Made by a program: the position numbers and the translations under genes
IMG/VR virus record: IMGVR_UViG_3300028593_000003
Reading direction: 5' to 3' (one strand)
DNA: 64,000 nt
Source: a virus
Taxonomy: Duplodnaviria; Caudoviricetes
Shown: one piece after another, positions 1 through 64,000 of the stretch
Layout of the letters: every line of letters starts with the position of its first letter
Numbering within the stretch: the first letter of the stretch is position 1
The notes under the pieces: generated by a model
The model's database searches: none
The model's input: the letters and a program-made list of their open reading frames with translations, nothing else
What the model was told of the DNA's origin: nothing

Positions 1-397
1 CTTTCAGTTTGATGATCTCTTCTTTTGCTTCGCGGAGAAGGCCTTTGATTTCCTCATTCAGAACTCCCTCATCAATAGCAAGTCTTACTTTGAATTCCTG
101 AATGACTTCATCATAAAGTTCGCCCTTCTTTGCATATTCCACAACTTTATCAGGCAACTTGAGTTCTTCTTCAAGAACGGTATCTACAAAATTGGAAAAC
201 TTTGATGTGATATCGCCTTTATATTCCTCAAACTTGCCCTCGTATTCCTCGATGAGTTTCTCAGATTCTTCCTTGACAAGCTTGTCTGCTCTCTCACGGG
301 ATTTTACATCCACGATGGCTTCCAGCTTCTCTTTTACGGCTGAAATCTGTGACTCTTCGAGTTTCTCAATACCGAGCACTTTCAAGATTTCTTCCAT
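1..397 (-). CDS. Prohead core/scaffold protein (T4 gp22-like), 3' end runs off the window
   Basis: Not in the ORF track. Manual translation from ATG 397 (RBS GGAGG): MEEILKVLGIEKLEESQISAVKEKLEAIVDVK...SKFSNFVDTVLEEELKL..., an acidic coiled coil. Lies downstream of gp21, as in T4 gene order. Confidence 0.75.
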   Translation of the reverse strand, partial: MEEILKVLGIEKLEESQISAVKEKLEAIVDVKSRERADKLVKEESEKLIEEYEGKFEEYKGDITSKFSNFVDTVLEEELKLPDKVVEYAKKGELYDEVIQEFKVRLAIDEGVLNEEIKGLLREAKEEIIKLK

Positions 398-414
398 CTA
401 CTCTTCCTCCTGTA

Positions 415-834
415 TTATTTTTTACTCTTAGACTCAGAGAGTCTTTTAAGTCTTTTCTTTGGTTTCTTCGATTCGACAACTTCATCTTCGATATCTGCAT
501 ATTCGTCTGCTATGGTATCATCAACCACTTCATCGTCTACTACATCCATTTCGGATGTATCGTCATCAAGATGTGTCTCATCGAAATTCCAATCTCTATC
601 TGTCAGTTCGAATGGAGGTTCGAAGGCCGAGAGAATTTCCTCTCTGATCCTTTTGCCTTCAGCATCAAGAACATTTGGGTCAAGGCTATAGATGAAATTT
701 CCCATCCTATCGAGAAGCTCGTCCATATCAAAGCTTTCTTTCAAACATCGTTTTGGATCTCTCTTGCGAAGCCTCTTTTGATCTTTCGCAAGAAACTCAT
801 CAATTCTATCAAGAATAGACATACTTTCCTCCAT
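415..834 (-). CDS. Acidic hypothetical protein (head module)
   Basis: 139-aa ORF with D/E-rich centre and K-rich tail; alternative start MSILDRIDEFL at 822. Confidence 0.6.
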   Translation of the reverse strand: MEESMSILDRIDEFLAKDQKRLRKRDPKRCLKESFDMDELLDRMGNFIYSLDPNVLDAEGKRIREEILSAFEPPFELTDRDWNFDETHLDDDTSEMDVVDDEVVDDTIADEYADIEDEVVESKKPKKRLKRLSESKSKK

Positions 835-917
835 TTGGAATTATTTATCGGTTTTTTGATTGTTTTGAACAGATTGGTTAAAACACAGGATTATCAAGGG
901 TTTTCAGTTACAGTTTT

Positions 918-1166
918 TTATTTTGGTGTATATTTTTTACATACGCCGTTCAATGATACCCAAAATGTAAGTGTTCCATATTTTCTGGATATTCTTATAT
1001 TTTGTGGATTTACACATCTATTTTTAAATTTGCCTATATCAATGTGAAGGCAGGTTGCACAGACATCGATTTTTCTCTCCTGATATCCGGCCTCGAAATA
1101 TTGTTCATCTTCATAGGTAGTCTCTTTTTCCGCCAAATATTTTTCCACCACTCTCTCTATTTCCAT
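918..1166 (-). CDS. Hypothetical protein with CTS-like N-terminus and Cys motif
   Basis: MEIERVVEKYLAE...; CATC...C...C. Confidence 0.6.
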   Translation of the reverse strand: MEIERVVEKYLAEKETTYEDEQYFEAGYQERKIDVCATCLHIDIGKFKNRCVNPQNIRISRKYGTLTFWVSLNGVCKKYTPK

Positions 1167-1435
1167 TTCAAGCGTGTGCCTTCCCTACTATTTTTTGCTC
1201 CTGTTTTATTTTTTCAACTTACTTCTGAGCGACGCTAATTCTTCCTGTGCAAGTTTTAGATTGGTCTTAATAAGACTTAGATGACTATCGGCATACTCAT
1301 CCGCCTGTTTATCATCTTTTATACTCTTCCAATGTTCCTCGGCTTTTTGATATACTACTTTTTTCCTTTCTATCTTTTTTTGAAGCTCAATAATTTTCTT
1401 TTTGATGGGTTCATTCTGTTTGGCCTTCTTCTCAT

Positions 1436-1600
1436 CCGTTCTCCAATACCTACCAGAATCTACCATGAGATTCTGCGCTTGGTTCCTGCTTCAAAGAGGC
1501 TGCCAACGATACTGCTGTTGGTCTTATATCACTCTCCACAGGCGTAACTTTCCGAGGAACTCTCGGTAGTTTTGCTGCTAAATTCTTGAGATTGATGGCT
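1436..1600 (-). ncRNA. Predicted TnpB omegaRNA (reRNA) scaffold at the IS right end
   Basis: Expected position overlapping the tnpB 3' end; perfect 8-bp hairpin CAGAATCT-N6-AGATTCTG at 1454-1475. The 5' boundary is a guess. Confidence 0.5.
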
Positions 1601-2688
1601 GCGTTTAGGTCGCGGTCATGTATTGCACCACAGTCGCAAGTCCACTCCCTATCTGATAACTTCAACTCCGAGTTGATGCAACCACAATGCCTGCATAGAC
1701 GCGAAGATGGGAAAAATCTGTCGGCGACTATCAATTCGGAGCCGTACCAAACTGTCTTGTATTCCAGTTGCCTGCGAAACTCAGCAAATCCAACATCGCT
1801 GATTGCCTGTGCCAAGCAATGATTTGCCAACATCCCAGATACATTTAGGTCTTCAAGCACAACTACACTTGGACGTTCATTATCGGGTTTGGTTTTCGCA
1901 ACGATAACAGACGTTGATTTGTGTAGTGTGTCACGGCGTATGTTGGCTATCCGTTGATGCGCTTTGGCAACTTTCTTCCGTGTCTTTTCTCGATTCTTTC
2001 CACCTTTCTTTCGGCGCGACAGTTCGCGTTGAAGCCGCCTGAGTTTAGCCTGTGCCTTCTTTAATGGCTTCGGATTCTCGAATCTCTGCCCATCAGAAAC
2101 CACAGCCAATTCCTTAACGCCCAAATCAACGCCTATGGGTTCTCCGATTGCCTGGGTAGCCTCAATCTCTTGTTTGCATTGAACACTTACAAACCATCGC
2201 CCTGCCGATTCTGAAACGGTGACAGATAAAATATGGATGCCATCAGCCGGGATGTAGCCGTGTTCTTTTAGCCTGAGCCAGCCAATACGAGGAAGTTTAA
2301 TGTGTGTCTCAGTGATGTGAATTGCGCCAGTCAGTCTAAAACTTCCAATACCATTCTTGCGACTTTTGAACCTTGGGAAGCCCGGTTTTTTTTCATTCTT
2401 CACACGGCGGAAGAAGTTTTGATATGCCTTGTCCAAATCGCGCAGGGCTTCTTGTGGAGCAGCTTTTGAAACTTCGTAAAGCCAGGGGAAATCTGTCTTT
2501 TTCAATGCGTTCAACTGCCGGTGTTGCTCTATAGCATTGCTGGACTTACCGGTTTCCTCATATTCCTGCTTTCGTCTTGCAAGTCCCCAGTTCCAAGCAA
2601 AGCGAGCAGCGCCCGCATGTTTCAGCAATGCAGTTCGTTGAACATTGTTGGGGTCAAGCTCGGTTTTGTAGGCTCTAAGAATTTCCAT
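1450..2688 (-). CDS. tnpB: RNA-guided endonuclease TnpB
   Basis: Probable start MEILRAYKTELDPN; RuvC motifs IGVDLG, VLEDLNV, DRDLNAAIN; zinc finger CRHCG...CDCG. Confidence 0.95.
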   Translation of the reverse strand: MEILRAYKTELDPNNVQRTALLKHAGAARFAWNWGLARRKQEYEETGKSSNAIEQHRQLNALKKTDFPWLYEVSKAAPQEALRDLDKAYQNFFRRVKNEKKPGFPRFKSRKNGIGSFRLTGAIHITETHIKLPRIGWLRLKEHGYIPADGIHILSVTVSESAGRWFVSVQCKQEIEATQAIGEPIGVDLGVKELAVVSDGQRFENPKPLKKAQAKLRRLQRELSRRKKGGKNREKTRKKVAKAHQRIANIRRDTLHKSTSVIVAKTKPDNERPSVVVLEDLNVSGMLANHCLAQAISDVGFAEFRRQLEYKTVWYGSELIVADRFFPSSRLCRHCGCINSELKLSDREWTCDCGAIHDRDLNAAINLKNLAAKLPRVPRKVTPVESDIRPTAVSLAASLKQEPSAESHGRFW

Positions 2689-3301
2689 CAGTCTTTTTCT
2701 TCCTACGTTCTGCACTTCTGCGACCATAGATTTTTGCGCTGAATGACGAAAGCAATGAAAGCATATCCTCGACCAACTCAGCCTCGTAGGATTTTGGCAA
2801 TACTTCTTCACACCATTCTACGGCAACACCGTGACTCTCAAATAGTCTGACAAAGATTGAGAAATTGAAACGAGCCAATCTATCCTTGTGTTCAATGACA
2901 ACTCGATTGATTTTCTGCTCGATAGCCAAGTCAAATAACCTGTGCAACTTTGGGCGGCTGTCGTTCATGCCTGATAGCGTTTCCTCAAAAACATAGCCAA
3001 CTCGATATTGTTTGTTGGCACAGTATTCAAGCACTCGCAACTTTTGGCGTTCTAAGTCGCCTTTCTGTTTCTGGTCGTGGCTGCTGACACGGGTATAAAC
3101 CGCAACACAATCATTTGGCGGATTGTCTTCTGATACTACACCTTGAAGTTGCTCAATATCTTCAATGCGGTATCTCCGATGTCCGCCCTTTGTACGTTCT
3201 GCTTTCAATGCGCCAGAATCGTCCCACGCTCGGAGCGTAGAGATTCCGACACCCAAAAGTTCAGCGGCTTTCGCTATCCCGATTAGTCTCTTGCTCGTCA
3301 T
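2675..3301 (-). CDS. tnpA: IS607 transposase (MerR-type HTH + serine recombinase)
   Basis: AAELLGVGISTLRAWD...TKGGHRRY; YTRVSSHDQK..DLERQ; EHKDRLARF; ELVEDMLSLLSSFSAKIYGRRS. Confidence 0.95.
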   Translation of the reverse strand: MTSKRLIGIAKAAELLGVGISTLRAWDDSGALKAERTKGGHRRYRIEDIEQLQGVVSEDNPPNDCVAVYTRVSSHDQKQKGDLERQKLRVLEYCANKQYRVGYVFEETLSGMNDSRPKLHRLFDLAIEQKINRVVIEHKDRLARFNFSIFVRLFESHGVAVEWCEEVLPKSYEAELVEDMLSLLSSFSAKIYGRRSAERRKKKTDGNS

Positions 3302-3458
3302 CCAGTTCCTTCTCGAAAAGTTCTCGCCAATGGTCGTAGATGCGCTGAAATTCCTCATTGGTGGGAACTTCATCGAGTTCAAACGGGTGTTGGTAAACCC
3401 GCCCGTCGTCAAGTTCAAACTCAGTCTTGGTTACTCGTGTGACCATCGCTCGTTTCAT
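3261..3458 (-). CDS. Small acidic passenger ORF inside the IS607 left end
   Basis: 65 aa; strong RBS GGAGGTG directly after a consensus promoter; overlaps the tnpA start. Confidence 0.6.
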   Translation of the reverse strand: MKRAMVTRVTKTEFELDDGRVYQHPFELDEVPTNEEFQRIYDHWRELFEKELDDEQETNRDSESR

Positions 3459-3470
3459 CCTTCACCTCCA

Positions 3471-3499
3471 ATTATACTAAAAGATTTTGGTAGTGTCAA
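3471..3499 (-). promoter_or_regulatory. Consensus sigma70 promoter of IS607
   Basis: TTGACA-N17-TATAAT, adjacent to the TAATCTAC repeats (likely TnpA sites). Confidence 0.85.
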
Positions 3500-3603
3500 G
3501 TAGATTATAGTAGATTATCTACTAACTGTTCCTACCCTTTCTTTTTGGCTTAGGCCAAAAATTTCACCAAGATATCTTTCCATTATCAAATCTACTTTAT
3601 CCA

Positions 3604-4038
3604 TTATATGTTTCTCCCTGTTGTGAACTTTACTTTATACTCAAAAAGGTCTTTCAATGTGCTGAGACTTTTCCAGAGATAGGTATAGGCCTCATGTATT
3701 GTTTCGTATTCCTCATCATCAAAAAAACCATCCCGCCACATTGCTTTCAACGAATTGAGGTTCCTTTCCATTTCATTGTCAAACTTTCTTATACTGGAAA
3801 CCATATTGGCCAATGCCATCGGGGCGCTTGCCTCATTCATCTCATATTGTTTCGATTCTGGAAATGTGACATCGCCGGTGAAGGTGGTTTCAACGGAACC
3901 GCTGATATACTTGTCCATCAGTTGATAGGCCTTTTTGGTTTTCTTCTTGGCCTGATAAAACTCCGGAAACTTTTTCCTGAGCATATCGTCAATTTTCTCT
4001 TCCTTGCCCATTTTTCCACCCTCTATTTCCGTGTTCAT
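3604..4038 (-). CDS. Hypothetical protein
   Basis: 144-aa ORF, TAATG-coupled on both sides. Confidence 0.6.
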   Translation of the reverse strand: MNTEIEGGKMGKEEKIDDMLRKKFPEFYQAKKKTKKAYQLMDKYISGSVETTFTGDVTFPESKQYEMNEASAPMALANMVSSIRKFDNEMERNLNSLKAMWRDGFFDDEEYETIHEAYTYLWKSLSTLKDLFEYKVKFTTGRNI

Positions 4039-4673
4039 TACTTCATCCCCCTCTCGATATCAGCAATAACTTGCCAGATTTTCTTGTAATACTCTTTCTG
4101 CGCCTCTTTCAGGGAGATTTTTGGCTGCTCGATAACAGGCTCTTCGACAACCTTTTCCTTTTTTGGTGGTTCAAAGTCCTGGCCTTCATAGATACCATTT
4201 ACCCAAGACGGGTGATTGGACGGGTCTGTAACCATATCCCAAGTGATGAGATAAAAGTCCTCATTGACATAACCATTCTCATTGACGGAACCGAGGCCTC
4301 TGGAAGAAATACCCATTCTGCCTTCTTTGATAAGGGTCTTGGCAATATTTCCCATCGGAGTATCAAGAACTTTTGACCTCCCGATTACATTCGGGCCATC
4401 CCAATCAAGCTTTTCAGTCAGAATGGCAATCTTGTCAGGATTGATTTCAGGATTTGGTGGGTGACCAAGTTCGCCCCAAAGGCTCCTGTTCGTCAATCTC
4501 TCTTCCAGCTTGCCAATTTCTCTTTCGAGAATATCTTTGGAATATATCCTCTTGTTGTTGTTCTCTTGATCGGCTGTGCTGTAGATGCCAGTAATGTAAA
4601 GAGATTTCCCTTTCTGTTCAGACTCCTCCACAATAAACTCAATATTGTGGGAGAGCTCGGTAATAAGCTTCAT
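4038..4673 (-). CDS. Prohead core protease (T4 gp21-like)
   Basis: MKLITE start; NNNKRIY, GELGHP, GISSRGLGS, WDMVTDPS. Confidence 0.95.
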   Translation of the reverse strand: MKLITELSHNIEFIVEESEQKGKSLYITGIYSTADQENNNKRIYSKDILEREIGKLEERLTNRSLWGELGHPPNPEINPDKIAILTEKLDWDGPNVIGRSKVLDTPMGNIAKTLIKEGRMGISSRGLGSVNENGYVNEDFYLITWDMVTDPSNHPSWVNGIYEGQDFEPPKKEKVVEEPVIEQPKISLKEAQKEYYKKIWQVIADIERGMK

Positions 4674-4712
4674 TTTCTTTTCCTCCCAGTTTCTTTACAC
4701 GAACAAATAAAA

Positions 4713-5063
4713 TTACTCGTTCCCGGCACCAACTGTTTTCAGAATACGGATAGGTGTGGTCTTGATGACATTGATGACCTGCGCAATTCTCTGATTGTTG
4801 GGGAATTTCGTTACAAGTTCGTGTGCGAGAGACATTGCTTTCGCAAACTTTGCTGGTGTATTTGCCATTGTGAGATAGTATTTCAATCTCTTGAGGCCCT
4901 GTGTAATACTGCCGGCATCCCTTGTTGGATCGTAGGTGCCTGGTACTGAACTGGCTACAGGCGGATAAAGTTTTTGATCACCGGCTGAAAATTCCTGTGG
5001 CTCCGGTTCATCAAAAACTCCTTCCTTCAAATACATATCAATTTTTTCCTCGATCTTTTTCAT
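4713..5063 (-). CDS. Hypothetical protein with CTS-like N-terminus
   Basis: MKKIEEKIDMYLKE... Confidence 0.6.
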   Translation of the reverse strand: MKKIEEKIDMYLKEGVFDEPEPQEFSAGDQKLYPPVASSVPGTYDPTRDAGSITQGLKRLKYYLTMANTPAKFAKAMSLAHELVTKFPNNQRIAQVINVIKTTPIRILKTVGAGNE

Positions 5064-5245
5064 TTCTTCTTCTTGTCCTCCGCTGGTTTTTGTTTCGGTT
5101 TCTCTATATCTTTTGACAAGCCGAGCTTGTTCTTCAGATATTCATTCTTTGCCTGCTTGACAACATCCTTTACTACCTCTTTGGCAGTAATAAAATCGTC
5201 ATTCTCAAAAGAATCCAAAGCTTTTTTAACGTCTTTTTCGTCCAT
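5060..5245 (-). CDS. Small prohead core protein (gp67-like)
   Basis: Start MDEKDVKKALDSFENDDFITAK with RBS AAGGAG; lies between portal and gp21. Confidence 0.55.
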   Translation of the reverse strand: MDEKDVKKALDSFENDDFITAKEVVKDVVKQAKNEYLKNKLGLSKDIEKPKQKPAEDKKKK

Positions 5246-5255
5246 AACACACTCC

Positions 5256-5510
5256 TTATTTTTTGGCTGCCTTTTCTCTTTCTCTTTCAGCCTTTGCTTT
5301 TTCCTGATAACTCTCGATTCTCTTCTGCAGAGTTTCGATGTGGGCCTGTCCTCTTTTACGGATTTGCTCTTTCCTGTCAGGATCGTCCGTATCCTCCACA
5401 GCCCGACTGACCAGTTCACGGGTATCCCGTATCTGTTTTCTCAAAAGGCTAATAGTATCCGAGTAATCAGCTTCCATAAGATATCTTTTCATAACTCTGT
5501 TAACTTCCAT
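5256..5510 (-). CDS. Coiled-coil hypothetical protein with CTS-like N-terminus
   Basis: MEVNRVMKRYLMEA..., RBS GAGGTG. Confidence 0.6.
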   Translation of the reverse strand: MEVNRVMKRYLMEADYSDTISLLRKQIRDTRELVSRAVEDTDDPDRKEQIRKRGQAHIETLQKRIESYQEKAKAEREREKAAKK

Positions 5511-5527
5511 CAGACACACCTCTGATA

Positions 5528-5545
5528 TATTTATAATTATTTATA
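5528..5545 (-). promoter_or_regulatory. Two tandem T4-type late promoters
   Basis: TATAAATA at 5528-5535 and 5538-5545 (minus), intergenic. Confidence 0.75.
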
Positions 5546-5552
5546 TATTTTA

Positions 5553-8048
5553 TCAGTCTTTTCTCCTGTTTATAAAATCTATTGACATTTGAATAATATA
5601 TTTGAACATCTCATTCAATTTTGTATCTTGGTGAGATTCCAGCTGCAAACAAGTTTGAAAATCCTTGTGAAACTGAATTGTATCTTGAACTGTCGAGCCT
5701 TTACCTCCCTTTGGTCGCAGCGTTTGAACACCTATCAAAAACTCTTTACCTTCCCTATCAATTCCATAGATGTTTGCATATCCTGAAGATGATAATCCCC
5801 TCACTTTTTTTCCTTCCGTATCGAAATCATCATCATCTTCAACATCGGTGCTACTACATTTGACTTCTGAAACTCTTATATGCTTCCAGAAATCCTGCTT
5901 ATCTTTCTTTGTTTTCAAACCAAGACATTTGGAAAAGGTTTCTGTATTCCCCACAGTCGCAGTATCACCATCTGTCAATCCGGTTATTGTTCTGGTAACC
6001 TCCTGACCGTTTACTATTCTCGTAAATCTTTCAACCTGCTTTTCCTTACCTTTTTCTTTAACCGTGACCATCTTCCTTTCCCACGGATTACCCTGTTCAT
6101 CGTATCTTATTCTACTATTATTTTTCCCCATATTCAATTCAAAATACTTTGCTGGTATTCCACCAACATTGTGCCCGGAAACAATATGACCGTGAAACCT
6201 GTCTATAAACAATTTGGAAAAATATTCGTCGCCTTTACCTTTGAGGGCTTTATTCATTTCTTTTCTCGCCTCATTTTGTAGCATATGCTGTTCCTGATAT
6301 TTCCCGGCCATAGCCTTTTCATCAAATGGCGCAATTCTGCTTGCAACTTTACTCATTTCTTTTGAAACATCAATTGTATCGTCCACTACACTTGCTTTCA
6401 ATTCATTAACATATGAGAGAAGTATTTTTTTCTCCTCTTCATCAGTCAATGGTGGTTTATATGTTCCTGTTTTACTATTAAAAGTCCGGCCTTTTATAGG
6501 TGTATCACCTTCATAATATCTCTTGACTATCGAATTCCAATATTTTGCTGGTTCATCTCCTGTACTTGATTTTTTTATTTCATCTATGAGCTTTTTTCTT
6601 TCATTTGGTTTCAAAGCTCTCTGATAAAGTTTATCATATTCTTTGCTGATGACCCCCTCTACTTCTGACTGTTTTTCCTCCAATCTCTTGACAAGTCTAT
6701 CACAGGCTTTCTTGTAGGCATTATATTCTTTTGCTGAGATTTTTCCATCGTTCAAATCCTCTTCCGCATAAGATAACATTTTTTTGACATTCGATACTGG
6801 GCTTGAATTTCCTTGGATATCAGATGTGGATGTCTTATTGGATGTATGAAGAATAACTGCCTTTGGAGGCTTCTGTGAATGATCTATAAGAACTGACATT
6901 GTATCAGTAGGATTATCTCCAGCACCTCCTCCCAAAATGACAGATTTATATTTGTTAAATGATACACCATTTACTTCCACTACTCCCATCTTATCGAGAA
7001 AATCAACTGTGTTTTGTAAAGATTCTTTACTCCCCCAAACGTGAGAAACTGTAGTGGTCTTTGGATTAAATCCATCCTCTTTCATTACTCTTTTTATTCT
7101 TCTATGTTCGGCTTTTGCAGAAATGGCCGCGGCATACGCCGCTTTTTGACTTAATTCCTCTCCATTTTTATAAACAACATCCGTATCTTTTATCTCTTTC
7201 CATAGTTTTTGATAAAGTTGGTTTACATTCATATTTGGATTTTGATGGAGATAAGAAAGACAAGTTCCAATACTCGTTTCATTGATAAATGATGATTTAT
7301 TGCCCGGAGCCTTTGTTCTTCCTTCATATGCCCCCTTCTTTGCGTCACCATCAATTATATCAATTATAGAGCGATCCATACCACCCTTTTCTTTCAGGGT
7401 TTTCAAAACTTTCTCTTGTTTTTTGGTCGCCTTTTCCTTCTCAACCTTTTCAACTTTTGCGGCGTATTTTTTGTAAACATCTTCTGACCAAGCTGGGGCG
7501 CCGGTTTCTCCACCTTCTCCAAATTGGTCGTGGAAATTGTGAAGAAATTTCGATAGCTCTTCTTGTTCCATCCCCTTTAATAAACTATCAAACTTTTTTG
7601 TTTTCTCTTGATCTGTTTCTTTGGATTTGACAATGGAAGAAAATTCTTTATTTTTTATTTTCTTTATCGCGTCTTTCTGGTGATCTGTGATTCCCGCCGG
7701 AGACACGGCCTCTTTAGGTTTTTCCTTTTCTTTTCCAAGTTCCTCTTCGTGTTTTGTCTCTATTTTTTTCGCCTTTGAATCTTTTTGTTTGAGTGGAGCC
7801 CCAAGATGGCTCGCATATACTCCTTCTGGATATCTATCAAGTATATAATTCTGCTCGCCGGCAGACCATTTATTCCATCTTGCTATTTGTTCCGGTGTAA
7901 TTTCCTTTTTCTTTTTATCGCTTGGCTTTTCTTTTGCCGTTGTTTTTTCTTTCGGCTTCAACACACTTACAGGCGCCTTTGACTTTGGCTTTGTGGCCTC
8001 AAAAAAAATATCAGAAATATTTTCTTTTACGAAGTTTCTAAATTTCAT
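5553..8048 (-). CDS. Large K-rich hypothetical protein (831 aa), putative internal head protein
   Basis: Long ORF directly after the portal gene; N-terminus MKFRNFVKE. Confidence 0.7.
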   Translation of the reverse strand: MKFRNFVKENISDIFFEATKPKSKAPVSVLKPKEKTTAKEKPSDKKKKEITPEQIARWNKWSAGEQNYILDRYPEGVYASHLGAPLKQKDSKAKKIETKHEEELGKEKEKPKEAVSPAGITDHQKDAIKKIKNKEFSSIVKSKETDQEKTKKFDSLLKGMEQEELSKFLHNFHDQFGEGGETGAPAWSEDVYKKYAAKVEKVEKEKATKKQEKVLKTLKEKGGMDRSIIDIIDGDAKKGAYEGRTKAPGNKSSFINETSIGTCLSYLHQNPNMNVNQLYQKLWKEIKDTDVVYKNGEELSQKAAYAAAISAKAEHRRIKRVMKEDGFNPKTTTVSHVWGSKESLQNTVDFLDKMGVVEVNGVSFNKYKSVILGGGAGDNPTDTMSVLIDHSQKPPKAVILHTSNKTSTSDIQGNSSPVSNVKKMLSYAEEDLNDGKISAKEYNAYKKACDRLVKRLEEKQSEVEGVISKEYDKLYQRALKPNERKKLIDEIKKSSTGDEPAKYWNSIVKRYYEGDTPIKGRTFNSKTGTYKPPLTDEEEKKILLSYVNELKASVVDDTIDVSKEMSKVASRIAPFDEKAMAGKYQEQHMLQNEARKEMNKALKGKGDEYFSKLFIDRFHGHIVSGHNVGGIPAKYFELNMGKNNSRIRYDEQGNPWERKMVTVKEKGKEKQVERFTRIVNGQEVTRTITGLTDGDTATVGNTETFSKCLGLKTKKDKQDFWKHIRVSEVKCSSTDVEDDDDFDTEGKKVRGLSSSGYANIYGIDREGKEFLIGVQTLRPKGGKGSTVQDTIQFHKDFQTCLQLESHQDTKLNEMFKYIIQMSIDFINRRKD

Positions 8049-9725
8049 TTATTCGGTTTCTCCCGGCGCTGGTAAAGGGCCAGCTGTTTCAATTTCTCCC
8101 TCTCCACCCGTTTCTTCTTCACCACCAAATTCCTCTTCACCACCAAATTCTTCTTCACCACCCATACCGGGCTCTTCTGGTGGTTGGAACAACTTGTCTT
8201 TTTCTTTCAGGCACTTTATATTCTCATCAATCTCAGCATCTGTCCAACCAAGATATTTTTTCATCAGGAAGTATTTGGAAAACTCCTGATTTCCAGCAAG
8301 GGCATTATAATTGGAATGGCGAACTTCAACAAATCCCTGTTCCAGAGACTCTTTGTAGTGGGAAGGTGGAACCATATTGATTGTAATCATATCCTTTTCC
8401 ACACCGTACTGTTTCTTCAAACCCTTGAATGACAAGTGCATTAAAAACAGTTCTTTGAGTTCATCACAGAACCTTCTCTGATGTTTCTCAAGAAATTTTG
8501 CCCATTTTACTTCGTCACGGGAAATTTCACCAGTATGGGAACCACCAACAACAATTTCTGCCTCTCTCTTTTCCTGACCCGCTGTAACACGGGAAGCTGG
8601 GTATTTCAATGCTCGATATAACTTTCGAGCGAAATAATAAATGTCATCCAGTTCGGAGAAACCAGCTGGATTACCACCTACAGTTTCAATGGACGATCCT
8701 CTTCCATCCGCGGACTGTGGGAGAAAGAAATTTTCCAGAATGGAAAGAACTTCTGGCTCCTGTGAGAGTTGCCCTGTCTGTGGATCATAGGTCTGTCTCT
8801 TGATGAATTTCGTCTTTATCTTCTCGACAAATTTCATCGCCTTGTCTTTAGGCATATTACCAGTATCAATCTTGAAAACAAATCTCTCCGGCGCCCTGAT
8901 AATACGGTAAATGATTACCGATGTTTCCAGAAGTTTCAGCTGGTTATATGGAACACGGGCCTTTTCAAGGTAACCAAAAACTTCGCCCTTTGTCCTACCA
9001 TAAATTCCATAGTTGACGTATCCGATCTGCTCGGGATTGAACACTATAACCTTGGGGTCTTTTTCTGCTTCATCCCTCGTTGATGGTCTTTTTACATTTG
9101 GTGCGAGATACTGATAGTAATAAAGAATATTGCCGTCTCTTGGATCATAAACATAATCCATTGTTTCGGACGGAAGTTTTTTGATTGTCTGGATGCCCTG
9201 ACTTGGCTTATTTTTATTGATAACCCTTTCATAATATACTCTGCCATCAATATAATATGTTCTCATAAGATCATCAATAACTTTATCTATATCTATTCTT
9301 CTATAAAAAAGTTCGTCAAATTCTTTATAGATATTTTTTATGACATTTTTATTTCCTGCCAGTTTTTCATCAAGTATAGCTAAACTAAAAATCTTATTCT
9401 CATTATCTGTCAAAGTGGATTCATTTACAGCGTCCTCGATGACATCCCCGATTTCGGGATATTCTGCCATTCTTCTGTATTCAAGTATTTTTGCGACCTC
9501 GGACTCAAAAACCTTGTTTATGTATCGGTTATAAAAGGTATTCAGGTTACCATAACCAAGGGAACCATAACCGGATATGAGAAGATAGTCCTCAACACCC
9601 TCTCCTCTTACAGCATCCGCTTCTGCGTGTGTGGGAAGATCACCTTTTCCCACAAACACTTTCATGGATTCATCCAACCTTACATCTTCATCTTTTTTAC
9701 CAAATAAACGGTCATACCACGCCAT
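8049..9725 (-). CDS. Portal vertex protein (T4 gp20-like)
   Basis: YRRMAEYPEI, YIDGR, NQLKLLETSVIIYRIIRAPERFVFKIDTGNMPK, LYRALKYPASR, EISRDEVKWAKF. Confidence 0.97.
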   Translation of the reverse strand: MAWYDRLFGKKDEDVRLDESMKVFVGKGDLPTHAEADAVRGEGVEDYLLISGYGSLGYGNLNTFYNRYINKVFESEVAKILEYRRMAEYPEIGDVIEDAVNESTLTDNENKIFSLAILDEKLAGNKNVIKNIYKEFDELFYRRIDIDKVIDDLMRTYYIDGRVYYERVINKNKPSQGIQTIKKLPSETMDYVYDPRDGNILYYYQYLAPNVKRPSTRDEAEKDPKVIVFNPEQIGYVNYGIYGRTKGEVFGYLEKARVPYNQLKLLETSVIIYRIIRAPERFVFKIDTGNMPKDKAMKFVEKIKTKFIKRQTYDPQTGQLSQEPEVLSILENFFLPQSADGRGSSIETVGGNPAGFSELDDIYYFARKLYRALKYPASRVTAGQEKREAEIVVGGSHTGEISRDEVKWAKFLEKHQRRFCDELKELFLMHLSFKGLKKQYGVEKDMITINMVPPSHYKESLEQGFVEVRHSNYNALAGNQEFSKYFLMKKYLGWTDAEIDENIKCLKEKDKLFQPPEEPGMGGEEEFGGEEEFGGEEETGGEGEIETAGPLPAPGETE

Positions 9726-10125
9726 CAGATTTCTCCTCTATCAAAGCCTTATCCTGTTCTTCCTGCTTCTTCAATTCCATAACTCTTATCTGTCTTTGTC
9801 TTTCTTCAACAAATTTTGTCAGATCAACCCCGATATTTCTTCCTATAACGTGAGCGACAACCTCAGTCCAAACTGTTTCGTTTCTCAAATGTTCCTGCGC
9901 TTTTTCCACTCCGACAAGACGATTACTCAACTCCTGTATCAATATCATTGTCCGTATCGGTGCACAATCTGCTACAAGTATTGGTGTCTGATCTCCATCG
10001 AGTGGGTTGGGTTTCCACCAACTTTCAATGAAATTTGGACATTTTCTCACTTCCCCGAATAATTCATACATCCCACAAACAGCCTTTCCTGTTTTCTCAT
10101 CTATTGGGTTACAAGTTCCTTTCAT
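9712..10125 (-). CDS. Hypothetical Cys-containing protein (possible fibre assembly protein)
   Basis: 137-aa ORF next to a fibre gene. Confidence 0.55.
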   Translation of the reverse strand: MKGTCNPIDEKTGKAVCGMYELFGEVRKCPNFIESWWKPNPLDGDQTPILVADCAPIRTMILIQELSNRLVGVEKAQEHLRNETVWTEVVAHVIGRNIGVDLTKFVEERQRQIRVMELKKQEEQDKALIEEKSDGVV

Positions 10126-10128
10126 AAA

Positions 10129-10926
10129 TTAATCCTTTTCAACAATTATTCCTACATTTGCTAACATTCTCCAGCTTGATACATCCGATTTAGCACCGAG
10201 TGTATGTGTATGTGATCCAGCTAATCCGGTATCACCGTGAGAGTGTGGTTGACTACCTCCGGTTGCATTTGTATATGGGGAATAGTCCTGCATACCTACA
10301 CTTGCACTAAAATTGAGAACACCATATCCACCACAAACTCTGCCCATATAGTGAGTGTGACTTGGCATTTCATCAACCGTCAATGTGTGAGATGGTGTCG
10401 TATGTTGATGATCTGATTGTGTAGATATTGTGTGGTTATGACCAGCAAGTGTCCATGTTCCTCTCTGGACACCACCGGAAACATTATATGCTTCCGTTCC
10501 TCCCTTTACAGCAAGAAGAGCATCGGATGTACCCGCCACAATTGTCCATCCTGTGGGGGCTGTGTCCTCATAAATCCATAATTTTCTACCGGAAGTCAAG
10601 AAATTATTCAAATTGGAGATAAGAACATTGGTTGCCGTATTTAATCCTATAGTGATATTATCGCCACTCGTAGTTATGGTCGTATTGTTACCTTCAACCA
10701 ATGTAAGAGTATCATCGACATCATCAGCTTCAACGGTAGTCTGTCCAGCAACAGCAATTTTCTGAAATATGTAGATCGGCATCCATTGAGAATTATCTGC
10801 ATAATAGAGGATACCGCTTGTCGTATTATAGACCAATCTACCGATAAAAGAGGCTTCCCAAGTAGGAAGCGTGGAAAGTCTTTCACACCAGACTTTTCCC
10901 TGAGTGTCTATTTCGTGAAATTTCAT
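10129..10926 (-). CDS. Tail fibre/appendage protein
   Basis: Shared N-module (LPTW...GRLVYN); APTGWT collar-like motif; repeated HxH needle motifs (HNH, HQH, HTH). Confidence 0.75.
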   Translation of the reverse strand: MKFHEIDTQGKVWCERLSTLPTWEASFIGRLVYNTTSGILYYADNSQWMPIYIFQKIAVAGQTTVEADDVDDTLTLVEGNNTTITTSGDNITIGLNTATNVLISNLNNFLTSGRKLWIYEDTAPTGWTIVAGTSDALLAVKGGTEAYNVSGGVQRGTWTLAGHNHTISTQSDHQHTTPSHTLTVDEMPSHTHYMGRVCGGYGVLNFSASVGMQDYSPYTNATGGSQPHSHGDTGLAGSHTHTLGAKSDVSSWRMLANVGIIVEKD

Positions 10927-10961
10927 TTCTTATCCCCCGATAATATAGTATATTTCTCTTA

Positions 10962-10969
10962 TATTTATA
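10962..10969 (-). promoter_or_regulatory. T4-type late promoter
   Basis: TATAAATA upstream of the fibre and portal genes. Confidence 0.7.
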
Positions 10970-10973
10970 AAAA

Positions 10974-13900
10974 TCATAGTATTTTATCAATACTTTCTAT
11001 AATAACATCGGGAGCAATGGTTCTCGAACATTCATATTTTTTATTTCTTGGGCACCACAACCAATTTCCCCTGTCATATGGATGCTTTATATCATTATAA
11101 CAACCTCTGCAAACACCTTCAGGCGGAACAATTCTTATGCAATCCTTCATTTCAGACCATGGCTCTGAGAAACCAGAAATAAGTATAGTTGGAATATTCA
11201 ATGCCCATGAAAGCCAAGATAGACCTGACCCCACACCAATGAAAAGTTTCGAATTGTAGATATTATTGATTGTTTGTTGAATTGTTGAATTTGTCCTGTC
11301 AACAATACCGGATAATTGAGTTGTCTCCTTGCTCACAACCATTACATCATATCCCTTTTCTTTTATATAATTGATGATTATTTGCCAGCCCAGAGGATAA
11401 TGCCATCTTTTACAGAGTAGGGTTGAGTGCTCAGAAATTGTAACATATGGCTTTTTCACATTTTTCTTCTCTGCTGTTATCTTCGGTTTTATCTCTTCAT
11501 AATCAAGACCAAGATAGTCCGTAGCAACTTTCTGTAATGGAACCAATCTCCAATTGTTTTTGTTTGAATGATAGTCATTATCCCTACATCCCACGGTATA
11601 GAAAATATTGGGTTTCAATGCGCCCGGCTCCACAAATCTCAAATCGGGATATTCCTTCTCAAATATTTTATTCCAGAATGTTGACACATAAAAGTCCTTA
11701 CACCCATGTTTTTCTTTGAAAACTTTAGCATATGGAAACCAAGCTAATGTATCGCCCAGTGCTTTACTGTCAAAATATACAAGAACTTTATCATTTACAA
11801 AATCCGGCTCAAATATTTTATAAGGAGCTTCATTCTTATCAATTAAAATGTTCCAATTTACATAATATCTTGCATTTGGAGCGACCCAATGATTTGGCCT
11901 TATTGTGCCTCTATGTATAATCAGATCGACATCTTTATCAGTAAATGTTACTCTATATTCAGCATCACTTTTGCCGATAATTTCAACTTTTACCCCATCA
12001 ATATATGTTACCTTTATCAAATCTTCCTGCTCTATCCATCCCTTATCATCAAACGAGTTCCATTTCCTACATACTAATCTTCCGTCTTTGAACTTGAAAT
12101 TAGTCTTTGTATAATCCTTACCTGCTTCTCTATCCACTATTTTATGTGACCATTTTCTTGTTTTGGTGTTCACTAAAAATTCAACAACTCGGCCGTCTAT
12201 AGTTTCAGATAAAAATGTTCTCTCATCCGGTTCTTTATCTCCCTGATCGACCAGATTTCTATTCTTGATGATTTTATATTTCATGTCATCTTTGGTGAAT
12301 AGAAAAATATCATCTGGCTTCGAATGTGCCTCAAAATAATTATATAACCAATTTTCGAAAATGAGATCAATTCTGATTTTCGTTTTTTCTGACGCTTCTG
12401 CAATCAATTTATTATAGTCAGACCACGATGAAATATCCATCAATCTCTCATTCATCCACTTAATGTCAAATGAAAAAAGATTAGCGATTATTCCATATGT
12501 AGGATCAATGCCCGGAACCTTCCGTGGATTTTGTTCTTCATCATATATAAAACCAACCATTTTATATTTTTCTAATTTTTTTCTGGCTTCTACAAGATAA
12601 AGATCGAGGTCTATATCAATATCAAACTCAATAAAATGCGCTATATCATATTGAGAGAGAAGCCTGACAGCATTTACCATAGAGGAATAACAAGCAGCTC
12701 CATGATATTTTGTTTCGTACTGTGAAACAATTTTCACTTCCTCGTTCTGAAACCAATAATTCAGGTTCCACCCATCACTCATAATATTGTTAGCATCATA
12801 AATGTAATAGTTTACCATCTTCTGTATTTCTACAGAAATTGGATAATGAGATACAAGAAGAACGGGAAATCCCCTTTCCTGTATTTCCTCTATCATTCCT
12901 TTTGTGAGTTCCTCTTTCTCGGGCAAGTCGGGGTAAGTGTCAATGATGAAAATTTCTTTTGGTTCTTTTTTTGTTGCCTCCATAAGGATGCATTGCTGGT
13001 CATGCGACCAGACATTTCTCATTTTTATATCTCTAAAGCCGGCTTCTCTCAATAAAGTTTCCAACCTATGTTTCGTAAAGCCGATTTTATGTTGTTCACC
13101 CTCGTTTGTCTGTAACCCAAAAATTGTATCAAGATGAAAATCCCATTTTTCATCTTCTGGTTTATCAAGCCAAGTTTTCACGACCCATTCAAAATCAGGA
13201 ACTTCAAATACGAGTTTGCCATTCATATCCAATACACGATAACATTCTTTGAGAACAGCAGGCACTTCATATCTATTGAAATGCTCCAATAAATGTGACG
13301 AATAAACTTCCTCAAATGTATTATCGTTATAGGGGATATCCTGAGCGTCAAAATTTATATCAGCTTTTTTATCAAATTTATCTGCATTGATATAACCTAT
13401 TCTAATTCTATCGCCACAACCTAAATTTAATTTTTTTGTTTCAACTTTTCTGCCTTTTGTTTTACCGGAACCAAACTCTTCTAATATAACAAGTGCCTTA
13501 TCAACTGCCTTTTCCCAAGTAAAATCTCTTCGTATTATTTCAGATTGTTTGAGTGCTTTTTCTTTACAGATTGTGTAATTTTCGTATACCTCTCTCATCA
13601 CCCGCTTCAGATGATCAAAATCTGGTTCTGCCCATTCGCCCGGTGTGTCCTTCTGCATAAAAACATTTTCGGGGGCTCTCAATTCTTTTATGTTTACCAG
13701 ATTGGAAGCATCTTTACAGAACTCAAGTTGTGCGCCCCAATTTGAAGCAATTGTAGGAATGCCTGTAGCGATACCCTGAATGAGAGGGAGATTCCATCCC
13801 TCAGACCTTGCACAAGTCACAAGACAATGACAGGAACGAAGATAAGAAAGATAAAGATCATCACTTTCTGGAAGCCCTGTCACGATTTTTATTCGTGGAT

Positions 13901-15131
13901 CAATAAGTTTATGTCCTTTCAATCTTTCTTGCGTCGAGCCGTATTCGTCCTGTTTGAAAGGATTTTCAACTTGACATATAATATCCACCGGCTCATCATT
14001 CTTGAACTCTTCAATGAAGGCCCTCAAAATTTCTGTGGTTGCTTTCCTGTAATCCCATCGGCCGCAAAGAAGAAATTTGAACCTATCATCCTTCAATACT
14101 TTTATTGGTGGATCGCCGGGGCAGAAAAGATTTCCATTCACTCCCTCTGGAACCACAAATATCTTGTCTGCTGGATATCCCTGTTCTATCGTACACCATC
14201 TCTGCCAATGTGTCGGAACCCACAACATATCATATTCAAGTAACTTGTGAAAAAACTGTTCCGGTTGTCTCGTACTCTCCCATACATTATACGCAACTTT
14301 TGGCCCATCATAGTTCTCGTAGAAGTAATAATGATTTGTTTCCATCAAGATGATGTTTATGGGCCTGTGATAATACGCTCTATTGAGAGGCAACCCTACT
14401 TTATATGGTGGTTGGTTCCAAGTCTGCTCAATAATCATATTCTTCTGTTTATCAGAGAGATGTGACAAGTCGGGAGTATAGGCAAAATTCCTTATTCTCA
14501 CCGTAAGATGATCTGCTAATCTTGTAAAAAATTCTCTTGCATGGGATGCATATCCTGTATGTGGAACAAAACTACAATGACCAAGAACAAGGTCAAATGG
14601 AAAGGGTTTATCAAGTTTTACTAATGGTATATCTTTCATCTTTTCACCTTTTACACCATAAAATAATATCCCCTTTTCGGGGTCATCTTCTACAATAATA
14701 TTTTCCATATCGGAAAAAATCTCTTTGAAATTATCTCCGGTAAATCTCCAATAATCATCAGGCCAATCGTGAATGGGGAAACCGGGCGCTCTTGTAGTAA
14801 TAATAAGTTTGCCGCCTATACGGAGAACAGACTTCATATTCTCTATGGCGGCCTTCCAATTTTGAATATGTTCAAGAACCTCTGTGCAAATTACGATATC
14901 AAATCTGTTCTTGCCATACTTTTTTACAAGATGTTGAACATCACATATTTCATCAACACCTTTACCCTCGACTATATCCGTTCCAATATATCTCTTTGGT
15001 TTATATCTCTCTACATAATACCTTGCAGAACCATTGAAATCGAGAGAACCAACTTCAAGAATGGATTTACCGGATATATCTTCTGGCCTCAAACATTTTT
15101 CTACAAAAAACAGGCAGGCTGAATTGCACAT
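10974..15131 (-). CDS. Multidomain SAM-methyltransferase / GT4 glycosyltransferase / methyltransferase / TibC(Aah)-like O-heptosyltransferase
   Basis: ILEVGS...CTEVLEH; GT-B (GRWDYRK, RSEGWNLP); LNLGCG...SHLLEH; C-terminal SKALGDTLAWFPY, FIGVGSGLSWLSWA, ISGFS, CRGC...WCPR...EC iron-finger pattern. Confidence 0.8.
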   Translation of the reverse strand: MCNSACLFFVEKCLRPEDISGKSILEVGSLDFNGSARYYVERYKPKRYIGTDIVEGKGVDEICDVQHLVKKYGKNRFDIVICTEVLEHIQNWKAAIENMKSVLRIGGKLIITTRAPGFPIHDWPDDYWRFTGDNFKEIFSDMENIIVEDDPEKGILFYGVKGEKMKDIPLVKLDKPFPFDLVLGHCSFVPHTGYASHAREFFTRLADHLTVRIRNFAYTPDLSHLSDKQKNMIIEQTWNQPPYKVGLPLNRAYYHRPINIILMETNHYYFYENYDGPKVAYNVWESTRQPEQFFHKLLEYDMLWVPTHWQRWCTIEQGYPADKIFVVPEGVNGNLFCPGDPPIKVLKDDRFKFLLCGRWDYRKATTEILRAFIEEFKNDEPVDIICQVENPFKQDEYGSTQERLKGHKLIDPRIKIVTGLPESDDLYLSYLRSCHCLVTCARSEGWNLPLIQGIATGIPTIASNWGAQLEFCKDASNLVNIKELRAPENVFMQKDTPGEWAEPDFDHLKRVMREVYENYTICKEKALKQSEIIRRDFTWEKAVDKALVILEEFGSGKTKGRKVETKKLNLGCGDRIRIGYINADKFDKKADINFDAQDIPYNDNTFEEVYSSHLLEHFNRYEVPAVLKECYRVLDMNGKLVFEVPDFEWVVKTWLDKPEDEKWDFHLDTIFGLQTNEGEQHKIGFTKHRLETLLREAGFRDIKMRNVWSHDQQCILMEATKKEPKEIFIIDTYPDLPEKEELTKGMIEEIQERGFPVLLVSHYPISVEIQKMVNYYIYDANNIMSDGWNLNYWFQNEEVKIVSQYETKYHGAACYSSMVNAVRLLSQYDIAHFIEFDIDIDLDLYLVEARKKLEKYKMVGFIYDEEQNPRKVPGIDPTYGIIANLFSFDIKWMNERLMDISSWSDYNKLIAEASEKTKIRIDLIFENWLYNYFEAHSKPDDIFLFTKDDMKYKIIKNRNLVDQGDKEPDERTFLSETIDGRVVEFLVNTKTRKWSHKIVDREAGKDYTKTNFKFKDGRLVCRKWNSFDDKGWIEQEDLIKVTYIDGVKVEIIGKSDAEYRVTFTDKDVDLIIHRGTIRPNHWVAPNARYYVNWNILIDKNEAPYKIFEPDFVNDKVLVYFDSKALGDTLAWFPYAKVFKEKHGCKDFYVSTFWNKIFEKEYPDLRFVEPGALKPNIFYTVGCRDNDYHSNKNNWRLVPLQKVATDYLGLDYEEIKPKITAEKKNVKKPYVTISEHSTLLCKRWHYPLGWQIIINYIKEKGYDVMVVSKETTQLSGIVDRTNSTIQQTINNIYNSKLFIGVGSGLSWLSWALNIPTILISGFSEPWSEMKDCIRIVPPEGVCRGCYNDIKHPYDRGNWLWCPRNKKYECSRTIAPDVIIESIDKIL

Positions 15132-15545
15132 TTATAATAATAGTCCGATAAGTATTCCTACCCCAATCAATCCAGCATATTCCATTATCTGATACATCAT
15201 ATTGGGTTTGGATTGTTTCAATTGTTTCTCGTAGGCTTCTCCCTGTGATTTGATGGTGTCCTGTAAAACTTCAACTGTTTTCTTTGATGCTTCCAATTGT
15301 TGTTGTTGAAGATCAACGATCTCCCTCATCAGTTTTACTTGTTTATACAGTTCAGCGTTCTGATCCTTGAGTACCTGAAGCTCTTCCTTCATAATATTGG
15401 CTCTCTCAAGTTCGACAACTATCTTTGCTGCATTTTCCTCTGATAAACAGACTTCTTCTGCAAAAGAAACATTAGCGAACAGGAGGATACCCAAGATCAG
15501 TAAGCCTGCGCTTAGTTTCCGCAACACTTGTGGGTGTCTGAACAT
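15132..15545 (-). CDS. Secreted coiled-coil protein with C-terminal TM (spanin-like)
   Basis: Signal-peptide-like LLILGILLFANVSFA, coiled coil, hydrophobic C-terminus; overlaps the upstream gene in the lysis cassette. Confidence 0.5.
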   Translation of the reverse strand: MFRHPQVLRKLSAGLLILGILLFANVSFAEEVCLSEENAAKIVVELERANIMKEELQVLKDQNAELYKQVKLMREIVDLQQQQLEASKKTVEVLQDTIKSQGEAYEKQLKQSKPNMMYQIMEYAGLIGVGILIGLLL

Positions 15546-15828
15546 TTTGATACTTTGCCTCCAATTCTTTTACTTTAGTACGAAGCTTCTTCGCCTCTGC
15601 TTGTGATTTGTTCAATTGAATCCTGTAGCTCTCAATCTGAGCTTCCTTATTCTTCAATTCCTCATCGTATTGATCTTTTATTTCCTGTGACCTATCAGTA
15701 AAGATTCCCTGAAGAAGGCCGGGAACCGCTCCCCAATGTTTATAAGCATAGGCCCCACCAGTAATCAATCCAATCACAGCTACAAAGATTATCAATACCG
15801 TTTTGAACTTTACTATAAAATTCCACAT
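15472..15828 (-). CDS. i-spanin-like protein
   Basis: N-terminal TM followed by a coiled coil; directly after the endolysin. Confidence 0.55.
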   Translation of the reverse strand: MWNFIVKFKTVLIIFVAVIGLITGGAYAYKHWGAVPGLLQGIFTDRSQEIKDQYDEELKNKEAQIESYRIQLNKSQAEAKKLRTKVKELEAKYQNVQTPTSVAETKRRLTDLGYPPVR

Positions 15829-15837
15829 AAAAACCTC

Positions 15838-16437
15838 TTACCAAAATTTCATTCGGTCAATATTCTGACCTCTGTATTTTTTCCCGTAATTATAAACTTT
15901 TATGGAGTAATCGTAATTCACTTCACAAAAACTCAGATATCCCCACTTGAACTGGACACCTCCTCTTTTACAGGCGTTTCTCATATCCACCCATTGTTCG
16001 TTTCCGGCTCTCTTATATTCCTTCTTGAGATTTCCCCATCCACCATTATACGCCTGATATGTCAACCACAATTTCTTTCCTTCACCAAAGTTCTGACGAT
16101 GAAGGTATGACATATAAAATGCCTGCATCTTTATCGCATGTTCAGGATTGTACGGGTCAAGGTCATATTCACCCATCAATTTCCTGACATACTTTGTCGT
16201 TGCTGGCATAAACTGTGCGACACCCTGACCCGCATCAAATGCTGTCACCTTTGTCCTGCAACAACTTTCCTGTCTCAATTGTCCAAGTCCATACCACCAC
16301 GGATATTGCAAACCAAAATACCTGATGTGTTGTGCTCTCACATCCGGTACAAAATCATCGCACCTGTCAAGTGACAATGAATTAGCTGGAAGTAGTATCA
16401 GTACCAGTATTATCAGTAATTTTAAGAGATTTTGCAT
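15838..16437 (-). CDS. Endolysin, lytic transglycosylase (SLT) with N-terminal signal
   Basis: RQES catalytic motif, GQGVAQFMP, AYNGGWG; hydrophobic N-terminus. Confidence 0.9.
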   Translation of the reverse strand: MQNLLKLLIILVLILLPANSLSLDRCDDFVPDVRAQHIRYFGLQYPWWYGLGQLRQESCCRTKVTAFDAGQGVAQFMPATTKYVRKLMGEYDLDPYNPEHAIKMQAFYMSYLHRQNFGEGKKLWLTYQAYNGGWGNLKKEYKRAGNEQWVDMRNACKRGGVQFKWGYLSFCEVNYDYSIKVYNYGKKYRGQNIDRMKFW

Positions 16438-16651
16438 CTACAACATACTCCACGGTTTTCTTTACCGACCATATTCCAAAAGAGGCGGAAAAGAACCATA
16501 TCATAATATGCTGGAGAGCAAGGATACCCTGTCTGATTTCCTTGTCTATTATACCACATATTATGAGTATAAGGAAGGTAAATGTTATCAAAGCATTGAT
16601 AAATCCACCTCTTATGGTCTTTTCCTTTTTGTCGAGAATATAGTCTATCAT
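16382..16651 (-). CDS. Two-TM membrane protein (holin/antiholin-like)
   Basis: TGATG-coupled start MIDYILDKKEK; two hydrophobic segments. Confidence 0.55.
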   Translation of the reverse strand: MIDYILDKKEKTIRGGFINALITFTFLILIICGIIDKEIRQGILALQHIMIWFFSASFGIWSVKKTVEYVVDAKSLKITDNTGTDTTSS

Positions 16652-16989
16652 CAGCCGCCTCTTGCCCATGCGAAGATTATGATCAAATACCAACCGATAA
16701 TCATCAATTTTTTATATGGGTCTGTCTCCTCGCTAAAGTCGATATATTTCCAGAGTATCTTTCTTGTAATGTGTGCGTGAAGAATACCGGCTGAAATGAA
16801 CATCAACTTGCCGAGGAAAATGCTGATAAGGCCGATTTTCGGGTTATCCGAAATGAGTTCAGATGATGGAATAAAATAAAGAAGAAGAATAATAGAAAGA
16901 AGAGCCAGAGTATCAAGACCCGTTCTTTTCAGATTAAACCAGAAATTACTCCAAAAACTGAAACCATTACCATTTTCACCATTCGCCAT
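16651..16989 (-). CDS. Holin-like protein (3 TM)
   Basis: Three hydrophobic helices; RBS GGAGGTG; first gene of the lysis cassette. Confidence 0.65.
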   Translation of the reverse strand: MANGENGNGFSFWSNFWFNLKRTGLDTLALLSIILLLYFIPSSELISDNPKIGLISIFLGKLMFISAGILHAHITRKILWKYIDFSEETDPYKKLMIIGWYLIIIFAWARGG

Positions 16990-17009
16990 ATTTTCACCTC
17001 CTTACATAT

Positions 17010-18248
17010 TTATTTTATTACTTTGTTCTTCATATAGACCAACGGGATTACCTGTGGGGGTTGCCCCGTATAATCTGTAAACTCAATTTTCAATTTCGGG
17101 GCATATGCGTATTTACCCACATAATATGGACTGTCTCCAGCAAGTGATGTCACTTGTAAAGTAGTATTCGGAACCGATACATAAGTTTCAAAGCCCATCA
17201 ACATAATTGCGTTTCCCTGTCTGTAGCCAAGTTTATTGATAGCTTCTTGGAGTGGTTCCGTAAAACCGGATGCCATCAAATACCAAGTCCAGGCAACCAT
17301 ATCTGTAGTCCACGCAATATTGTGATACTTGGTTGTCTTGACGAGGGCGGCCCAGGCATCTTCATCTCCGTTAGGCGGAGAAATTGCATTATTGATGTAA
17401 TTTGCATATATATCGTAACTTACATCGAGGGTCTGTGATACTGATGTACTGAATTGATATAGATTAGCTGATGTAATTATAGACCTTCTCGGAATATCAC
17501 AGTTCGGAAATCTCAATCCCCAATCCCAAAAAAAGGGTTGCCCAAAATAGGTGCTTGCCCCCCAAGGAAGAAAACCATAGCTTGAAGGTGGAACCTCAAG
17601 ATCATCAACGGCCGGGTTTGTCGGACATCTCCACGCCGACATAATATCGGTTGTTGATTGTGCCTGACCATACCATTTGTTCTCGACTGTAAATGTAATA
17701 ACCAAGACCGGGGTTTTCCCCGCTCCACCAGCGGTTCCTTGTATTGTGCGATAAACTCCACTATCAGAACCATTGTCCTGAATACCAATCAGTATAAAAT
17801 CACCTTCAGACCATCCCGCACCGGAAATCTTTTCCTGTACAAGTGATGTTATAGAAGGAGTATTTCTTTTTGCAGTAAGGCTCGGGCCCGAGCCGGCAAA
17901 AGCCTCCACATTGTTCCACGCGACTGTAGTGTCGCTCCAGACTATAGTATCATATTCAACGTGATTTGTGGGGGCCGTAGATGTATATCTCGCTACTTTT
18001 ATAATTGCATTACAGGTATGTACTGTAACTGAATTGCCTCCCAAAAGTGTTATATACGCACTGTTTATTGTGGCTCCCTGTGGAATGTAAATGGGCCCAA
18101 ATCTTATGAAGGCATCGTAAGTATACAAACCGCCTGGCCAGCCAACGGATGCCTGGCCCGCAGTAAATGAGTTTAAACTCCACGCATATCCTATATTGGC
18201 ATTTTTATAATCAATACCAAAACTCAATGTAGAGGTAATAGACGCCAT
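17010..18248 (-). CDS. Virion appendage protein with two beta-sandwich (DNRLRE-like) domains
   Basis: Two copies of RF...IP....I.SA ... (V/L)QE ... P.L.I.F. Confidence 0.6.
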   Translation of the reverse strand: MASITSTLSFGIDYKNANIGYAWSLNSFTAGQASVGWPGGLYTYDAFIRFGPIYIPQGATINSAYITLLGGNSVTVHTCNAIIKVARYTSTAPTNHVEYDTIVWSDTTVAWNNVEAFAGSGPSLTAKRNTPSITSLVQEKISGAGWSEGDFILIGIQDNGSDSGVYRTIQGTAGGAGKTPVLVITFTVENKWYGQAQSTTDIMSAWRCPTNPAVDDLEVPPSSYGFLPWGASTYFGQPFFWDWGLRFPNCDIPRRSIITSANLYQFSTSVSQTLDVSYDIYANYINNAISPPNGDEDAWAALVKTTKYHNIAWTTDMVAWTWYLMASGFTEPLQEAINKLGYRQGNAIMLMGFETYVSVPNTTLQVTSLAGDSPYYVGKYAYAPKLKIEFTDYTGQPPQVIPLVYMKNKVIK

Positions 18249-18257
18249 AAAAACCTC

Positions 18258-19982
18258 TTATGCCTTGGTGAATGTGAGAGCAACGGACAATCCATATGCA
18301 GGAGTTGGGTCGTGAACAGTATCCACATCAATGAATATCAGGTCACCCGTGGCAACATCATCATTACTTGCATTTATTACACCATCTCTTGCATAGTATT
18401 CACCGGAACCCACCGTGACAGGAGTTGACAACATATCAACCTCGGAGCCAGACCTTCTTCTCCTTATCTGTATATCCATATCGGGCTCAAATGTTCCCGT
18501 GCCCGGTGTAGCAACAGATGCAATTACATCCGTCAATTCATATCCGTTCAGGTCGAGAGGAATAACAAATCCTGTATATCCAGCACCGGATGCACATTGA
18601 GTATCAGAATCGAAAATAGGAACGGTGGTAAGAGCCAGAGACTCACCTGAAGTACCGGATGAACCGGATGTTCCTGCTTGTCCAGATGAACCAGATGAAC
18701 CGGAGGAACCCGATGAGCCTGAAGAACCTGATGAGCCGGAAGTTCCAGACGAGCCCGATGTGCCCGATGTTCCATATGCGGTATACGAAATCACAATTCT
18801 CTCATCATCAGAGAATGTTCCATTCCCTGAGATGTATGTAACTTCAATCCCCTTTGTATCTTCGGCTGTGGATGAATACTGTATGGTTAATTTTGGTGCA
18901 TCACCTGCGCCGTAACCATCATATGATCTTGGAACATAGTGATGAAATGCTGCTAAAGCAGGCCCATTATTATAAAACATCAATTGTAAAGCTTGGCCAG
19001 ATGCCCAGCCCGGCCTATTCACAATCTCTTGAATAATATTTGATATATCAATTGTATTATAAGTCTGGCCCGTTGTCCAAGTGCCGGGGGATGACCAATC
19101 ACCATATTCTGTTGTCTGTACCAGAGCGTGAAATTGTGTGTAGTTTGTTGGAGCCACAGCATTGTCAACATCGTTTCCATAAATGAGTATTGGTTGGCTA
19201 TTATTATTATCTTGATATGCTTTGAATGTAACATATGCGGCCAAAATAGATGACCCATTAGGAATAGTAACATTCTGCCATCTTACATTCGTATTGGCTG
19301 CTCCACAATGATAACCAAATCCAAGCCAATTCGCGGAGGCATAATATGTAGATATCAATTCATCCGTATGACCATCATCCGCTCCCGTGGCCACTTGAAA
19401 TGTCGGTGTTCCATCAGTAACTTCCCCATCTACATCGTAGACAGCGAATGTTGACGAATCATATTCAGAAAATACTCTTACTCTTCCGGGCACATTGTCT
19501 ATAATATCCTGTATCCAATCTTCAACATCCACACTATCATTGTTTGTCTTGTTTATATAAATTGCTGTAGACGCTGATGGTTCGGCAGTATTAAATCTGA
19601 GATAACCTGAATCAGTATCTCCACCGGATGTTTCTGTATCAAAATAATATGGTTGGCTATCTCCACCAAATAGACCTGATGAGCCACTTGTTCCCGATGA
19701 GCCACTTGTTCCCGAAGAACCGGATATTCCAGAACTTCCTGATGTTCCAGAGCCACTCGTTCCACTTGAACCGGAAGTTCCACTTGAACCGGAAGTTCCA
19801 CTTCCACCTCCACCAGTTCCCACTTCAAGCCAGTCAGCATCCGTTCCATAATAGAGTTTATCATCGGCCTCATTATAGACAAGTCTACCGTAATCATCGT
19901 CCGTCCACGCCGGAAGAGTTATCAACTTTTCAAGAATAAGTTTTCCCTGAAAATCTTTACCGTAACTTTTTGTTCTTGCCAT
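18258..19982 (-). CDS. Fibre/appendage protein with Gly-(Thr/Ser)-Ser repeats
   Basis: Shared N-module LPAW...GRLVYN; two GTS/GSS blocks. Confidence 0.75.
   Translation of the reverse strand: MARTKSYGKDFQGKLILEKLITLPAWTDDDYGRLVYNEADDKLYYGTDADWLEVGTGGGGSGTSGSSGTSGSSGTSGSGTSGSSGISGSSGTSGSSGTSGSSGLFGGDSQPYYFDTETSGGDTDSGYLRFNTAEPSASTAIYINKTNNDSVDVEDWIQDIIDNVPGRVRVFSEYDSSTFAVYDVDGEVTDGTPTFQVATGADDGHTDELISTYYASANWLGFGYHCGAANTNVRWQNVTIPNGSSILAAYVTFKAYQDNNNSQPILIYGNDVDNAVAPTNYTQFHALVQTTEYGDWSSPGTWTTGQTYNTIDISNIIQEIVNRPGWASGQALQLMFYNNGPALAAFHHYVPRSYDGYGAGDAPKLTIQYSSTAEDTKGIEVTYISGNGTFSDDERIVISYTAYGTSGTSGSSGTSGSSGSSGSSGSSGSSGSSGQAGTSGSSGTSGESLALTTVPIFDSDTQCASGAGYTGFVIPLDLNGYELTDVIASVATPGTGTFEPDMDIQIRRRRSGSEVDMLSTPVTVGSGEYYARDGVINASNDDVATGDLIFIDVDTVHDPTPAYGLSVALTFTKA
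18645..18773 (-). repeat. (G-T/S-S)n coding repeat, 43 aa
   Basis: GTSGTSGSSGTSGSSGSS... Confidence 0.95.
19674..19799 (-). repeat. (G-T/S-S)n coding repeat
   Basis: GTSGSSGTSGSSGTS... Confidence 0.95.
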
Positions 19983-19996
19983 TTATGTTTCCTCTA

Positions 19997-20569
19997 TTAT
20001 GATTTCGTGCAAATAATTCCTACTGCAGCATATGGCCTGTATGTGCTTGCAACACCGGAGGATGTTGTAACACCAGATGCTGAGCTGCTTGTTAATGTTC
20101 TGTTATATACCATATAATCAACCCATTCCGCATGACCACGGCCGACTGCAAGTTGACCATTACCGACTATATTAGCATGCGGCCATCCAGCATCGCCCGG
20201 TATTACTACTGAATGTGTGTGATCCGACACAGTATGTGTATGACCGGGCTGTGACCAAGTTCCTGCAAGGCTACCACCGGCAATATTATATGCCCCTGTT
20301 CCACCTTTCACACCCAAAAGGGTATCTGCCACGGAACCATCTATCGTCCATCCAGCCGGGGCTGTATTCTGATAAAAATACATCTTCACACCGGAAACAA
20401 TACCGGAAGATATGGATACCAGAACCCAATCCGCAGATGTTCCATAATAAAGACCGTCAATTGATTGGTCATAAACCAATCTACCTTCATCCTCCGAAGT
20501 CCAAGCCGGGAGAGATGCCACTCTCTGGACAAGAACCGGGCCCTTGCCGTCAAATCCGTAAGAATCCAT
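19997..20569 (-). CDS. Short fibre/appendage protein, paralog of 10129..10926
   Basis: LPAW...GRLVYD; TAPAGWT...LLGVKGGTGAYN...GTW...HTH...VGIIC. Confidence 0.75.
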   Translation of the reverse strand: MDSYGFDGKGPVLVQRVASLPAWTSEDEGRLVYDQSIDGLYYGTSADWVLVSISSGIVSGVKMYFYQNTAPAGWTIDGSVADTLLGVKGGTGAYNIAGGSLAGTWSQPGHTHTVSDHTHSVVIPGDAGWPHANIVGNGQLAVGRGHAEWVDYMVYNRTLTSSSASGVTTSSGVASTYRPYAAVGIICTKS

Positions 20570-20590
20570 CTATATTTCCTCTTTTGTTAC

Positions 20591-20776
20591 TTATTTTTTC
20601 TTTGGCCTTTTATCTGACATTTCTTCCAGACGCGTCTTGAACTTTTCAAGGCCTTCTTTCTGCTTGAGAAGCATAGCTTTCTCATCGTCTTTGGCGGTAA
20701 GGAGCTTCTCCTCCACCATCTTCAATCTCTTCTCTATCATCTGTGCTCTCATATCAAATATTCTGTCAATTCCCAT
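20591..20776 (-). CDS. Small coiled-coil hypothetical protein
   Basis: RBS GGAGG; CATAAATA upstream at 20807-20814. Confidence 0.6.
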   Translation of the reverse strand: MGIDRIFDMRAQMIEKRLKMVEEKLLTAKDDEKAMLLKQKEGLEKFKTRLEEMSDKRPKKK

Positions 20777-20809
20777 TTTGTACCTCCAAAATATGTTACT
20801 CTATAGTAT

Positions 20810-22276
20810 TTATGTAATATTTGAAAATCTTGTGATACTTGAAGCTTGTGCTCCGGTTGAAAAATCCACCTTTAGCTTCGCAAAATCTGTGTATCTGTAA
20901 TAAACATCCGCATCACCCGTGTCTACTGCGATTGTGACGGAGTTGAACCAAATCCTACCAAGGCCCAGAACATTCGGTCTTGTCCAAAAAGTAACTGTGG
21001 CAGAGGAAGAACCATAACTTGTATCGGATGTTCCAAAAGCCTCCAGAGCATACATCAATGACGAAATATACCCGAAATTGAACAAACTCTGGCCTGAACC
21101 ATTGTCATTGTTTATAATCCCCACTCCTGCCAAATTTATTCCGTATGTGTTTCTGTGGGAAATCGCCTTATCTCCCCTTGTTTTCCAATCCGTTTTGGTT
21201 TCATATCCACCTGAACCGGAAAATGCCGTGGTGTTTATCGGAAAACTTTCTAGCAGATACCAATCTGTAGTAATCAATGTAGAGGCAGACAGGCCGGCGT
21301 TCCAAGTTGAATTTGGATAGCTCGGATCATTTTCAGTTCCAATAATGTGATCCATATTCCATGCATTGACAAAACAGATATTGGAATATGTTCTTCCGTG
21401 AACATAATTTACTTTCTGGTTGAAATTGTCTCTCGGTATTCCGTGATCATATCCGCATTCATCCATAAAGATACCGTGAACCTGCATATCGTTCCATTGA
21501 TCTGTCTTTGTCTGGAAATTCGCGTATGTCTGGTTACAAGTTACATATCCAAATATTTTTGTCTGTGGGTTCAGAACTTTTATCCTGTTTATAATTGTAT
21601 GTGCATTTTCGTGGTCACCGTGGGATGGGTCTTGAATACCGTCACCAAAGATAATCAAATTATATCTCGCCATATCCTGTGCAACTTTCTCATTATCCCA
21701 GCTGTTTATTGCGTAATTGAATGAATTTGTCCACCCATAATAAATCAACAAATTCAGCGGCGCTTGGTATCCATATGACTTTATCTCTCTCCTGTGCCAT
21801 CCCGTGTCACCGTGTATTACTTCCAGATTGAGAGTTCTTCCGAGATGCTCGACTTCCCTTCCACTCTCACCAAGTAATGGCTGAAATCCTTCTTCATATA
21901 ATGGGTCGCCAGGAGCATTGTAAAACTCCTTCAACATCGTGAGAATGTCCATAAAGAGATTGGTAGCTTTTTTTCCCGTTGGTGTATCAGTAACAATCTC
22001 CGGTGTAAACTCTATAACTTCAGAACCATCTATCAAGAAAGCATTGTCATCAAATCTTGTCCTGAAGTATGCTTCTCCCTCAAGAGCGTTGGTATAGAAC
22101 TTGGAACCGTCGCCTACCTGTAGATAACCATTCCTGATGGCTGTCAATGTATTATCGCTATTGATGAATGTATCCTGCCTACCTTCCGTGTTGAACTCCT
22201 GCCCGGAACTTATTGTTTTCCCCACATCAGATAACAAAATAGAATTGTCAGTTACATTCTTCAAAATCTTTATCAT
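20810..22276 (-). CDS. Virion-region protein with glycoside-hydrolase-like TIM barrel
   Basis: LLIYYGW, KIFGYV, GIFMDECGYD, FVNAWN, YLLESF resemble GH114/GH135-type barrels. Confidence 0.55.
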   Translation of the reverse strand: MIKILKNVTDNSILLSDVGKTISSGQEFNTEGRQDTFINSDNTLTAIRNGYLQVGDGSKFYTNALEGEAYFRTRFDDNAFLIDGSEVIEFTPEIVTDTPTGKKATNLFMDILTMLKEFYNAPGDPLYEEGFQPLLGESGREVEHLGRTLNLEVIHGDTGWHRREIKSYGYQAPLNLLIYYGWTNSFNYAINSWDNEKVAQDMARYNLIIFGDGIQDPSHGDHENAHTIINRIKVLNPQTKIFGYVTCNQTYANFQTKTDQWNDMQVHGIFMDECGYDHGIPRDNFNQKVNYVHGRTYSNICFVNAWNMDHIIGTENDPSYPNSTWNAGLSASTLITTDWYLLESFPINTTAFSGSGGYETKTDWKTRGDKAISHRNTYGINLAGVGIINNDNGSGQSLFNFGYISSLMYALEAFGTSDTSYGSSSATVTFWTRPNVLGLGRIWFNSVTIAVDTGDADVYYRYTDFAKLKVDFSTGAQASSITRFSNIT

Positions 22277-22960
22277 TTATTGCCTCCAAGCAACTTCCAA
22301 AACGACGATGGGATTGGACACCGCACCATCATCACCCTCACAATGAACTTTCAACTGGTCACCGGCTGTCAAATTGATATTGCTACTCATATTTTCATAT
22401 ACGAGGCTGCTCAACGAAAAACTGGACAGTTCCACATCTCCACTCTGGATTTTGAAACCTTTTGAATTATTTCCACCGCTTGCCCTACAGGAAACTCCGG
22501 TTATAACAGCATTTTTGGGCATCTGATATGCCGTAGTTGAACCATAGACTGTCATAATTTTCAGATATTCATTATCAGCATCACCATCAAAAGCAAAAAT
22601 ATATGTCATCCTATATAATGTTCTCCATTTGCTTCGATCATCATCCCAAATATATCTCAAATTATCATTTGTATTCAGCCAGGTCATCGTCTTATCCGAT
22701 GGTGGCGTGTCCTCTTCAAAAATAATCTCAATCTTCGTATTGAATACTGGGATTTCGTCATTATTTGATACAATGTCATCCAATTTTGTTTTATCTCCGG
22801 CTGATAACTCAACATCCCAAGTAATCTTCAACTCTTGAGAAGCTTCACTCCAATTGCAATACTGGATATTTTTATTGGACATATCGGAACTTGCAACATC
22901 ATTATGAATACCGTCCATATATGGCTTCACACTTATATCTGAATATGTATATGTAAACAT
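22277..22960 (-). CDS. Putative virion structural protein
   Basis: 227-aa ORF in the fibre cluster. Confidence 0.55.
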   Translation of the reverse strand: MFTYTYSDISVKPYMDGIHNDVASSDMSNKNIQYCNWSEASQELKITWDVELSAGDKTKLDDIVSNNDEIPVFNTKIEIIFEEDTPPSDKTMTWLNTNDNLRYIWDDDRSKWRTLYRMTYIFAFDGDADNEYLKIMTVYGSTTAYQMPKNAVITGVSCRASGGNNSKGFKIQSGDVELSSFSLSSLVYENMSSNINLTAGDQLKVHCEGDDGAVSNPIVVLEVAWRQ

Positions 22961-23787
22961 TATGATCTCCTCATTATGAATATTCTTGCTCGCCTAATCA
23001 TCGCCGTACCAACACCACCAACTCTTGCATATTTTATATTGAACGCGTATGATGAAGAAGCCACAAGGGCGTTGTTCTTGAAACTTGAATATACTCTATA
23101 TTCATTGGCAGACGATGGTGAATAATATGATACATTGATTTCAGTACCATCTCTGTCAAATTCAAGCACAGTTGATTTAGCCGCATTGGTATTTGCCACC
23201 TCGGCCGAGAAGAAAATAATGTAATTTCCTGAAGCCGTGGGTGTATAATTGAGTGTCAATTTTGTTTGTAATGCTGTATCAGTTGTTGTGCTTTCAGTTT
23301 CATCTTCTGCATAATCATTTGTGCTATATCCACTCGTTCCTGATGAACCAGAAGTGCCAGAAGAACCGCTTGTTCCACTTGAACCGCTCGTACCTGATGA
23401 GCCAGAACTACCCGATGTTCCACTCGAACCGCTGGTTCCTGATGATCCACTACTACCTGAAGTTCCACTTGAACCTGAAGTGCCACTTGAGCCCGATGTT
23501 CCAGAGCTTCCTGATGTTCCACTACTTCCCGATGTTCCAGAGGAACCAGAGGTGCCAGAACTGCCAGATGTTCCAGACCCGGCACCCGATGTGCCAGATG
23601 TTCCGGACGAACCCGATGTTCCACCGGCTCCTGTCGCAGCAATCCAACCAGTATCACCACCAACATAAAGAATATTGTTGGGATCATCCCACACAAGCCT
23701 ACCTTCATCTTCCGGTGTCCAAGCCGGCATTACACTCACTTTCTGTATTGTTACTTTGCCTTTTCCTGTAAATCCGTATGTTCTCAT
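22960..23787 (-). CDS. Fibre/appendage protein with long G-(T/S)-S repeat
   Basis: Shared N-module MPAW...GRLVWD; 98-aa repeat; small C-terminal beta domain. Confidence 0.75.
   Translation of the reverse strand: MRTYGFTGKGKVTIQKVSVMPAWTPEDEGRLVWDDPNNILYVGGDTGWIAATGAGGTSGSSGTSGTSGAGSGTSGSSGTSGSSGTSGSSGTSGSSGTSGSSGTSGSSGTSGSSGSSGTSGSSGTSGSSGSSGTSGSSGTSGSSGTSGSSGTSGYSTNDYAEDETESTTTDTALQTKLTLNYTPTASGNYIIFFSAEVANTNAAKSTVLEFDRDGTEINVSYYSPSSANEYRVYSSFKNNALVASSSYAFNIKYARVGGVGTAMIRRARIFIMRRS
23329..23622 (-). repeat. (GTSGSS)n coding repeat, 98 aa
   Basis: Direct translation. Confidence 0.95.
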
Positions 23788-23797
23788 TCTTTACCTA

Positions 23798-26700
23798 TCA
23801 AAGTTTGATAATATAATTCATCGTTATATATGGTTGCATATTGTTATGTGCCACACCACCACCCGTATAGCCTGTATTTGTGGGATAAGCCGCATATTGA
23901 TTTACACCGCCACCTATTATTGAATTAAAGCCAGACCATAATGGTTGATTATATGTATGGGTATGACTTGGCATTTCAGCGGTAGAAAGGGTATGATTTT
24001 CTTCTCCACCACTTCCCGCGATAAGATCGGCCGAGGCGGCAGTTACTCTATTTGCAGAACTTCCACCCATATTGTCTTTACCAAGTGGCACTCTGCCTCT
24101 CAAGTCAGGAAGCGGCATCCTCTTGTTTGCAGCAAAATCTGTGGCCGCAGTTACACCCCTTGTCGTTGGAGACCCCGCACTATCTTGAATTACAAGTTCT
24201 GTATTTGTAGTTGAGTTCCAGAGAAGTTCAAACAATGTCTGTGTATCTGCATTTGCTCTTCCAGTTGCGCCAGAAGAAACACTACCGATTGTCTTACCAT
24301 CAGAGAGAAGCCATCCAGTTGGCGCCACCGTTCCGATATATGGGAACAGAACGCCTGTCGGTGTCAAATCACCTGAGACACCACTTGTTCCGGATGTTCC
24401 AGAACTACCATATGTTCCGATTGTTCCAACTCCACCAACGACAGAGCAGATACCGGAAACCGGAGTAGAAAATGTTATCTCGATATTGTTCTCGTCAATG
24501 AACTCTATACTCTGTGGCTCAATATAAAAATCATCACTCGTGCATTGGACATTGACATATTTTACACCGAGATTGTGGGTAATATCCCATGCGGTTACCG
24601 GAGAGGAGAATGTATATATCAGTTCCCCAACAACCAGACCACCACCGGAAGAAATAAATGCGTGACCCGATACTGCCTCAGAGAATGTTATCGTAAGATT
24701 ATTCTCATCATCAAATTTGATACTGTCAGGAAGTATAGTATACGCATCACCATCGGTAACTTCAACAACACAGTATTGACAATTCAAAATATGGTTGATA
24801 GACCAAGTTGATGCCGGTACTGTTTGGGTGTGAAGATATCCTCTACCACTTGTACCGGATGTTCCTGCTGTTCCACTCGTTCCACTTGTTCCTGTTTGCC
24901 CTCTATTACCGATACCGAGAACAACTTCATCCTCATCGTTCAATGTTCCGTGACCAACAAGATATGCCACATTGAATTTGTAATATCCGGCAGCCGATGT
25001 TGGTGCACTCAAAAGTAAATAGTCGTGAAAAATCTCCACACTATTCTGGTTCATTATTCTGACAGCATTGCTATCGACAAGACTTGCAATCCAAGCCTCG
25101 ACATCCACGGCAAATCTATTCAGAGTGTCAACATAAATGTATGTTGCGAGTGACGGGTCTGAATTGTTCAATTTGATATGCCCGCTTGGTGGGTCACTAT
25201 CTGTAGTGTTATCATCAAACCAGTACAAATGTGCATTTGCACCAAGACCTGCGAGACCGGATGTTCCGGAAGTTCCCGCATCACCCGTTGGAACAAAACC
25301 AATCTGAAGGTCATCATCTTCCCTGAATGCACCGGAAACTGCCGGTGAACTTGAGGCAATCAGACCAACGTGAAGTTTCCTGTATTGTGGGTCAATATCA
25401 GTCGTTCCGTTTATTTCAAAGTATACATAATCACTTTCATCGTGATCTCTCCAAATCTTGACATAACCCTTTGACCACAATGATGTACTGTCATCCATCA
25501 AGTCAATCCAAGAAGTCAAATCCTGACCATATCTGTCCATAAGGTCGATATAAATCCTTGTGACTGATGAAAATGTTGTGCTGTTAAACTTCAGATGGCC
25601 GATATTCGGGTCACCGTCTGAAGTATCGTCCTCAAATCTGTATGGTATACCCCAGGCAGCCGAGAAACCACTTGTTCCACTTGAACCGGATGTTCCACTT
25701 TCTCCGCTTGAGCCCGATGTTCCCGAGCTTCCCGATGTTCCATCAGCCCCATCAAATCCGGAAGTGCCGGAAGTTCCGTCTATACCGGAAGTTCCTGCTG
25801 TTCCCGATGTGCCGGAAGTGCCATCAATACCCGATGTGCCCGATGTTCCGGATGTTGCTGATGTTCCTGATGTTCCCGCCGTTCCACTTGAACCGGACGA
25901 ACCGGATGTTCCTGATGTTCCCGCCGTTCCACTTGAACCGGAGCTTCCACTTGAACCGGATGAACCGGAAATACCAGAGGTTCCGTCTATACCAGAGGTT
26001 CCAGAACTTCCTGATGTTCCCCAACCTGATGTACCGGAAGAACCCGAGCTTCCCGATGAACCACTACTGCCGGAAGAGCCACTTGAACCGGAACTACCAC
26101 TTGAACCGGAACTACCACTCGTTCCCGCCGTTCCAGAAGTTCCAGAAGTTCCTGAAGTTCCTGAAGTACCGGAACTTCCGCTCATTCCCGATGTACCAGA
26201 GGTTCCACTTGAACCACTTGATCCACTTGTTCCACTCGTACCCGATGTTCCAGAGGTTCCATCATCTCCGGTTGGTGTCATCGTGAGAACGATTTTCTCA
26301 CCGGAGCTGAAAAGAGCACCGCTGAAACCAACACAGGATACCCAAAATCTCTTGTACCCTGAGCGGGCTGTCAATCCAGTTATGTTGTAAAGAACAAACT
26401 TCGTTGGATTGGCTTCTGAAAAAATCTTGATAAGTGAATTGTTGTTTGATAGTGTAAAAATATCAAGCCAATCTTCAAGATTTGCACCATTATCATCCCA
26501 AAAACTTACATTGATACGGGATACAGATGTATAAGCCGTATTATTGAAGAGGAGTTTACCGGATGTTGGGTCTGCATCGGATGTTGACGAATTGAATGAG
26601 TAAAGGGCGCTTGCTCCACCGAACAAACCATCAGCACCGGAAGTACCTGATGAGCCCGATGTTCCCGCAGAACCGGCAAGGCCCGATGTTCCTGAAGTTC

Positions 26701-27973
26701 CACTTGAACCGCTTGAACCGGACGAACCTGATGTTCCTGAGCTTCCAGATGTTCCACTTGTTCCGGCTGTTCCCGATGTTCCTGAAGTGCCGGAAGTTCC
26801 TACTGCACCACCACCACTTACGAAAGTCGCGCTTCCCGAAACTGGAATATCGAATGTCAATATTACATTGTCATCATCGACATAGAGAACATCTCCGGGC
26901 TCAATACCATACCCATCGCCGTTCATTACTGCTACGGCAACTGGTTGTACTCCAAGGCCGTGATAGATAGACCATCCAGTAGACGGTACTGATTGTGTAT
27001 AAGTAAACGCACCACCGATAGCAGATACACCCGATGTTCCTGTTCCCGCAATAATTCTTGCGTGACCAGAAACTTCTTCAGAGAATGTAATCCAGAGATT
27101 GTTACTGTCCTCAAAAAGTATACCGGATGGGATGATATACATATCATCTTCATCAGCCACTTCGACAATTACATACTGCTCTCCGAGGTTATGTGTGACA
27201 TACCACGCTGAGGATGGTACTGATTGTGTATGAAGATATCCGCCCGGGAATGTAGTTTCGCCGGAAGTTCCTGATGAGCCGGATGTTCCATCTATACCTG
27301 ATGTACCGGAACTGCCACTTGTACCGGATGAACCGGATGTTCCATCACCTGATGTACCGGAGCTTCCACTTGTACCGGAGCCCGCAACAATCTTGGCTTG
27401 GCCAGCAATATCTGATGGAAATGTAATTACAAGATTGTTACTGTCAATATACTGAATTTCAGAAGGAATAATAAAAAGGTCGCTATCGTCTGAAACCTCG
27501 ACAACAACATATTTATCACCGAGATTGTGTGTTACAGACCAGGCAGAAGAAGCGACAGATTGAGTAAAGAGATACCCGCCGGGGTATGTTGTTTCGCCGG
27601 AAGTACCGGAACTGCCCGAGGTGCCAGCTGGGCCTGTAAGACCCATAGCACCGGATGTTCCTGATGTTCCTGATGTTCCTGATGACCCATCAATACCCCG
27701 CCTGAAAATATCAATATTCTCATAACGGGTTTCACCAACGACAATATCGAATTTCTGTGTGGTGACATAATCACCATCATCTACATAGAAATTGAAAAGG
27801 CCGTAAGCATCGGATTCCAGTTGTGGAGCAATTTGAATTGCCGTTCCACCAGTTTGCTCGAGATAGACCTTGGCCGCTGTCGTGGTTCCGGCCAAGTATA
27901 CGGAAACATCAACTCCTTCCAATACATTTCCGTAACTATCTCTCGACCTACCAATAAAATGATATCTTGCCAT
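23798..27973 (-). CDS. Large modular tail fibre (1391 aa) with G-(T/S)-S linkers and tail-collar domain
   Basis: Five W.(V/I).H.L modules; three D.DP..G modules; C-terminal collar APTGWLLSDG...PDLRGR...GGEENHTL...HNNMQPY. Confidence 0.85.
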   Translation of the reverse strand: MARYHFIGRSRDSYGNVLEGVDVSVYLAGTTTAAKVYLEQTGGTAIQIAPQLESDAYGLFNFYVDDGDYVTTQKFDIVVGETRYENIDIFRRGIDGSSGTSGTSGTSGAMGLTGPAGTSGSSGTSGETTYPGGYLFTQSVASSAWSVTHNLGDKYVVVEVSDDSDLFIIPSEIQYIDSNNLVITFPSDIAGQAKIVAGSGTSGSSGTSGDGTSGSSGTSGSSGTSGIDGTSGSSGTSGETTFPGGYLHTQSVPSSAWYVTHNLGEQYVIVEVADEDDMYIIPSGILFEDSNNLWITFSEEVSGHARIIAGTGTSGVSAIGGAFTYTQSVPSTGWSIYHGLGVQPVAVAVMNGDGYGIEPGDVLYVDDDNVILTFDIPVSGSATFVSGGGAVGTSGTSGTSGTAGTSGTSGSSGTSGSSGSSGSSGTSGTSGLAGSAGTSGSSGTSGADGLFGGASALYSFNSSTSDADPTSGKLLFNNTAYTSVSRINVSFWDDNGANLEDWLDIFTLSNNNSLIKIFSEANPTKFVLYNITGLTARSGYKRFWVSCVGFSGALFSSGEKIVLTMTPTGDDGTSGTSGTSGTSGSSGSSGTSGTSGMSGSSGTSGTSGTSGTSGTAGTSGSSGSSGSSGSSGSSGSSGSSGSSGSSGTSGWGTSGSSGTSGIDGTSGISGSSGSSGSSGSSGTAGTSGTSGSSGSSGTAGTSGTSATSGTSGTSGIDGTSGTSGTAGTSGIDGTSGTSGFDGADGTSGSSGTSGSSGESGTSGSSGTSGFSAAWGIPYRFEDDTSDGDPNIGHLKFNSTTFSSVTRIYIDLMDRYGQDLTSWIDLMDDSTSLWSKGYVKIWRDHDESDYVYFEINGTTDIDPQYRKLHVGLIASSSPAVSGAFREDDDLQIGFVPTGDAGTSGTSGLAGLGANAHLYWFDDNTTDSDPPSGHIKLNNSDPSLATYIYVDTLNRFAVDVEAWIASLVDSNAVRIMNQNSVEIFHDYLLLSAPTSAAGYYKFNVAYLVGHGTLNDEDEVVLGIGNRGQTGTSGTSGTAGTSGTSGRGYLHTQTVPASTWSINHILNCQYCVVEVTDGDAYTILPDSIKFDDENNLTITFSEAVSGHAFISSGGGLVVGELIYTFSSPVTAWDITHNLGVKYVNVQCTSDDFYIEPQSIEFIDENNIEITFSTPVSGICSVVGGVGTIGTYGSSGTSGTSGVSGDLTPTGVLFPYIGTVAPTGWLLSDGKTIGSVSSGATGRANADTQTLFELLWNSTTNTELVIQDSAGSPTTRGVTAATDFAANKRMPLPDLRGRVPLGKDNMGGSSANRVTAASADLIAGSGGEENHTLSTAEMPSHTHTYNQPLWSGFNSIIGGGVNQYAAYPTNTGYTGGGVAHNNMQPYITMNYIIKL
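25667..26260 (-). repeat. (G-T/S-S)n coding repeat, 198 aa
   Basis: Longest block; synonymous codons are diversified. Confidence 0.95.
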
Positions 27974-28113
27974 TAGAATATATCCCCAATTCCCTGAGCG
28001 CTAATGAAATCCACCAATACTTTATACATTGGATGGTTGTCATCGAAGCTTCTTATTTCGTAATTCAAACACAATGAGACATTCTCAAATGTATAAAAAA
28101 AGTTATAGCTCAT
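27973..28113 (-). CDS. 46-aa small protein (below the ORF-track cutoff)
   Basis: MSYNFFYTFENVSLCLNYEIRSFDDNHPMYKVLVDFISAQGIGDIF*; fills the gap and is TAATG-coupled to the fibre gene. Confidence 0.6.
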   Translation of the reverse strand: MSYNFFYTFENVSLCLNYEIRSFDDNHPMYKVLVDFISAQGIGDIF

Positions 28114-28408
28114 TTACCACCACCCTTGTCTTGTGATAAAAGGTATAGGTGCTCGTAGCTGTTTTTACAATTCTCCAAATAACATCGTACTCGCTGGGAG
28201 TTGCTGTTACAATCGGAGTAAGTAAAAAGTATATCTTGTAACCATCTACCATAGCCTGGCCTTCCGTCCAGACGGTACGACCAGTATAAATGTCCACAAC
28301 TTTCGCGTAAGCCGCATCAGGAAATACGGGGTCATCATTCTGATCCCTCACAAGTATCTCTATAGCTCTTGTCTCGTTTTGATTTACCGTAAGGTAAGTT
28401 TGGCTCAT
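28103..28408 (-). CDS. Small beta-sandwich virion protein (BppU-N-like)
   Basis: Alternating beta pattern; located in the tail cluster. Confidence 0.45.
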   Translation of the reverse strand: MSQTYLTVNQNETRAIEILVRDQNDDPVFPDAAYAKVVDIYTGRTVWTEGQAMVDGYKIYFLLTPIVTATPSEYDVIWRIVKTATSTYTFYHKTRVVVNEL

Positions 28409-28803
28409 TCCTCAAATTCTATAAAGTTTTCCAGAAACGGGAAATCAGCCGGAGCGAGAACTCCCGCTGGCAAACTGTCCAGTTTTATTTTTATCTTGTC
28501 CAGACCGAGTTCAACATCAATATCCAGCAAGTCAATCATATCCTTGTTGAAGTCTTGGATGTTTTCCGGTGGAACACTATACTGATTATTTTCAATTTTT
28601 GGTTTTCCGTTATCGTCCTTAGCACAATGGTTCTCGATAACCCTCTGTTTCGCCTCACTATAGAGCCTGAACTGCTCGTCCAGAGCCTTTGTGAGCTTCG
28701 CAATCTGATAACTTGTTTTCACCGGAAGCTCTCTTGATTTGATAAGATTTACGAGAATGTCCGTCCTTGACAACGCTTCCAACACCGAATTTTTGATAAC
28801 CAT
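28405..28803 (-). CDS. Hypothetical protein (possible fibre chaperone)
   Basis: LPVKTSYQIAK helical protein; RBS GGAGG. Confidence 0.55.
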   Translation of the reverse strand: MVIKNSVLEALSRTDILVNLIKSRELPVKTSYQIAKLTKALDEQFRLYSEAKQRVIENHCAKDDNGKPKIENNQYSVPPENIQDFNKDMIDLLDIDVELGLDKIKIKLDSLPAGVLAPADFPFLENFIEFEE

Positions 28804-28833
28804 AAAAAACCTCCTACAGTTTTATTCAATAGA

Positions 28834-28862
28834 TATTTATGAAAATATCTATGTTATTTATA
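28834..28862 (-). promoter_or_regulatory. Late promoters
   Basis: TATAAATA at 28855-28862 and variant CATAAATA at 28834-28841. Confidence 0.7.
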
Positions 28863-28867
28863 TCCTT

Positions 28868-30883
28868 TTACCAACCCGAAGCAATTGTTCTCCACCCGCC
28901 ATCACCGTACACTTTGACAGTATTATCAAAAGTATTGATACAAATTAATCCCTCATAACCATAAGCCGGGTCACCAGTATCCGTCTTGGTAATTACACCG
29001 ACAACCTCAAATGTTTTTGCACCACCGATATTCTTCTCAAGGTAAAGTGTTCCTTGGAACAAGTTCTTTGAACTATAACCGGCAGAATAGAGATTGTATC
29101 TAACCGATCCCAACAATGTACCGCCCATAGGGCAGGGAATTGCGGTGTGATCTTCAATATAAATACCGTACAGATTAGAAACTGTATATGTACTGTTTAT
29201 CGGGGGCCCCTCCCAAAACCATAATTCTGGAGCACAAACTTTAATTCCATAAAATGTTCCAATAGTAACCGCATTAGAAGCATCACTACCACACTCTAAT
29301 AGTGCTTCCGTAGTAATAAAGGCTGCTTCGGTTAAATTAATCACGCCGCCGTAGATGGCGCCTATGTCAAATACATAACGAGAACCTTTTAAGAGAGATG
29401 CAGTCAGAGTATTATTACTATAAGCTGTCATACCACAACCCACACTAAGGCCCTGGCCATCAGAGGTACAATCGTCAAAACGCGCAGATACATTTGCTGA
29501 CACCTCTAAAGCACTATTCCAATTACTACCATAAGTACAATCTCGTACTTGAGTGTTAAAAACGCCGGCACAAGCGCTCGGATTTATACAATTATTCAAT
29601 CCACAATGGGATTCAATACCATAGAGTTTGCTTTCTTCGTTTTCTCCAACCCCCTGACCGTCAGCAGACAAAGTTATTTTTATGCCATATTGAGTTGTAT
29701 CCGGTGTAGTGGCTTCGGTTGTAATATTAAGTGCGCACAGTTCGTCACTATAGCCACCGTGGTCAATACCCCCGCCATCAGTTCTTGTAGCACTAAGAGC
29801 AAAAATTTCACGGTTTTCAGATTCTCCCGTTGCACCACTCCAACTCAATGCAAGTTTGCCCAGTATATTGTCATAGGTAAAATTATTTGTGCCACCAATA
29901 ACACCAGAATCATTGAATAGAACCTGATTGTCAGAACCGGAAATTGAAATGAAACCAGTTGAAACATCCAAGTTACCACCGATTTCAACATCACCCTCAA
30001 ATTTATTCTTTGATGTTGCACCGGCAGAATAGAGATTGTAGTGACTTCCGGTAACAGGTCTTACACTATGATCATCAATATAAAGACCGTAGTTGTCTCC
30101 TATTGTTTCTACTGCCCCCACATCCGCTGCTGGGTTCAATGAAATTTTAATTCCGTATGTTTCTAATACAGTATATGTACCATCAAAGGCAAATCCACCG
30201 TGAATTGCCTCTACACCTATTTCGCTTGTTACAGTAGCGGTCACCGGCGCTATAACCATACCTTGAGCAGTAGCTTGAATACCAATTAATTCACCACTTG
30301 CATCTCCTGTGTCTGCTAATAACCACGCCCCAAAAAGGTTCTGAATAACCGCGTCAGTAGCATCATACCCCAAAGCACCAATCATATTTCGGGAACGGGT
30401 CGCGAGTTCTGCCCCGCTAGTTTGAGCATAAACTGATATACCTGCAACAGAACCAGTTCCCTTCGCGGAAAATACTGCGGCCTGAGTATCACCATAGCCA
30501 ATAGAATTAGTATCTATCACATTATGAGAAATAACCTGAAGTTTTGATGTAGAATAACGATATTCCGTAAGAGTATCAGACCCGGCCCATATAAACCCCT
30601 CAAAGAAATTCTTTGAATCTGTACCTATGGAAAGAATATTGTAGCTATTTCCTGAAATAGAAAGCGTATTGGTAGATTTATCAAATGTCAGATTCTCATT
30701 CGCACCCATCGTGCCAACATCATTGAACTGGATTTGTTTATCTGCTCCGGCGGCTTCTGGTGTTGCAGCGGCATCCCAAGATAATCCACCCAAACCATCG
30801 TTGAATAAATAGCCTGGTGCATCGGCCGGAAAAGCGGCCCCGCCACCAGCTAATGATTTACCAAAAGGTGTTCCAAAATTCAT
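28868..30883 (-). CDS. Tail fibre/spike-like protein (671 aa)
   Basis: Repeated G.D.Q(I/V).FND.G..G...N.T(F/Y)D and YG.YI.DH...YNLYSAG..SKN.F.G; Gly-rich beta-helix character. Confidence 0.65.
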   Translation of the reverse strand: MNFGTPFGKSLAGGGAAFPADAPGYLFNDGLGGLSWDAAATPEAAGADKQIQFNDVGTMGANENLTFDKSTNTLSISGNSYNILSIGTDSKNFFEGFIWAGSDTLTEYRYSTSKLQVISHNVIDTNSIGYGDTQAAVFSAKGTGSVAGISVYAQTSGAELATRSRNMIGALGYDATDAVIQNLFGAWLLADTGDASGELIGIQATAQGMVIAPVTATVTSEIGVEAIHGGFAFDGTYTVLETYGIKISLNPAADVGAVETIGDNYGLYIDDHSVRPVTGSHYNLYSAGATSKNKFEGDVEIGGNLDVSTGFISISGSDNQVLFNDSGVIGGTNNFTYDNILGKLALSWSGATGESENREIFALSATRTDGGGIDHGGYSDELCALNITTEATTPDTTQYGIKITLSADGQGVGENEESKLYGIESHCGLNNCINPSACAGVFNTQVRDCTYGSNWNSALEVSANVSARFDDCTSDGQGLSVGCGMTAYSNNTLTASLLKGSRYVFDIGAIYGGVINLTEAAFITTEALLECGSDASNAVTIGTFYGIKVCAPELWFWEGPPINSTYTVSNLYGIYIEDHTAIPCPMGGTLLGSVRYNLYSAGYSSKNLFQGTLYLEKNIGGAKTFEVVGVITKTDTGDPAYGYEGLICINTFDNTVKVYGDGGWRTIASGW

Positions 30884-30898
30884 ATTTCTAATCCTCCG

Positions 30899-31219
30899 TT
30901 AAAATTCGGGCGTAATCACAAATGCACCTGGCACACCACTTGCGGCACTAATATATCTGAAATTGAGTATATTGTCTCTACCAACGACCCTGAAGGCATC
31001 ACCGTCTGACATAATATGTCCTATACCACTCGCCCCCTGTGTGGGTGTTTCCTTCCATGCAATTCTTATACTTGCGGTTTCACAGGTAATGAGAACCGAT
31101 ACCGATGGATTGCCATCTCCGTCAACAATTGCCGCGGATGGGAAAGCTGTTGCCGTATCCGTAGAAGCAACACGCATTGTTGGCCCATATACTCCCGTCA
31201 TTGAAAAATCTCTTTCCAT
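30899..31219 (-). CDS. Putative structural protein
   Basis: 106 aa; RBS GGAGG. Confidence 0.55.
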   Translation of the reverse strand: MERDFSMTGVYGPTMRVASTDTATAFPSAAIVDGDGNPSVSVLITCETASIRIAWKETPTQGASGIGHIMSDGDAFRVVGRDNILNFRYISAASGVPGAFVITPEF

Positions 31220-31231
31220 ATTTCTCCTCCG

Positions 31232-31726
31232 TTATAACCCAAATCTTCTTTGTTCTGCTTTGAGCCACTTCATTCCTTTCTGTTTGGCTCTTGTTATTCT
31301 CGATGAAAAATCTTTTCGCCAAGTTCCGATGATGGCGACCTGCATTTCATCACCACGAAATTCCTTGGCATCCCTGATATATCCCGCGCCGAGGATGTAT
31401 CTTCTTATGGCTATAACCATCCAAGGCCATCTCTTCTTTATCAATTTCCAAGTCAGAAGAATGTGGCCGTGATTTTTCTCCAATGTGTCCATCCACACCT
31501 TGGCAAAAATCTTCCTCTGGTTTCGAGGGATATAGGTAAAATTGATGCCCTGAATATAATTGTGCATCTTTCTCGTCTTGGGATGAATACCACGAATAGC
31601 GTTGATACAGATTATGGTTGGTTCGGGATCATTTTCATAATTCAGATATTTGAACCTGTAAATGTGACCCGATTTGAAAGAAACCCTTCCTTCCCTTACA
31701 CTATATACTTTGTTCAATTGTGGCAT
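31232..31726 (-). CDS. DNA end protector (T4 gp2-like)
   Basis: GHIYRFKY...D.EP...QGINFTYIP...IRRY; adjacent to gp4. Confidence 0.6.
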   Translation of the reverse strand: MPQLNKVYSVREGRVSFKSGHIYRFKYLNYENDPEPTIICINAIRGIHPKTRKMHNYIQGINFTYIPRNQRKIFAKVWMDTLEKNHGHILLTWKLIKKRWPWMVIAIRRYILGAGYIRDAKEFRGDEMQVAIIGTWRKDFSSRITRAKQKGMKWLKAEQRRFGL

Positions 31727-31728
31727 TT

Positions 31729-32187
31729 TTACCTACCAAACAATTCCTTTTCAGTAAATATTTTAAACTCGTAACCCCGTTTTCTACAGAACTCCGAGGC
31801 GGCAGACCATTTGGCCTGATTTCTTGAGTAGGTTATCTGTTCATATATTTTTGTCTTGACAGATTTATTGCCCTTGCTCTTTGGGGGAATGGTTTCCCTG
31901 TGAGGCTTTATTTCAACAACATAGATAACTTCCTTTTTGTTTTTATCCAGAACTCTTAGCATAAAATCCGGATAATATCGTCTGTGTTTCTTGTTTACAG
32001 GATCAAAATACGGTATCTCGATGCCCTCGGAAGCCCAAGTTATGACACTTGGATTTACATCACACCATTGGGCGAATTTCCTTTCCCATTCACTTCTTAT
32101 AAGTATCGGCCATTTCCCCTTGTACTTCTCCGGAAATTTGGGTTGAAATGCCGAAGTCTTATCTGTAATATGATGTTTTATGAACAA
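31729..32187 (-). CDS. Head completion nuclease (T4 gp4-like, TnsA-N fold)
   Basis: RSEWERKF..WCD.NP....WASE...IPY...YYPDF...EIKP...NQAKW.AA. Confidence 0.93.
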   Translation of the reverse strand: MFIKHHITDKTSAFQPKFPEKYKGKWPILIRSEWERKFAQWCDVNPSVITWASEGIEIPYFDPVNKKHRRYYPDFMLRVLDKNKKEVIYVVEIKPHRETIPPKSKGNKSVKTKIYEQITYSRNQAKWSAASEFCRKRGYEFKIFTEKELFGR

Positions 32188-32189
32188 AA

Positions 32190-32384
32190 CTAATCCCTGT
32201 ATGTATCCCTGTACCGTTCCAATGATTTTTGGAGCGCTTCTTTTCTTTTTCTCAATGCTTCTTTTGTATTTTTATCTTCCGTGCTCTGGATTTGTTTTTC
32301 CAAATCCTGTATCTGTTTTTTTAACCTTATTCTCGCATTTATTGTCTGTGTATCATCTTCAGAGAGAAATTCGTAAAGTCTCAT
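32190..32384 (-). CDS. Small coiled-coil protein with CTS-like N-terminus
   Basis: MRLYEFLSE. Confidence 0.6.
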   Translation of the reverse strand: MRLYEFLSEDDTQTINARIRLKKQIQDLEKQIQSTEDKNTKEALRKRKEALQKSLERYRDTYRD

Positions 32385-32803
32385 TTTTCTTCCTTTTCAT
32401 ACTCTTCCGCTTCTTCCTTGGTCTTGTGAACCGTTCCCGGCGGATGATGTGGAGGAGCATATAAACTGTAAAGCTTCAATTTCTTCGTGGAGGATGTATT
32501 CACAACATTGTGATATGTTCCCTGTCTGATAAGAATTGAACTGCCATCTTTTATCGGGATTTCCTCTTTATTATTTACAACTACTTTTCCCTCTCCCTCA
32601 TCAATACGGAAGAACTGGTCTGTATCATTGTGAACCTCATTCCCGATTTCACTATTGGGCTCAATGGCCATCAGAACAAGTTGAAGATGTTTTCCTGTAT
32701 ACAGAACTTTTCGGAAATAATTATTTTCAACAGTTTCATCTTCAATATCTCTCACATCAAATGGTTTTTGCTCTTCTTCTTTCAGATAATCTTTGAATTT
32801 CAT
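32381..32803 (-). CDS. Cupin protein with CTS-like N-terminus
   Basis: MKFKDYLKEE, then NNYFRKVLYTG.HLQLVLM...EIG.EVH...DQFFRI..G.G...HNV.N...KLYSLYAPPHH. Confidence 0.85.
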   Translation of the reverse strand: MKFKDYLKEEEQKPFDVRDIEDETVENNYFRKVLYTGKHLQLVLMAIEPNSEIGNEVHNDTDQFFRIDEGEGKVVVNNKEEIPIKDGSSILIRQGTYHNVVNTSSTKKLKLYSLYAPPHHPPGTVHKTKEEAEEYEKEEK

Positions 32804-32816
32804 TATTTCCCCCAAT

Positions 32817-33002
32817 TTATCTCGTCAGTTTATCGAATGCAAGGCCGATCTTATGCCAGTCAATCCAACCATCTCCACCTCTATTCATCACCATTTGGTT
32901 CAGAATAAAATCATAGGCCCCATCTTCTCCATATTCGGCAAGAAGATTTTCTGCTTCCTGTCTATAATTTATCGCCTCGGTCAAATAATTTTTAAATTTC
33001 AT
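32817..33002 (-). CDS. Small protein with CTS-like N-terminus
   Basis: MKFKNYLTE. Confidence 0.6.
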   Translation of the reverse strand: MKFKNYLTEAINYRQEAENLLAEYGEDGAYDFILNQMVMNRGGDGWIDWHKIGLAFDKLTR

Positions 33003-33376
33003 TATGCCGGCTCCGTATCATATGACCCACATTTCGGGCATTTTACTTCGTAGGTACTTGGCCCAATTTTTTTCTTGAATGTCTTACCACATTCCATACA
33101 CTTCATATTAGTGGGTGGGCCTGTCATTCTTCTTGAAGAACCAGAACCGGGCTGTCCGGGCCAGCGATGGGCTGGGCCGCGCTGAGACATAAAATGCTCA
33201 GAGACAAGATATTTGTCAATTAGCCTGTCTATACTCTCATTCTTTTCTGTATTCTGTTCCCACATTGAATAACAAATTGCCGCGGCCTCGTCCTGCTCGT
33301 GGCCTTCACCTTTCAGAATTGGAATACAACGGGCAATATATTCGTCTTTTTTTTCTCCTGCTTCCGGTTTCGGCAT
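33002..33376 (-). CDS. Hypothetical protein with C-terminal zinc ribbon
   Basis: Start MPKPEAGEKKDEYIARC (RBS GGAGG); CMECG...CPKCG. Confidence 0.65.
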   Translation of the reverse strand: MPKPEAGEKKDEYIARCIPILKGEGHEQDEAAAICYSMWEQNTEKNESIDRLIDKYLVSEHFMSQRGPAHRWPGQPGSGSSRRMTGPPTNMKCMECGKTFKKKIGPSTYEVKCPKCGSYDTEPA

Positions 33377-33377
33377 A

Positions 33378-33671
33378 TTATCCTCCAAATTTACCCAGCT
33401 CTTTTCTTGCCATCTTTTCAAATTCATCTGGTTCCAGATATTCATCTACATTGACCAGATTTATATGTTTTGAGGTTGTCCGACTATATTTTTCCGCCGT
33501 GGCATATGTTCTGTCGTTTGCTTCAAACGCTACAAGTGTCTCGTATGAAAAATACAGTACGGTTTCCCCGACATTTACTCTCACGAAATTCGGGGCCATC
33601 TGCTTCAAATGTGCCAAGCCTGGCGCAGAGGCCTCTGTCAGAACATCCCTGTCTTTTATAATTTTTCCCAT
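33378..33671 (-). CDS. Hypothetical protein
   Basis: 97 aa; FSYETLVAF...YSRTTSKHIN. Confidence 0.6.
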   Translation of the reverse strand: MGKIIKDRDVLTEASAPGLAHLKQMAPNFVRVNVGETVLYFSYETLVAFEANDRTYATAEKYSRTTSKHINLVNVDEYLEPDEFEKMARKELGKFGG

Positions 33672-33672
33672 A

Positions 33673-33966
33673 TTAATCCTCTTCTTTCTTTTCTTTGCCG
33701 AATTTTTTCCTCAAAAGGTCTTTCGCGTGCTCAAGGGCACTTTTCCTGGCATCGGAAATCTTGTCACCGGCCCTATTGATATAAAAATTGAGCCTGCTCA
33801 TAGCCTGTTTCAAATCATCACTCTGCGAATGAAGAACTTTCGCGATGTTCTCGGCGCTCGATGTGAAAAGACCTTCCGGTGGCTCCCATTTGGTTGACAC
33901 CTCACCTGACCATAATTTCTCATTGACAAGGAAAAGGTCAATTCTTTCTAAAAGGTCGCGTTTCAT
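33673..33966 (-). CDS. DUF3175-like protein
   Basis: PPEGLFT...IA..L...AMSRLNFYINRAG...LE.AK..LR. Confidence 0.7.
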   Translation of the reverse strand: MKRDLLERIDLFLVNEKLWSGEVSTKWEPPEGLFTSSAENIAKVLHSQSDDLKQAMSRLNFYINRAGDKISDARKSALEHAKDLLRKKFGKEKKEED

Positions 33967-34313
33967 TGTATTCCTCCCGTTTTATCTAGCTGTTCCTTTA
34001 CTTTCTCTCGTTCTCTGATAACATTGTTATAATCTTCCCGTAAATCCTGATCACTTGGATATTTCTTCATCAGGATTTTGAGATTGACCATCTGATCTGT
34101 AAGGGTCGTGTATCTCTGTTGCAATCTGTCTCTTTGATAATCCTGTTTGAATTGCTGAAAGGTTTGAACTGTTTGCTGCTCCATTTGCGCCAGTTCTTTA
34201 CTCCTCGCATATCTGCTATCAAGACCAAAAAGTGAACTTACAAGACCAAGAATAATACCCATTGTTATAAGTATATTTTTCACATTTATCTCTGGCATAT
34301 AATCCACCCCCAT
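33963..34313 (-). CDS. Membrane-anchored coiled-coil protein
   Basis: N-terminal TM followed by a coiled coil. Confidence 0.6.
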   Translation of the reverse strand: MGVDYMPEINVKNILITMGIILGLVSSLFGLDSRYARSKELAQMEQQTVQTFQQFKQDYQRDRLQQRYTTLTDQMVNLKILMKKYPSDQDLREDYNNVIREREKVKEQLDKTGGIQ

Positions 34314-34326
34314 ACTTTGTCAATAG

Positions 34327-34360
34327 TATTTATATTTATTTACTGTCTTTCCTATAAATA
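34327..34360. promoter_or_regulatory. Divergent late promoters
   Basis: TATAAATA minus at 34327-34334 and plus at 34353-34360, at the strand switch. Confidence 0.75.
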
Positions 34361-34395
34361 ATACTGAATATTCGTCATTCGGGCGGTGGAGGTTT

Positions 34396-35370
34396 ATGGG
34401 AAACGATATTTGTCAGAAAACCGTAGATTATTTGAACTATGTTATTGATTTCCTACCTGATATCATTTTCGCGATTGATTTGGACGGCAAAGTCATTGCG
34501 TGGAACAAGCAGATGGAAATATTTGCCGGAAAAAGGAAAACAGATGTAATGGGTCTTGGTAGAGAAGCATATTCGACGCCATTTTACGGTTATGACAGGA
34601 AACTTCTCATTGATCTGGTATTTTCCGAGGATACGGAAACAGAAAATACATATGACAAGTTTTGCAGAAAAAGCGACGGAACAGTTGAGGGGTATATATA
34701 TATCCCATATCTGAATAGATATATGTGGGGTATGGCATCCCCCATAAAAGACGCTGAGGGGGATATCATCGGTGCCGTTGAATCTATAAGGGATGTTACT
34801 GATGTGGTTGACACAAGAAAAATGGTTAATCTCTCAAGTAAACTTATTGATCATATACCGGAATTGGTCTGGGCAAAGGATATAAACAATAGATATCTGT
34901 TTGCAAATAAGAAGTTTATGGATGTTTTACAGATATCGGATAAAGACATAAGAGGAATAAAATCCTCTGACTTGTTTGGTGAAACAAAATTTGAAGTTTC
35001 TGATGATAGAGTAAAGGAACTTGGAACGCAAGAATATGTAGATAGTGTAAAAATACCCACCGGAGAAACCATTTGGTTGAAAATATGCAAGATGCCCTTC
35101 TTTGATGATAAAAATAGACTTATAGGAACTATAGGGAGTGCCAGAGATATAACGAAGAAAATAAAAATTACTGAGGAGAGAGATGTAGAAATTAACCGCC
35201 TAAAAAAGACCGTTGAAGAAGAAATAGAAAGCTGGAAAAAAGAAAACGAAGAGAAACACAAAGAGCTATCCATCAAAATATCCCAATCAATAACAATATT
35301 AAAAAATCTACAGCTAAGCAACGGTGTAATAACCCCATTGGAAAGTAAGAAAGAGGAGCTAATATTTTAA
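34396..35370 (+). CDS. Tandem PAS-domain protein
   Basis: LPDIIFAIDLDGKVIAWN...GAVESIRDVT; IPELVWAKD..NRYLFAN...GTIGSARDIT; C-terminal coiled coil. Confidence 0.9.
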   Translation: MGNDICQKTVDYLNYVIDFLPDIIFAIDLDGKVIAWNKQMEIFAGKRKTDVMGLGREAYSTPFYGYDRKLLIDLVFSEDTETENTYDKFCRKSDGTVEGYIYIPYLNRYMWGMASPIKDAEGDIIGAVESIRDVTDVVDTRKMVNLSSKLIDHIPELVWAKDINNRYLFANKKFMDVLQISDKDIRGIKSSDLFGETKFEVSDDRVKELGTQEYVDSVKIPTGETIWLKICKMPFFDDKNRLIGTIGSARDITKKIKITEERDVEINRLKKTVEEEIESWKKENEEKHKELSIKISQSITILKNLQLSNGVITPLESKKEELIF

Positions 35371-35912
35371 TGTCCGAAGAAAGATTAATTCCCGAAACAA
35401 TAGTCAAGCTATTATTTGACCAGATAAAAAGTTCTGCTGACACCAATACATCTTCCATTCAGAAACTTGGTGATGCGATCAATGAAATTACCAAGGTTCA
35501 ATCTTCTCTCGCAACAAAAAAAGACCTTATAGATGAGATAAAAGGTCTTGATGGAAAGGAGAGTGAGAGATTAAAATATCTGATTCAGAAAATAGAGAAA
35601 ACAGAGGAAATACTGGGAACAAGAGTAAATGGTGTAGGAAGGAAAGTTGAGGATGAAGAAGATTCCATAAATAAAATAGAAATTATAGAAAAGAAAGTTG
35701 ATGGTATAGAAAAAAAGGTAGACGATATATCATCAAAAATAAAGACGATGATAACAGTTGTCATCGTTTCCTTTGCATTGCTACTGGGTGTTTTTTATTT
35801 TGTAAAAAGTGCAACCGATGTTTCTGTCAGAAATGCAATTGAGGGGGCTGTAAAAGAGATAATCACCACAAGACCATCCAATATATATCCACCATCGCCC
35901 GGAGGAAGATAA
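35370..35912 (+). CDS. Coiled-coil protein with C-terminal TM
   Basis: TAATG-coupled to the PAS gene; ITVVIVSFALLLGVFYF. Confidence 0.7.
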   Translation: MSEERLIPETIVKLLFDQIKSSADTNTSSIQKLGDAINEITKVQSSLATKKDLIDEIKGLDGKESERLKYLIQKIEKTEEILGTRVNGVGRKVEDEEDSINKIEIIEKKVDGIEKKVDDISSKIKTMITVVIVSFALLLGVFYFVKSATDVSVRNAIEGAVKEIITTRPSNIYPPSPGGR

Positions 35913-35913
35913 G

Positions 35914-36282
35914 ATGAGGTTGTTGAATTTCTTGAAGAGTATTGAGGAACAGGATGGCGGTATGGTTGGTGCGACTACAACCGCAAGTATCGCCCAATAT
36001 CCTGTCAGGCTCGGTATTGGAATTACCAGAAGGGAAGCCACCAAAAATTGGAGAAGATGGAAAAAGAAAAGGAAAAAAGTCGAGGAGCAGGAAGCCAGTA
36101 TCGGGATGCCTGGTGGTTGGGGTTCGGCTGGTGGGTCACCCACAACAAAACAAATATTACAGGATCCTGTAAAGCACGATTACGGTATGACAAGAAGGGA
36201 AGCCACCAAAAATTGGCGCAGACGCAAAAAAAGGATGAAGGAATTATTCCAAAATGGCACATCTCATTCAATATCTGATTGA
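35914..36282 (+). CDS. Basic repeat protein with CTS-like N-terminus
   Basis: MRLLNFLKSIEE; two TRREATKNWRR units (24-bp exact repeat at 36028-36051 and 36193-36216). Confidence 0.65.
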   Translation: MRLLNFLKSIEEQDGGMVGATTTASIAQYPVRLGIGITRREATKNWRRWKKKRKKVEEQEASIGMPGGWGSAGGSPTTKQILQDPVKHDYGMTRREATKNWRRRKKRMKELFQNGTSHSISD

Positions 36283-37618
36283 ACAGAATATAGACAAAGT
36301 AAGATTTGTAGTTCTTACTGGCAGAAAACCAAATGGTGAAAATGAACTGATCAGGACGGCCAGAGTTATCAAGGAAACTTGTGATAAAAAAGGTGTGCCC
36401 TGTTATGTCGTATTTGCTGAGGATGGATATATTTCCAGAAAGAACGGAAAAGTTTATATCCACAATATTGAAGATGATAAGGGTTTCGAAATCAATTCTC
36501 AAGACACGGTTGTTATCGTGAGAGGAAGCGTCACCAAGTCACAATCAAGCCTTGACCTTCTTTCCCAAATCGAGAGACATAATATCTTTTGTGTAAATCA
36601 CAGATTGACACTTGAACAATGTGCTGACAAGTACAGAACAGCTCTCGTACTTGCGGATGCGGGAGTGTCAACGCCCAAAACAGCCATTGTCAATAACGAA
36701 AAGGGTCTGGAAATCGCGTTCAAGAAAATGGGAAGAAGGTTCCCTGTCATTCTCAAGACATTGACTGGCTCAAAAGGCGTCGGTGTATTTGTCGCAGACA
36801 GCTGGGAAGGATTGAAATCAACCCTGCAAGCCATCTGGAAAATAAATCATAGTGTTGAAATCATTATGCAGAGATTTCTTGAGGCTGACTATGATCTCCG
36901 TGTTCACGTTCTTGGAGATAAAGTCATCGCGGCAATGAAGAGGAAAAAAATAAAGGGAGATTTCCGCTCCAACTATTCTCTCGGCGGTAAAGTCGAAAAA
37001 GTGGAGTTACAGGATGACGAAATTGAACTCGCCATCGCGGCCTCGAAAGCCGTGGGGGCGACTTGGTGTGGTGTCGATATAATGAGAAACAAGAAGGACA
37101 AAAAGCTTTTTGTCCTCGAAGTCAATTCATCGCCCGGCACAGAGGGGATTGAAAAGGCCACGGGAAAATCGGTTGTAACAAAGGTGGTCAATTACCTTCT
37201 GGACAAAAGAAACTGGTCGAGAAGGCCAATAGAGTGTGGCTACCTTGAGACAATGGAACTGGAAGGCATCGGGCCCGTAGAAGCCAAACTTGATACAGGT
37301 AACGGCTCTTTCTGTGTCATTCACGCCGAGGAATATGAGGTGGATGGAAATAAAGTTACTTGGCTATTCAACGGAAAGGAAATCACAAGTGAACTTGAAA
37401 GTGAAAGAACCATCAAGGTTGGTGGACTGAAAACTGGAACAGTAGACAGGCCGGTAATCTGGTTGGATGTCAAATTCAGAGGTGAAACTTACAGGATGAG
37501 ATTTGCCCTGAATTACAGGGGTGACAGAAAGACTTATCTATTGATGAATAGAAACTTCATTCGTAAGGCAAATCTGATAATCAATCCTCGCAGAAAGCAT
37601 GTGTTCACGAAAGATTAG
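36254..37618 (+). CDS. rimK: RimK-family ATP-grasp ligase fused to a RimB-like (retropepsin-fold) protease
   Basis: DKYRT, PVILKTLTGSKGVGV, DLRVHV, FRSNYSLGG, GVDI, EVNSSPG; C-terminal AKLDTGNG. Confidence 0.9.
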   Translation: MAHLIQYLIEQNIDKVRFVVLTGRKPNGENELIRTARVIKETCDKKGVPCYVVFAEDGYISRKNGKVYIHNIEDDKGFEINSQDTVVIVRGSVTKSQSSLDLLSQIERHNIFCVNHRLTLEQCADKYRTALVLADAGVSTPKTAIVNNEKGLEIAFKKMGRRFPVILKTLTGSKGVGVFVADSWEGLKSTLQAIWKINHSVEIIMQRFLEADYDLRVHVLGDKVIAAMKRKKIKGDFRSNYSLGGKVEKVELQDDEIELAIAASKAVGATWCGVDIMRNKKDKKLFVLEVNSSPGTEGIEKATGKSVVTKVVNYLLDKRNWSRRPIECGYLETMELEGIGPVEAKLDTGNGSFCVIHAEEYEVDGNKVTWLFNGKEITSELESERTIKVGGLKTGTVDRPVIWLDVKFRGETYRMRFALNYRGDRKTYLLMNRNFIRKANLIINPRRKHVFTKD

Positions 37619-38223
37619 CTCAACCTTTTCACAATACCGTCACACATTCCAAGTTTTATTGCTTCCTCCGGACGCAGATATTTATTCCTGTCAATCAGTT
37701 TCGTAACATCTTCTGCCGACAATTTACATCTTGAAGCAATTTCCTCAATCATCTGGCCCTGTAGAAACTTTATCTCTTCTGTATCAATGACCACATCGGC
37801 AAGTGTTCCCCCGTGCCAGGAACTTATCTGATGGAACATCAATCTGGAATGTGGGGTCATAAACCTTCTTCCCTTCTTACCGTTTATGAAAATAAAGGCG
37901 GCCGCCGACATTGCTTTTCCTATACAGATTGTCCTGATAGGGGATACAATGATGTTCATCATATCCGTTACGGAAAACATACTATCAACTTCACCACCGT
38001 AACAGTCAAGTATCAATGTAATCTCTTTCAATGGGGCATCAGATTGATAATCCAACAATCTTTCATTTATATCTTTTGCCAGATTTTCGTCAAGGTTCCC
38101 CACGATATAGATAATCCTGTCCATTCTCTTGGCTGTTTTCGGGGGCCCCATCTCCTTCATTATCTCCTGTGGATCAATAATAAAATGAACTTCCTGTGAT
38201 TCTTTCTTTGTTTTCCTCTTCAT
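37615..38223 (-). CDS. clpP: ClpP-family protease subunit
   Basis: RIIYIVG, YGGEV, GKAMSAA, RLMFHQ, EEAIKLGMCD. Confidence 0.88.
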   Translation of the reverse strand: MKRKTKKESQEVHFIIDPQEIMKEMGPPKTAKRMDRIIYIVGNLDENLAKDINERLLDYQSDAPLKEITLILDCYGGEVDSMFSVTDMMNIIVSPIRTICIGKAMSAAAFIFINGKKGRRFMTPHSRLMFHQISSWHGGTLADVVIDTEEIKFLQGQMIEEIASRCKLSAEDVTKLIDRNKYLRPEEAIKLGMCDGIVKRLS

Positions 38224-38225
38224 CT

Positions 38226-39101
38226 CTACTCACCAAAAAATAAATTCAAGCCCTCACCAGCTGAGCCAGAAAGTAATTCCTTTTTATTCATAGGTTCCAG
38301 TAAAATCTCAATCTTGGACAAGAAGTATTTATCCAGCATTTTGTCGTAATCTATCTGGACAACCTTGTCAAATTCGTGGGGCCATCTCAAAAAGGATATG
38401 ACATCCAGACCCAAGGCATTTCTCTTGAGATACACAACCTTGGCCTTTGCCCCGCTATAAATGTCCTCATACTTTTTTTCAAGTTTGAGGTGCTTGAGTA
38501 ATTTCCTGTAATTATTTATGCCTCTCAAATGGAATGGAGTTCCCTTCTCAATCTCTCCATCTGCTTTCACAAATTTCTCTATATCACTTGCTCCGATGTT
38601 GACTGAAATCTCTTCCGGATAAACCCCCTTCAATTCCTTCTTGTACTGCTCTATCTTTTTCAGGATGTTCTCATCCGTTTCGCCGCGGAGGATCATCTCC
38701 ATCACATCTTTCAATCTCGGCCTGATGGCCTCCGGTGTGTCAGACCGGATAATTTCCAGACCAGTAACCTTTATCTTGTCAACTGGGGCACCCTCTTCAT
38801 TGACAGACCAGTAACCATACTTCTTCTTCTTCACGAAGAGAGCTGTCTTAGCCACGATTTCCTGTTTGAACTTTATCCTGAAATCGGTAACTGCGGAGTT
38901 ATACATTTTCCTCTGGACTTCCCGATAACAAGTCTCGTTCACATAATTTTCTATAATCGAGCCCAGTTCAAGTATCATCTTTATAGCAACATCATCACTA
39001 TATCTCGATACATCAATTCCATTATCAGAAAGGAATTTGCCCGTCGAAATAAACAGGGAATCAGTATCAGCGTATAAAACATAATCAGTTTTCTTTATCA
39101 T
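38226..39101 (-). CDS. Family B DNA polymerase, C-terminal part (motif C, thumb)
   Basis: YADTDS, KKKKYG, KVTGLEIIRSDTP; probable start MIKKTDYVLY at 39101. Confidence 0.9.
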   Translation of the reverse strand: MIKKTDYVLYADTDSLFISTGKFLSDNGIDVSRYSDDVAIKMILELGSIIENYVNETCYREVQRKMYNSAVTDFRIKFKQEIVAKTALFVKKKKYGYWSVNEEGAPVDKIKVTGLEIIRSDTPEAIRPRLKDVMEMILRGETDENILKKIEQYKKELKGVYPEEISVNIGASDIEKFVKADGEIEKGTPFHLRGINNYRKLLKHLKLEKKYEDIYSGAKAKVVYLKRNALGLDVISFLRWPHEFDKVVQIDYDKMLDKYFLSKIEILLEPMNKKELLSGSAGEGLNLFFGE

Positions 39102-39708
39102 AAAAACATTTCCAACCCCTGTGATGTTTTCTCTTTCCCACAGCAACCGAGGACATCAAGGTTTGTTGTAAGTTATGTTTTTTACAAAAATCTATCAATC
39201 CTTTTATTCTATATTCAATGCCGGCCGGTGAAATGATGATATACTTTTTACTATTCCAATGTAATTCCCCACATCCTGGCTTGCATTTATCTATCCACCA
39301 TTGGGGTAATTTTTTACCCCTCGTTGGGTGGGGGCCCCTCTTCTTTGTTTCGCTAATTTTTTTCTTCACATCATCGGGCCGTGATTTACCGAAAAATGGG
39401 TGCCTTTCGCCCGGCATCCAACCATCACCGCCTTCAGTACAATTATATCCCAATTCTATTGCCCTCGTTTCCTTTATAAAGGAAATTTCCTTTTCGTTTA
39501 GCTCATCAACTTTCCCTTTCCAAAGGACTTCAACATCAAAATTTTCCCAGCCATACTTATCAATGGCCCTTGTAAGTGGAGTTATATTTCTACGATCTTT
39601 TTTATGTGATGACATTCTTTTTTCGAGGCTTGTTACAGTTTTTCCAATATAAAATTTACCATTTATTTTATTTGTAATTTTATAAATTATTGACATACAA
39701 GAAACCAA
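39085..39708 (-). CDS. GIY-YIG homing endonuclease (NUMOD3)
   Basis: IIYKITNKINGKFYIGKT, GYNCTEGGDG, HPFFGK...KKKISE. Confidence 0.92.
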   Translation of the reverse strand: MVSCMSIIYKITNKINGKFYIGKTVTSLEKRMSSHKKDRRNITPLTRAIDKYGWENFDVEVLWKGKVDELNEKEISFIKETRAIELGYNCTEGGDGWMPGERHPFFGKSRPDDVKKKISETKKRGPHPTRGKKLPQWWIDKCKPGCGELHWNSKKYIIISPAGIEYRIKGLIDFCKKHNLQQTLMSSVAVGKRKHHRGWKCFYDKEN

Positions 39709-39729
39709 AATGTATATATGCTATATAAT

Positions 39730-41487
39730 CTATTTATATTTTTCGAGAAAAGACTTCAATTTTACATCTTTATCTGGATTATTCAGGAAATCATTTACAT
39801 ACCTCTCCCCGGCCTTGATGGTTTGTCTACCACAGGATGTAATTGCCTCTGATATGTTCACATTGAAATAACGGGAATAGGGAACACTCGTAACACCAAA
39901 AACTGCATTGAGTAGGATTTTGAGTGCGTTCTGTAGTGAATCGAATTGATTTATCCTCTCGTCTGCCCTCTTTTTGTTATCATCCCTCAATTCGGATAAA
40001 GATTTTTTCATCTTTATCATATTGTTCTTGATGTCGCGCCTCTTATTGAAAACATCCTTTTCAATCTGGGCGAGCACGCCGGGAGTCTTTGTCGAAAATA
40101 CCGAACCACAAGGAGCGATACTTATCAACTTCTTTTCGATGGCTGTATTGAAGGCCTCAAGTCTCTTACCTGAAAATGTTATCTTTTTCCCGTCCTTGAG
40201 AAGATTGAAATCGGGAAAACTTCTCTGTCTCACATATTGAATGACGGTATCCTCTGTCATATCGAGCACCCTGCCATAATATGTTTCCGGTGACATATTC
40301 AATGTGATTATAGCCGTGGGATAAGATGAAGCAATATCCAAATCAACAACCCACTCGTATTTACCTTGTTGTGGTTCCTTGACATATGCCGCCTCAAATG
40401 GTTCCTGCTGACCCCCAATGAATTTCGGGGCACACAATCCATTTCTCCTGTAATGTGTCAACAACAAGCCTTCAATGAGCTGCGTCATCACATCATAGTA
40501 TTTCATCGGGCTTTTTGTGAGAAGTGAAAGTGCTTGAACCTGACCTATGTAATTCAATTTTCTGTCAAGCTGGAAAACACGAAGAGAGTCCGTTATATTG
40601 TAATCCACAAATAAATCCCAATCCTTCTCACACAATTCCCTGATATCCTTGTACTGTGAATAGTCTACCTTGCCTTTCTCCAATTCATATTTGGAAACAA
40701 AATCGAGAGAATATCTTTCAAGTTTTACGGGGGAATACCATTTATAAAGGTCAATATAATCGAGTATGGTCAGGCCGGAGATGTTTATGTTCATCATTCC
40801 ACTCTTCGATTCCCATATTTGAACATCGCTAATTGGGGATATCCTCATAAACATTCGTGGGTCATCGAATATTCTTTTGGCCCTGTTTATGAGATAAGGA
40901 ATGTCAAAATTTGATATAGACCAACCGGAGATAACATCGCAGGGAAATTTGTGGAAGAAATTCAGTACCCTTGTCAAGAGGGATTTCTCATTTTCACACT
41001 TGATATACCTCACATACTTTTCCTTGGAAAACTTCCCATTCCTGTAATCCCTCAAGCCAAATACAGTTGTAGTATCTGTATCACTATCATAAATGGATGT
41101 GAGACAAATCGGGTCACGGGCATCTTCCGGATGAGGAAACCCAACTTTGTTATCAACTTCCATATCGAAGAAATACTTCTTGAGTTTTGGAACCTCAATT
41201 TCATTTTCCGGTATACCATAATATCTCTCGGCAAGAAATTGGATTTCGGGTCTTACCCTGTCCTCAAATATATTGTCCTTGCCCTTCAGGTAGGCAAAGT
41301 AATCCGAATAAGATCGGAACAGCCTTTTGGTAACGGGTTGGCCGTCTATTGTCTTTACATCACCCTTTTCATACGGGAAAAACACATATGGAACCCAAGG
41401 AATTTCTGTATAAAAATTTTCACCTTTGAGTTGTTCCCAAAGGTGAATAGTGGATGATTTTGTATTGTAATATACATTCTTGAACAT
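39730..41487 (-). CDS. Family B DNA polymerase, N-terminal part (exonuclease, motifs A and B)
   Basis: FDMEV, NFDIPYL, YNITD, DLDIASSYP, KILLNAVFG. Confidence 0.92.
   Translation of the reverse strand: MFKNVYYNTKSSTIHLWEQLKGENFYTEIPWVPYVFFPYEKGDVKTIDGQPVTKRLFRSYSDYFAYLKGKDNIFEDRVRPEIQFLAERYYGIPENEIEVPKLKKYFFDMEVDNKVGFPHPEDARDPICLTSIYDSDTDTTTVFGLRDYRNGKFSKEKYVRYIKCENEKSLLTRVLNFFHKFPCDVISGWSISNFDIPYLINRAKRIFDDPRMFMRISPISDVQIWESKSGMMNINISGLTILDYIDLYKWYSPVKLERYSLDFVSKYELEKGKVDYSQYKDIRELCEKDWDLFVDYNITDSLRVFQLDRKLNYIGQVQALSLLTKSPMKYYDVMTQLIEGLLLTHYRRNGLCAPKFIGGQQEPFEAAYVKEPQQGKYEWVVDLDIASSYPTAIITLNMSPETYYGRVLDMTEDTVIQYVRQRSFPDFNLLKDGKKITFSGKRLEAFNTAIEKKLISIAPCGSVFSTKTPGVLAQIEKDVFNKRRDIKNNMIKMKKSLSELRDDNKKRADERINQFDSLQNALKILLNAVFGVTSVPYSRYFNVNISEAITSCGRQTIKAGERYVNDFLNNPDKDVKLKSFLEKYK
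39731..39738 (-). promoter_or_regulatory. Late promoter for the GIY-YIG gene embedded in the polymerase 3' end
   Basis: TATAAATA overlapping the final codons TAT AAA TAG. Confidence 0.55.
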
Positions 41488-41909
41488 TATTCAATCTCGT
41501 ATAACGATATCCTCTCGGCATTCAGGCCTGCAGTCGCTTTGCCACTTCTCTTCCCAGCTGTCGTGGAAGTTTTCGCTATACCAAAACCTGATAAAGTTGA
41601 GAGGCCTTCACCCGCCATAATAATATCCGTATAAAACTTTACCAGCTGGGGTTGTGTCAATTCCCTGTCAAGATATTTCTTGATGTTCGTTATTTGTCTC
41701 TTGACCCGCGCCTCCCCTTTTACGTCCATCAATTCCTCGACCATCAAAAGTGTTTCCTGTATCCAATGACGAATAGTTTCCGCCGATACAAATTGTATTT
41801 TTGGATACCAGATAGATAGTGTTGATGAAAGGACAGATTTCAAGTCATCACAAGTGGTATAAAAATTTCCATTCAATATAATTCTGATATTCTCTTTTCT
41901 TTTTGCCAT
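41487..41909 (-). CDS. Hypothetical protein
   Basis: Start MAKRKEN; TAATG-coupled to the polymerase. Confidence 0.55.
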   Translation of the reverse strand: MAKRKENIRIILNGNFYTTCDDLKSVLSSTLSIWYPKIQFVSAETIRHWIQETLLMVEELMDVKGEARVKRQITNIKKYLDRELTQPQLVKFYTDIIMAGEGLSTLSGFGIAKTSTTAGKRSGKATAGLNAERISLYEIE

Positions 41910-41913
41910 AAAA

Positions 41914-43251
41914 TCACCCATTCTTTTTCTGAAATACAAATACTGGCTCGTATTTGTTCACTCTACCTTCACATCTTACAGTATTCATTGTACCACGGGC
42001 AGAGATATCCTCAAGGTTGTTATCTCGTCCTATAGTAAATCTCATTAGCATATGTATCATATCACGATTTTGAAACCCAACACTCTCTGCCAAGGACGCG
42101 GAATCCTCTTCCATTTTGAGATATTTATTTTTCGCCAATTTTATGTTTGCAATATTCCAGACAAAGAAACCACCGGGCATCAGAAATTCGTGGACATTCT
42201 GCATTGTCTTTTTCAAGAAACCATTCTTCCACGCTTCGTAGGAATTGAATTTCTTATATGACTGTGCATCATCATCACTATATCTTTCCCGATTGAAATA
42301 TGGTGGTGAGGTATAAGCCAAAACCGCCTTACCTTTGTACTTTTCAAATAGGTCTGTTTTATCAAAATCCTCGGAACCCGAGCAAATTGGATACACTTCG
42401 GCGGTGCAGGAAGGGTCAATGAATTTCTTCCAGAACTTTTCTATCATCCCATACCTCTCGTATATCGCCGAGTTGGGGTCTGTTCCTATATATACACACC
42501 TTTTATTTCTTAGCTGGGAAGAAGCCGAAAGAAATGAAATCAATCTACCGCCCCACCCCATTGACGGGTCAAAGACAATTATCTCTTCCTCCTCTACACA
42601 GGGAGACATCTTCAACATAAAATGTTGATATATCCATTTTGCCACGGGGCATCTTATATTTGAAACTGGCTGTGTTCCGGAACCCATTCTGATTGATTGT
42701 TTGAGAGTGGGCCAGACGGGTTTATTCGGGTTGTCTCTCCATCCATTGAGTTTATCTTTCCACAACATCCTCTTCATCTTCTTCATATAGACTTGTTTAT
42801 CTCTCAACAAGTCTATTACAGATGGTGTCTGCTGATTTATTCCACGGGTAATGGGAACATCCATCATTTCTGGAAACCAATGGTCTATAACAGTTGACCA
42901 GGCGTTGTACCCCTTGAGGATTTTCTTGCCATCCTCTTCAAAATATATGTCAGGTTTATTCGGGTTGAGCCCGTGAAACTTTCTCAATCTGGTAATTATT
43001 TCTTCAAGAGAGGCGGAGCCTGCACCAACCGGATAATGTTCCTTCTCATACTTCTCCAAAAAGAAAATACGCAGTTTTTCTGCGTACTTTTCAAATTCCT
43101 TTTCAGACATATCCCTGACTATTGGCCACAATGGGTTCAATTCATCAGGAACTTCAAGTGTCGTATACAATGGAAGGAAATCACAGTCCTCAATTTTATC
43201 TTCCTTCACATCAAAAAATGTTTCAATCATTATATCCTCTGAATTTCTCAA
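41914..43251 (-). CDS. DNA amino-methyltransferase (m4C/m6A-type)
   Basis: FDPSMGWGGRL (SAM-binding), YIGTDPN, TSPPYF. Confidence 0.8.
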   Translation of the reverse strand: MRNSEDIMIETFFDVKEDKIEDCDFLPLYTTLEVPDELNPLWPIVRDMSEKEFEKYAEKLRIFFLEKYEKEHYPVGAGSASLEEIITRLRKFHGLNPNKPDIYFEEDGKKILKGYNAWSTVIDHWFPEMMDVPITRGINQQTPSVIDLLRDKQVYMKKMKRMLWKDKLNGWRDNPNKPVWPTLKQSIRMGSGTQPVSNIRCPVAKWIYQHFMLKMSPCVEEEEIIVFDPSMGWGGRLISFLSASSQLRNKRCVYIGTDPNSAIYERYGMIEKFWKKFIDPSCTAEVYPICSGSEDFDKTDLFEKYKGKAVLAYTSPPYFNRERYSDDDAQSYKKFNSYEAWKNGFLKKTMQNVHEFLMPGGFFVWNIANIKLAKNKYLKMEEDSASLAESVGFQNRDMIHMLMRFTIGRDNNLEDISARGTMNTVRCEGRVNKYEPVFVFQKKNG

Positions 43252-43795
43252 TACTCTCTTTCAATAGTTGTTCGCCCTTCGACGGATTATAAATCGTAAA
43301 GGCCGGGTGAACAGAAATCACCACGGGGCAATCAAATTCCCTGCTGTGTACTTCTTTTCCACTATGTTTCATTATATCACTTTCGCCCAGAATTGTAAAC
43401 AGGGCGTACCCACCCAAAATCAATATGGCCCGCGGTTTCAAAACCTTCAAATATTTTCTTATCCACGGCCAGCATTGTTCCATCTGTTCATTCGATGGTT
43501 TTCCATTCTTATTTCCCACCACAGGCCTGCAATTTACGGAATTGATAATCAGGAAATCCTCTCTGGAAAGGCCGTTTCTTTTCATTGCATCCCAAAGGAT
43601 ATTTCCGGCCTTTCCGACAAAAGGTGAGTTCTCACGGACTTCATCGAAGCCCGGAGCCTCACCTATTATCGCAAAACGGGAGGAAGATACCCAATAGGGT
43701 TTCGCCCCACCATTCTGAAAGAGAGAACATTTTTTACACTCCCCGATCATATTGTCGAGAAGCGACAACATTCGTAGTTGTTTTTTATCCATCAA
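43223..43795 (-). CDS. Uracil-DNA glycosylase family 4
   Basis: CKKC, GEAPGFDE, PFVGKAG, NSVNCRP, HPA. Confidence 0.92.
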   Translation of the reverse strand: MMDKKQLRMLSLLDNMIGECKKCSLFQNGGAKPYWVSSSRFAIIGEAPGFDEVRENSPFVGKAGNILWDAMKRNGLSREDFLIINSVNCRPVVGNKNGKPSNEQMEQCWPWIRKYLKVLKPRAILILGGYALFTILGESDIMKHSGKEVHSREFDCPVVISVHPAFTIYNPSKGEQLLKESIEKFRGYND

Positions 43796-43994
43796 GTATC
43801 ATCACCAATACAGCACAAAATATGAGAAACACAAGACCAAGAACGGGCGGAACCCAAATCGGAGCAAATATCCACCACCAAGACCACCCAATAAAACCCA
43901 AGACTTTGAGGGTTATCAAAAATATTGTCAATAAAACAAAAGGCCACATACTCAAACTTCTCCTTTCTCTTTTTTCCCACCATCGTTTTTTCAT
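43785..43994 (-). CDS. Small membrane protein
   Basis: LKVLGFIGWSWWWIFAPIW. Confidence 0.65.
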   Translation of the reverse strand: MKKRWWEKRERRSLSMWPFVLLTIFLITLKVLGFIGWSWWWIFAPIWVPPVLGLVFLIFCAVLVMILDG

Positions 43995-45370
43995 CGCCTG
44001 CTCCTCTGGCCTCTTTCCTGACCAATCAGGACGGCTTTTCTTTCATCACCAGTTTCCTTCGCGTCCTCCAACCACAGTTCAAGCTCGGAAGTATCGTACA
44101 TCTTCAATGTGCGAGTATCGTAATAAAATTTGTCCACTTCCCCAACTCGACCACCAATCCTGTTCTTCACAATCTTATAATGCAGTTCACTCTCATAAAT
44201 CAGTTTCTCGTCATCCACGCCGTAGATTGCCATAAAATCTGCGGTTGCCGGAACCCCCATACTTTCTGCGATATAGACAAAATCAACTTCATCAAAAGCA
44301 ATCATCGAGCCTTCCCTGTTCAATTGTGAAACAGAAACAACCGGACATTCAAACTGGAATGACATCGCTCTACATTCCTCGGCTATCCTCTTGACATCAG
44401 AATAGAGATTGTCTTTACCTGAATAGGTGGGTTTCATTATATTGATATAGTCGAGGTAGATGATATCTGGTTTCACACCCCTGATAATCCATTCCCTTAT
44501 CAACCTTTTTATATCCTGAACAGAGGCCTCGCCGGTTGGAAATTGTTTGATGACGAGTTTTCCTCGTTGAGGGGTTTCACTCTTTATCTTTCTCAATCTG
44601 GATATCAATTGGCTCTTCATCGCCTCAAGAGTATATATCTTGTTGATATCAAGGTTACTGAAGATACTGTCAAATCTTTGTGCGAAAGCATCCTCTGACA
44701 TTTCCAATGTACAGAGAAATACATTATGACCGTGAAGAACTTGGCGGGCAGCAATATTGGCAAGGGTATTTGATTTGAACCCGTGAACACGGGCCACAAT
44801 TACCGAAAATGTAAATGGTGGGAACCCACCATTGAGATACTCATCGAATTGGGGAAAATATGTTCTTATCCTGTTTGAGGATGTAGTGAAAATCCTCTTC
44901 AATCTTTCCCCGAGCATTTCAAAATAGTCAAGACCGATATCTATCCTCAAATCTTTCGCCAGGGCAGCCTCGACCAGTTCTCTTATCTTTCCTCTCTCTT
45001 CTATCTTTCCACTATTGATAACATCAACGGAATCGAGAATGGCTCTCTTGACGGCTTTATCCTTGAGATATTCATTCGATTCCTTGAGAAGATAATCCCA
45101 GTTCTTCGCGATATCGAAATCAATAGCGTCCATCTCGGAGAATATTTCCCGAATCTCATCATCGTGATGAGAAAGGGAACCCCTGATGGCATCCCTCGGT
45201 GGGATTTTGTCATACTGCTCCAGATGAGACTTCAGAAAAGTGAAAATCTCCGATATTACGGGATCATCAAAATACTCTGTTCGAAATGTGGATGTAATAG
45301 TCGCAAGAAATCCCTTGTCAACCATACAACCTTTCAATATGACTTTTTCAAGAAATCTCGAATCCATCAA
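43991..45370 (-). CDS. Replicative DnaB-like helicase (T4 gp41-like)
   Basis: TLEMSE, IYLDYINIM, SQLNREG, IAESMG, KNRIGG. Confidence 0.93.
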   Translation of the reverse strand: MMDSRFLEKVILKGCMVDKGFLATITSTFRTEYFDDPVISEIFTFLKSHLEQYDKIPPRDAIRGSLSHHDDEIREIFSEMDAIDFDIAKNWDYLLKESNEYLKDKAVKRAILDSVDVINSGKIEERGKIRELVEAALAKDLRIDIGLDYFEMLGERLKRIFTTSSNRIRTYFPQFDEYLNGGFPPFTFSVIVARVHGFKSNTLANIAARQVLHGHNVFLCTLEMSEDAFAQRFDSIFSNLDINKIYTLEAMKSQLISRLRKIKSETPQRGKLVIKQFPTGEASVQDIKRLIREWIIRGVKPDIIYLDYINIMKPTYSGKDNLYSDVKRIAEECRAMSFQFECPVVSVSQLNREGSMIAFDEVDFVYIAESMGVPATADFMAIYGVDDEKLIYESELHYKIVKNRIGGRVGEVDKFYYDTRTLKMYDTSELELWLEDAKETGDERKAVLIGQERGQRSRR

Positions 45371-45735
45371 TTCACCTGCTCGAATTGGCTACACTTATAT
45401 ATTATCTGATCTTTGGACATTTGACAATTATGCTTACAAAGATTACAGAGGCTCTTATTTTTTTCGAGAGAAATTGGATAGACCTTTTCATAAGATTTGG
45501 GTAAAATGAAAAGTTTTTCCACATCAAGCTCGTCCAATATTTCCTTTGCAACGGTGCTCGCTCTGCCTTGCAATCTCAAATATTGTTTGAGAGTAAGATA
45601 ATTTTTGATATTTGGAACATCATCAACCTTGGTGATTTTTTTCAAAAAATTGAATTTGTTCTTCCTCAAAATTCCAAGGTTCCAGCTTCCATCCGTATCC
45701 TTTACAACGGCCATTGCTTTTATGTTTATACTCAT
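45367..45735 (-). CDS. Hypothetical protein with C-terminal Cys cluster
   Basis: Start MSINIKA (RBS GGAGG); CNLC...C...C. Confidence 0.6.
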   Translation of the reverse strand: MSINIKAMAVVKDTDGSWNLGILRKNKFNFLKKITKVDDVPNIKNYLTLKQYLRLQGRASTVAKEILDELDVEKLFILPKSYEKVYPISLEKNKSLCNLCKHNCQMSKDQIIYKCSQFEQVN

Positions 45736-45762
45736 AAAACGCCTCCACATTTTATCTACTGT

Positions 45763-45836
45763 ATTATACCACAATTTGGCTTGATTGTAAATAGAAGTTT
45801 ACACTTGAAATACAATATGTTATAATAGTATAAATA
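45763..45836. promoter_or_regulatory. Divergent early-type promoters plus a late promoter
   Basis: Minus TTTACA-N17-TATAAT (45763-45791); plus TTTACA-N17-TATAAT (45798-45826); plus TATAAATA (45829-45836). Confidence 0.8.
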
Positions 45837-45856
45837 CATATACAAGAGGATCTTCA

Positions 45857-46306
45857 ATGAATAATAACAATGATTTGGCCCAAGGTGAAGTTGTAGAAAG
45901 GGATAAAATCTGGAAAGAATTATATAATTTACACCCGATAGACAAGCAAGTCCAGTTTTCAGAACTCGATATACAGGAAAAAATCCGAAATCAACCATTT
46001 CTTTTACTCCAATATAATGACCTCTATTACAAGGAAAGGGCCCGGATGGATAAAATGTTGGAAGTTGTAGATAAAATACAGGGTACAAGATATGACTTCT
46101 ACAAATTCAATTACGATAAAGAGCTGACAAAATACGAAATAGAAAAGTTTTATCTTCCAAAAGACCCCACCCTCCTGAAAGCAAAGGAAAAACTGAGAAA
46201 ACAACAATGGAGAGTTGACTTCTACAAAATGTGTTCTGATGCCATAAACAATCAAGGTTGGCAATTCAAATCGTATATGGAGGCCCTGAAACAGGGCCTT
46301 ATGTGA
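45857..46306 (+). CDS. uvsY: Recombination mediator UvsY-like
   Basis: Helical; C-terminal AINNQGWQFKSY; upstream of UvsW. Confidence 0.65.
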   Translation: MNNNNDLAQGEVVERDKIWKELYNLHPIDKQVQFSELDIQEKIRNQPFLLLQYNDLYYKERARMDKMLEVVDKIQGTRYDFYKFNYDKELTKYEIEKFYLPKDPTLLKAKEKLRKQQWRVDFYKMCSDAINNQGWQFKSYMEALKQGLM

Positions 46307-46339
46307 TCATTATATCAATAAATATCAAAAAAGTAAACA

Positions 46340-46966
46340 ATGATAATTTATAAAGTAAGTAACAAAAAAACTGGTAAATCATATATTGGAAAAACAATTC
46401 TATCTATTTCCAAAAGGATTTCAAATCATCTGAATGAAGCCCAAAGAAATAAAAAGAGATATGTATTTCATAATGCGCTAATAAAGTATGGTATAGACAA
46501 TTTCAACATTGAAGTATTATGTCATTGCTCAAATAAAGATAATCTCAGTAAAATGGAGACATTCTATATTCAATATTATAATACGCACTATCTCGATGGA
46601 TATGGTTATAATATGTCTTATGGTGGAGATGGACAAATTGGGCATATACATACAAAAGAAACAAGAAGAAAAATGAGTTTAGCACAAAAAGAAAGACATA
46701 AAAAATTTGGGCATCCATTGTCGGGTAAACATTTGACAGAAAAGCATAAACATAGGCTTTCATTATTCTGGAAAGGAAAAGAAAGAAAAAAATGGACAGC
46801 CGAGCAAAAAAGAAAGGCCTCTGAATTTTGGAAAGGGAAAAGATCGGGTAAAAATAACTCGATGTATGGTAGAAAAAGAATTTTTTCTGATGAAACCAAA
46901 AAGAAAATAAGTGAGGCTGTGAAACTAGCGTGGCAAAAAAGAAAAGAAAATGGTTACAATTTGTAA
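46340..46966 (+). CDS. GIY-YIG homing endonuclease (NUMOD3 repeats), free-standing
   Basis: IIYKVSNKKTGKSYIGKT, GYNMSYGGDG, HTKETRRKMS. Confidence 0.92.
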   Translation: MIIYKVSNKKTGKSYIGKTILSISKRISNHLNEAQRNKKRYVFHNALIKYGIDNFNIEVLCHCSNKDNLSKMETFYIQYYNTHYLDGYGYNMSYGGDGQIGHIHTKETRRKMSLAQKERHKKFGHPLSGKHLTEKHKHRLSLFWKGKERKKWTAEQKRKASEFWKGKRSGKNNSMYGRKRIFSDETKKKISEAVKLAWQKRKENGYNL

Positions 46967-48395
46967 ACACGACTTTCTGAACATCCAAATAAACACGGAA
47001 GATTACAAATATCTCCGAGAAGTGAGAGACTTCTTCTCAGCATATGTCGAAGGGTATCAATTTATGCCCTCCTTCACCCACGGTGGATGGGATGGAAGAG
47101 TTTCAATGTTGAACCTCTCCAACAAAACAATCCCCTATGGTCTATTGACAGACTTCATAAAGTTCCACAAAAAATATCATTCAGAGACAGAATTGAAAAT
47201 AGAACAAGATGTTCTCAATTTCTTCCGTGGGAAGAATGTTGATCCTGTATATGACTTGTCTCTCCAACCCCATTACTATCAGGATGATTGTATCAGGACT
47301 GCCCTCAAGTATAAACGGGGAATAATAAGGTCAGCCACAGCAAGTGGAAAGTCTCTTATCATATCCTACATAATCAAAACCCTGTTCGAAAACAACCTTT
47401 CAAAAAAGGTTCTCATCATTGTTCCCACAATTTCTCTGGTAGAGCAGTTTTATGGTGACCTCTTGGAATATGGTTATTTCAAAAAAGAAGTCTTGGGAAG
47501 GGTTTATGAGAAATGTAAGGAGTTTGACAGGAAGGTTGTCATTTCCACCTGGCAGACATTGAGCCGAAATCACAAATTACTTCCCCAATTCGATTGTCTG
47601 ATATGTGATGAAACACACGGAGCCAAGGCACACGAAATCAAGAAAATCCTCAGCAAATGCACACAAGCGGATTACCGCTGGGGATTTACTGGTACACTTC
47701 CCACACCAAAAATCGACATATGGAATGTCAAGTCATACCTTGGCCCGATATTGAGAGAGTATGGTGCTGGTCAGCTTGGGGATGAGGGATATATCAGCAA
47801 ATGTAATGTCAAGTTTGTTGGAATACATTACAAGGGGAACTATAAGGGAACCTATGAGGAAATCAAAGATGCCATTTTCAGAAATCATTTCAGGCTGAAT
47901 ACCATCAGGGATATCATCAAATCCGTGGACAAAAATATCCTCGTACTGGTTGCCAGAGTAGAAAAGGAGGGGATATTGCTGAAGCAGTATCTTGAAAAAA
48001 ACCCAGTTGACAGCAGGGAAATTGTATTTCTGTACGGAAAAACAAAGGTCGAGGACAGGGAATATTGGAGAAAGGAATGTGAAAGAAGAAACGATATCAT
48101 TCTGATCGCGACTTATGGTATATTCCAGATGGGTGTCAACATTCCATCATTGAAGTATGTCATTCTCGCCAGCCCGTTCAAAAGCAAAATCAGGGTTCTT
48201 CAATCAATTGGTAGAAGTTTGAGAAAACACGCGGATAAACTGGACGGGGCCTATGTATTCGATATTTTCGACAACTGTAAATATCTGAGAGACCACGGTA
48301 TAAAAAGAGAACGACATTATATATCTGAGGGGTTCAAGGTCGAAGATATCCCTCTTGAAGAAGGATCATCATTTTTTCCCACCGAAAACCAGTAG
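46950..48395 (+). CDS. uvsW: SF2 helicase UvsW-like
   Basis: ATASGKS, DETH, GFTGT, QSIGRSLR. Confidence 0.93.
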   Translation: MVTICKHDFLNIQINTEDYKYLREVRDFFSAYVEGYQFMPSFTHGGWDGRVSMLNLSNKTIPYGLLTDFIKFHKKYHSETELKIEQDVLNFFRGKNVDPVYDLSLQPHYYQDDCIRTALKYKRGIIRSATASGKSLIISYIIKTLFENNLSKKVLIIVPTISLVEQFYGDLLEYGYFKKEVLGRVYEKCKEFDRKVVISTWQTLSRNHKLLPQFDCLICDETHGAKAHEIKKILSKCTQADYRWGFTGTLPTPKIDIWNVKSYLGPILREYGAGQLGDEGYISKCNVKFVGIHYKGNYKGTYEEIKDAIFRNHFRLNTIRDIIKSVDKNILVLVARVEKEGILLKQYLEKNPVDSREIVFLYGKTKVEDREYWRKECERRNDIILIATYGIFQMGVNIPSLKYVILASPFKSKIRVLQSIGRSLRKHADKLDGAYVFDIFDNCKYLRDHGIKRERHYISEGFKVEDIPLEEGSSFFPTENQ

Positions 48396-49034
48396 ATGTG
48401 ATTTTCCCAAATTACTTTTCATCATCGAAGAAAAATAATCCTTGTATTTTTTTATGTATTTGTTGATATCCGGTTGATGCTTGTTTATATGATCTTTTTT
48501 TTCTGGTTTGCCGAGCAGAACATCTGACGGAAATGAAATAATCATTACACCCTCCTTATTCAATACGCTCACAAAATCATCTACCAATCTGAAAGCATTT
48601 TTTCCTTCAAGGTGTTCCAATGTTTCAATACAGAGAATTACATCCACCTTCGGCACTTTTGTTTTTATATCGTCCTGCTCAAGGTCGAGACAAAAAGTAT
48701 GACACCCAAAATCAAATAGCCTCTCAAGTTTGTCTTTGGCTATATCAACACAATAATAGTTCTTTGGATTGACCCCCTTTTGAAACAGGAAATAATCGGC
48801 AACATTATGACCATCACCGGAGGCACAATCAAGCCAGTTTCCCCCATTGAAATACTTATTCGGAACAAGAAAAGATAGATGAATTGCCTTGCTATCTTCC
48901 AGATTTGCCCTACTTCTTTTATTGAGGATGAGAGCCTCCATACATAATTTTTTTATCTCCTCATTATCCGTCAGGTCATATATCTTTTTTACCTTTTCTG
49001 ATATTGTTCCTCTCACATTGATTTTTTCTTTCAT
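48369..49034 (-). CDS. Class I SAM-methyltransferase
   Basis: WLDCASGDG, CIETLEHL. Confidence 0.8.
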   Translation of the reverse strand: MKEKINVRGTISEKVKKIYDLTDNEEIKKLCMEALILNKRSRANLEDSKAIHLSFLVPNKYFNGGNWLDCASGDGHNVADYFLFQKGVNPKNYYCVDIAKDKLERLFDFGCHTFCLDLEQDDIKTKVPKVDVILCIETLEHLEGKNAFRLVDDFVSVLNKEGVMIISFPSDVLLGKPEKKDHINKHQPDINKYIKKYKDYFSSMMKSNLGKSHLLVFGGKK

Positions 49035-49672
49035 TTCTCCCCACCAATATAATAAATGTTTTTGCGGAGCCTTCCGGCTTCTATTTTTCTGAAAAATCTT
49101 TCCATCAATTTTTCTAGCGATCCTTCATCAAAATACGATATATGCTCATATTTCATCCATCCATCTGTATCATAGTAAGATGGAACCTCAACATATATAA
49201 TACCCTCTTTTGACAATAATCGTTGCCATATATTCAAAACTTTACTTGGATATGGTAAATGTTCAAGACAATGAGATGCAATAATAGTGTCATACTGCTT
49301 TATCGGTAGTTTATCTATAAATTCCTCGGTAGTAATATCACCATTTATAATATTCCGTCCTGTGGCCATATTATCAACATTTACAAATTCCTTATATCTT
49401 ATTTCAGAGGCGTCCATCGCCTTCTGGAACCTCGCCATTCCACTACCAAGGTCGAGAATATTTTTATCCACAAAATATTTTTCAAAATGTTTGACAATCG
49501 AAAGATTATGTTTCGACGGGTTCAATAATATTTTACTTCTGATATTTCTGAAGAGGTCTTGGGTGTACCGATAATCGAATTGCATAAACCCGCAAGACCC
49601 ACACTTATATAAAACAAACTCACCAAGTTGTTCATATGGATTTATTATACTATGACACACTTCACAATTCAT
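49031..49672 (-). CDS. Class I SAM-methyltransferase with N-terminal Zn ribbon (sugar MTase-like)
   Basis: CEVC...CGSCG, ILDLGSG, SHCLEHL, YVEVP, EHISYF. Confidence 0.85.
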   Translation of the reverse strand: MNCEVCHSIINPYEQLGEFVLYKCGSCGFMQFDYRYTQDLFRNIRSKILLNPSKHNLSIVKHFEKYFVDKNILDLGSGMARFQKAMDASEIRYKEFVNVDNMATGRNIINGDITTEEFIDKLPIKQYDTIIASHCLEHLPYPSKVLNIWQRLLSKEGIIYVEVPSYYDTDGWMKYEHISYFDEGSLEKLMERFFRKIEAGRLRKNIYYIGGEK

Positions 49673-50406
49673 CTATTTTTCCTCAAAACGTGCCATCTAT
49701 AAAGCTCGTATTCATTTCCTCTGTAAAAAATATATCTTATCCTGTTTTCATAGCCACCAAGATGTAAATGTCTGTAGGCCGCCGCATGGGGATATATTTC
49801 CCTTATATCGGGACAACAATTACAATGGAACCCATTCTTTATCTGATATCTGTCAAACAATGTACCAAAATAGTCCATCAGGTCTGAATTACTGAAAAAC
49901 CATATGTCCTGAAGGTGTTTCAGTTTCAGAGAGTGATTGTTCTTTTCATATCTCACAGCATCGTGATAGCCCGGATAAGTATTGTAGTTTGAAGCCCAGA
50001 AATATTGAGGATCAAACTTGGAAAAATCCACGGGCTTCAACCACATCGTATCAAACCTACCAACCATCACCAAGTCATACTTGAAGTTGTTTTCCTGTTC
50101 GTATTGTTTCTTCAGCTCCAATGTTCTTTTACTACTGTACCACCTACTGAAACCGTTCTGCACTTTCAAACTCTTGGAGAACTTCCTCTGTTTTTCAAAA
50201 ACAAATTTCTTTGGTTGATATAATTCCACAAGTCTTTGTTGATATTTCGGCTCCCAACAATGGATGAAAACATCCACTCCCGATTTCCTCAAAATATATT
50301 TCCGATAGTGGTCATAACATCTTACATAGTCGATTGTCGAACCACCACCAAAAGAACCATCAGACCCACCAATAAGACCCATCAAACAAAGAGCATACTT
50401 GTTCAT
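49669..50406 (-). CDS. Glycosyltransferase-like protein (paralog 2)
   Basis: ALCLMG...DVFIHCW...SRWYS...YDLVMVGRFD...DIWFF. Confidence 0.6.
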   Translation of the reverse strand: MNKYALCLMGLIGGSDGSFGGGSTIDYVRCYDHYRKYILRKSGVDVFIHCWEPKYQQRLVELYQPKKFVFEKQRKFSKSLKVQNGFSRWYSSKRTLELKKQYEQENNFKYDLVMVGRFDTMWLKPVDFSKFDPQYFWASNYNTYPGYHDAVRYEKNNHSLKLKHLQDIWFFSNSDLMDYFGTLFDRYQIKNGFHCNCCPDIREIYPHAAAYRHLHLGGYENRIRYIFYRGNEYELYRWHVLRKNR

Positions 50407-51131
50407 TTGAAGCAATGTAAGACCCACCACCTATAAATTTCATAGTCTGACCATCGGTAAAAGGCATATCTCAATTTATCCTTGTATACAGGATGTAGAT
50501 GTATCCAATCCCATATAAGTTTATGAGGGTCATATTCTATATTCCCTATTTTGGGAATGTTGTCATATAATCCTCCGACATAATCAGCAATTTCTGTTCC
50601 CATCAAAAACCACATATCGAGAAGTCTGTGAGATTTTGGGGAGGTATTGCTCTTATCCGATGCTATCCTGTAATTGTTTTTCGGTCTTGGATAATCATTC
50701 CAATGAGAGGCGTAAAAATACTGGGGATCAAACTGGTCGAACTTCACGGGAACAAACCACATCAGATCAAACCTACCCAGCATTACCATATCATACTTGA
50801 AGTTGTTTTCCTGTTCGTATTGTTTCTTCAATTTCAGGGATTGCTGGGTACTGTACCATCTACTGAAAGAATTTTGTTTTTCCAGAGCCCAATCACCTCT
50901 GAAATTCCAATATTTTTGTCTCTCATAAATGGCTTTCTTGGGCCCATAAAGCTTGGCCAATGTTTTTTGATGCCTCAAAGACCAAGTATGAATAAACACA
51001 TCTATATTGTTATGGTCAAATATATTCTTCTTATAGTGTTGCCAGCATAATCTGAAATCGGCATCCCCGCCGGCACCATCCTTACCAGTACGACCACCTA
51101 CAATACCGAAAAGACATAGCGCAGATTTCAT
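50403..51131 (-). CDS. Glycosyltransferase-like protein (paralog 1)
   Basis: ALCLFG...DVFIHTW...SRWYS...YDMVMLGRFD...DMWF. Confidence 0.6.
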   Translation of the reverse strand: MKSALCLFGIVGGRTGKDGAGGDADFRLCWQHYKKNIFDHNNIDVFIHTWSLRHQKTLAKLYGPKKAIYERQKYWNFRGDWALEKQNSFSRWYSTQQSLKLKKQYEQENNFKYDMVMLGRFDLMWFVPVKFDQFDPQYFYASHWNDYPRPKNNYRIASDKSNTSPKSHRLLDMWFLMGTEIADYVGGLYDNIPKIGNIEYDPHKLIWDWIHLHPVYKDKLRYAFYRWSDYEIYRWWVLHCFK

Positions 51132-51478
51132 ATCTCTATATCCCCTATTCCCTTGTTTCTTTCTACACAAAAATGTCCCGCTGTTTTATCCAAAGAATCT
51201 TCCTTCATATCATTTATGATAATCCTTGGGCCCCGTGGTAACCCCATAATCAGATGGTCATAAAATAATCCAAATTTCTGTAATTGATCCTCGGTCAATT
51301 TTCTGGCGGATTCTTTCCTACCAGTTATCAATATTATTGTATATCCCCTTCTATCCCATTCCCTGAATTTCTCAAGAACACCTTCGAGCACTTCGGGCTT
51401 GATAATCATCTGTCCTGTCATTCCGTGACCGTGATGTTTCAAGATAGTACCATCTATGTCAATGAAAATTGTTTTCAT
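51128..51478 (-). CDS. HAD-family phosphatase (capsule-biosynthesis type)
   Basis: FIDIDGT, ITGR, IINDM. Confidence 0.85.
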   Translation of the reverse strand: MKTIFIDIDGTILKHHGHGMTGQMIIKPEVLEGVLEKFREWDRRGYTIILITGRKESARKLTEDQLQKFGLFYDHLIMGLPRGPRIIINDMKEDSLDKTAGHFCVERNKGIGDIEI

Positions 51479-52416
51479 ACTGTAAACCTATAAATCCTGT
51501 CAATATTTTTTATAATTTCTGATCGTACATCAACATCGAGGGAACGAATAATTTCTTCCACTTCATCATCTGTATAATAATAGTGCATTGTCGTTTCCAC
51601 TATCTTGTCCTCGCTCTTTGTCCAACGATCCCATTTGCCGCCACGATAACAAATTTCTTTTATTTTTTTTATGTCTCGATCTCTCCCAAGTTTTTTCAGT
51701 TCATTTATGTATATCCTGTTCTGGATATTTATCAGTTCCGGGCCTATATTACAGGCGTCCAAACCCATTTCAAATCTTTTCTTTATACCATCTCCAAGAA
51801 AGTCACAGTTATGTTCCTTGGAAAGCAGACCGTGTTTCTTACAGACATCAATCATTCTTCTGAAAACACCCTTGTCAAACCCGGCAATATTTGTACCATC
51901 AAATACTCTTGTCTTTCCCTGTATGACACCATATATAATTCTTCTTTCAAACAAATCTTCTCCAATCGTGTCTTTCAATTTTACAAGAAATTTATCAAAT
52001 GTCTCTGCATCATATTCTTTTACCTTCTGTTCTGTCCCGACTTCATAATAGCATTCAAACCTATCGGAGATCATCAACGCCGTCATATCCACTACATTAT
52101 CCATCTCGTATTCAAACCACGGATCAATATGAATAATGGAAAACCCGGCCTTCAAATCCTCCAAAAGGGTCTTGTATACTTGTTGGCCGTGGAGATGATC
52201 CCTGCATAACATTACATTCGGTAAGCGGTTCTTTACATAATTGGAAAAACCGGCTGTCCTGAAGTCGTTCACATATCCGGTATTGTAATCAATCTGATGC
52301 CGAGTTACCGTGAAACCAATATTCGCACCCGTGTTTTGAATATACTCAATAACACAGGAAATGATTTCGGGGCTCATTGGGTTTATATATAATTTTGGTA
52401 GGTTAGCTCTCTCCAC
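51475..52416 (-). CDS. TIM-barrel sugar-phosphate epimerase/aldolase-like (GatZ/KbaZ-like)
   Basis: QID...GY, CRDH, IHIDPW, EVGTE, KEHNCD, NIGPEL. Confidence 0.6.
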   Translation of the reverse strand: MERANLPKLYINPMSPEIISCVIEYIQNTGANIGFTVTRHQIDYNTGYVNDFRTAGFSNYVKNRLPNVMLCRDHLHGQQVYKTLLEDLKAGFSIIHIDPWFEYEMDNVVDMTALMISDRFECYYEVGTEQKVKEYDAETFDKFLVKLKDTIGEDLFERRIIYGVIQGKTRVFDGTNIAGFDKGVFRRMIDVCKKHGLLSKEHNCDFLGDGIKKRFEMGLDACNIGPELINIQNRIYINELKKLGRDRDIKKIKEICYRGGKWDRWTKSEDKIVETTMHYYYTDDEVEEIIRSLDVDVRSEIIKNIDRIYRFTV

Positions 52417-53957
52417 AGGCTATATCTCCCGAAGTAGTATAAAAAGATGTTGAGTGGGTAATTGTGAAGTGGTGACATATTGATCCATATAAGTGGTGTC
52501 AGGACATTTACCTTATCTTCCCTGAAACCGTTTTTCTTTATAAAGTCCAAAAGAATCCCCTGACATTTACAGAAAAGATTCTTCCGTAGAATATCACATT
52601 TTATATTGCTCGAACTCATTGAGATATCAAAAAACTTTCTTGATATAAGGTTGTGATCGAGAATAAGATTGTGGTTCATTTTTGCGAAGTCATAGTAGAT
52701 ATCACCATTCTCAAGATCACCACCAAAGTCCTGACGCCAATCTATAAGTGTAAACGAACCGTGATTATATATTATGTTTTCAAGAATAAAGTCTCCGTGA
52801 TACCCGTACATTTTGTTCGTACATAAAAGGGTATCTGGTATTGATCCAAGAAGTTTCTCAACACTCGGTACTTCACAATCATTTATCTGCTCTGTTTTAT
52901 CTCTCCTTCCCGTCTTTTGTGTAAAAAGTTGAAGTCGCTCTCTCGTTTTTTTATAGTAGAAATTTTTACTGACTTCATAGAAATCTCCACTTTCACCTTT
53001 ATATTTCCACAAATTTTCCTTGGCCCACCAGAGAAGGTTGGAAAAAATCTGCTCGTTCACCATTTTTGATAGGGTCTCACCTTGAACCATCCTATATTTG
53101 TAGAAGTTGTCCCTCCTGCTTATAATGTCTGGAACAAGACCCCTGAGCAGTTTACTCCTTTCGATTCTCTTATCAATAATGTTTTTATCGTGAAAGAATT
53201 TTACCACAAACTCATCGAATATGTGAATAGACTCATCTTCCTTTTCCAATATTCCTGATATTCCACCAAGATGTTCTCTCGCCAGGTTGAGGGTTTTGAT
53301 GTTTCCAATATCATACCACTCATTGAAAATGATAAGTTTGAACTCATTGTCCCTCATCAATTCCTGAGTAACGTGGACATCTGACAACTGGTTATTATCA
53401 GATTGCTGAAAATATATCTCATCCGCAATCCTCCAAAATTCCTCATAGTCTTTTATACCGGCGAGACCAATATAAACATAGTCGTAGGTTGCTTCACCCT
53501 TTTCCCCAAGATCAATTACATTTGAACCGAGTGCTTTTATCGTTCTGTAATCAGAGCTGTCACCCCTACAACTACCCCCAAGCCAATTGTGATTTGGTGG
53601 TGGAATCTGGTCATTTACAATCGTGTCACACGCATGGAATATGAAGGGACATTGAAGGTGATCACGGGCCTGTAACATCGAATAGACAAGGCTTGATCCT
53701 TGACCTTCATACTTGTCAATCTCAACGAATGTGATGTTTTTGTTGGGATATGAAATTGTCAGATAGTCCCTGACATGATTGGCGAAATATCCGATGGTCA
53801 CAACCAGTTCGACATTATCAGGATATTTCTCAACAATATGGGAGAGTGCTGCTCGATCCCCCAAGGGAACGAGAGATTTGTTTGTATATTTTGTGATGGA
53901 ACCAAGTCTTGAGCCTGTTCCACTTGTCGTTATAAGAACCTTATAATAACCTACCAT
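52383..53957 (-). CDS. Sugar nucleotidyltransferase fused to an APH/choline-kinase-like domain
   Basis: TSGTGSRLG...NKSL, WYDIG; C-terminal HGDFILENI, LIDWR, YYDFAK. Confidence 0.85.
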   Translation of the reverse strand: MVGYYKVLITTSGTGSRLGSITKYTNKSLVPLGDRAALSHIVEKYPDNVELVVTIGYFANHVRDYLTISYPNKNITFVEIDKYEGQGSSLVYSMLQARDHLQCPFIFHACDTIVNDQIPPPNHNWLGGSCRGDSSDYRTIKALGSNVIDLGEKGEATYDYVYIGLAGIKDYEEFWRIADEIYFQQSDNNQLSDVHVTQELMRDNEFKLIIFNEWYDIGNIKTLNLAREHLGGISGILEKEDESIHIFDEFVVKFFHDKNIIDKRIERSKLLRGLVPDIISRRDNFYKYRMVQGETLSKMVNEQIFSNLLWWAKENLWKYKGESGDFYEVSKNFYYKKTRERLQLFTQKTGRRDKTEQINDCEVPSVEKLLGSIPDTLLCTNKMYGYHGDFILENIIYNHGSFTLIDWRQDFGGDLENGDIYYDFAKMNHNLILDHNLISRKFFDISMSSSNIKCDILRKNLFCKCQGILLDFIKKNGFREDKVNVLTPLIWINMSPLHNYPLNIFLYYFGRYSLWRELTYQNYI

Positions 53958-54348
53958 AATTATCCGCTAACCTCACAACATCATCCAGCTCATTTGTAGA
54001 ACATTCAAGGTAAACAGCGGATGTTTTCCCTATCATACGGTGGATCATGCCGGGTTCAATAATTCTATAATCACCTGCTTTGAGTTCTTCCTTTCTATCT
54101 TCCAAAATAAGATCAACAATACCACTCAAAATAAGAATCGTTTCGTGCTTCTGTTCGTGGTACTGGACACTTGTCATACCACCCTTTTCAATTTCAAGAA
54201 TTTTTACAACATACCTATCGCTAATGAGAAGGACTTCTCTTCCCCAAGGCTTCTTTGTCTCTGCTTCCTCTCCTGTCAAATTTATCTTTATGGTGCCAGA
54301 GAATATGTCTTTTAGCAAACGAAAGAAGTTCATCATTTTTACCCTCAC
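53941..54348 (-). CDS. Cupin (mannose-6-phosphate-isomerase type II C-terminal-like)
   Basis: KPWG, SVQYHEQKHET, PGMIHR, DDVVRLADNYGR. Confidence 0.85.
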   Translation of the reverse strand: MRVKMMNFFRLLKDIFSGTIKINLTGEEAETKKPWGREVLLISDRYVVKILEIEKGGMTSVQYHEQKHETILILSGIVDLILEDRKEELKAGDYRIIEPGMIHRMIGKTSAVYLECSTNELDDVVRLADNYGRLL

Positions 54349-54520
54349 ACTTTTTTATCGTACCGTTATTTATCTTCAAATATTTCTTCTCCTGATCGTT
54401 ATAACAGGCAATAATAGACTCATTCTGAGAAATTTTTGCAATAAATATGCCCTGAAATTTCTCATCAGTTACCCATTCACCTTGAGAAAAACTACCCTCC
54501 AAAAAATTTTTGAACAGCAT
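54221..54520 (-). CDS. Hypothetical protein with CTS-like N-terminus
   Basis: MLFKNFLE; RBS GAGG; 3' overlap with the cupin gene makes the boundaries uncertain. Confidence 0.45.
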   Translation of the reverse strand: MLFKNFLEGSFSQGEWVTDEKFQGIFIAKISQNESIIACYNDQEKKYLKINNGTIKKCEGKNDELLSFAKRHILWHHKDKFDRRGSRDKEALGKRSPSH

Positions 54521-54526
54521 AATACC

Positions 54527-54862
54527 TCACTTTTTTTCTTTCCAGATATAAAAATATTGCGTATTTGTATGTTTTTCAAAATCTGAATCGAATTTCAGAT
54601 CGTTATTATCACAAAAATCTATAAGGTAGTTTGTCAATTCGTAAAAATCTTTATTGTAGAATATAAGAACTTGCGGGGGTTTCCAGACAATCTCAACTTC
54701 TCTTTCCTCTTCAGTATAGTCATCTGAAAACGATTTGAGTGTAATGACGGTGTTTCGGGGGCTCCTGACGATGGTTTTCAACATATTCTTATCCTGTGGA
54801 ACCAGTTTATCCGATGCTTCCACAATCACATCCTTATACAGGTATTCATCAAATTTTGCCAT
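54527..54862 (-). CDS. Hypothetical protein with CTS-like N-terminus
   Basis: MAKFDEYL. Confidence 0.6.
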   Translation of the reverse strand: MAKFDEYLYKDVIVEASDKLVPQDKNMLKTIVRSPRNTVITLKSFSDDYTEEEREVEIVWKPPQVLIFYNKDFYELTNYLIDFCDNNDLKFDSDFEKHTNTQYFYIWKEKK

Positions 54863-54863
54863 A

Positions 54864-55154
54864 TCAATCTGTCAACCTCTTTCCTGATTTTGTTTGTCTT
54901 ACAGCTTCCTTATAAATGTCTGCCAATCTTTTGAGTGGTTCCTTGACATCCAGAATATATCTTATTGCTCCTTTATAAAAATCTCTGCTAAACCTATCGT
55001 GTTCATCCGTATAATCCTTATATTGGAGCCTCTGGTAACTTCCGGAATATTCCTTTTCTTTCTTCTCAAGAAGGTCGAGAAGCTTTTCTGATAACTCTGC
55101 TATATCATTCTCTTCCCTATATGTCGCCTCTCTGATATAATCTTTCAGTTTCAT
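54864..55154 (-). CDS. Hypothetical protein with CTS-like N-terminus
   Basis: MKLKDYIRE. Confidence 0.6.
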   Translation of the reverse strand: MKLKDYIREATYREENDIAELSEKLLDLLEKKEKEYSGSYQRLQYKDYTDEHDRFSRDFYKGAIRYILDVKEPLKRLADIYKEAVRQTKSGKRLTD

Positions 55155-55156
55155 CT

Positions 55157-55594
55157 CTACCTCACTATCGCCTTTTCTGGAATATCTCCCCTGTGCCAGA
55201 TATTTCCTTCGGCTTGTCCTGTCAATCTCATATCCATCGGGTCAAGTTGAGCAAGGTCAACTTTCAACATACTCTTACCGTATGATATGGGGTCAGGTGA
55301 CAACCACACTACCTTATCAACCCTTCCACCAAAATCTGTATCCATTGCATCCTGTGACCCGTCAAGATTTCTGTTCTGATACGCCTTGATGCCTCTTTTT
55401 GTCTCTTGCCCTTTCGGTGGTCTGTGATAATAATACCTTTGCACGATATGTGGCCACCTTCCACGGGAGCTTCCGGCAATCATCGCCTGCTTATCAGGGT
55501 CAAAGTCTTTATACCATCCCTCAAACTTTTTCTGCCATTCCTTCTGTCTGGAACCTATCGGTCTACTTTCAACGAGGTAACCTTTCAATCTCAT
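55157..55594 (-). CDS. Putative ADP-ribosyltransferase-fold (KptA/Tpt1-like) protein with CTS-like N-terminus
   Basis: MRLKGYLVE; YYH...GIK...VWLS.DP...LKVDL..LD...E....GDIP..AI. Confidence 0.45.
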   Translation of the reverse strand: MRLKGYLVESRPIGSRQKEWQKKFEGWYKDFDPDKQAMIAGSSRGRWPHIVQRYYYHRPPKGQETKRGIKAYQNRNLDGSQDAMDTDFGGRVDKVVWLSPDPISYGKSMLKVDLAQLDPMDMRLTGQAEGNIWHRGDIPEKAIVR

Positions 55595-56154
55595 CAATCC
55601 ATATGCTCCATATTCGTATGTTTATAACCACTTGGTTTACCGTACATCACTATACCATAATGGTAGGATTTGTTTTCCTGATCAATATAAGCGTGCCATC
55701 TTGCATCAAGTTCATCATATGTCAAATATGTTCTCTTTGGTGAGGCGGGATCTTCAAAATAAATCCTCTTATCATCATATCCTATTGCCACAACCCAATG
55801 TGCCCAATCCCATTCTTCGTTCCAATCTACAGGATTATCAGGCCACGCCTGAACCATCATCATTACCGGAATACCACGATCAATATACGATTTCAATTCG
55901 TCTATCGACATATTTTCCTTTTCTTCCGGTGTCAATCCATACTTTTGGGATGCCCTGACTATATCAGCCGGTTCCGCACCTATATTGGGATCAACATTCA
56001 AATCCTTTATAATGTCAGACTCGCGATATTCCTTTCCATAATAAAAAAGAACTGATTGTAATACAGAGGCCCCACAATCGTAATCATAGGTCTGTCTCAA
56101 TTCCGGAAATTCCATCAGCTTTATATTGTTTACGAAGATTGAAAATCTACTCAC
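55594..56154 (-). CDS. C39-family cysteine peptidase
   Basis: RQTYDYDCGAS, HWVVAIGYD, FEDP. Confidence 0.88.
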   Translation of the reverse strand: MSRFSIFVNNIKLMEFPELRQTYDYDCGASVLQSVLFYYGKEYRESDIIKDLNVDPNIGAEPADIVRASQKYGLTPEEKENMSIDELKSYIDRGIPVMMMVQAWPDNPVDWNEEWDWAHWVVAIGYDDKRIYFEDPASPKRTYLTYDELDARWHAYIDQENKSYHYGIVMYGKPSGYKHTNMEHMD

Positions 56155-57572
56155 TATTTCTCTCCTCCGTGGAGCTTCAATATATATTTATCAATTTCCT
56201 CTTGGTCTTGAACATTGTTATCTATGGCCCATTCCGTGGCTTTCTTGATAATCTTACCTACTTGAGGGCCGGGTGATAGACCCGTCAGCTCCATTACCCT
56301 GTGACCGTCCACAACCTTCATAATGTGATTGACCATCTTCTGGCCCCATTTCTTCTTTATCTCCACGGCAAGATCGACAATCTTCTCAAAATCATCCCTC
56401 GCCATAAATTTCTCTCCACGGGAAAATTCATCTGCTCTGGCTACCGCAACCAGTACATCCCAGTTTTCATCCCCAACCAGTTTGGCAATCTTACTTGGTT
56501 TCATACCGATGATTTTCTGGAACTTCATATGGTTCGCCACGGAGAAGAGGATGGCATCTCTTTCCTTGTTACTCAATCTCAATCTGTCTGCTATATCGTT
56601 TACCAGTTTGACGCCTTCTTCAGCGTGCTGATAGTATATCGGGCCTCTCTCATTATAGTCAAGAGTAACACCTTTACCTACATCGTGGAGAAGGATTGAA
56701 AGATTGATAAGTGGGTCTTTACTCCTGCTGTTTTCCAGAGCGGAAAGAATGTGTTCCCACACATCACCCTCCGGATGAAATTCCTTGACGTGCGGCATAC
56801 CTTTCAGTTTGGCTATCTCCGGTAGAATGATTTCCAGTATTCCCATCTCATCGAGATAGGTGAGATATTTGGCAAACTTATCCCCACCGGAACTGGCTGC
56901 CTTGAAGATTTCCTCTTTTATTCTTTCGGCTGCAAGACCCTTTACCTTGTCTGCCAATTCCGTGGCCGCCTGTTTCGTTTTCGGGTCTATGGCAAACCCA
57001 AGGCGGGAGGCAAATCTTGCCGTCCTCATAATCCTCAAATAGTCCTCACCAAATCTATCGTGAGGATTTCCCACCGTCCTGATGACCTTGTTTTTTATGT
57101 CCTTCATCCCGTCGAAATAGTCGATGATGTTTCCCTCTGCATCAACAGCCATTGCGTTGATGGTGAAATCCCTTCGGGCGGCATCCGCCTCAAAGGAACC
57201 CACAATCTTCACGGTGTCGGGCCTTCTCCCATCCTTATATGTTCCATCCTCACGGAACTGAGCAACCTCATAACTGAAACCGCCTTCCCTGACCACGACC
57301 AGACCGAACTCCTTCGATTTACCGATATCATATACTTTCCAGATTTTGGAAAGTTCTTCCATCGGCATATTCGTGGCAATGTCAATGTCCTTTGGTTTGT
57401 CACCGAGAACAATATCCCTGACAGCCCCGCCAGTAATATAGGCCGAATATCCCCTTGATGTTATCTTTTTCAGAACAGAAACGGCACCACGAAGAATAGG
57501 TTCGGAATTATAATATTCCTTCCATTTTTCAAGTTGCTCGGCTTCAAGTAATAATCTTTTATGTAAATTCAT
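56154..57572 (-). CDS. cca: CCA tRNA nucleotidyltransferase with HD domain
   Basis: GGAVRD, KDIDIAT, RRDFTINAM, EDYLR, ERI..E; HD: HPEGDVWEH, LLHDVGK. Confidence 0.92.
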   Translation of the reverse strand: MNLHKRLLLEAEQLEKWKEYYNSEPILRGAVSVLKKITSRGYSAYITGGAVRDIVLGDKPKDIDIATNMPMEELSKIWKVYDIGKSKEFGLVVVREGGFSYEVAQFREDGTYKDGRRPDTVKIVGSFEADAARRDFTINAMAVDAEGNIIDYFDGMKDIKNKVIRTVGNPHDRFGEDYLRIMRTARFASRLGFAIDPKTKQAATELADKVKGLAAERIKEEIFKAASSGGDKFAKYLTYLDEMGILEIILPEIAKLKGMPHVKEFHPEGDVWEHILSALENSRSKDPLINLSILLHDVGKGVTLDYNERGPIYYQHAEEGVKLVNDIADRLRLSNKERDAILFSVANHMKFQKIIGMKPSKIAKLVGDENWDVLVAVARADEFSRGEKFMARDDFEKIVDLAVEIKKKWGQKMVNHIMKVVDGHRVMELTGLSPGPQVGKIIKKATEWAIDNNVQDQEEIDKYILKLHGGEK

Positions 57573-58097
57573 TTATTCCCCAATATTCAGCCCTGCGGCT
57601 TCTGCATCATTTTCGGAGCCATAGTGGTAATAATCCCTTTTGACATCTTCTATCCAACTATTATAATTACTGATATATTTTTTGAGCCATTCTGGTGATA
57701 ACTCAAAACTGTATTCAGACCAAAAATGTCCTTCACCTGGCGCAGTTATTTCCATCTTACCACTATTGTCTGATGTAATAAAGCCTGTAACATACTCCCT
57801 TGGTTCACCTTCCGGTGGATATAAAACAACTGGTTTCATATAACCCTTTTTGGCTAACCATCTTATCATATCAAGATGTATTTCTGCTCTGATTGGCCAT
57901 ACTATCAGTTTTTGTTCCTTTGGAGCAACAATAAATCTGAACCTCTTTACACCGGATGTTTTTACAAGGTTTTTCATTTCCATTGGTGTTGGATTGACAT
58001 ATATTTCACGATATTGTTCACCTATCCTGAAACCGATATCACCTCTACCAGAGAAGGTCGCTAAATATTTTTCCTTCAAATATTTCTTCAGCCTCAT
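57573..58097 (-). CDS. Paralog array member 5 (unknown function)
   Basis: MRLKKYLKE...IYVNP...FRFI...W....IH...WLKKY. Confidence 0.7.
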   Translation of the reverse strand: MRLKKYLKEKYLATFSGRGDIGFRIGEQYREIYVNPTPMEMKNLVKTSGVKRFRFIVAPKEQKLIVWPIRAEIHLDMIRWLAKKGYMKPVVLYPPEGEPREYVTGFITSDNSGKMEITAPGEGHFWSEYSFELSPEWLKKYISNYNSWIEDVKRDYYHYGSENDAEAAGLNIGE

Positions 58098-58501
58098 CAA
58101 AACATCCTCGCATCTTCCCTATTGGAAAAATACTTGTCGAGCCACGCCCAACTGTCATCCAATTTCTTATCACCAAAAGTATCAGTAATTACCATCTTCG
58201 ACCCACGCACTTCACACGAACCAACCATCAGCGTGCCAGCGAGATATCTTTCAGTAATTGGAATGAGGCCCTTCTTTATCAAATGCTTCAACATAAAAGA
58301 GTGAATTTCAACTTCCTCATCCCATACATAGAGATTTTTCTTATTTGGATCAGCAATAAATCTCATCCCGTTCAATTTGAATTGTTGCATATCCCGAGCA
58401 TCCGGATTTACATAGATCGCCAATCTTTCATCCTCAAAGGTCTCTCCGGCGGGTAAATATGATCCGATATATTTTTCCTTCAGATATTTCTTGAGCCTCA
58501 T
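58097..58501 (-). CDS. Paralog array member 4
   Basis: MRLKKYLKE...IYVNP...RFIA...W...IH...WLDKYFSN. Confidence 0.7.
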   Translation of the reverse strand: MRLKKYLKEKYIGSYLPAGETFEDERLAIYVNPDARDMQQFKLNGMRFIADPNKKNLYVWDEEVEIHSFMLKHLIKKGLIPITERYLAGTLMVGSCEVRGSKMVITDTFGDKKLDDSWAWLDKYFSNREDARMF

Positions 58502-58995
58502 CCCTTTTCACCCCACTTGTGGTGAGTTCTCATCAATTCACCCGTATTACCAATATAGGCCATCACCCTGTCCATATTACTGAAATACTTTTCGACCCAC
58601 TCCCATCCATCCGTTTGAATATGCTCAAAGTCTCTCATATTGTAACCAAGACCCCATTCAAATTTCATCTTGTCTCCGTCCGGTGAAGCAAATCCTGAAA
58701 ATAAACTTTCCGGAAACCTTCCCCACTCATCTGCTGGAATTTTATCAATACTCTGAAGATACTCAAGGACGCAGGAATGAATACCCTCATCCTCCGATGC
58801 CCATATGAACATCTTTTTATTCGGTGAAAATGCTATAAACTTTATCGTGGCCTCCGGAAACTGCTGTGACCTTGTATAAACATCGGGCATTTTTCTTATC
58901 TCTTCCGGTGTTGGATTTTCATAGATGCGTGCTTTCGCACCGGCATACTTATAAAGACCCATATATTCCTCTTTCAGGTATCTCTTCAGCCTCAT
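58498..58995 (-). CDS. Paralog array member 3
   Basis: Start MRLKRYLKEE (ATGA overlap); IYENP...KFIA...W...IH...WVEKYFSN. Confidence 0.7.
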   Translation of the reverse strand: MRLKRYLKEEYMGLYKYAGAKARIYENPTPEEIRKMPDVYTRSQQFPEATIKFIAFSPNKKMFIWASEDEGIHSCVLEYLQSIDKIPADEWGRFPESLFSGFASPDGDKMKFEWGLGYNMRDFEHIQTDGWEWVEKYFSNMDRVMAYIGNTGELMRTHHKWGEKG

Positions 58996-59726
58996 CCAGC
59001 TATAGCCTCCAATTCCCGTATCCACTCTTTCGGAATATTCCAAGTTCTGATAACCCTGATAAATGCCGGATCGTTTTCAATCTGTTTTTTCAGCTTCCAT
59101 CTGTAAAACTTGAGATAATTCTCCATAACCTCAATTACATCGCCGTATTTCTTGACTTCCCTTGTATTACTGATAATCTTGAGTTTACCCTTTGTCTCAT
59201 TGATCAAACTTCCTACGGAAAGCAACCAGTAATAATCGACAATGACAATAACCTCACCCTTGGCTCCATCCGGAATTTTATTTGAGACCTTGTATCCCCC
59301 GACAACCTGATTTATCTTATCATCGTCTACAGACTTCCATAGATTGTCATTCCTCTTGACTTGTGCCAAATCCCATATTTCCGGATTATAAAATGTAGTA
59401 AACGGGCCGATAGGAATAAAAACATACGGTGTACCAAAAAAGGCGGAATGGGGGAGGTCTGTAGTCGTAAAGACAGGAGAGCCGGGCAAATCCAGCTTCT
59501 CTATGACCCTTTCTGCACTCGGAAGGAAACTACCACGGAAACCCTCCCTGTCAGATTTTACCTTTACCATCCAACCGGAACCGTGAAAATCTGATCTCTT
59601 TGACCATCCCTTCCATAAAACTGGATCACTCCTGTCCATCTTCTTGAGAAGATCAAGAACTTCATCAAAATTCCATTCATCCCTTCTGGACACCACACCT
59701 TCATTTATAAATCCCGATAGTCTCAT
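58992..59726 (-). CDS. Hypothetical protein with CTS-like N-terminus
   Basis: MRLSGFINE; unrelated to the flanking paralogs. Confidence 0.65.
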   Translation of the reverse strand: MRLSGFINEGVVSRRDEWNFDEVLDLLKKMDRSDPVLWKGWSKRSDFHGSGWMVKVKSDREGFRGSFLPSAERVIEKLDLPGSPVFTTTDLPHSAFFGTPYVFIPIGPFTTFYNPEIWDLAQVKRNDNLWKSVDDDKINQVVGGYKVSNKIPDGAKGEVIVIVDYYWLLSVGSLINETKGKLKIISNTREVKKYGDVIEVMENYLKFYRWKLKKQIENDPAFIRVIRTWNIPKEWIRELEAIAG

Positions 59727-60176
59727 TTATGTTCTCGCCGCTTGTAAATTCGACCTGATATAGCTATATACTTTACCCATATTCAGGAAATACTTCGAAA
59801 GCCAACTCCAATCATATTCACCAAAAACACTATACCCTCTTGTAAACTTCATCTGGCCGCTCTCAGGTATTGCGTATCCGGCAAAAACACCATCGGCCTC
59901 AAGAGACCACGCATCACGAATTTTCCTTTTTGTGTGAAGATAGTCCAAAACATAATCGTGGATACCGCCATCACTTCTCCACATAAAAAGCTGCTCAGTT
60001 GGGGCATAGGCAATAAATCTTATTGTTTCATCCGGATTGATGTGTTTTTCGGATTTTTGAAAAGTGGGCATAAATCGTATCTCATTAGCATTCGGGTTCT
60101 CATATATTTCGGTATGTTCTCCCGCATACTTGTATATACCGATATATTCCTCTTGGAGATACTTTTTCAGCCTCAT
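59727..60176 (-). CDS. Paralog array member 2
   Basis: MRLKKYLQEE...IYENP...RFIA...W...IH...WLSKYFLN. Confidence 0.7.
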   Translation of the reverse strand: MRLKKYLQEEYIGIYKYAGEHTEIYENPNANEIRFMPTFQKSEKHINPDETIRFIAYAPTEQLFMWRSDGGIHDYVLDYLHTKRKIRDAWSLEADGVFAGYAIPESGQMKFTRGYSVFGEYDWSWLSKYFLNMGKVYSYIRSNLQAART

Positions 60177-60637
60177 TTTCTCCCATCCTTTTCAATATAA
60201 TTCATCAGCTGAGGCATATTGACAAAATACTTGTCAAGCCAATCCCATATGCCCTTGGAAATATCGTATCCCCGTGTGCCAAGACCGTATCCCCTTTCGA
60301 ACTTCATCTTGTTCCCTTGTGGGGAGGCATATCCGGAGACAATATCAGCGGGTTCCCGTCCATATACATCCGTGGGTATTTTCTTTTTCAGTTGAAGCCA
60401 TTCAAGAACGTGGTAGTGGACACCACCATCGGAGGCCCATATAAACAGTTTTTGTTTTGAGCCGAGGGCGAGAAATCTTATAGAGCAATCCATAAGCTCC
60501 GGATGCTTGGGTTCATTGTATATGGTGGGCATAAACCGGATTTCATTGGGGTTGGGGTTTTCATATACCTCTGTAGCTAACCCACCATACTTATACATAC
60601 CTATAAATTCTTCTTTGAGATATCGTTTCAGCCTCAT
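60173..60637 (-). CDS. Paralog array member 1
   Basis: MRLKRYLKEE...VYENP...RFLA...W...VH...WLDKYFVN. Confidence 0.7.
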   Translation of the reverse strand: MRLKRYLKEEFIGMYKYGGLATEVYENPNPNEIRFMPTIYNEPKHPELMDCSIRFLALGSKQKLFIWASDGGVHYHVLEWLQLKKKIPTDVYGREPADIVSGYASPQGNKMKFERGYGLGTRGYDISKGIWDWLDKYFVNMPQLMNYIEKDGRK

Positions 60638-60918
60638 CAGTAACCGTCCGGATCGTCCTCTACTTCATCGTAAATCATATCCCTCAAGGCCATACGAACA
60701 TCGGCCGAGTTTGCGTGTTCATAAGCAGACCCGTAATACCCAACTTCCATATCCCTTCTGGGCAATCCGAGCTGTTTTCTTGCGCCGTGAACCAGTTTAA
60801 CCAGTTTATCATCGAGGGCCTGGGCCATTTTCTCAAAAGCCTCTTGGATATCGGCTGCATAATCATCTATCATTCTATCTGTAATCTCTCGTCTTTTTGG
60901 CATATACCTTCTCCTCAA
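60637..60918 (-). CDS. Hypothetical protein, paralog of 60915..61202
   Basis: ITDRM.D..AA.IQ...VH.ARK.LGL...ANS.DVR..LR.MIYDEVED. Confidence 0.7.
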   Translation of the reverse strand: MRRRYMPKRREITDRMIDDYAADIQEAFEKMAQALDDKLVKLVHGARKQLGLPRRDMEVGYYGSAYEHANSADVRMALRDMIYDEVEDDPDGY

Positions 60919-61202
60919 TATTCCTCATCTTCTACTTCATCATAGATCATACTTCTCAATTCCTGTCTTACATCCTGAGAATTGGCCAGTTCCCACAGGG
61001 AGCCGGAATAGTCCATTTCCAGATACGGCATTCTCTTCAGACCGAGTTCCTTTCTGGCCTTGTGAACCATTGATACTATCTTCGTATCTATTTTCTTCGC
61101 TTCCTTCTCATAAAAGTCTTGGATACCTGCGGCAAGCCTGTCCACCATTCTATCCGTGATCTGTTTTCTGGCTTCATCGAGCCGTTTTTCGAGTTTTGAC
61201 AT
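60915..61202 (-). CDS. Hypothetical protein
   Basis: RBS GGAGG; MSKLEKRLDE; paralog of the previous gene. Confidence 0.7.
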   Translation of the reverse strand: MSKLEKRLDEARKQITDRMVDRLAAGIQDFYEKEAKKIDTKIVSMVHKARKELGLKRMPYLEMDYSGSLWELANSQDVRQELRSMIYDEVEDEEY

Positions 61203-61363
61203 AGTTTTCCTCCGAAAATATCACTTTCTCCATCAAAAAAATCCTGCATCTTTACAAACAAAAAAATATGTGATAAAATACAAATTACTTGTGAGGTCGT
61301 GGAATATATAAATTTTATAAATTACAAGTTTTATTATCAAAATTATTTATGGTTTTTATGCAG

Positions 61364-61401
61364 AAAAAAAGGGTTATTACAGTAAAATCAATAACCCCTT
61401 T
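61364..61401. terminator. Rho-independent terminator after the JAB gene (possibly bidirectional)
   Basis: AAGGGTTATT...AATAACCCCTT stem with a U7 tail on the minus strand. Confidence 0.7.
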
Positions 61402-61428
61402 CTTGTTTCAATTGAAATTTTTATAAAA

Positions 61429-62259
61429 TTATATAGTAAAATTGTCTTTTTCACTATTTTCAGTAAATTCTTTTATCAATTCCTCTTCCAGAGAAAGTTC
61501 CTTATCCTGACTATCAAATAATTGAGGTGATTTCTTTTCAGGTTCTCTATTGACATATCCATAGCCATCAAAGAAATCCCCACCACAATATCTGTCATAC
61601 CAGTTATCTCTGGATGAAGTATACGGTGTAACAATTTTCCTGTCCCTGATATTCTCTTCTGCGGACTTGATAAAGGTTTCCTCATCAAAGTCAAGATTAT
61701 AGCTCACCTTTGGTTTGGCCTCCATAATCTTCTTGGCGCCACAGGGAACATTCACCCTGACCTGAACCTTCATACTGGTATGGCTGACAAGGATGGAGAT
61801 ATCGTGGTTCTGATTGATCCACTTGTCATCGGTTCCGGAAAATCCACAACCCATATTATGGTGTGAATGAATGACACCGAGGACTTTCATTCCGTTTTCC
61901 AGCTTGGGGAACTGAATGTCATCAACGCTGGCAGATGTTGCTGTCTGGACAGGAATAACCATATCAACGATGTGAAACGGTTTCTCCGGTGAACCAACCA
62001 GATAACCAAGCCATTCTCTGCTTGTGTACTTTTTCATCAGGGCGTCGATCTTAGCCATCACAATAGGGGTAAGATATACAGTTATATCCTTTGGGGCCTT
62101 ACTGCACTCCGTGATGCACTCCACCTTTGTCTCCCACTCGTCCGGTTCCGAAGGAGTGACAACTACGGAGGGTGAAGATTTCCACGGAGACCCCACCAAA
62201 TCTTGAGCCACCCACCTACCCCCTATAAACTTTTTTATAATCATTTTTATCTTCTCCAT
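61429..62259 (-). CDS. JAB/MPN (Mov34) metallopeptidase
   Basis: EWLGYL, IHSHHNMGCGFSGTDD (E...HxH...S..D). Confidence 0.88.
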   Translation of the reverse strand: MEKIKMIIKKFIGGRWVAQDLVGSPWKSSPSVVVTPSEPDEWETKVECITECSKAPKDITVYLTPIVMAKIDALMKKYTSREWLGYLVGSPEKPFHIVDMVIPVQTATSASVDDIQFPKLENGMKVLGVIHSHHNMGCGFSGTDDKWINQNHDISILVSHTSMKVQVRVNVPCGAKKIMEAKPKVSYNLDFDEETFIKSAEENIRDRKIVTPYTSSRDNWYDRYCGGDFFDGYGYVNREPEKKSPQLFDSQDKELSLEEELIKEFTENSEKDNFTI

Positions 62260-62837
62260 TGAAATAATCTCTGTATATTCGATGACATTTCACTATCATA
62301 ATATTTCATAATTTTTGCGACAGCCAAGGCGGCCACAATTGTAGCCGGAACAACCCAAGACGGAACAACGGTGTAACCATCCTCCGCCTCCCCCCATTCA
62401 GCCACGGCATTGTGTATGCTCATATTCATACCGTCATACCCCACCTTCATATACCGCGCACCAAATTTATGGGCTATCTTTTCGTTTGCCTGTTGTGAGC
62501 AAAGCTTATCGGTACAATCGACAACCCAATCGGATTGAGGAAATGTGTGATCCTGTAAAATAAACGGGAAGGCCAAAACCGTGGCGCTGGGTCTGATACG
62601 GTTGATGATAGACTTCGTGACCTGAGCCTTGTTTATACCGAGATATTCAATCGAAATGTCAATCCTGTTCAAATTATGCTCTTCAAAGGCATCAGGATCA
62701 AAAAGATATATCCTCTCTATACCGGACATTGCGGCAAATTTTGCCACCCAGTATCCGATACCCCCACAACCAACTACAGTTATAGATTGCTTCGTAGAAA
62801 GGTTGAGAGTGCTCTGGCGGGTATATAAATTATCCAT
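62247..62837 (-). CDS. ThiF/E1-like adenylyltransferase
   Basis: YTRQ, VVGCGGIG, FDPD.FEEHNLNR, K, DCTD. Confidence 0.9.
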   Translation of the reverse strand: MDNLYTRQSTLNLSTKQSITVVGCGGIGYWVAKFAAMSGIERIYLFDPDAFEEHNLNRIDISIEYLGINKAQVTKSIINRIRPSATVLAFPFILQDHTFPQSDWVVDCTDKLCSQQANEKIAHKFGARYMKVGYDGMNMSIHNAVAEWGEAEDGYTVVPSWVVPATIVAALAVAKIMKYYDSEMSSNIQRLFQWRR

Positions 62838-62866
62838 ACACAATCCTTTCACAAATTTATTGGTAT

Positions 62867-62895
62867 ATTATACCATATTTTCGATAGGTGGTAAA
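62867..62895 (-). promoter_or_regulatory. Early-type sigma70 promoter for the E1-JAB operon
   Basis: TTTACC-N17-TATAAT with TGG before the -10, same style as the 45.8-kb promoters. Confidence 0.7.
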
Positions 62896-62898
62896 TAG

Positions 62899-62941
62899 AA
62901 AAACAGGATAGAGCCGTAGTGCTATCAGACCCTATCCTGTT
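62899..62941 (-). terminator. Rho-independent terminator after HNH
   Basis: ACAGGATAG...CTATCCTGT followed by TTTT on the minus strand. Confidence 0.7.
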
Positions 62942-62944
62942 ATG

Positions 62945-63466
62945 TTACCAGCCCAACTCCTTCAAGGCATCTTCCATACCAAGACGCCTGATCTGCATCT
63001 TGATAAATTCCATAATGGTTGGCTCATAAGCCCTGTACCTTGGAAACATACTTGCCTGTGAAGGAAGCCTGTTATCCTTCTTCTGATTACAAGGAACGCA
63101 GGAAGTCACAACATTCTCAAATGTTGACTTACCACCTTTTGCTTTTGGAACAACGTGGTCGAGTGACATATGAGTTGTGCTCCTCTTGCCACAGTAGGCA
63201 CAAGTGTAATTGTCCCTCATAAGAACGTGCCTCTTGTTGAAAGGAACCTTTGTCTTGAAGAGGGTTCTGATAAACTTGATCAAACGAAGGATTTTAGGCA
63301 ACAAGAACTTCACGGTCTTTTCCGTATTATGGATCAAGATGCTGGTTGCCTTGACAACCTCAACCTTACCCTTCGCCATCAGTTTTACAGCCTTCTTACC
63401 ACCGATTACACCCAATGGAGTGTAGTCAGCGTTCAACAAAAGAACTCTCGCTGTTTCCAACCTCAT
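62945..63466 (-). CDS. HNH endonuclease (McrA-like)
   Basis: LLLNADYTPL; RDNYTCAYCG, DHVVPK..GG, NVVTSCVPCN..K. Confidence 0.93.
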   Translation of the reverse strand: MRLETARVLLLNADYTPLGVIGGKKAVKLMAKGKVEVVKATSILIHNTEKTVKFLLPKILRLIKFIRTLFKTKVPFNKRHVLMRDNYTCAYCGKRSTTHMSLDHVVPKAKGGKSTFENVVTSCVPCNQKKDNRLPSQASMFPRYRAYEPTIMEFIKMQIRRLGMEDALKELGW

Positions 63467-63471
63467 ACAAA

Positions 63472-63732
63472 TCACTCCTTTCTGAATTGATCAGGAATTT
63501 CCAGTTTTCCTCTTTTCAATTTCTTGATATTATCGTTGTCCTCTCTTATCAATCTCATATATTTTTGATATTCGAGAACTATGTCTGCTCTTTTCGCAAC
63601 CTTTTCGTTATTTTCACCGTACCTGATTTCTTCTACACCCTTCTCACAAAACATACATAGTTTTGTTTTCTCTTCCACCTTGGCTACAAATCCAGGCGGG
63701 TAAAATTTTCTGCATTTATCACACAATGGCAT
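63472..63732 (-). CDS. Hypothetical Zn-finger protein
   Basis: CDKC...CMFC. Confidence 0.6.
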   Translation of the reverse strand: MPLCDKCRKFYPPGFVAKVEEKTKLCMFCEKGVEEIRYGENNEKVAKRADIVLEYQKYMRLIREDNDNIKKLKRGKLEIPDQFRKE

Positions 63733-63734
63733 TT

Positions 63735-64000
63735 TTATTCCTCCACTTTTTCATTGTATCGGAGCCTCGCCAATTTTGTAAAAAAATCAACATCCGTATT
63801 ATTATCACAGGCCATTCTTGTGGCCCTTATGAACATAGCTGTAACATATTTTATGGCTTTCCACTTCAGATGATAATCCCGGCCCCCGATATATCTGAAT
63901 TCAATATACTTGTTTTTTCCCTTGAGATGCTGTAGATTTATCCCCATATAGTGATTTTCGCTGAAAACGGGCTTCACTTTATAATTTTCAACAATGAAAT
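63735..64000 (-). CDS. Putative amidoligase-family protein, C-terminal fragment
   Basis: Frame is open to the window edge; HYMGINL...YIEFRYIGG. Confidence 0.55.
   Translation of the reverse strand, partial: FIVENYKVKPVFSENHYMGINLQHLKGKNKYIEFRYIGGRDYHLKWKAIKYVTAMFIRATRMACDNNTDVDFFTKLARLRYNEKVEE

Follow-up and report, generated by a model that had tools for sequence, protein, structure and literature searches.

The 64,000-nucleotide stretch analysed here (the window) comes from an uncultured, distant T4-like phage, and about 15 to 24 of its otherwise unrelated genes bear a nine-residue tag at their start. We consider this shared leader to be the lineage's version of the T4 capsid-targeting sequence (CTS), a reading to which we give a probability of about 0.8. 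All of its sequence-level predictions that were tested, concerning the protease, the cut site, the T4 determinants and the add-on nature of the tag, came out. Because the tag matches both the T4 CTS and the cut site of the phage's own head protease, we propose that the head of this phage is probably loaded with an unusually large and enzyme-rich protein set that is delivered along with the DNA. T4 already provides the principle; what would be new is the scale and the enzymes in the cargo.

A shared N-terminal tag

A six-frame scan of the 64-kb window with the strict pattern M-[KR]-[LF]-x-x-[YF]-[LIV]-x-E gave 12 matches, all located at the starts of minus-strand genes (8048, 32384, 32803, 33002, 55154, 55594, 58097, 58501, 58995, 59726, 60176 and 60637). 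The loose pattern M-x4-[YF]-[LIVM]-x-E likewise gave 12 matches, every one of which also satisfied M[KR][LF]xx[YF][LIVM]xE, and [LIV]-x-E closes each of the 12 canonical tags. In 18 of the 84 called proteins, including a 5'-open frame at the window edge, the core [YF][LIVM]xE occurs within the N-terminal 18 residues, as against 1.5 proteins expected from its internal rate (P about 1e-14). Individual genes were scored with a weight matrix trained on the tags of a different genome, that of the relative G001, using 18,019 internal positions as controls; 11 window genes outscored all, or all but one, of these controls, and the per-gene chance was about 0.01 or less for 15 genes and 0.03 or less for about 22. 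With the longer and looser forms added, which are individually weak in the matrix scoring, the total reaches about 22-24 tagged genes. Five of them are mutual paralogs, and the remainder are unrelated past the tag. Thus, the shared leader of the original prediction is real, every leader quoted there was located in the window, and the fibre, sugar, lysis and replication genes annotated in the window carry no tag. Internal [YFW][LIVM]xE was not clearly depleted in the tagged proteins (1.4 versus 1.6 per 1000 residues), a point against the capsid-targeting reading.

The tag is also found in relatives. A degenerate DNA pattern for it matched 25 times in G001 and 9 times in G002, with 0 matches for the reversed control; the N-terminal core occurs in 39 of 290 ORFs of G001 where 7.7 were expected, and a 161-kb relative has about 35 tagged genes. 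Some tags of G001 have ten residues and follow the T4 register (for example MKTFEKYLNE).

Head module, protease and cut site

The window encodes a prohead core protease of the T4 gp21 family (4038..4673; genes in this and the next section are on the minus strand unless marked plus), recognized by Pfam Peptidase_S77 (94 bits, cut-off 27) and phrog_207 (7e-58). It is 41% identical to T4 gp21, and its H71 and S123 align with the catalytic H85 and S140 of that enzyme (PMC12991175); with this His and Ser kept, the protease looks catalytically intact in the alignment. Near its own N-terminus the protease contains NIEFIVE (residues 10-16). The gene order portal, small core genes, Peptidase_S77 protease, scaffold is that of T4 20-67-68-21-22, with a gp20-type portal protein as marker of a T4-like head module (8049..9725; phrog_213 2e-101; about 30% identity to cyanophage gp20). 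At the gp22 position, the N-terminal part of a scaffold protein runs off the window (2..397); this part matches the start of the 302-aa scaffold of the relative L002, whose gene lies upstream of the capsid gene.

Head-core genes on both flanks of the protease bear the tag. Between the portal and head-core genes, an 831-aa protein (5553..8048) starts with MKFRNFVKE by both strict pattern and matrix, and its L002 ortholog with MKLRNFFHQVNE; searches assigned it to no family and gave neither a solved relative nor a lead on its fold. The small head-core protein at the gp67 position (5256..5510), preceded by a doubled TATAAATA, has the long tag MEVNRVMKRYLME followed by A, and its L002 ortholog reads KYLSLVE followed by A, retaining L-x-E despite an insertion. 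At the gp68 position, a head-core protein (4713..5063) carries the long tag MKKIEEKIDMYLKE, a leader conserved in L002, and an 82-aa head-module protein (918..1166) carries MEIERVVEKYLAE, both being detected by N-terminal core and matrix. A frame adjoining the scaffold gene (415..822) has the long leader MSILDRIDEFLAKD, in which, as judged from the ORF leader and the L002 comparison, Asp replaces the final Glu; a T4 leader with Asp at the cleavage position is still targeted but no longer processed (PMC9026906). The leader MDKVDLIMERYLGE, quoted in the original prediction, belongs to a 29-codon ORF (3515..3604) that adjoins an IS607-like element and is possibly the remnant of a tagged gene.

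The I/L-x-E site of T4 gp21 is cleaved behind its Glu (PMC12991175). In the T4 genome sequence itself, the protein starts are MKTYQEFIAE for IPII and IPIII, MELITELFDE for Alt and MAKINELLRE for gp24. Experiments on IPIII mapped targeting to residues 4 and 7 and processing to residues 8 and 10 (PMC9026906); when the leaders are aligned at Glu, these four correspond exactly to the conserved tag positions 3, 6, 7 and 9. The capsid gene of this phage falls beyond the window, and the link to the capsid cut site accordingly rests on relatives, of which the closest has a protease about 90% identical to that of the window. BLASTP of T4 gp23 against the capsid protein of the relative L005 gave an alignment beginning with FLTEA (62-66) opposite YLTEA (41-45), all 11 relatives' capsid proteins examined have a Glu ending the stretch just before the structured core, and 9 of the 11 have an aromatic-[LM]-x-E style site there. 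Judged from these alignments, the tag core Y-L-x-E equals the counterpart of the T4 gp23 maturation site in the capsid proteins of close relatives.

Tagged clusters beyond the head module and alternative readings

In the cluster at 32-37 kb, the cupin (32381..32803; MKFKDYLKE; Pfam Cupin_2) is the clearest add-on case. Its homology to bacterial BH2720 begins at residue 12, and 16 of its 19 closest homologs (61-84% identical, of probable phage origin) have a short or long tag, mostly the short form, with a long-form leader in P0008 and P0016, whereas about 80 cellular-type proteins among the 101 other homologs listed start at most 2 residues before the conserved domain. Since cellular homologs are without the tag and most of the closest homologs have it, it would be an add-on to the cupin, in agreement with the original expectation that cellular counterparts lack the extension. 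The comparison pointed the same way for two further enzymes: the N-terminus of the RimK-type ATP-grasp ligase (36254..37618, plus strand; Pfam RimK 5e-46), whose weak leader MAHLIQYLIE scores only 3.7 in the matrix, is about 20 aa longer than in solved RimK homologs, its residue 45 aligning with their residue 24, and the CCA-adding enzyme with HD domain (56154..57572; Pfam PolyA_pol, PolyA_pol_RNAbd, HD) has about 22 extra N-terminal residues relative to the solved Bacillus CCA enzyme 1miv. The leader of the latter is degenerate (MNLHKRLLLE followed by A), and its 58% identical G001 ortholog has the canonical start MRFKRYLAE, also followed by A. By such comparisons, the tag has been added to domains that have nothing else in common, among them enzymes whose cellular forms are without it. 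Also within this cluster are a DUF3175 protein with the long tag MKRDLLERIDLFLVNE (33673..33966; Pfam DUF3175 4e-13), a 61-aa protein with MKFKNYLTE followed by A (32817..33002; strict pattern and the top matrix score, 23.0), a 64-aa protein with MRLYEFLSE (32190..32384; strict pattern, matrix) and a 122-aa basic protein with the loose tag MRLLNFLKSIE (35914..36282, plus strand; matrix 8.0, per-gene chance 0.0065).

The cluster at 54-61 kb holds five paralogs recognized by strict pattern and paralogy: MRLKKYLKE at 57573..58097 and 58097..58501, MRLKRYLKE at 58498..58995 and 60173..60637, and MRLKKYLQE at 59727..60176. For the third of them in coordinate order (58498..58995), the family reference, an AF2 model of pLDDT 80 had no match among solved folds. 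These five make up 5 of the 12 canonical tags, and within the one family the tag could persist by descent alone. The family comprises 741 clusters, many of which are polyproteins of 2-9 modules with the full tag on the first module and, at the junctions shown, mostly [VL]-x-E then E-[WY]; such a pattern would follow from a single address for the entire chain, with L-x-E as the site of cutting. Among the paralogs lies a 244-aa protein with MRLSGFINE (58992..59726; tag in 4 of 4 homologs), for which fold matches were weak, with Z of 4 or less, many being to ADP-ribosyltransferase-fold proteins, so that such a fold is possible. Of the domains originally named behind the tag, cupin, DUF3175 and RimK were confirmed by Pfam, while the ADP-ribosyltransferase-like one is suggested weakly and not established. 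Further members are a 96-aa protein with MKLKDYIRE followed by A (54864..55154) and a 145-aa protein with MRLKGYLVE (55157..55594), both found by strict pattern and matrix, a loose leader MAKFDEYLYKDVIVE followed by A (54527..54862; matrix 6.6, per-gene chance 0.009), and an uncertain ORF with MLFKNFLE (54221..54520; matrix 0.5) that overlaps an untagged cupin call at 53941-54348.

The late-promoter motif YATAAATA occurs at 14 sites in the window, 9 of which fall within the 2.7% that is intergenic and point at gene starts, and such sites precede the starts of all four tagged clusters, as originally described. A divergent TATAAATA pair (34327..34360) would feed a minus-strand cluster from 34298 down to 32190, including the DUF3175 gene (motif at 34327-34334), and a plus-strand cluster from 34396 to 37618, including the basic protein gene (motif at 34353), while CATAAATA (61344..61351, minus strand) lies in the intergenic gap upstream of the cluster running from 61202 down to 54221. 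A gp55 late-sigma homolog was found in G001, and from these motifs late expression of the tagged genes appears plausible.

The tag might instead be confined to assembly proteins of the prohead core or scaffold, which would be targeted and cut and then degraded or retained rather than act as effectors. Several tagged genes do lie within the head module at the positions of T4 gp67 and gp68, core proteins that are cut to fragments (PMC5694885), and tagged proteins are mostly small and without assigned function; for the tagged head-module proteins themselves a role as core or scaffold parts is more likely than one as effectors or cargo. As an account of the whole set we find it improbable, since the cupin, CCA-adding enzyme, RimK ligase and DUF3175 protein have cellular-type folds with no obvious assembly role, the 32-37 kb and 54-61 kb clusters lie at a distance from the head module, and the T4 proteins tagged likewise, the IPs and Alt, are ejected from the head (PMC9026906).

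Far less likely is an N-terminal degradation signal by which a Clp-type unfoldase/protease would set a short protein lifetime, even though a phage ClpP is encoded at 37615-38223 and some ClpX N-terminal recognition motifs begin Met-basic-hydrophobic, resembling tag residues 1-3: it leaves unexplained the invariant Glu with an aliphatic residue two positions earlier, the core's identity with the capsid-protein maturation site, L-x-E at polyprotein junctions, the tagged head-core genes beside the S77 protease and the fact that some relatives have tags almost identical to the T4 CTS. We regard as slighter still the chance that the leader works like those of RiPPs, serving as the site that a modifying enzyme recognizes. 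Radical-SAM-like genes do occur near the head module in some relatives (L002 2308-3480), but CxxxCxxC is in no called protein of the window, the window has its tags although it lacks the L002 gene, which is located between the orthologs of 10129-10926 and 9712-10125, and proteins of 450-830 aa are tagged besides small ones. The least credible reading makes the shared start a nucleic-acid feature, either an RNA element acting in translation initiation or regulation or a gene-shuffling recombination cassette, as might be suggested by the A-rich codons behind the ATG and by the proposal that conserved 5' ends promote shuffling of T4 internal-protein genes; however, Leu (CTT/CTG/CTC/CTA/TTG), Arg (AGA/AGG) and Glu (GAA/GAG) codons vary synonymously, the 18 bases upstream differ from tag to tag and relatives encode the same peptide with further codons, and because of this variation the tag is selected as a peptide, its DNA not being conserved.

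Proposed mechanism and comparison with known systems

On the capsid-targeting reading, the leader, a short amphipathic peptide at the N-terminus (Met, then a basic residue, hydrophobic 3, aromatic 6, aliphatic 7, Glu 9), would attach a freshly synthesized late protein to the scaffold core while the prohead is being assembled. After closure of the shell, cleavage behind Glu by the gp21-type serine protease (4038-4673) would set the mature protein free in the head, from which it would exit together with the DNA when the phage next infects a cell. The long form, x-I/V-D/E-x-Y/F-L-x-E, has the same terminal core and may be interchangeable with the short one. From the sequences we infer core binding, cleavage at Glu9, virion presence, ejection into the host and an effector role; in the original prediction of a large injected cargo carried by a portable tag, the match of tag and protease stands, while the figure of "dozens of effectors" has yet to be established.

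The T4 CTS, present on IPI, IPII, IPIII and Alt, is removed by gp21 (Mullaney and Black 1996; PMC9026906, PMC3012670). As in T4, the leader here is of roughly ten residues directly behind Met on otherwise unrelated proteins, shows hydrophobic or aromatic determinants at a spacing of three residues, then an aliphatic residue, any residue and Glu, and is accompanied by a gp21-family protease, a T4-type head gene order and the same type of site at the capsid propeptide boundary. Unlike in T4, the commonest form has 9 residues rather than 10 and a second, longer form is present; T4 has eight known core and internal proteins, whereas about 15-24 tagged genes occur here in 64 kb; the proposed cargo includes cellular-type enzymes; and in relatives of the phage, cargo modules are strung together as polyproteins. 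The giant phages phiKZ, 201phi2-1 and SPN3US place long N-terminal propeptides, cut by prohead proteases, on head and ejection proteins (PMC5694885, PMC7411985). In them, as proposed for the present phage, a gp21-homologous protease processes many internal head proteins behind the Glu of a short motif, and their propeptides, which are thought to act in targeting, include identical N-termini on diverged paralogs. Their motif, however, is A/S/G-x-E and most of their propeptides exceed 100 residues, whereas the leader described here has 9-16 residues and an aromatic-aliphatic-x-E core as in T4.

A shared leader on putative late-gene clusters

In six-frame translation, the pattern M-x4-[YF]-[LIVM]-x-E occurred 12 times in the window, and all 12 matches lay at the starts of minus-strand genes and also carried [KR][LF] at positions 2-3, giving a nine-residue leader of the form M[KR][LF]xx[YF][LIV]xE. 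The shared leader proposed in the original prediction is therefore real. Its core, [YF][LIVM]xE, was present within the first 18 residues of 18 of the 84 called proteins, one of these being a 5'-open frame at the window edge, where the internal frequency of the core gives an expectation of 1.5 (P ~1e-14). Using a weight matrix trained on the tags of a different genome, the 161.6-kb relative G001, and 18,019 internal positions as control, we found that 11 window genes outscored all, or all but one, of the internal positions, and that the per-gene chance was at most ~0.01 for 15 genes and at most 0.03 for ~22 genes. The figure of 'about 25' tagged genes proposed from the first reading holds only as an upper bound, 15-22 being the robust count.

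Apart from their leaders these proteins have little in common: minus the first 16 residues, five paralogs (57573-58097, 58097-58501, 58498-58995, 59727-60176 and 60173-60637, all (-)) matched each other, and otherwise the tagged set returned one low-complexity match only. Since five of the tagged genes are paralogs, the canonical nine-residue tag is found on about eight independent families. A long form of the leader, ending in the same Y/F-L-x-E core, precedes six genes (918-1166, 4713-5063, 5256-5510, 33673-33966, 415-822 and a 29-codon ORF at 3515-3604), and looser leaders precede five or six more, including a RimK-type ligase (36254-37618) and a CCA-adding enzyme (56154-57572).

The window is ~40% G+C and coding almost throughout, predominantly on the minus strand, and its other genes include collagen-like fibre genes, sugar-nucleotide genes, a split family-B DNA polymerase, DnaB-type and UvsW-type helicases and ClpP. 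As predicted, none of the annotated fibre, sugar, lysis or replication genes bears the tag. Upstream of the collagen-repeat fibre genes (18258-27973 (-)) sits a 1385-aa protein (10974-15131 (-)) that combines two methyltransferase regions with a GT1 glycosyltransferase and a GT9 (heptosyltransferase-like) domain. The polymerase (region 38226-41487 (-)) is divided between ORFs 39730-41487 and 38226-39146, which flank a GIY-YIG-like homing endonuclease ORF (39085-39696); the motif TATAAATA lies at 39731, immediately upstream of the endonuclease ORF, and a second GIY-YIG-like ORF (46340-46966 (+)) precedes the UvsW-type helicase gene.

Intergenic DNA makes up 2.7% of the window, yet it holds 9 of the 14 YATAAATA matches, and these intergenic sites lie 18-142 bases upstream of a same-strand gene start. 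Sites at 5528 and 5538 precede the head-core genes, a divergent pair at 34327/34353 feeds both tagged clusters there, and a site at 61344 stands ahead of the 61-54 kb tagged cluster, so that each tagged cluster is indeed preceded by a T4-type late-promoter motif, as first proposed. Such sites are not confined to tagged genes: untagged ones, structural genes among them, have them too. A homolog of gp55, the late sigma factor of T4, is encoded in G001 (E 3e-13), and together with the promoter motifs this makes it plausible that the tagged genes are expressed late, as head genes are. At one of these clusters, a PAS-domain protein gene (34396-35370 (+)) heads an operon that is led by a late promoter and closes with two tagged genes, including the RimK-type ligase; for a late operon of a phage, a sensor domain is an unusual component. 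Convergent with this operon is the phage ClpP gene (37615-38223 (-), Pfam CLP_protease 2e-41), and the last gene of the tagged cluster that runs from 34298 encodes a protein with a TnsA-like endonuclease N-terminal domain (31729-32187 (-), Pfam 1e-22).

Correspondence with T4 capsid targeting and the head protease site

The N-termini read from the T4 record are MKTYQEFIAE for IPII and IPIII, MKTFKEF for IPI, MELITELFDE for Alt, MAKINELLRE for gp24, MLKEQLIAE for gp22 and MNEPQLLIE for gp21. The first ten residues of IPIII suffice for head incorporation, with residues 4 and 7 mainly governing targeting and residues 8 and 10 governing processing, and a protein with Asp at position 10 is still targeted but no longer processed (PMC9026906). 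T4 internal proteins co-purify with the scaffold protein gp22 (PMC9026906), and gp21 cuts after the Glu in I/L-x-E (PMC12991175). When the sequences were anchored on Glu, T4 residues 4, 7, 8 and 10 aligned with tag positions 3, 6, 7 and 9, which are exactly the conserved tag positions besides the Met and the basic residue; positions 3 ([LF]) and 6 ([YF]) match Y4 and F7, the targeting residues of T4. From this Glu-aligned match at four determinants, we conclude that the tag corresponds to a version of the T4 capsid-targeting sequence (CTS) that is one residue shorter. Leaders of ten residues, in register with those of T4, are also present in one relative (MKTFEKYLNE, MNTFEKYLTE and MDTYKKYLNE). 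With respect to cleavage, the last three residues are [LIV]-x-E in all 12 canonical tags and L-x-E in the long forms; by analogy with T4, the product of 415-822, whose leader ends in Asp, may still be targeted yet escape cutting there. Depletion of internal cut-site cores in the tagged proteins (1.4 against 1.6 per 1000 residues), or of internal [LIVM]xE (13 against 17 per 1000), is too slight to be of use. Unlike T4 IPII and IPIII, the tagged proteins of the window are not uniformly basic and DNA-binding, since their predicted pI ranges from 4.5 to 10.7.

A protease of the appropriate family is encoded in the window. The gene at 4038-4673 (-) specifies a prohead protease that we assign to Peptidase_S77, since its profile score lies above the curated cut-off (Pfam 94.3 bits, cut-off 27; phrog_207 7e-58) and the catalytic His and Ser are kept. 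It is 41% identical to T4 gp21 across the catalytic core, and its His71 and Ser123 align with His85 and Ser140, the residues mutated for 'dead' gp21 (PMC12991175). Residues 10-16 of the window protease read NIEFIVE, in parallel to the LIE-9 site of T4 gp21 (PMC9026906). The portal gene (8049-9725 (-); phrog_213 2e-101) has as its best portal match in the phage records a cyanophage gp20 at ~30% identity. The gene order, portal, small genes, protease and scaffold, mirrors T4 genes 20-67-68-21-22-23 (NC_000866 annotation) and also the complete head module at L002, a relative's locus whose protease is 90% identical; equivalence to the gp22, gp67 and gp68 positions was assigned with gene order as its sole basis, and BLAST detected no homologs of T4 gp22, gp67, gp68, the IPs or Alt in the window or its relatives. 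At the DNA level, megablast with 14 kb as query found no relative of the window among 50,697 phage records, and tblastn with one paralog gave no match.

The head module shows further peculiarities. An IS607-type element (1450-3301 (-)), consisting of a MerR-Resolvase serine recombinase gene (2675-3301 (-)) and a TnpB/OrfB_IS605 gene (1450-2688 (-)), lies between protease and scaffold gene and directly adjoins the 29-codon tagged ORF 3515-3604; the element and two adjoining small genes are missing from L002. The scaffolds of the three closest relatives (L002 11672-12580, L003 3066-3965 and L005 7814-8728) carry an inserted Cys-rich, zinc-ribbon-like segment with two CPSC-type pairs, which is absent from more distant relatives, and all scaffolds share the C-terminal motif SPF-x-x-Y...VL-x-EN-K.

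Since the window ends inside the scaffold gene, the capsid maturation site was compared in relatives only. The capsid proteins of 11 relatives share a conserved stretch ~44 residues in, just before the conserved core, which ends in Glu in 11 of 11 and in the closest relatives reads ...MLENEYKYL[ST]E|A. An aromatic-[LM]-x-E style site, for example W-L-M-E or F-L-M-E, was found in nine, and in the two most distant, L022 and L023, the stretch has an insertion and ends in I-N-E or M-N-E. When T4 gp23 was aligned by BLASTP with the L005 capsid protein, the alignment began at FLTEA (62-66) in gp23 and YLTEA (41-45) in L005. Within this FLTEA motif lies Glu65, after which gp23 is cleaved on maturation. 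Given the alignment and this cleavage position, the tag core is homologous to a known site of gp21 action; that gp21 removes the N-terminal propeptide of gp23 is described in reviews. The same kind of sequence occurs in the small head-core gene 5256-5510, as RYLME|A in the window and KYLSLVE|A in L002, where the insertion keeps L-x-E followed by Ala.

Portability of the leader, candidate cargo families and polyproteins

The tagged cupin (32381-32803) has 2,862 homologs. Among the best 120, ~80 begin no more than two residues before the conserved domain; these are typically 126-130 aa long and come from contigs of up to 1.1 Mb, some named from bacterial phyla. Among the closest 19 (61-84% identical), 16 have an extension of 10-29 residues bearing the tag, mostly in its short form, while P0008 (MKILEKIDRYINE) and P0016 (MSILDKIDKYLNE) carry a long-form leader. 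Because both forms occur on one orthologous cupin, short and long forms are interchangeable. The part homologous to BH2720, a solved bacterial cupin, starts at residue 12, directly after the tag. In the CCA-adding enzyme, residue 25 aligns with residue 3 of the Bacillus enzyme 1miv, and the G001 ortholog (58% identical) starts with a canonical tag, MRFKRYLAE|A, in place of the MNLHKRLLLE|A of the window; between the RimK ligase and its solved homologs the offset is ~21 residues. Thus, the check suggested in the original prediction, that cellular homologs should lack the leader, came out as expected for the cupin, and the CCA and RimK enzymes showed N-terminal extensions of ~20 aa relative to solved homologs. 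In the AF2 model of one paralog, the first ten residues had a pLDDT of 61 and the core >90. These comparisons indicate that the leader is dispensable for the fold and an add-on to the mature protein. A group of cupin homologs, P0095-P0113, has a different N-terminal extension of 18-34 residues (e.g. ...SLIKIIAIGASEL), possibly an address tag used by a different phage lineage.

The cupin, DUF3175 and RimK domains named at the outset were all recognised by family match, and the tagged proteins with recognisable families number four: the cupin, DUF3175 (33673-33966), the RimK-type ATP-grasp ligase, whose C-terminal domain resembles a zinc protease, and the CCA-adding enzyme with an HD domain. An 831-aa tagged protein beside the portal matched nothing in Pfam, PHROG or the PDB by sequence and gave no usable lead in the protein atlas, and ten further tagged proteins gave only two weak PHROG matches, to families of unknown function, both from the 244-aa product of 58992-59726. 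This protein, which matched no Pfam family, has the tag on four of four homologs. Its model (pLDDT 70, built from only 4 sequences) gave weak matches enriched in ADP-ribosyltransferase-fold proteins (Arr Z 3.3, DarT Z 3.0, cholix toxin Z 3.0, CteC Z 2.7; OspC3, Foldseek E 0.016), none reaching Z 5, and the 'ART-like' label it had been given is a lead only. Complex prediction for the scaffold and the tagged cupin scored 0.00, which is no verdict and was counted neither way on binding. Several other genes neighbour the tagged ones. An untagged Peptidase_C39 papain-like protein (55594-56154 (-)) lies inside a tagged cluster between a tagged 145-aa protein and the CCA enzyme, and genes for a JAB/MPN peptidase and a ThiF (E1-like) protein (61429-62837 (-)) adjoin the largest tagged-gene array of the window; in G001 a ThiF-like gene (L035 11330-12915) likewise adjoins a tagged-gene array, the neighbouring gene being unannotated.

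The five paralogs belong to a family with invariant N-P and His residues. Their fold, modelled confidently (AF2 pLDDT 80), had no solved counterpart (best Foldseek E 0.06, best VIA Z 3.8). A profile of the family, searched against 1.8 billion representative proteins at E <= 0.001, retrieved 741 clusters (50% identity), many of them 270-2,300 aa long with 2-9 module copies; elsewhere the ~140-aa module is repeated, as many as nine times, within polyproteins that reach 2,323 aa (P0126, P0127, P0129, P0135 and P0150). Nearly all single-module members start with the tag, and polyproteins have the full tag on the first module. Ahead of later modules, the junctions mostly read ...[VL]-x-E followed by E-[WY] (LKEEW, LNEEW, LREEY), keeping the processing residues mostly without the Met-basic-hydrophobic part. 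Junctions that keep L-x-E are expected if one address serves the whole chain and L-x-E is the cut point, and we consider this pattern, seen in protein sequences, the strongest comparative argument that the Glu would mark a cleavage site.

A putative head-loading system

Our starting point is what was observed: a tag far in excess of chance and portable between proteins, a head protease, and a tag core homologous to a known cleavage site. We propose, with a probability of roughly 0.8, that the leader-bearing late proteins bind the scaffold core, lose the leader to the S77 protease, remain inside the head and exit together with the DNA. By analogy with T4, the tagged proteins, made late, would dock on the prohead scaffold core, the protease would cut off the leader after the Glu, and the mature proteins would reside in the virion head until ejected with the DNA.

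The tagged genes within the head module are probably core components and not effectors. Were the tag in general to mark assembly-only proteins, fewer of the observations would be explained than by loading and ejection. The same applies to a Clp degron, a reading of the leader that we rejected because it accounts for fewer observations, and to a leader recognised by a modifying enzyme; a RiPP-like radical-SAM leader in particular was rejected, as the motif CxxxCxxC occurs in no called protein of the 64-kb window. A shared RNA or DNA element can be dismissed, because across the twelve tags Leu is encoded by five different codons at position 3 and by three at position 7, Arg (AGA/AGG) and Glu (GAA/GAG) also vary synonymously, the 18 bases upstream differ from tag to tag, and relatives spell the peptide with still other codons, all of which argues that selection acts on the peptide.

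Loading of the head by this leader would extend well beyond the window. Thirty IMG/VR contigs encode a protease 51-90% identical to that of the window, and a degenerate DNA pattern for the tag gave 25 matches in G001 and 9 in a second relative, G002, against none in the reversed control. Genome-wide in G001, the core is N-terminal in 39 of 290 ORFs versus 7.7 expected, with tagged arrays at 48.8-56.4, 92-96, 105-116 (head module), 124-127 and 140.7-148.2 kb. The tag load amounts to ~35 genes in this 161-kb relative and at least 15-24 in the window. We lean, by a modest degree, towards the broader view that the capsid-targeting peptide of T4 has become, throughout a clade of uncultured T4-like phages, a general means of loading proteins, used by about one gene in eight and carrying ready-made enzymes, the candidates being a CCA-adding tRNA repair enzyme, a RimK-type glutamate ligase, a cupin and possibly an ADP-ribosyltransferase; in some relatives the cargo would include polyproteins of up to nine modules, cut by the head protease at L-x-E.

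If this broader view is true, the injected protein set of these phages is readable from sequence alone, and that of uncultured phages could be listed straight from metagenomes by means of a short tag. Proteins co-injected with the DNA act before phage gene expression and are therefore the phage's first answer to host defences, so new candidate counter-defence enzymes may be among them; a pre-loaded CCA-adding enzyme, for example, could repair damaged tRNA ends. The tag would also give the specificity of a distant gp21-family protease without experiment, and such short natural tags could serve for loading foreign proteins into phage heads.

The CTS principle itself is textbook T4 biology, and only a handful of injected proteins are known in T4. 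A review has raised the possibility that the CTS is an evolutionary device for loading various proteins (PMC9026906). In the literature we found no paper describing large CTS-tagged gene sets or enzyme cargo in uncultured T4-like phages, and we regard tag sets of such size and their enzyme cargo as new. To our knowledge, the principle has been established in T-even phages only; from the present comparison it appears to be old, widespread and massively expandable.

Follow-up and report, generated by a model that had tools for sequence, protein, structure and literature searches.

A phage-encoded five-domain enzyme with a TibC/Aah-type domain and its putative role in the glycosylation of collagen-like fibres

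The window analysed here, a stretch of 64,000 nucleotides (IMG/VR record IMGVR_UViG_3300028593_000003), originates from an uncultured T4-like phage in wastewater. Its gp20-type portal, most similar among phage proteins to cyanomyovirus portals (~31% identity), places this phage among the distant T4-like myoviruses. The gene of a 1385-aa enzyme, P0001, sits in the structural/late block, and three fibre or fibre-like proteins, P0002 to P0004, are encoded in the same window (Table 1). P0001 starts with an ATG at 15131 that directly adjoins the stop of ORF 15132..15545. Upstream of P0001 are an SLT-type lytic transglycosylase and a TM/coiled-coil ORF; downstream are the portal and a 265-aa protein with a weak tail-protein match (phrog_5795, E 8e-8). 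The first-pass annotation had placed the enzyme with no gap after lysis genes and directly before a fibre gene; the contact is exact, and the two labels are plausible, if weakly supported. None of the repeat genes adjoins P0001 in the window, the nearest, P0004, being 3.1 kb off across the lysis genes, and the fibre-then-enzyme order is also kept in the closest relative (L003), at a distance of 3.2 kb. In agreement with the initial reading, no autotransporter or AIDA domain was detected in any ORF scanned, nor did the window yield any other beta-helix repeat protein. In four activated-sludge RNA-seq runs of one study, contigs align with parts of the enzyme and fibre genes (99-100% identity); as DNA carry-over is possible, this hints only weakly at expression. 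A possible nucleotide-sugar supply cluster comprises a cupin PMI-like ORF, a sugar-1-P nucleotidyltransferase fused to an APH-type kinase, a HAD phosphatase-like ORF, two DUF7796 proteins and two methyltransferases. Its link to P0001 is unsupported, the nucleotidyltransferase-kinase fusion being present in merely 1 of 37 other TibC-bearing viral records.

Table 1. Features of the locus, with coordinates in the window
Feature	Coordinates	Strand	Evidence
P0001, 1385-aa five-domain enzyme	10974..15131	-	ORF and translation; Pfam and NCBIfam domains
P0001 domain 1, class-I SAM methyltransferase, residues 1-175	14607..15131	-	Methyltransf_23/11/12/31, E down to 1.6e-18, residues 16-123 (Pfam)
P0001 domain 2, GT4 (GT-B fold) glycosyltransferase, residues ~176-560	13452..14606	-	Glycos_transf_1, residues 345-477 (Pfam)
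P0001 domain 3, second SAM methyltransferase, residues ~561-715	12987..13451	-	Methyltransf_11/25, residues 592-642 (Pfam)
P0001 domain 4, GT-A-fold nucleotide-sugar domain (predicted), residues ~716-965	12237..12986	-	AlphaFold2 model, fold matches, invariant columns
P0001 domain 5, TibC/Aah-type (BAHT) domain, residues 1039-1385	10977..12017	-	TIGR04414; TibC 4rap alignment
P0002, 1391-aa fibre	23798..27973	-	Pfam Collagen E 3e-40 in 7 stretches; tail-fibre PHROGs
P0003, 275-aa fibre-like protein	22960..23787	-	Pfam Collagen E 3e-12
P0004, 574-aa fibre-like protein	18258..19982	-	Pfam Collagen E 8e-9
SLT-type lytic transglycosylase (endolysin or virion lysin), upstream of P0001	15838..16437	-	phrog_669 endolysin E 4.5e-22; Pfam SLT E 1.5e-10
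T4 gp20-type portal, downstream of P0001	8049..9725	-	phrog_213 E 2e-101
Possible nucleotide-sugar supply cluster	48369..54348	-	Weak family matches

The ORF and the Pfam and NCBIfam searches bear out the architecture first proposed for P0001, in the order methyltransferase, GT4, methyltransferase, a domain then listed as unknown, and a TibC/Aah-type domain. The GT4 assignment lies just above threshold (26.9 bits against a cut-off of 26.4), and this domain is common to 75 of the 120 listed homologues, the second methyltransferase being found in 49. The methyltransferase domains display weak UbiG, Mtf2 and MftM-like matches, of the small-molecule/sugar O-methyltransferase type, and no DNA methylase family match in Pfam or NCBIfam. 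The formerly unknown domain 4, without a match in the Pfam search, is predicted to adopt a GT-A fold: in its AlphaFold2 model (pLDDT 90.2), residues 24-265 match many GT-A glycosyltransferases and nucleotidyltransferases with Z 12-14 (Foldseek, VIA-align). The homologue alignment contains invariant H, N, ExD, Y, E and W columns (E835-x-D837 in P0001), and on the strength of the model domain 4 is probably a third sugar-handling module. Multidomain relatives of P0001 number 257 in metagenomes, and the domains fused in them (GT4, GT2, GT-A-fold, FkbM or class-I methyltransferase, sugar epimerase) would suit the building of a glycan.

The last ~350 residues had been assigned to TibC/Aah rather than to the LPS GT9 enzymes, and the HMM comparison agrees: residues 1039-1384 score 232.3 bits against TIGR04414 (hepto_Aah_TibC; NCBIfam), above the curated cut-off of 200, and merely 17.7 bits against LPS heptosyltransferase I (TIGR02193), with a weak Pfam GT9 match over residues 1217-1323. 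The TibC structures 4rap/4rb4 match the domain with E 6e-43, and by its sequence it is a genuine member of the TibC/Aah (BAHT) family. D1127 (catalytic), T1237, K1241 and W1306 are retained, so that TibC Asp-110, Thr-226, Lys-230 and Trp-305, which hold phosphate and heptose (PMC4358343), are all kept. The CxxC...C...C pattern noticed initially is likewise real, since C1341, C1344, C1360 and C1368 align to the iron-binding Cys-339/342/358/370 of TibC; across 92 phage homologues of the domain, D, W and the four Cys are invariant. The TibC/Aah-type assignment stands, but not a place in the classical clade: the P0001 clade is sister to the classical autotransporter heptosyltransferases (branch 0.58, support 1.0), and P0001 departs from TibC at Arg-286 and in a thumb stretch ~10 residues shorter.

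The several hundred Gly-(T/S)-S residues claimed for three fibre proteins amount to 588, counted in runs of at least five Gly-X-Y triplets, although they are not mere Ser/Thr repeats: P0002, P0003 and P0004 all exceed the cut-off of Collagen PF01391, and their repeats are collagen-type Gly-X-Y triplets, nearly proline-free (313 Ser/Thr, 1 Pro), with Ser dominating the Y position. In P0002, nine such runs (393 residues) alternate with small beta-rich globular repeats, and the C-terminal tip is gp10_C/tail-collar-like, the Pfam Gp10_C match being weak. P0003 has triplets over 102 residues followed by a ~120-aa C-terminal domain, and P0004 has 93 residues in three runs. The Ser codons are mixed (TCN and AGY), which indicates that the repeat is maintained at the protein level and is no simple DNA repeat.

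The co-occurrence of TibC-like genes and Gly-(T/S)-S repeats, anticipated for phages, proved strong and extends to bacteria. Relatives of the TibC-like domain are encoded in at least 595 IMG/VR stretches. An S/T-rich Gly-X-Y ORF (at least 10 triplets, at least 60% S/T, at most 10 kb from the TibC-like gene) was found at 39 of 84 viral loci, and at 29 of the 41 that are at least 15 kb long, many positive loci sharing a fibre ORF ~4.3 kb upstream, so that independent events are fewer than loci. The repeat ORFs lie on the strand of the enzyme in 42/43 cases, nine of them within 300 bp. Conversely, a TibC-like gene is present in 12 of 44 viral records chosen solely by (G-[S/T-type]-[S/T-type])x8 DNA, but in 0 of the 48 control records chosen by (G-P-X)x6 (Fisher p = 5.8e-5). 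Among cellular loci of at least 15 kb, a repeat ORF accompanies 20/25 members of the P0001 clade and 0/17 of the classical autotransporter-linked clade (p = 1e-7). The neighbouring gene in methanotrophs and Burkholderiales encodes a small protein, secreted or of lipoprotein type, in which a (GTS)n tract directly follows the signal peptide. This arrangement mirrors the AIDA-type autotransporters, in which the BAHT gene is next to its substrate. The T4-like phages that carry the pairing are deeply diverged (portal identity from 88% down to 27%), and the pairing also occurs in records without a gp20-type portal and on contigs of 5-548 kb. It is not obligatory, the repeat ORF being missing within 10 kb in 12 of the 41 long viral loci and the TibC-like gene in 3 of 6 near-complete viral records with S/T Gly-X-Y repeats. 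Of the refuting outcomes named at first, the two that sequence data can address, a better fit to LPS GT9 and a lack of co-occurrence, were not observed. We found no publication on this pairing.

We propose, with a probability of about 0.65, that the fibres P0002-P0004 are the acceptor of P0001. P0001 would be a cytoplasmic, late-expressed protein-glycosylation enzyme. Before the fibre is assembled, or while it is, the TibC-like domain of P0001 would add the first sugar to hydroxyl groups of Ser and Thr in the Gly-(Thr/Ser)-Ser triplets. Elongation of the glycan may then fall to the fused GT4 and GT-A-fold domains, and its O-methylation to the two SAM methyltransferase domains, if the domains act in this order. 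The outcome would be a proline-free collagen-like fibre coated with glycan, in which the sugar replaces hydroxyproline in stabilising the triple helix and covers the fibre surface. To judge from the domain content, a methylated glycan may serve as a shield, for stability or for adhesion, and a benefit to the phage may be presumed. The collagen triplet is very different in shape from the acceptor of TibC, a folded beta-helix strand-loop-strand motif, and initiation by any of the three transferase domains is conceivable.

The chemistry may in fact be unlike that of TibC even if the fibres are modified. A donor other than ADP-heptose, that is, another nucleotide sugar, is a serious contender at somewhat under even odds, and/or the GT4 or GT-A-fold domain could make the first protein-sugar bond, with the TibC-like domain extending the chain. 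Such a scheme is a variant of fibre glycosylation by P0001, not an exclusive alternative. Gram-positive serine-rich repeat adhesins have their O-glycosylation initiated by GT4 enzymes, and the GT-A fold matches of domain 4 include the pneumococcal SRRP enzyme GlyE. As for the donor, Microcystis phage Mel-JY01 is among the cultured carriers, the closest of which infects Microcystis, and the LPS of cyanobacteria is generally without heptose. No GmhA (TIGR00441) occurs in 37 TibC-bearing viral records, of which six are at least 90% complete; with no heptose-pathway gene travelling with the P0001 clade in phages, heptose (+192 Da) is a possible but unsupported sugar, and only one possibility. The position that sets the heptose stereoisomer (Pro-300/Ser-294) is occupied by Gly. 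In TibC, replacement of Arg-286 by Ala abolishes or largely diminishes activity (PMC4358343); Thr-1287 occupies this position in P0001, and V, T or I in 86/125 members of its clade, against Arg in 37/37 classical members. Together with the shorter thumb, this substitution suggests that donor and oligomeric state may differ from TibC. Against a different donor, the contact of Arg-286 with adenine N1, taken from a 3.9 A structure, was called weak (PMC4358343), about one third of the P0001 clade retains Arg, the residues holding phosphate and heptose are kept, and the cellular carriers include many ADP-heptose-producing Proteobacteria.

It is unlikely that P0001 acts on a target other than the fibres, such as host surface proteins, LPS, the S-layer, or the virion capsid or tail tube, with superinfection block or altered adsorption as the purpose on the host surface. 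In that case, P0001 would lie close to fibre genes simply because large phages have a variable, cargo-rich fibre region, a reading to which the flanking lysis-type genes and portal, the long viral loci lacking a nearby repeat ORF and the only phage virion glycosylation described in the literature consulted, on capsid and tail-tube C-termini (Freeman 2023, as relayed in PMC12619734), lend some weight. However, the link is specific to S/T-rich Gly-X-Y and vanishes among Gly-Pro-X-type records, it recurs in cellular chromosomes beside a small secreted protein with no phage fibre region, the repeat ORFs share the strand of the enzyme, and neither an autotransporter nor another beta-helix repeat protein was detected in the window. 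A role for P0001 unconnected with proteins, either in glycosylating or methylating the bases of phage DNA or in the synthesis of a small molecule or free polysaccharide, is highly improbable: DNA glucosylation is the best-known role of phage glycosyltransferases (PMC12619734) and P0001 has two methyltransferase domains, but characterised members of the family of domain 5 glycosylate protein Ser (PMC4358343), the methyltransferase domains are not of DNA methylase families, the gene is located in the structural/late block, and such a role would not account for its pairing with repeat proteins.

Fibre glycosylation by P0001, as preferred here, would resemble virion glycosylation in mycobacteriophages, in which, according to the account in PMC12619734 of Freeman et al. 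(2023, Cell Host Microbe), phage glycosyltransferases modify the phage's own structural proteins; in that account the acceptors are the C-termini of capsid and tail-tube subunits, and a TibC-like domain is not mentioned. The hosts there are Actinobacteria, and the phage carrying P0001 is T4-like. In the Gram-positive serine-rich repeat adhesin system, a GtfA/GtfB GT4 initiator and GT-A-fold extenders such as GlyE (PDB 5gvw) assemble short glycans on surface fibres with long Ser/Thr-rich repeats, which resembles the proposed role of P0001 by analogy and fold match rather than by specific homology: that system consists of separate enzymes rather than a single polypeptide, has neither a BAHT-type domain nor methyltransferases, and modifies acceptor repeats that are not Gly-X-Y. 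Precedent for glycosylated collagen-like repeats of the Gly-X-Thr type would come from Bacillus anthracis BclA, which reportedly carries O-glycans on such triplets (work of 2004 attributed to Daubenspeck), and from the cuticle collagen of the vent worm Riftia, in which galactosylated Thr is said to take the stabilising role of hydroxyproline (work of 1996 attributed to Mann). Both works appear in the reference list of PMC11923368. The two proteins contain proline, unlike the near proline-free repeats of P0002-P0004, and their transferases are unrelated or not known to be of the BAHT type. A homologous enzyme domain is found in TibC-TibA and Aah-AIDA-I of E. coli (BAHT; TIGR04414; 4RAP/4RB4; PMC4358343). 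There the partner is an AIDA-type beta-helix autotransporter instead of a Gly-(T/S)-S collagen-type repeat, and the P0001 domain differs in being fused behind four other enzyme domains and carried by a phage. Common to both sides are the catalytic domain, including its N-terminal beta-barrel part, with the catalytic Asp, the phosphate- and sugar-binding Thr/Lys/Trp and the four-Cys iron finger, as well as the combination of a cytoplasmic enzyme with a nearby-encoded, highly repetitive Ser-rich acceptor, putative in the case of P0001.

The C-terminal domain of P0001, the five-domain enzyme of the window, belongs by profile to the bacterial autotransporter heptosyltransferases (BAHTs), the family of TibC and Aah. 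The family model TIGR04414 ('autotransporter strand-loop-strand O-heptosyltransferase') aligns end-to-end with residues 1039-1384 at 232.3 bits (curated cut-off 200), and the TibC crystal structures 4rap/4rb4 match the protein at E 6e-43, while the competing models for LPS heptosyltransferase I (TIGR02193) and Pfam GT9 reach 17.7 and 21.7 bits. The first-pass annotation had regarded the last ~350 aa as TibC/Aah-like and had named an LPS GT9 match as the opposing outcome; with TIGR04414 above its cut-off and TIGR02193 far below, the former view is confirmed. The catalytic base of TibC, Asp-110 (PMC4358343), corresponds to D1127 of P0001, where LGDTLAWFPY aligns with LGDLLGWFPY, and this column does not vary among the 92 phage and 3 plasmid homologues. 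Thr-226 and Lys-230, which bind the beta-phosphate, and Trp-305, which contacts heptose O4 (PMC4358343), are represented by T1237, K1241 and W1306. The four-cysteine 1Fe-0S finger of TibC, in which Cys-339/342/358/370 bind iron (PMC4358343), has its counterpart in C1341, C1344, C1360 and C1368, a predicted iron site whose columns are invariant in all homologues.

P0001 lacks a signal peptide and is classed as cytoplasmic. Pfam recognises two methyltransferase domains and a GT4 domain in its N-terminal part (see table). The region at residues ~716-1040, present in 39 of 120 listed homologues, had been annotated as unknown; it indeed has no Pfam match, yet modelling assigns its core (~723-964) to the GT-A fold. 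The AlphaFold2 model, obtained from 26 aligned sequences, has a mean pLDDT of 90.2; Foldseek relates it to GT-A fold structures with E-values down to 1.5e-5, and VIA-align superposes 156-200 residues (Z 12-14, rmsd 2.9-4.1 A) on many GT-A glycosyltransferases and sugar nucleotidyltransferases, the two classes scoring equal Z. E835-x-D837, a candidate for the DxD-type metal- and donor-binding motif that distinguishes transferases from nucleotidyltransferases, is invariant in the 26 sequences. The combination of three sugar-nucleotide-type domains with two methyltransferases, together with the swapping in of GT2, FkbM-type methyltransferase and sugar epimerase domains among relatives, fits a glycan-building enzyme. 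P0006, encoded on the L003 contig and 1754 aa long, is the enzyme's closest relative; it exceeds P0001 by 369 aa and contains an intein-type domain (PF14890). In three related phage records (G094, G096, G102), the match to the gp20-type portal comes in two pieces, either inside open frames of 809-914 aa or in two different frames, suggesting that inteins or other insertions are present.

The three fibre proteins of the window, P0002, P0003 and P0004, match many tail-fibre PHROGs. Their repeats, counted as runs of at least five triplets, comprise 588 residues, of which 313 are Ser or Thr and one is Pro. Initially described as Ser/Thr repeats, they are therefore proline-free collagen-type Gly-X-Y triplets, with Thr or Ser mostly at X and Ser almost always at Y, and all three proteins exceed the 27.2-bit cut-off of Pfam Collagen (PF01391). 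The mixed use of Ser codons implies that the repeat is kept at the protein level. Given the near absence of proline, it is doubtful that the unmodified repeats would form a stable triple helix.

The association of such repeats with TibC-like genes across phages, the lack of which the first-pass annotation had named as an opposing outcome, was found in both search directions. A search with an alignment of TibC-like domains detected relatives in at least 595 IMG/VR stretches; 80 loci were retained, sampled by patterns from phage-like sequences. A Ser/Thr-rich Gly-X-Y ORF, defined by at least 10 triplets in runs and at least 60% Ser/Thr at X and Y, lies within 10 kb of the TibC-like gene at 39/84 loci, and at 29/41 when only loci of at least 15 kb are considered. 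The repeat ORFs are on the strand of the enzyme in 42 cases out of 43; nine are within 300 bp of it, some just 4 bp downstream, and the nearest repeat gene in the window is 3.1 kb away. The pairing extends to Microcystis phage Mel-JY01, which is the nearest relative in culture, to the huge phage LR756501 and to the window's closest relative, L003. In the reverse direction, 44 viral records were selected solely by a DNA pattern that encodes G-[S/T-type]-[S/T-type] triplets eight times in succession; 12 of them contained a TibC-like gene (10 above the family cut-off), against 0 of 48 control viral records picked by a Gly-Pro-X pattern (Fisher p = 5.8e-5). The pairing is non-obligatory in both directions, and since several positive phage loci share one arrangement, the independent events are fewer than the loci. 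A gp20-type portal was detected in 21 of 37 carrier records, with identities from 88% down to 27%, and was absent from three of the six near-complete ones; the pairing thus spans deep T4-like diversity and other lineages, unevenly sampled. Mel-JY01 (PP395634) encodes a homologue of the enzyme with 38.8% identity over residues 179-1385. The TibC-like gene, itself annotated as 'methyltransferase FkbM', adjoins an open frame of 1016 codons, in which Gly-(T/S)-S triplets account for 606 residues. The deposited annotation places two hypothetical opposite-strand genes across most of this frame, so that the fibre gene may be mis-annotated; a literature search returned no publication on this phage.

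The same neighbourhood occurs in cellular genomes. Among 80 loci from species-representative genomes, 28 adjoin Ser/Thr-rich Gly-X-Y ORFs, and all of these fall in the group at least 33% identical to the window's domain (28/45), with none in the group of 27-34% identity (0/35). A tree of 162 distinct TibC-like domains (FastTree, LG+gamma, midpoint root), whose sampling is biased to phage-like patterns, is divided by a branch of length 0.58 (support 1.0). On one side is a classical clade of 37 members, all cellular, with nearby repeat ORFs at 0/37 and Arg-286 at 37/37; the members include three genes from plasmids, of which two lie immediately upstream of AIDA-type autotransporters. The domain of the window is placed in the sister clade of 125 members (80 phage, 45 cellular), which has nearby repeat ORFs at 67/125 and Arg-286 at 39/125. 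Restricted to cellular loci of at least 15 kb, the difference is 20/25 versus 0/17 (p = 1e-7). [quoted passage not shown] In methanotrophs and Burkholderiales, the neighbour of the enzyme gene is a small protein in which a signal peptide or lipobox is followed immediately by a (GTS)n tract. At the methanotroph, Arenicellales and Burkholderiales loci listed in the table, the mature N-terminus of these small secreted or lipoprotein-type products is (GTS)n or (GSS)n, up to ~40 triplets, in some with a poly-Asp end. These proteins look like cellular substrates of the window's enzyme clade.

Heptose is possible as the sugar donated by the enzyme, although the balance leans somewhat against it. GmhA (TIGR00441) was found in 0/37 TibC-bearing carrier records, and the window contains just a weak GmhB-like HAD match (22.9 bits, cut-off 149.6) and a weak HddC-like match (16.7 bits, cut-off 300); as the window is part of a genome, the lack of heptose genes there proves nothing. 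There is a hint of another donor nucleotide. In TibC, Arg-286 contacts adenine N1, is highly conserved in BAHTs, and its replacement by Ala abolishes or largely diminishes activity (PMC4358343); it is Thr-1287 in P0001 and is lost in most of the window's clade, whereas the phosphate- and sugar-contacting residues are kept, which points in the opposite direction. Pro-300, which determines the heptose stereoisomer in TibC (PMC4358343), is Gly-1301 in P0001. A cluster resembling nucleotide-sugar synthesis and tailoring is present at 48369-54348, but its candidacy for donor supply was rejected: the nucleotidyltransferase-kinase fusion occurs in only 1/37 other TibC-bearing viral records, so that no conserved link with the enzyme exists. 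An HldE identity for the 'cytidylyltransferase-like' protein of Mel-JY01 found no support, this protein having just weak CTP_transf_like and NMN-adenylyltransferase matches.

The window consists of densely packed phage genes, for the most part on the minus strand. Its gp20-type portal, for which cyanomyovirus portals are the best cultured matches (~31% identity), together with the T4-type prohead protease, family-B DNA polymerase, and UvsW-type and DnaB-type helicases, identifies it as part of the genome of a distant T4-like myovirus; megablast against the phage collection gave no near-identical phage genome. The stretch with the enzyme gene is present in full or in large part in runs labelled soil metagenome and wastewater metagenome, most of which may be sources of this DNA, and a wastewater or activated-sludge habitat is likely. 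Contigs from four activated-sludge RNA-seq runs of one study cover parts of the enzyme-gene region; as contigs, they give neither strand nor level and may stem from DNA carry-over, and uncovered bins within the gene carry no meaning. Over 14313-27636 almost all differences between these contigs and the window are clustered plus-strand G-to-A changes, with nine of them inside 14313-14377 as an example; strain variation, deamination or an artefact of the library could explain them. Other features of the window are collected in the table, among them a DNA polymerase split around a homing-endonuclease ORF, a plus-strand island amid minus-strand genes, and neighbouring JAB/MPN and ThiF/E1-like genes, which suggest a ubiquitin-like conjugation or deconjugation pair.

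Coordinates of features in the window and, where a locus is named, in compared sequences
Feature	Position	Strand	Content
IS607-type pair	1450-3418	-	TnpB/OrfB_IS605 protein with Cas12f-like TNB domain (453 aa) overlapping MerR-HTH serine recombinase (247 aa); adjoins head genes
Prohead protease	4038-4673		T4-type
Portal	8049..9725		T4 gp20-type; phrog_213, E 2e-101
P0001, enzyme	10974..15131	-	1385 aa; class-I SAM methyltransferase domains 16-123 and 592-642, GT4 domain 345-477 (Pfam)
P0004, fibre	18258..19982	-	574 aa; 93 residues in Gly-X-Y runs; PF01391 35.6 bits
P0003, fibre	22960..23787	-	275 aa; 102 residues in Gly-X-Y runs; PF01391 46.7 bits
P0002, fibre	23798..27973	-	1391 aa; 393 residues in Gly-X-Y runs; PF01391 136.1 bits
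Plus-strand island	34396-37618	+	PAS-domain protein (324 aa); RimK-type ATP-grasp ligase fused to putative Zn-protease domain (454 aa)
ClpP-type protease	37615-38223	-	Adjoins the island
Split family-B DNA polymerase	38226-41487	-	C-terminal part 38226-39146; N-terminal exonuclease/polymerase 39730-41487
Homing endonuclease	39085-39708		GIY-YIG/NUMOD3, between the two polymerase ORFs
Second GIY-YIG ORF	46340-46966		Precedes UvsW-type helicase
Nucleotide-sugar-like cluster	48369-54348	-	Cupin (PMI-like) ORF; sugar-1-P nucleotidyltransferase fused to APH-type kinase (524 aa); 313-aa ORF without assignment; HAD-IIIA-like phosphatase; two DUF7796 proteins; two SAM methyltransferases
Nucleotidyltransferase and peptidase	55594-57572	-	CCA-adding/poly(A) polymerase-type with HD domain (472 aa); C39-like cysteine peptidase domain protein (186 aa)
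JAB/MPN and ThiF/E1-like genes	61429-62852	-	Peptidase (276 aa); ThiF/E1-like (201 aa)
Mel-JY01 open frame	L001:2-3049	+	1016 codons
Cellular neighbour	L329:8938-9780		
Cellular neighbours	L330		Three ORFs
Cellular neighbour	L340:11211-11912		
Cellular neighbour	L349:11199-11909		
Cellular neighbour	L352:11160-12053		
Cellular neighbour	L400:8722-9729		

We propose that P0001 would act in the cytoplasm on fibre monomers, before or during trimerisation. The Ser/Thr-O-sugar bond would most likely be made by the TibC-like domain, the glycan could then be extended by the GT4 and GT-A-fold domains, and its hydroxyls capped by the two methyltransferases. In Riftia, a hydroxyproline-poor collagen is stabilised by glycosylated Thr, and in Bacillus anthracis the Gly-X-Thr repeats of BclA are O-glycosylated. 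By analogy with these precedents, stabilisation of the triple helix together with coating of the surface would be the most economical purpose. The reading of P0001 as a DNA-modifying enzyme was considered and judged unlikely.

Taken jointly, it can be hypothesised that a previously unrecognised sister clade of the BAHTs is dedicated to Gly-(Thr/Ser)-Ser repeats and common both among phages of aquatic and wastewater habitats and among bacteria, methanotrophs for instance, that in phages it drives a second, mechanistically distinct form of virion glycosylation, and that its O-glycans, possibly non-heptose and methylated, take over from hydroxyproline the stabilisation of proline-free collagen triple helices and coat the tail fibres; we give this reading a tentative probability of about 0.4. 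If it holds, a different enzyme family would attach sugars to the host-recognition fibres of hundreds of uncultured T4-like and jumbo phages, which would matter for host range, for stability in the environment and for how immune or defence systems recognise the phages, and the stable triple-helix folding of proline-free Gly-Thr/Ser-Ser 'collagen', very common in phage fibres, would be explained. The BAHT family, so far known only for virulence-associated modification of enterobacterial adhesins, would be widened by a large clade from the environment that acts on a new class of acceptor and may use a new donor. An enzyme in one polypeptide with a simple repeat acceptor could also serve to make defined O-glycoproteins.

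Protein O-glycosylation by BAHTs is known; the acceptor class and the biological setting would be new, and our literature search found no publication that connects BAHT-type enzymes with phages, or that brings TibC or a heptosyltransferase together with phage fibres or with repeats of the collagen type. As in the TibC-TibA system, the enzyme gene in methanotrophs and Burkholderiales lies beside the gene of its presumed substrate; in contrast, this neighbour carries a (GTS)n tract, another acceptor class. The scanned ORFs of the window contain no autotransporter or AIDA domain, in agreement with the early statement that no such substrate is encoded there. According to the passages that cite Freeman 2023 in PMC12619734 and PMC12801897, phage virion glycosylation has been described only for mycobacteriophages. 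In that system, as summarised in PMC12619734, the glycans are on the C-termini of capsid and tail-tube subunits, whereas the acceptors proposed here would be collagen-like fibres.
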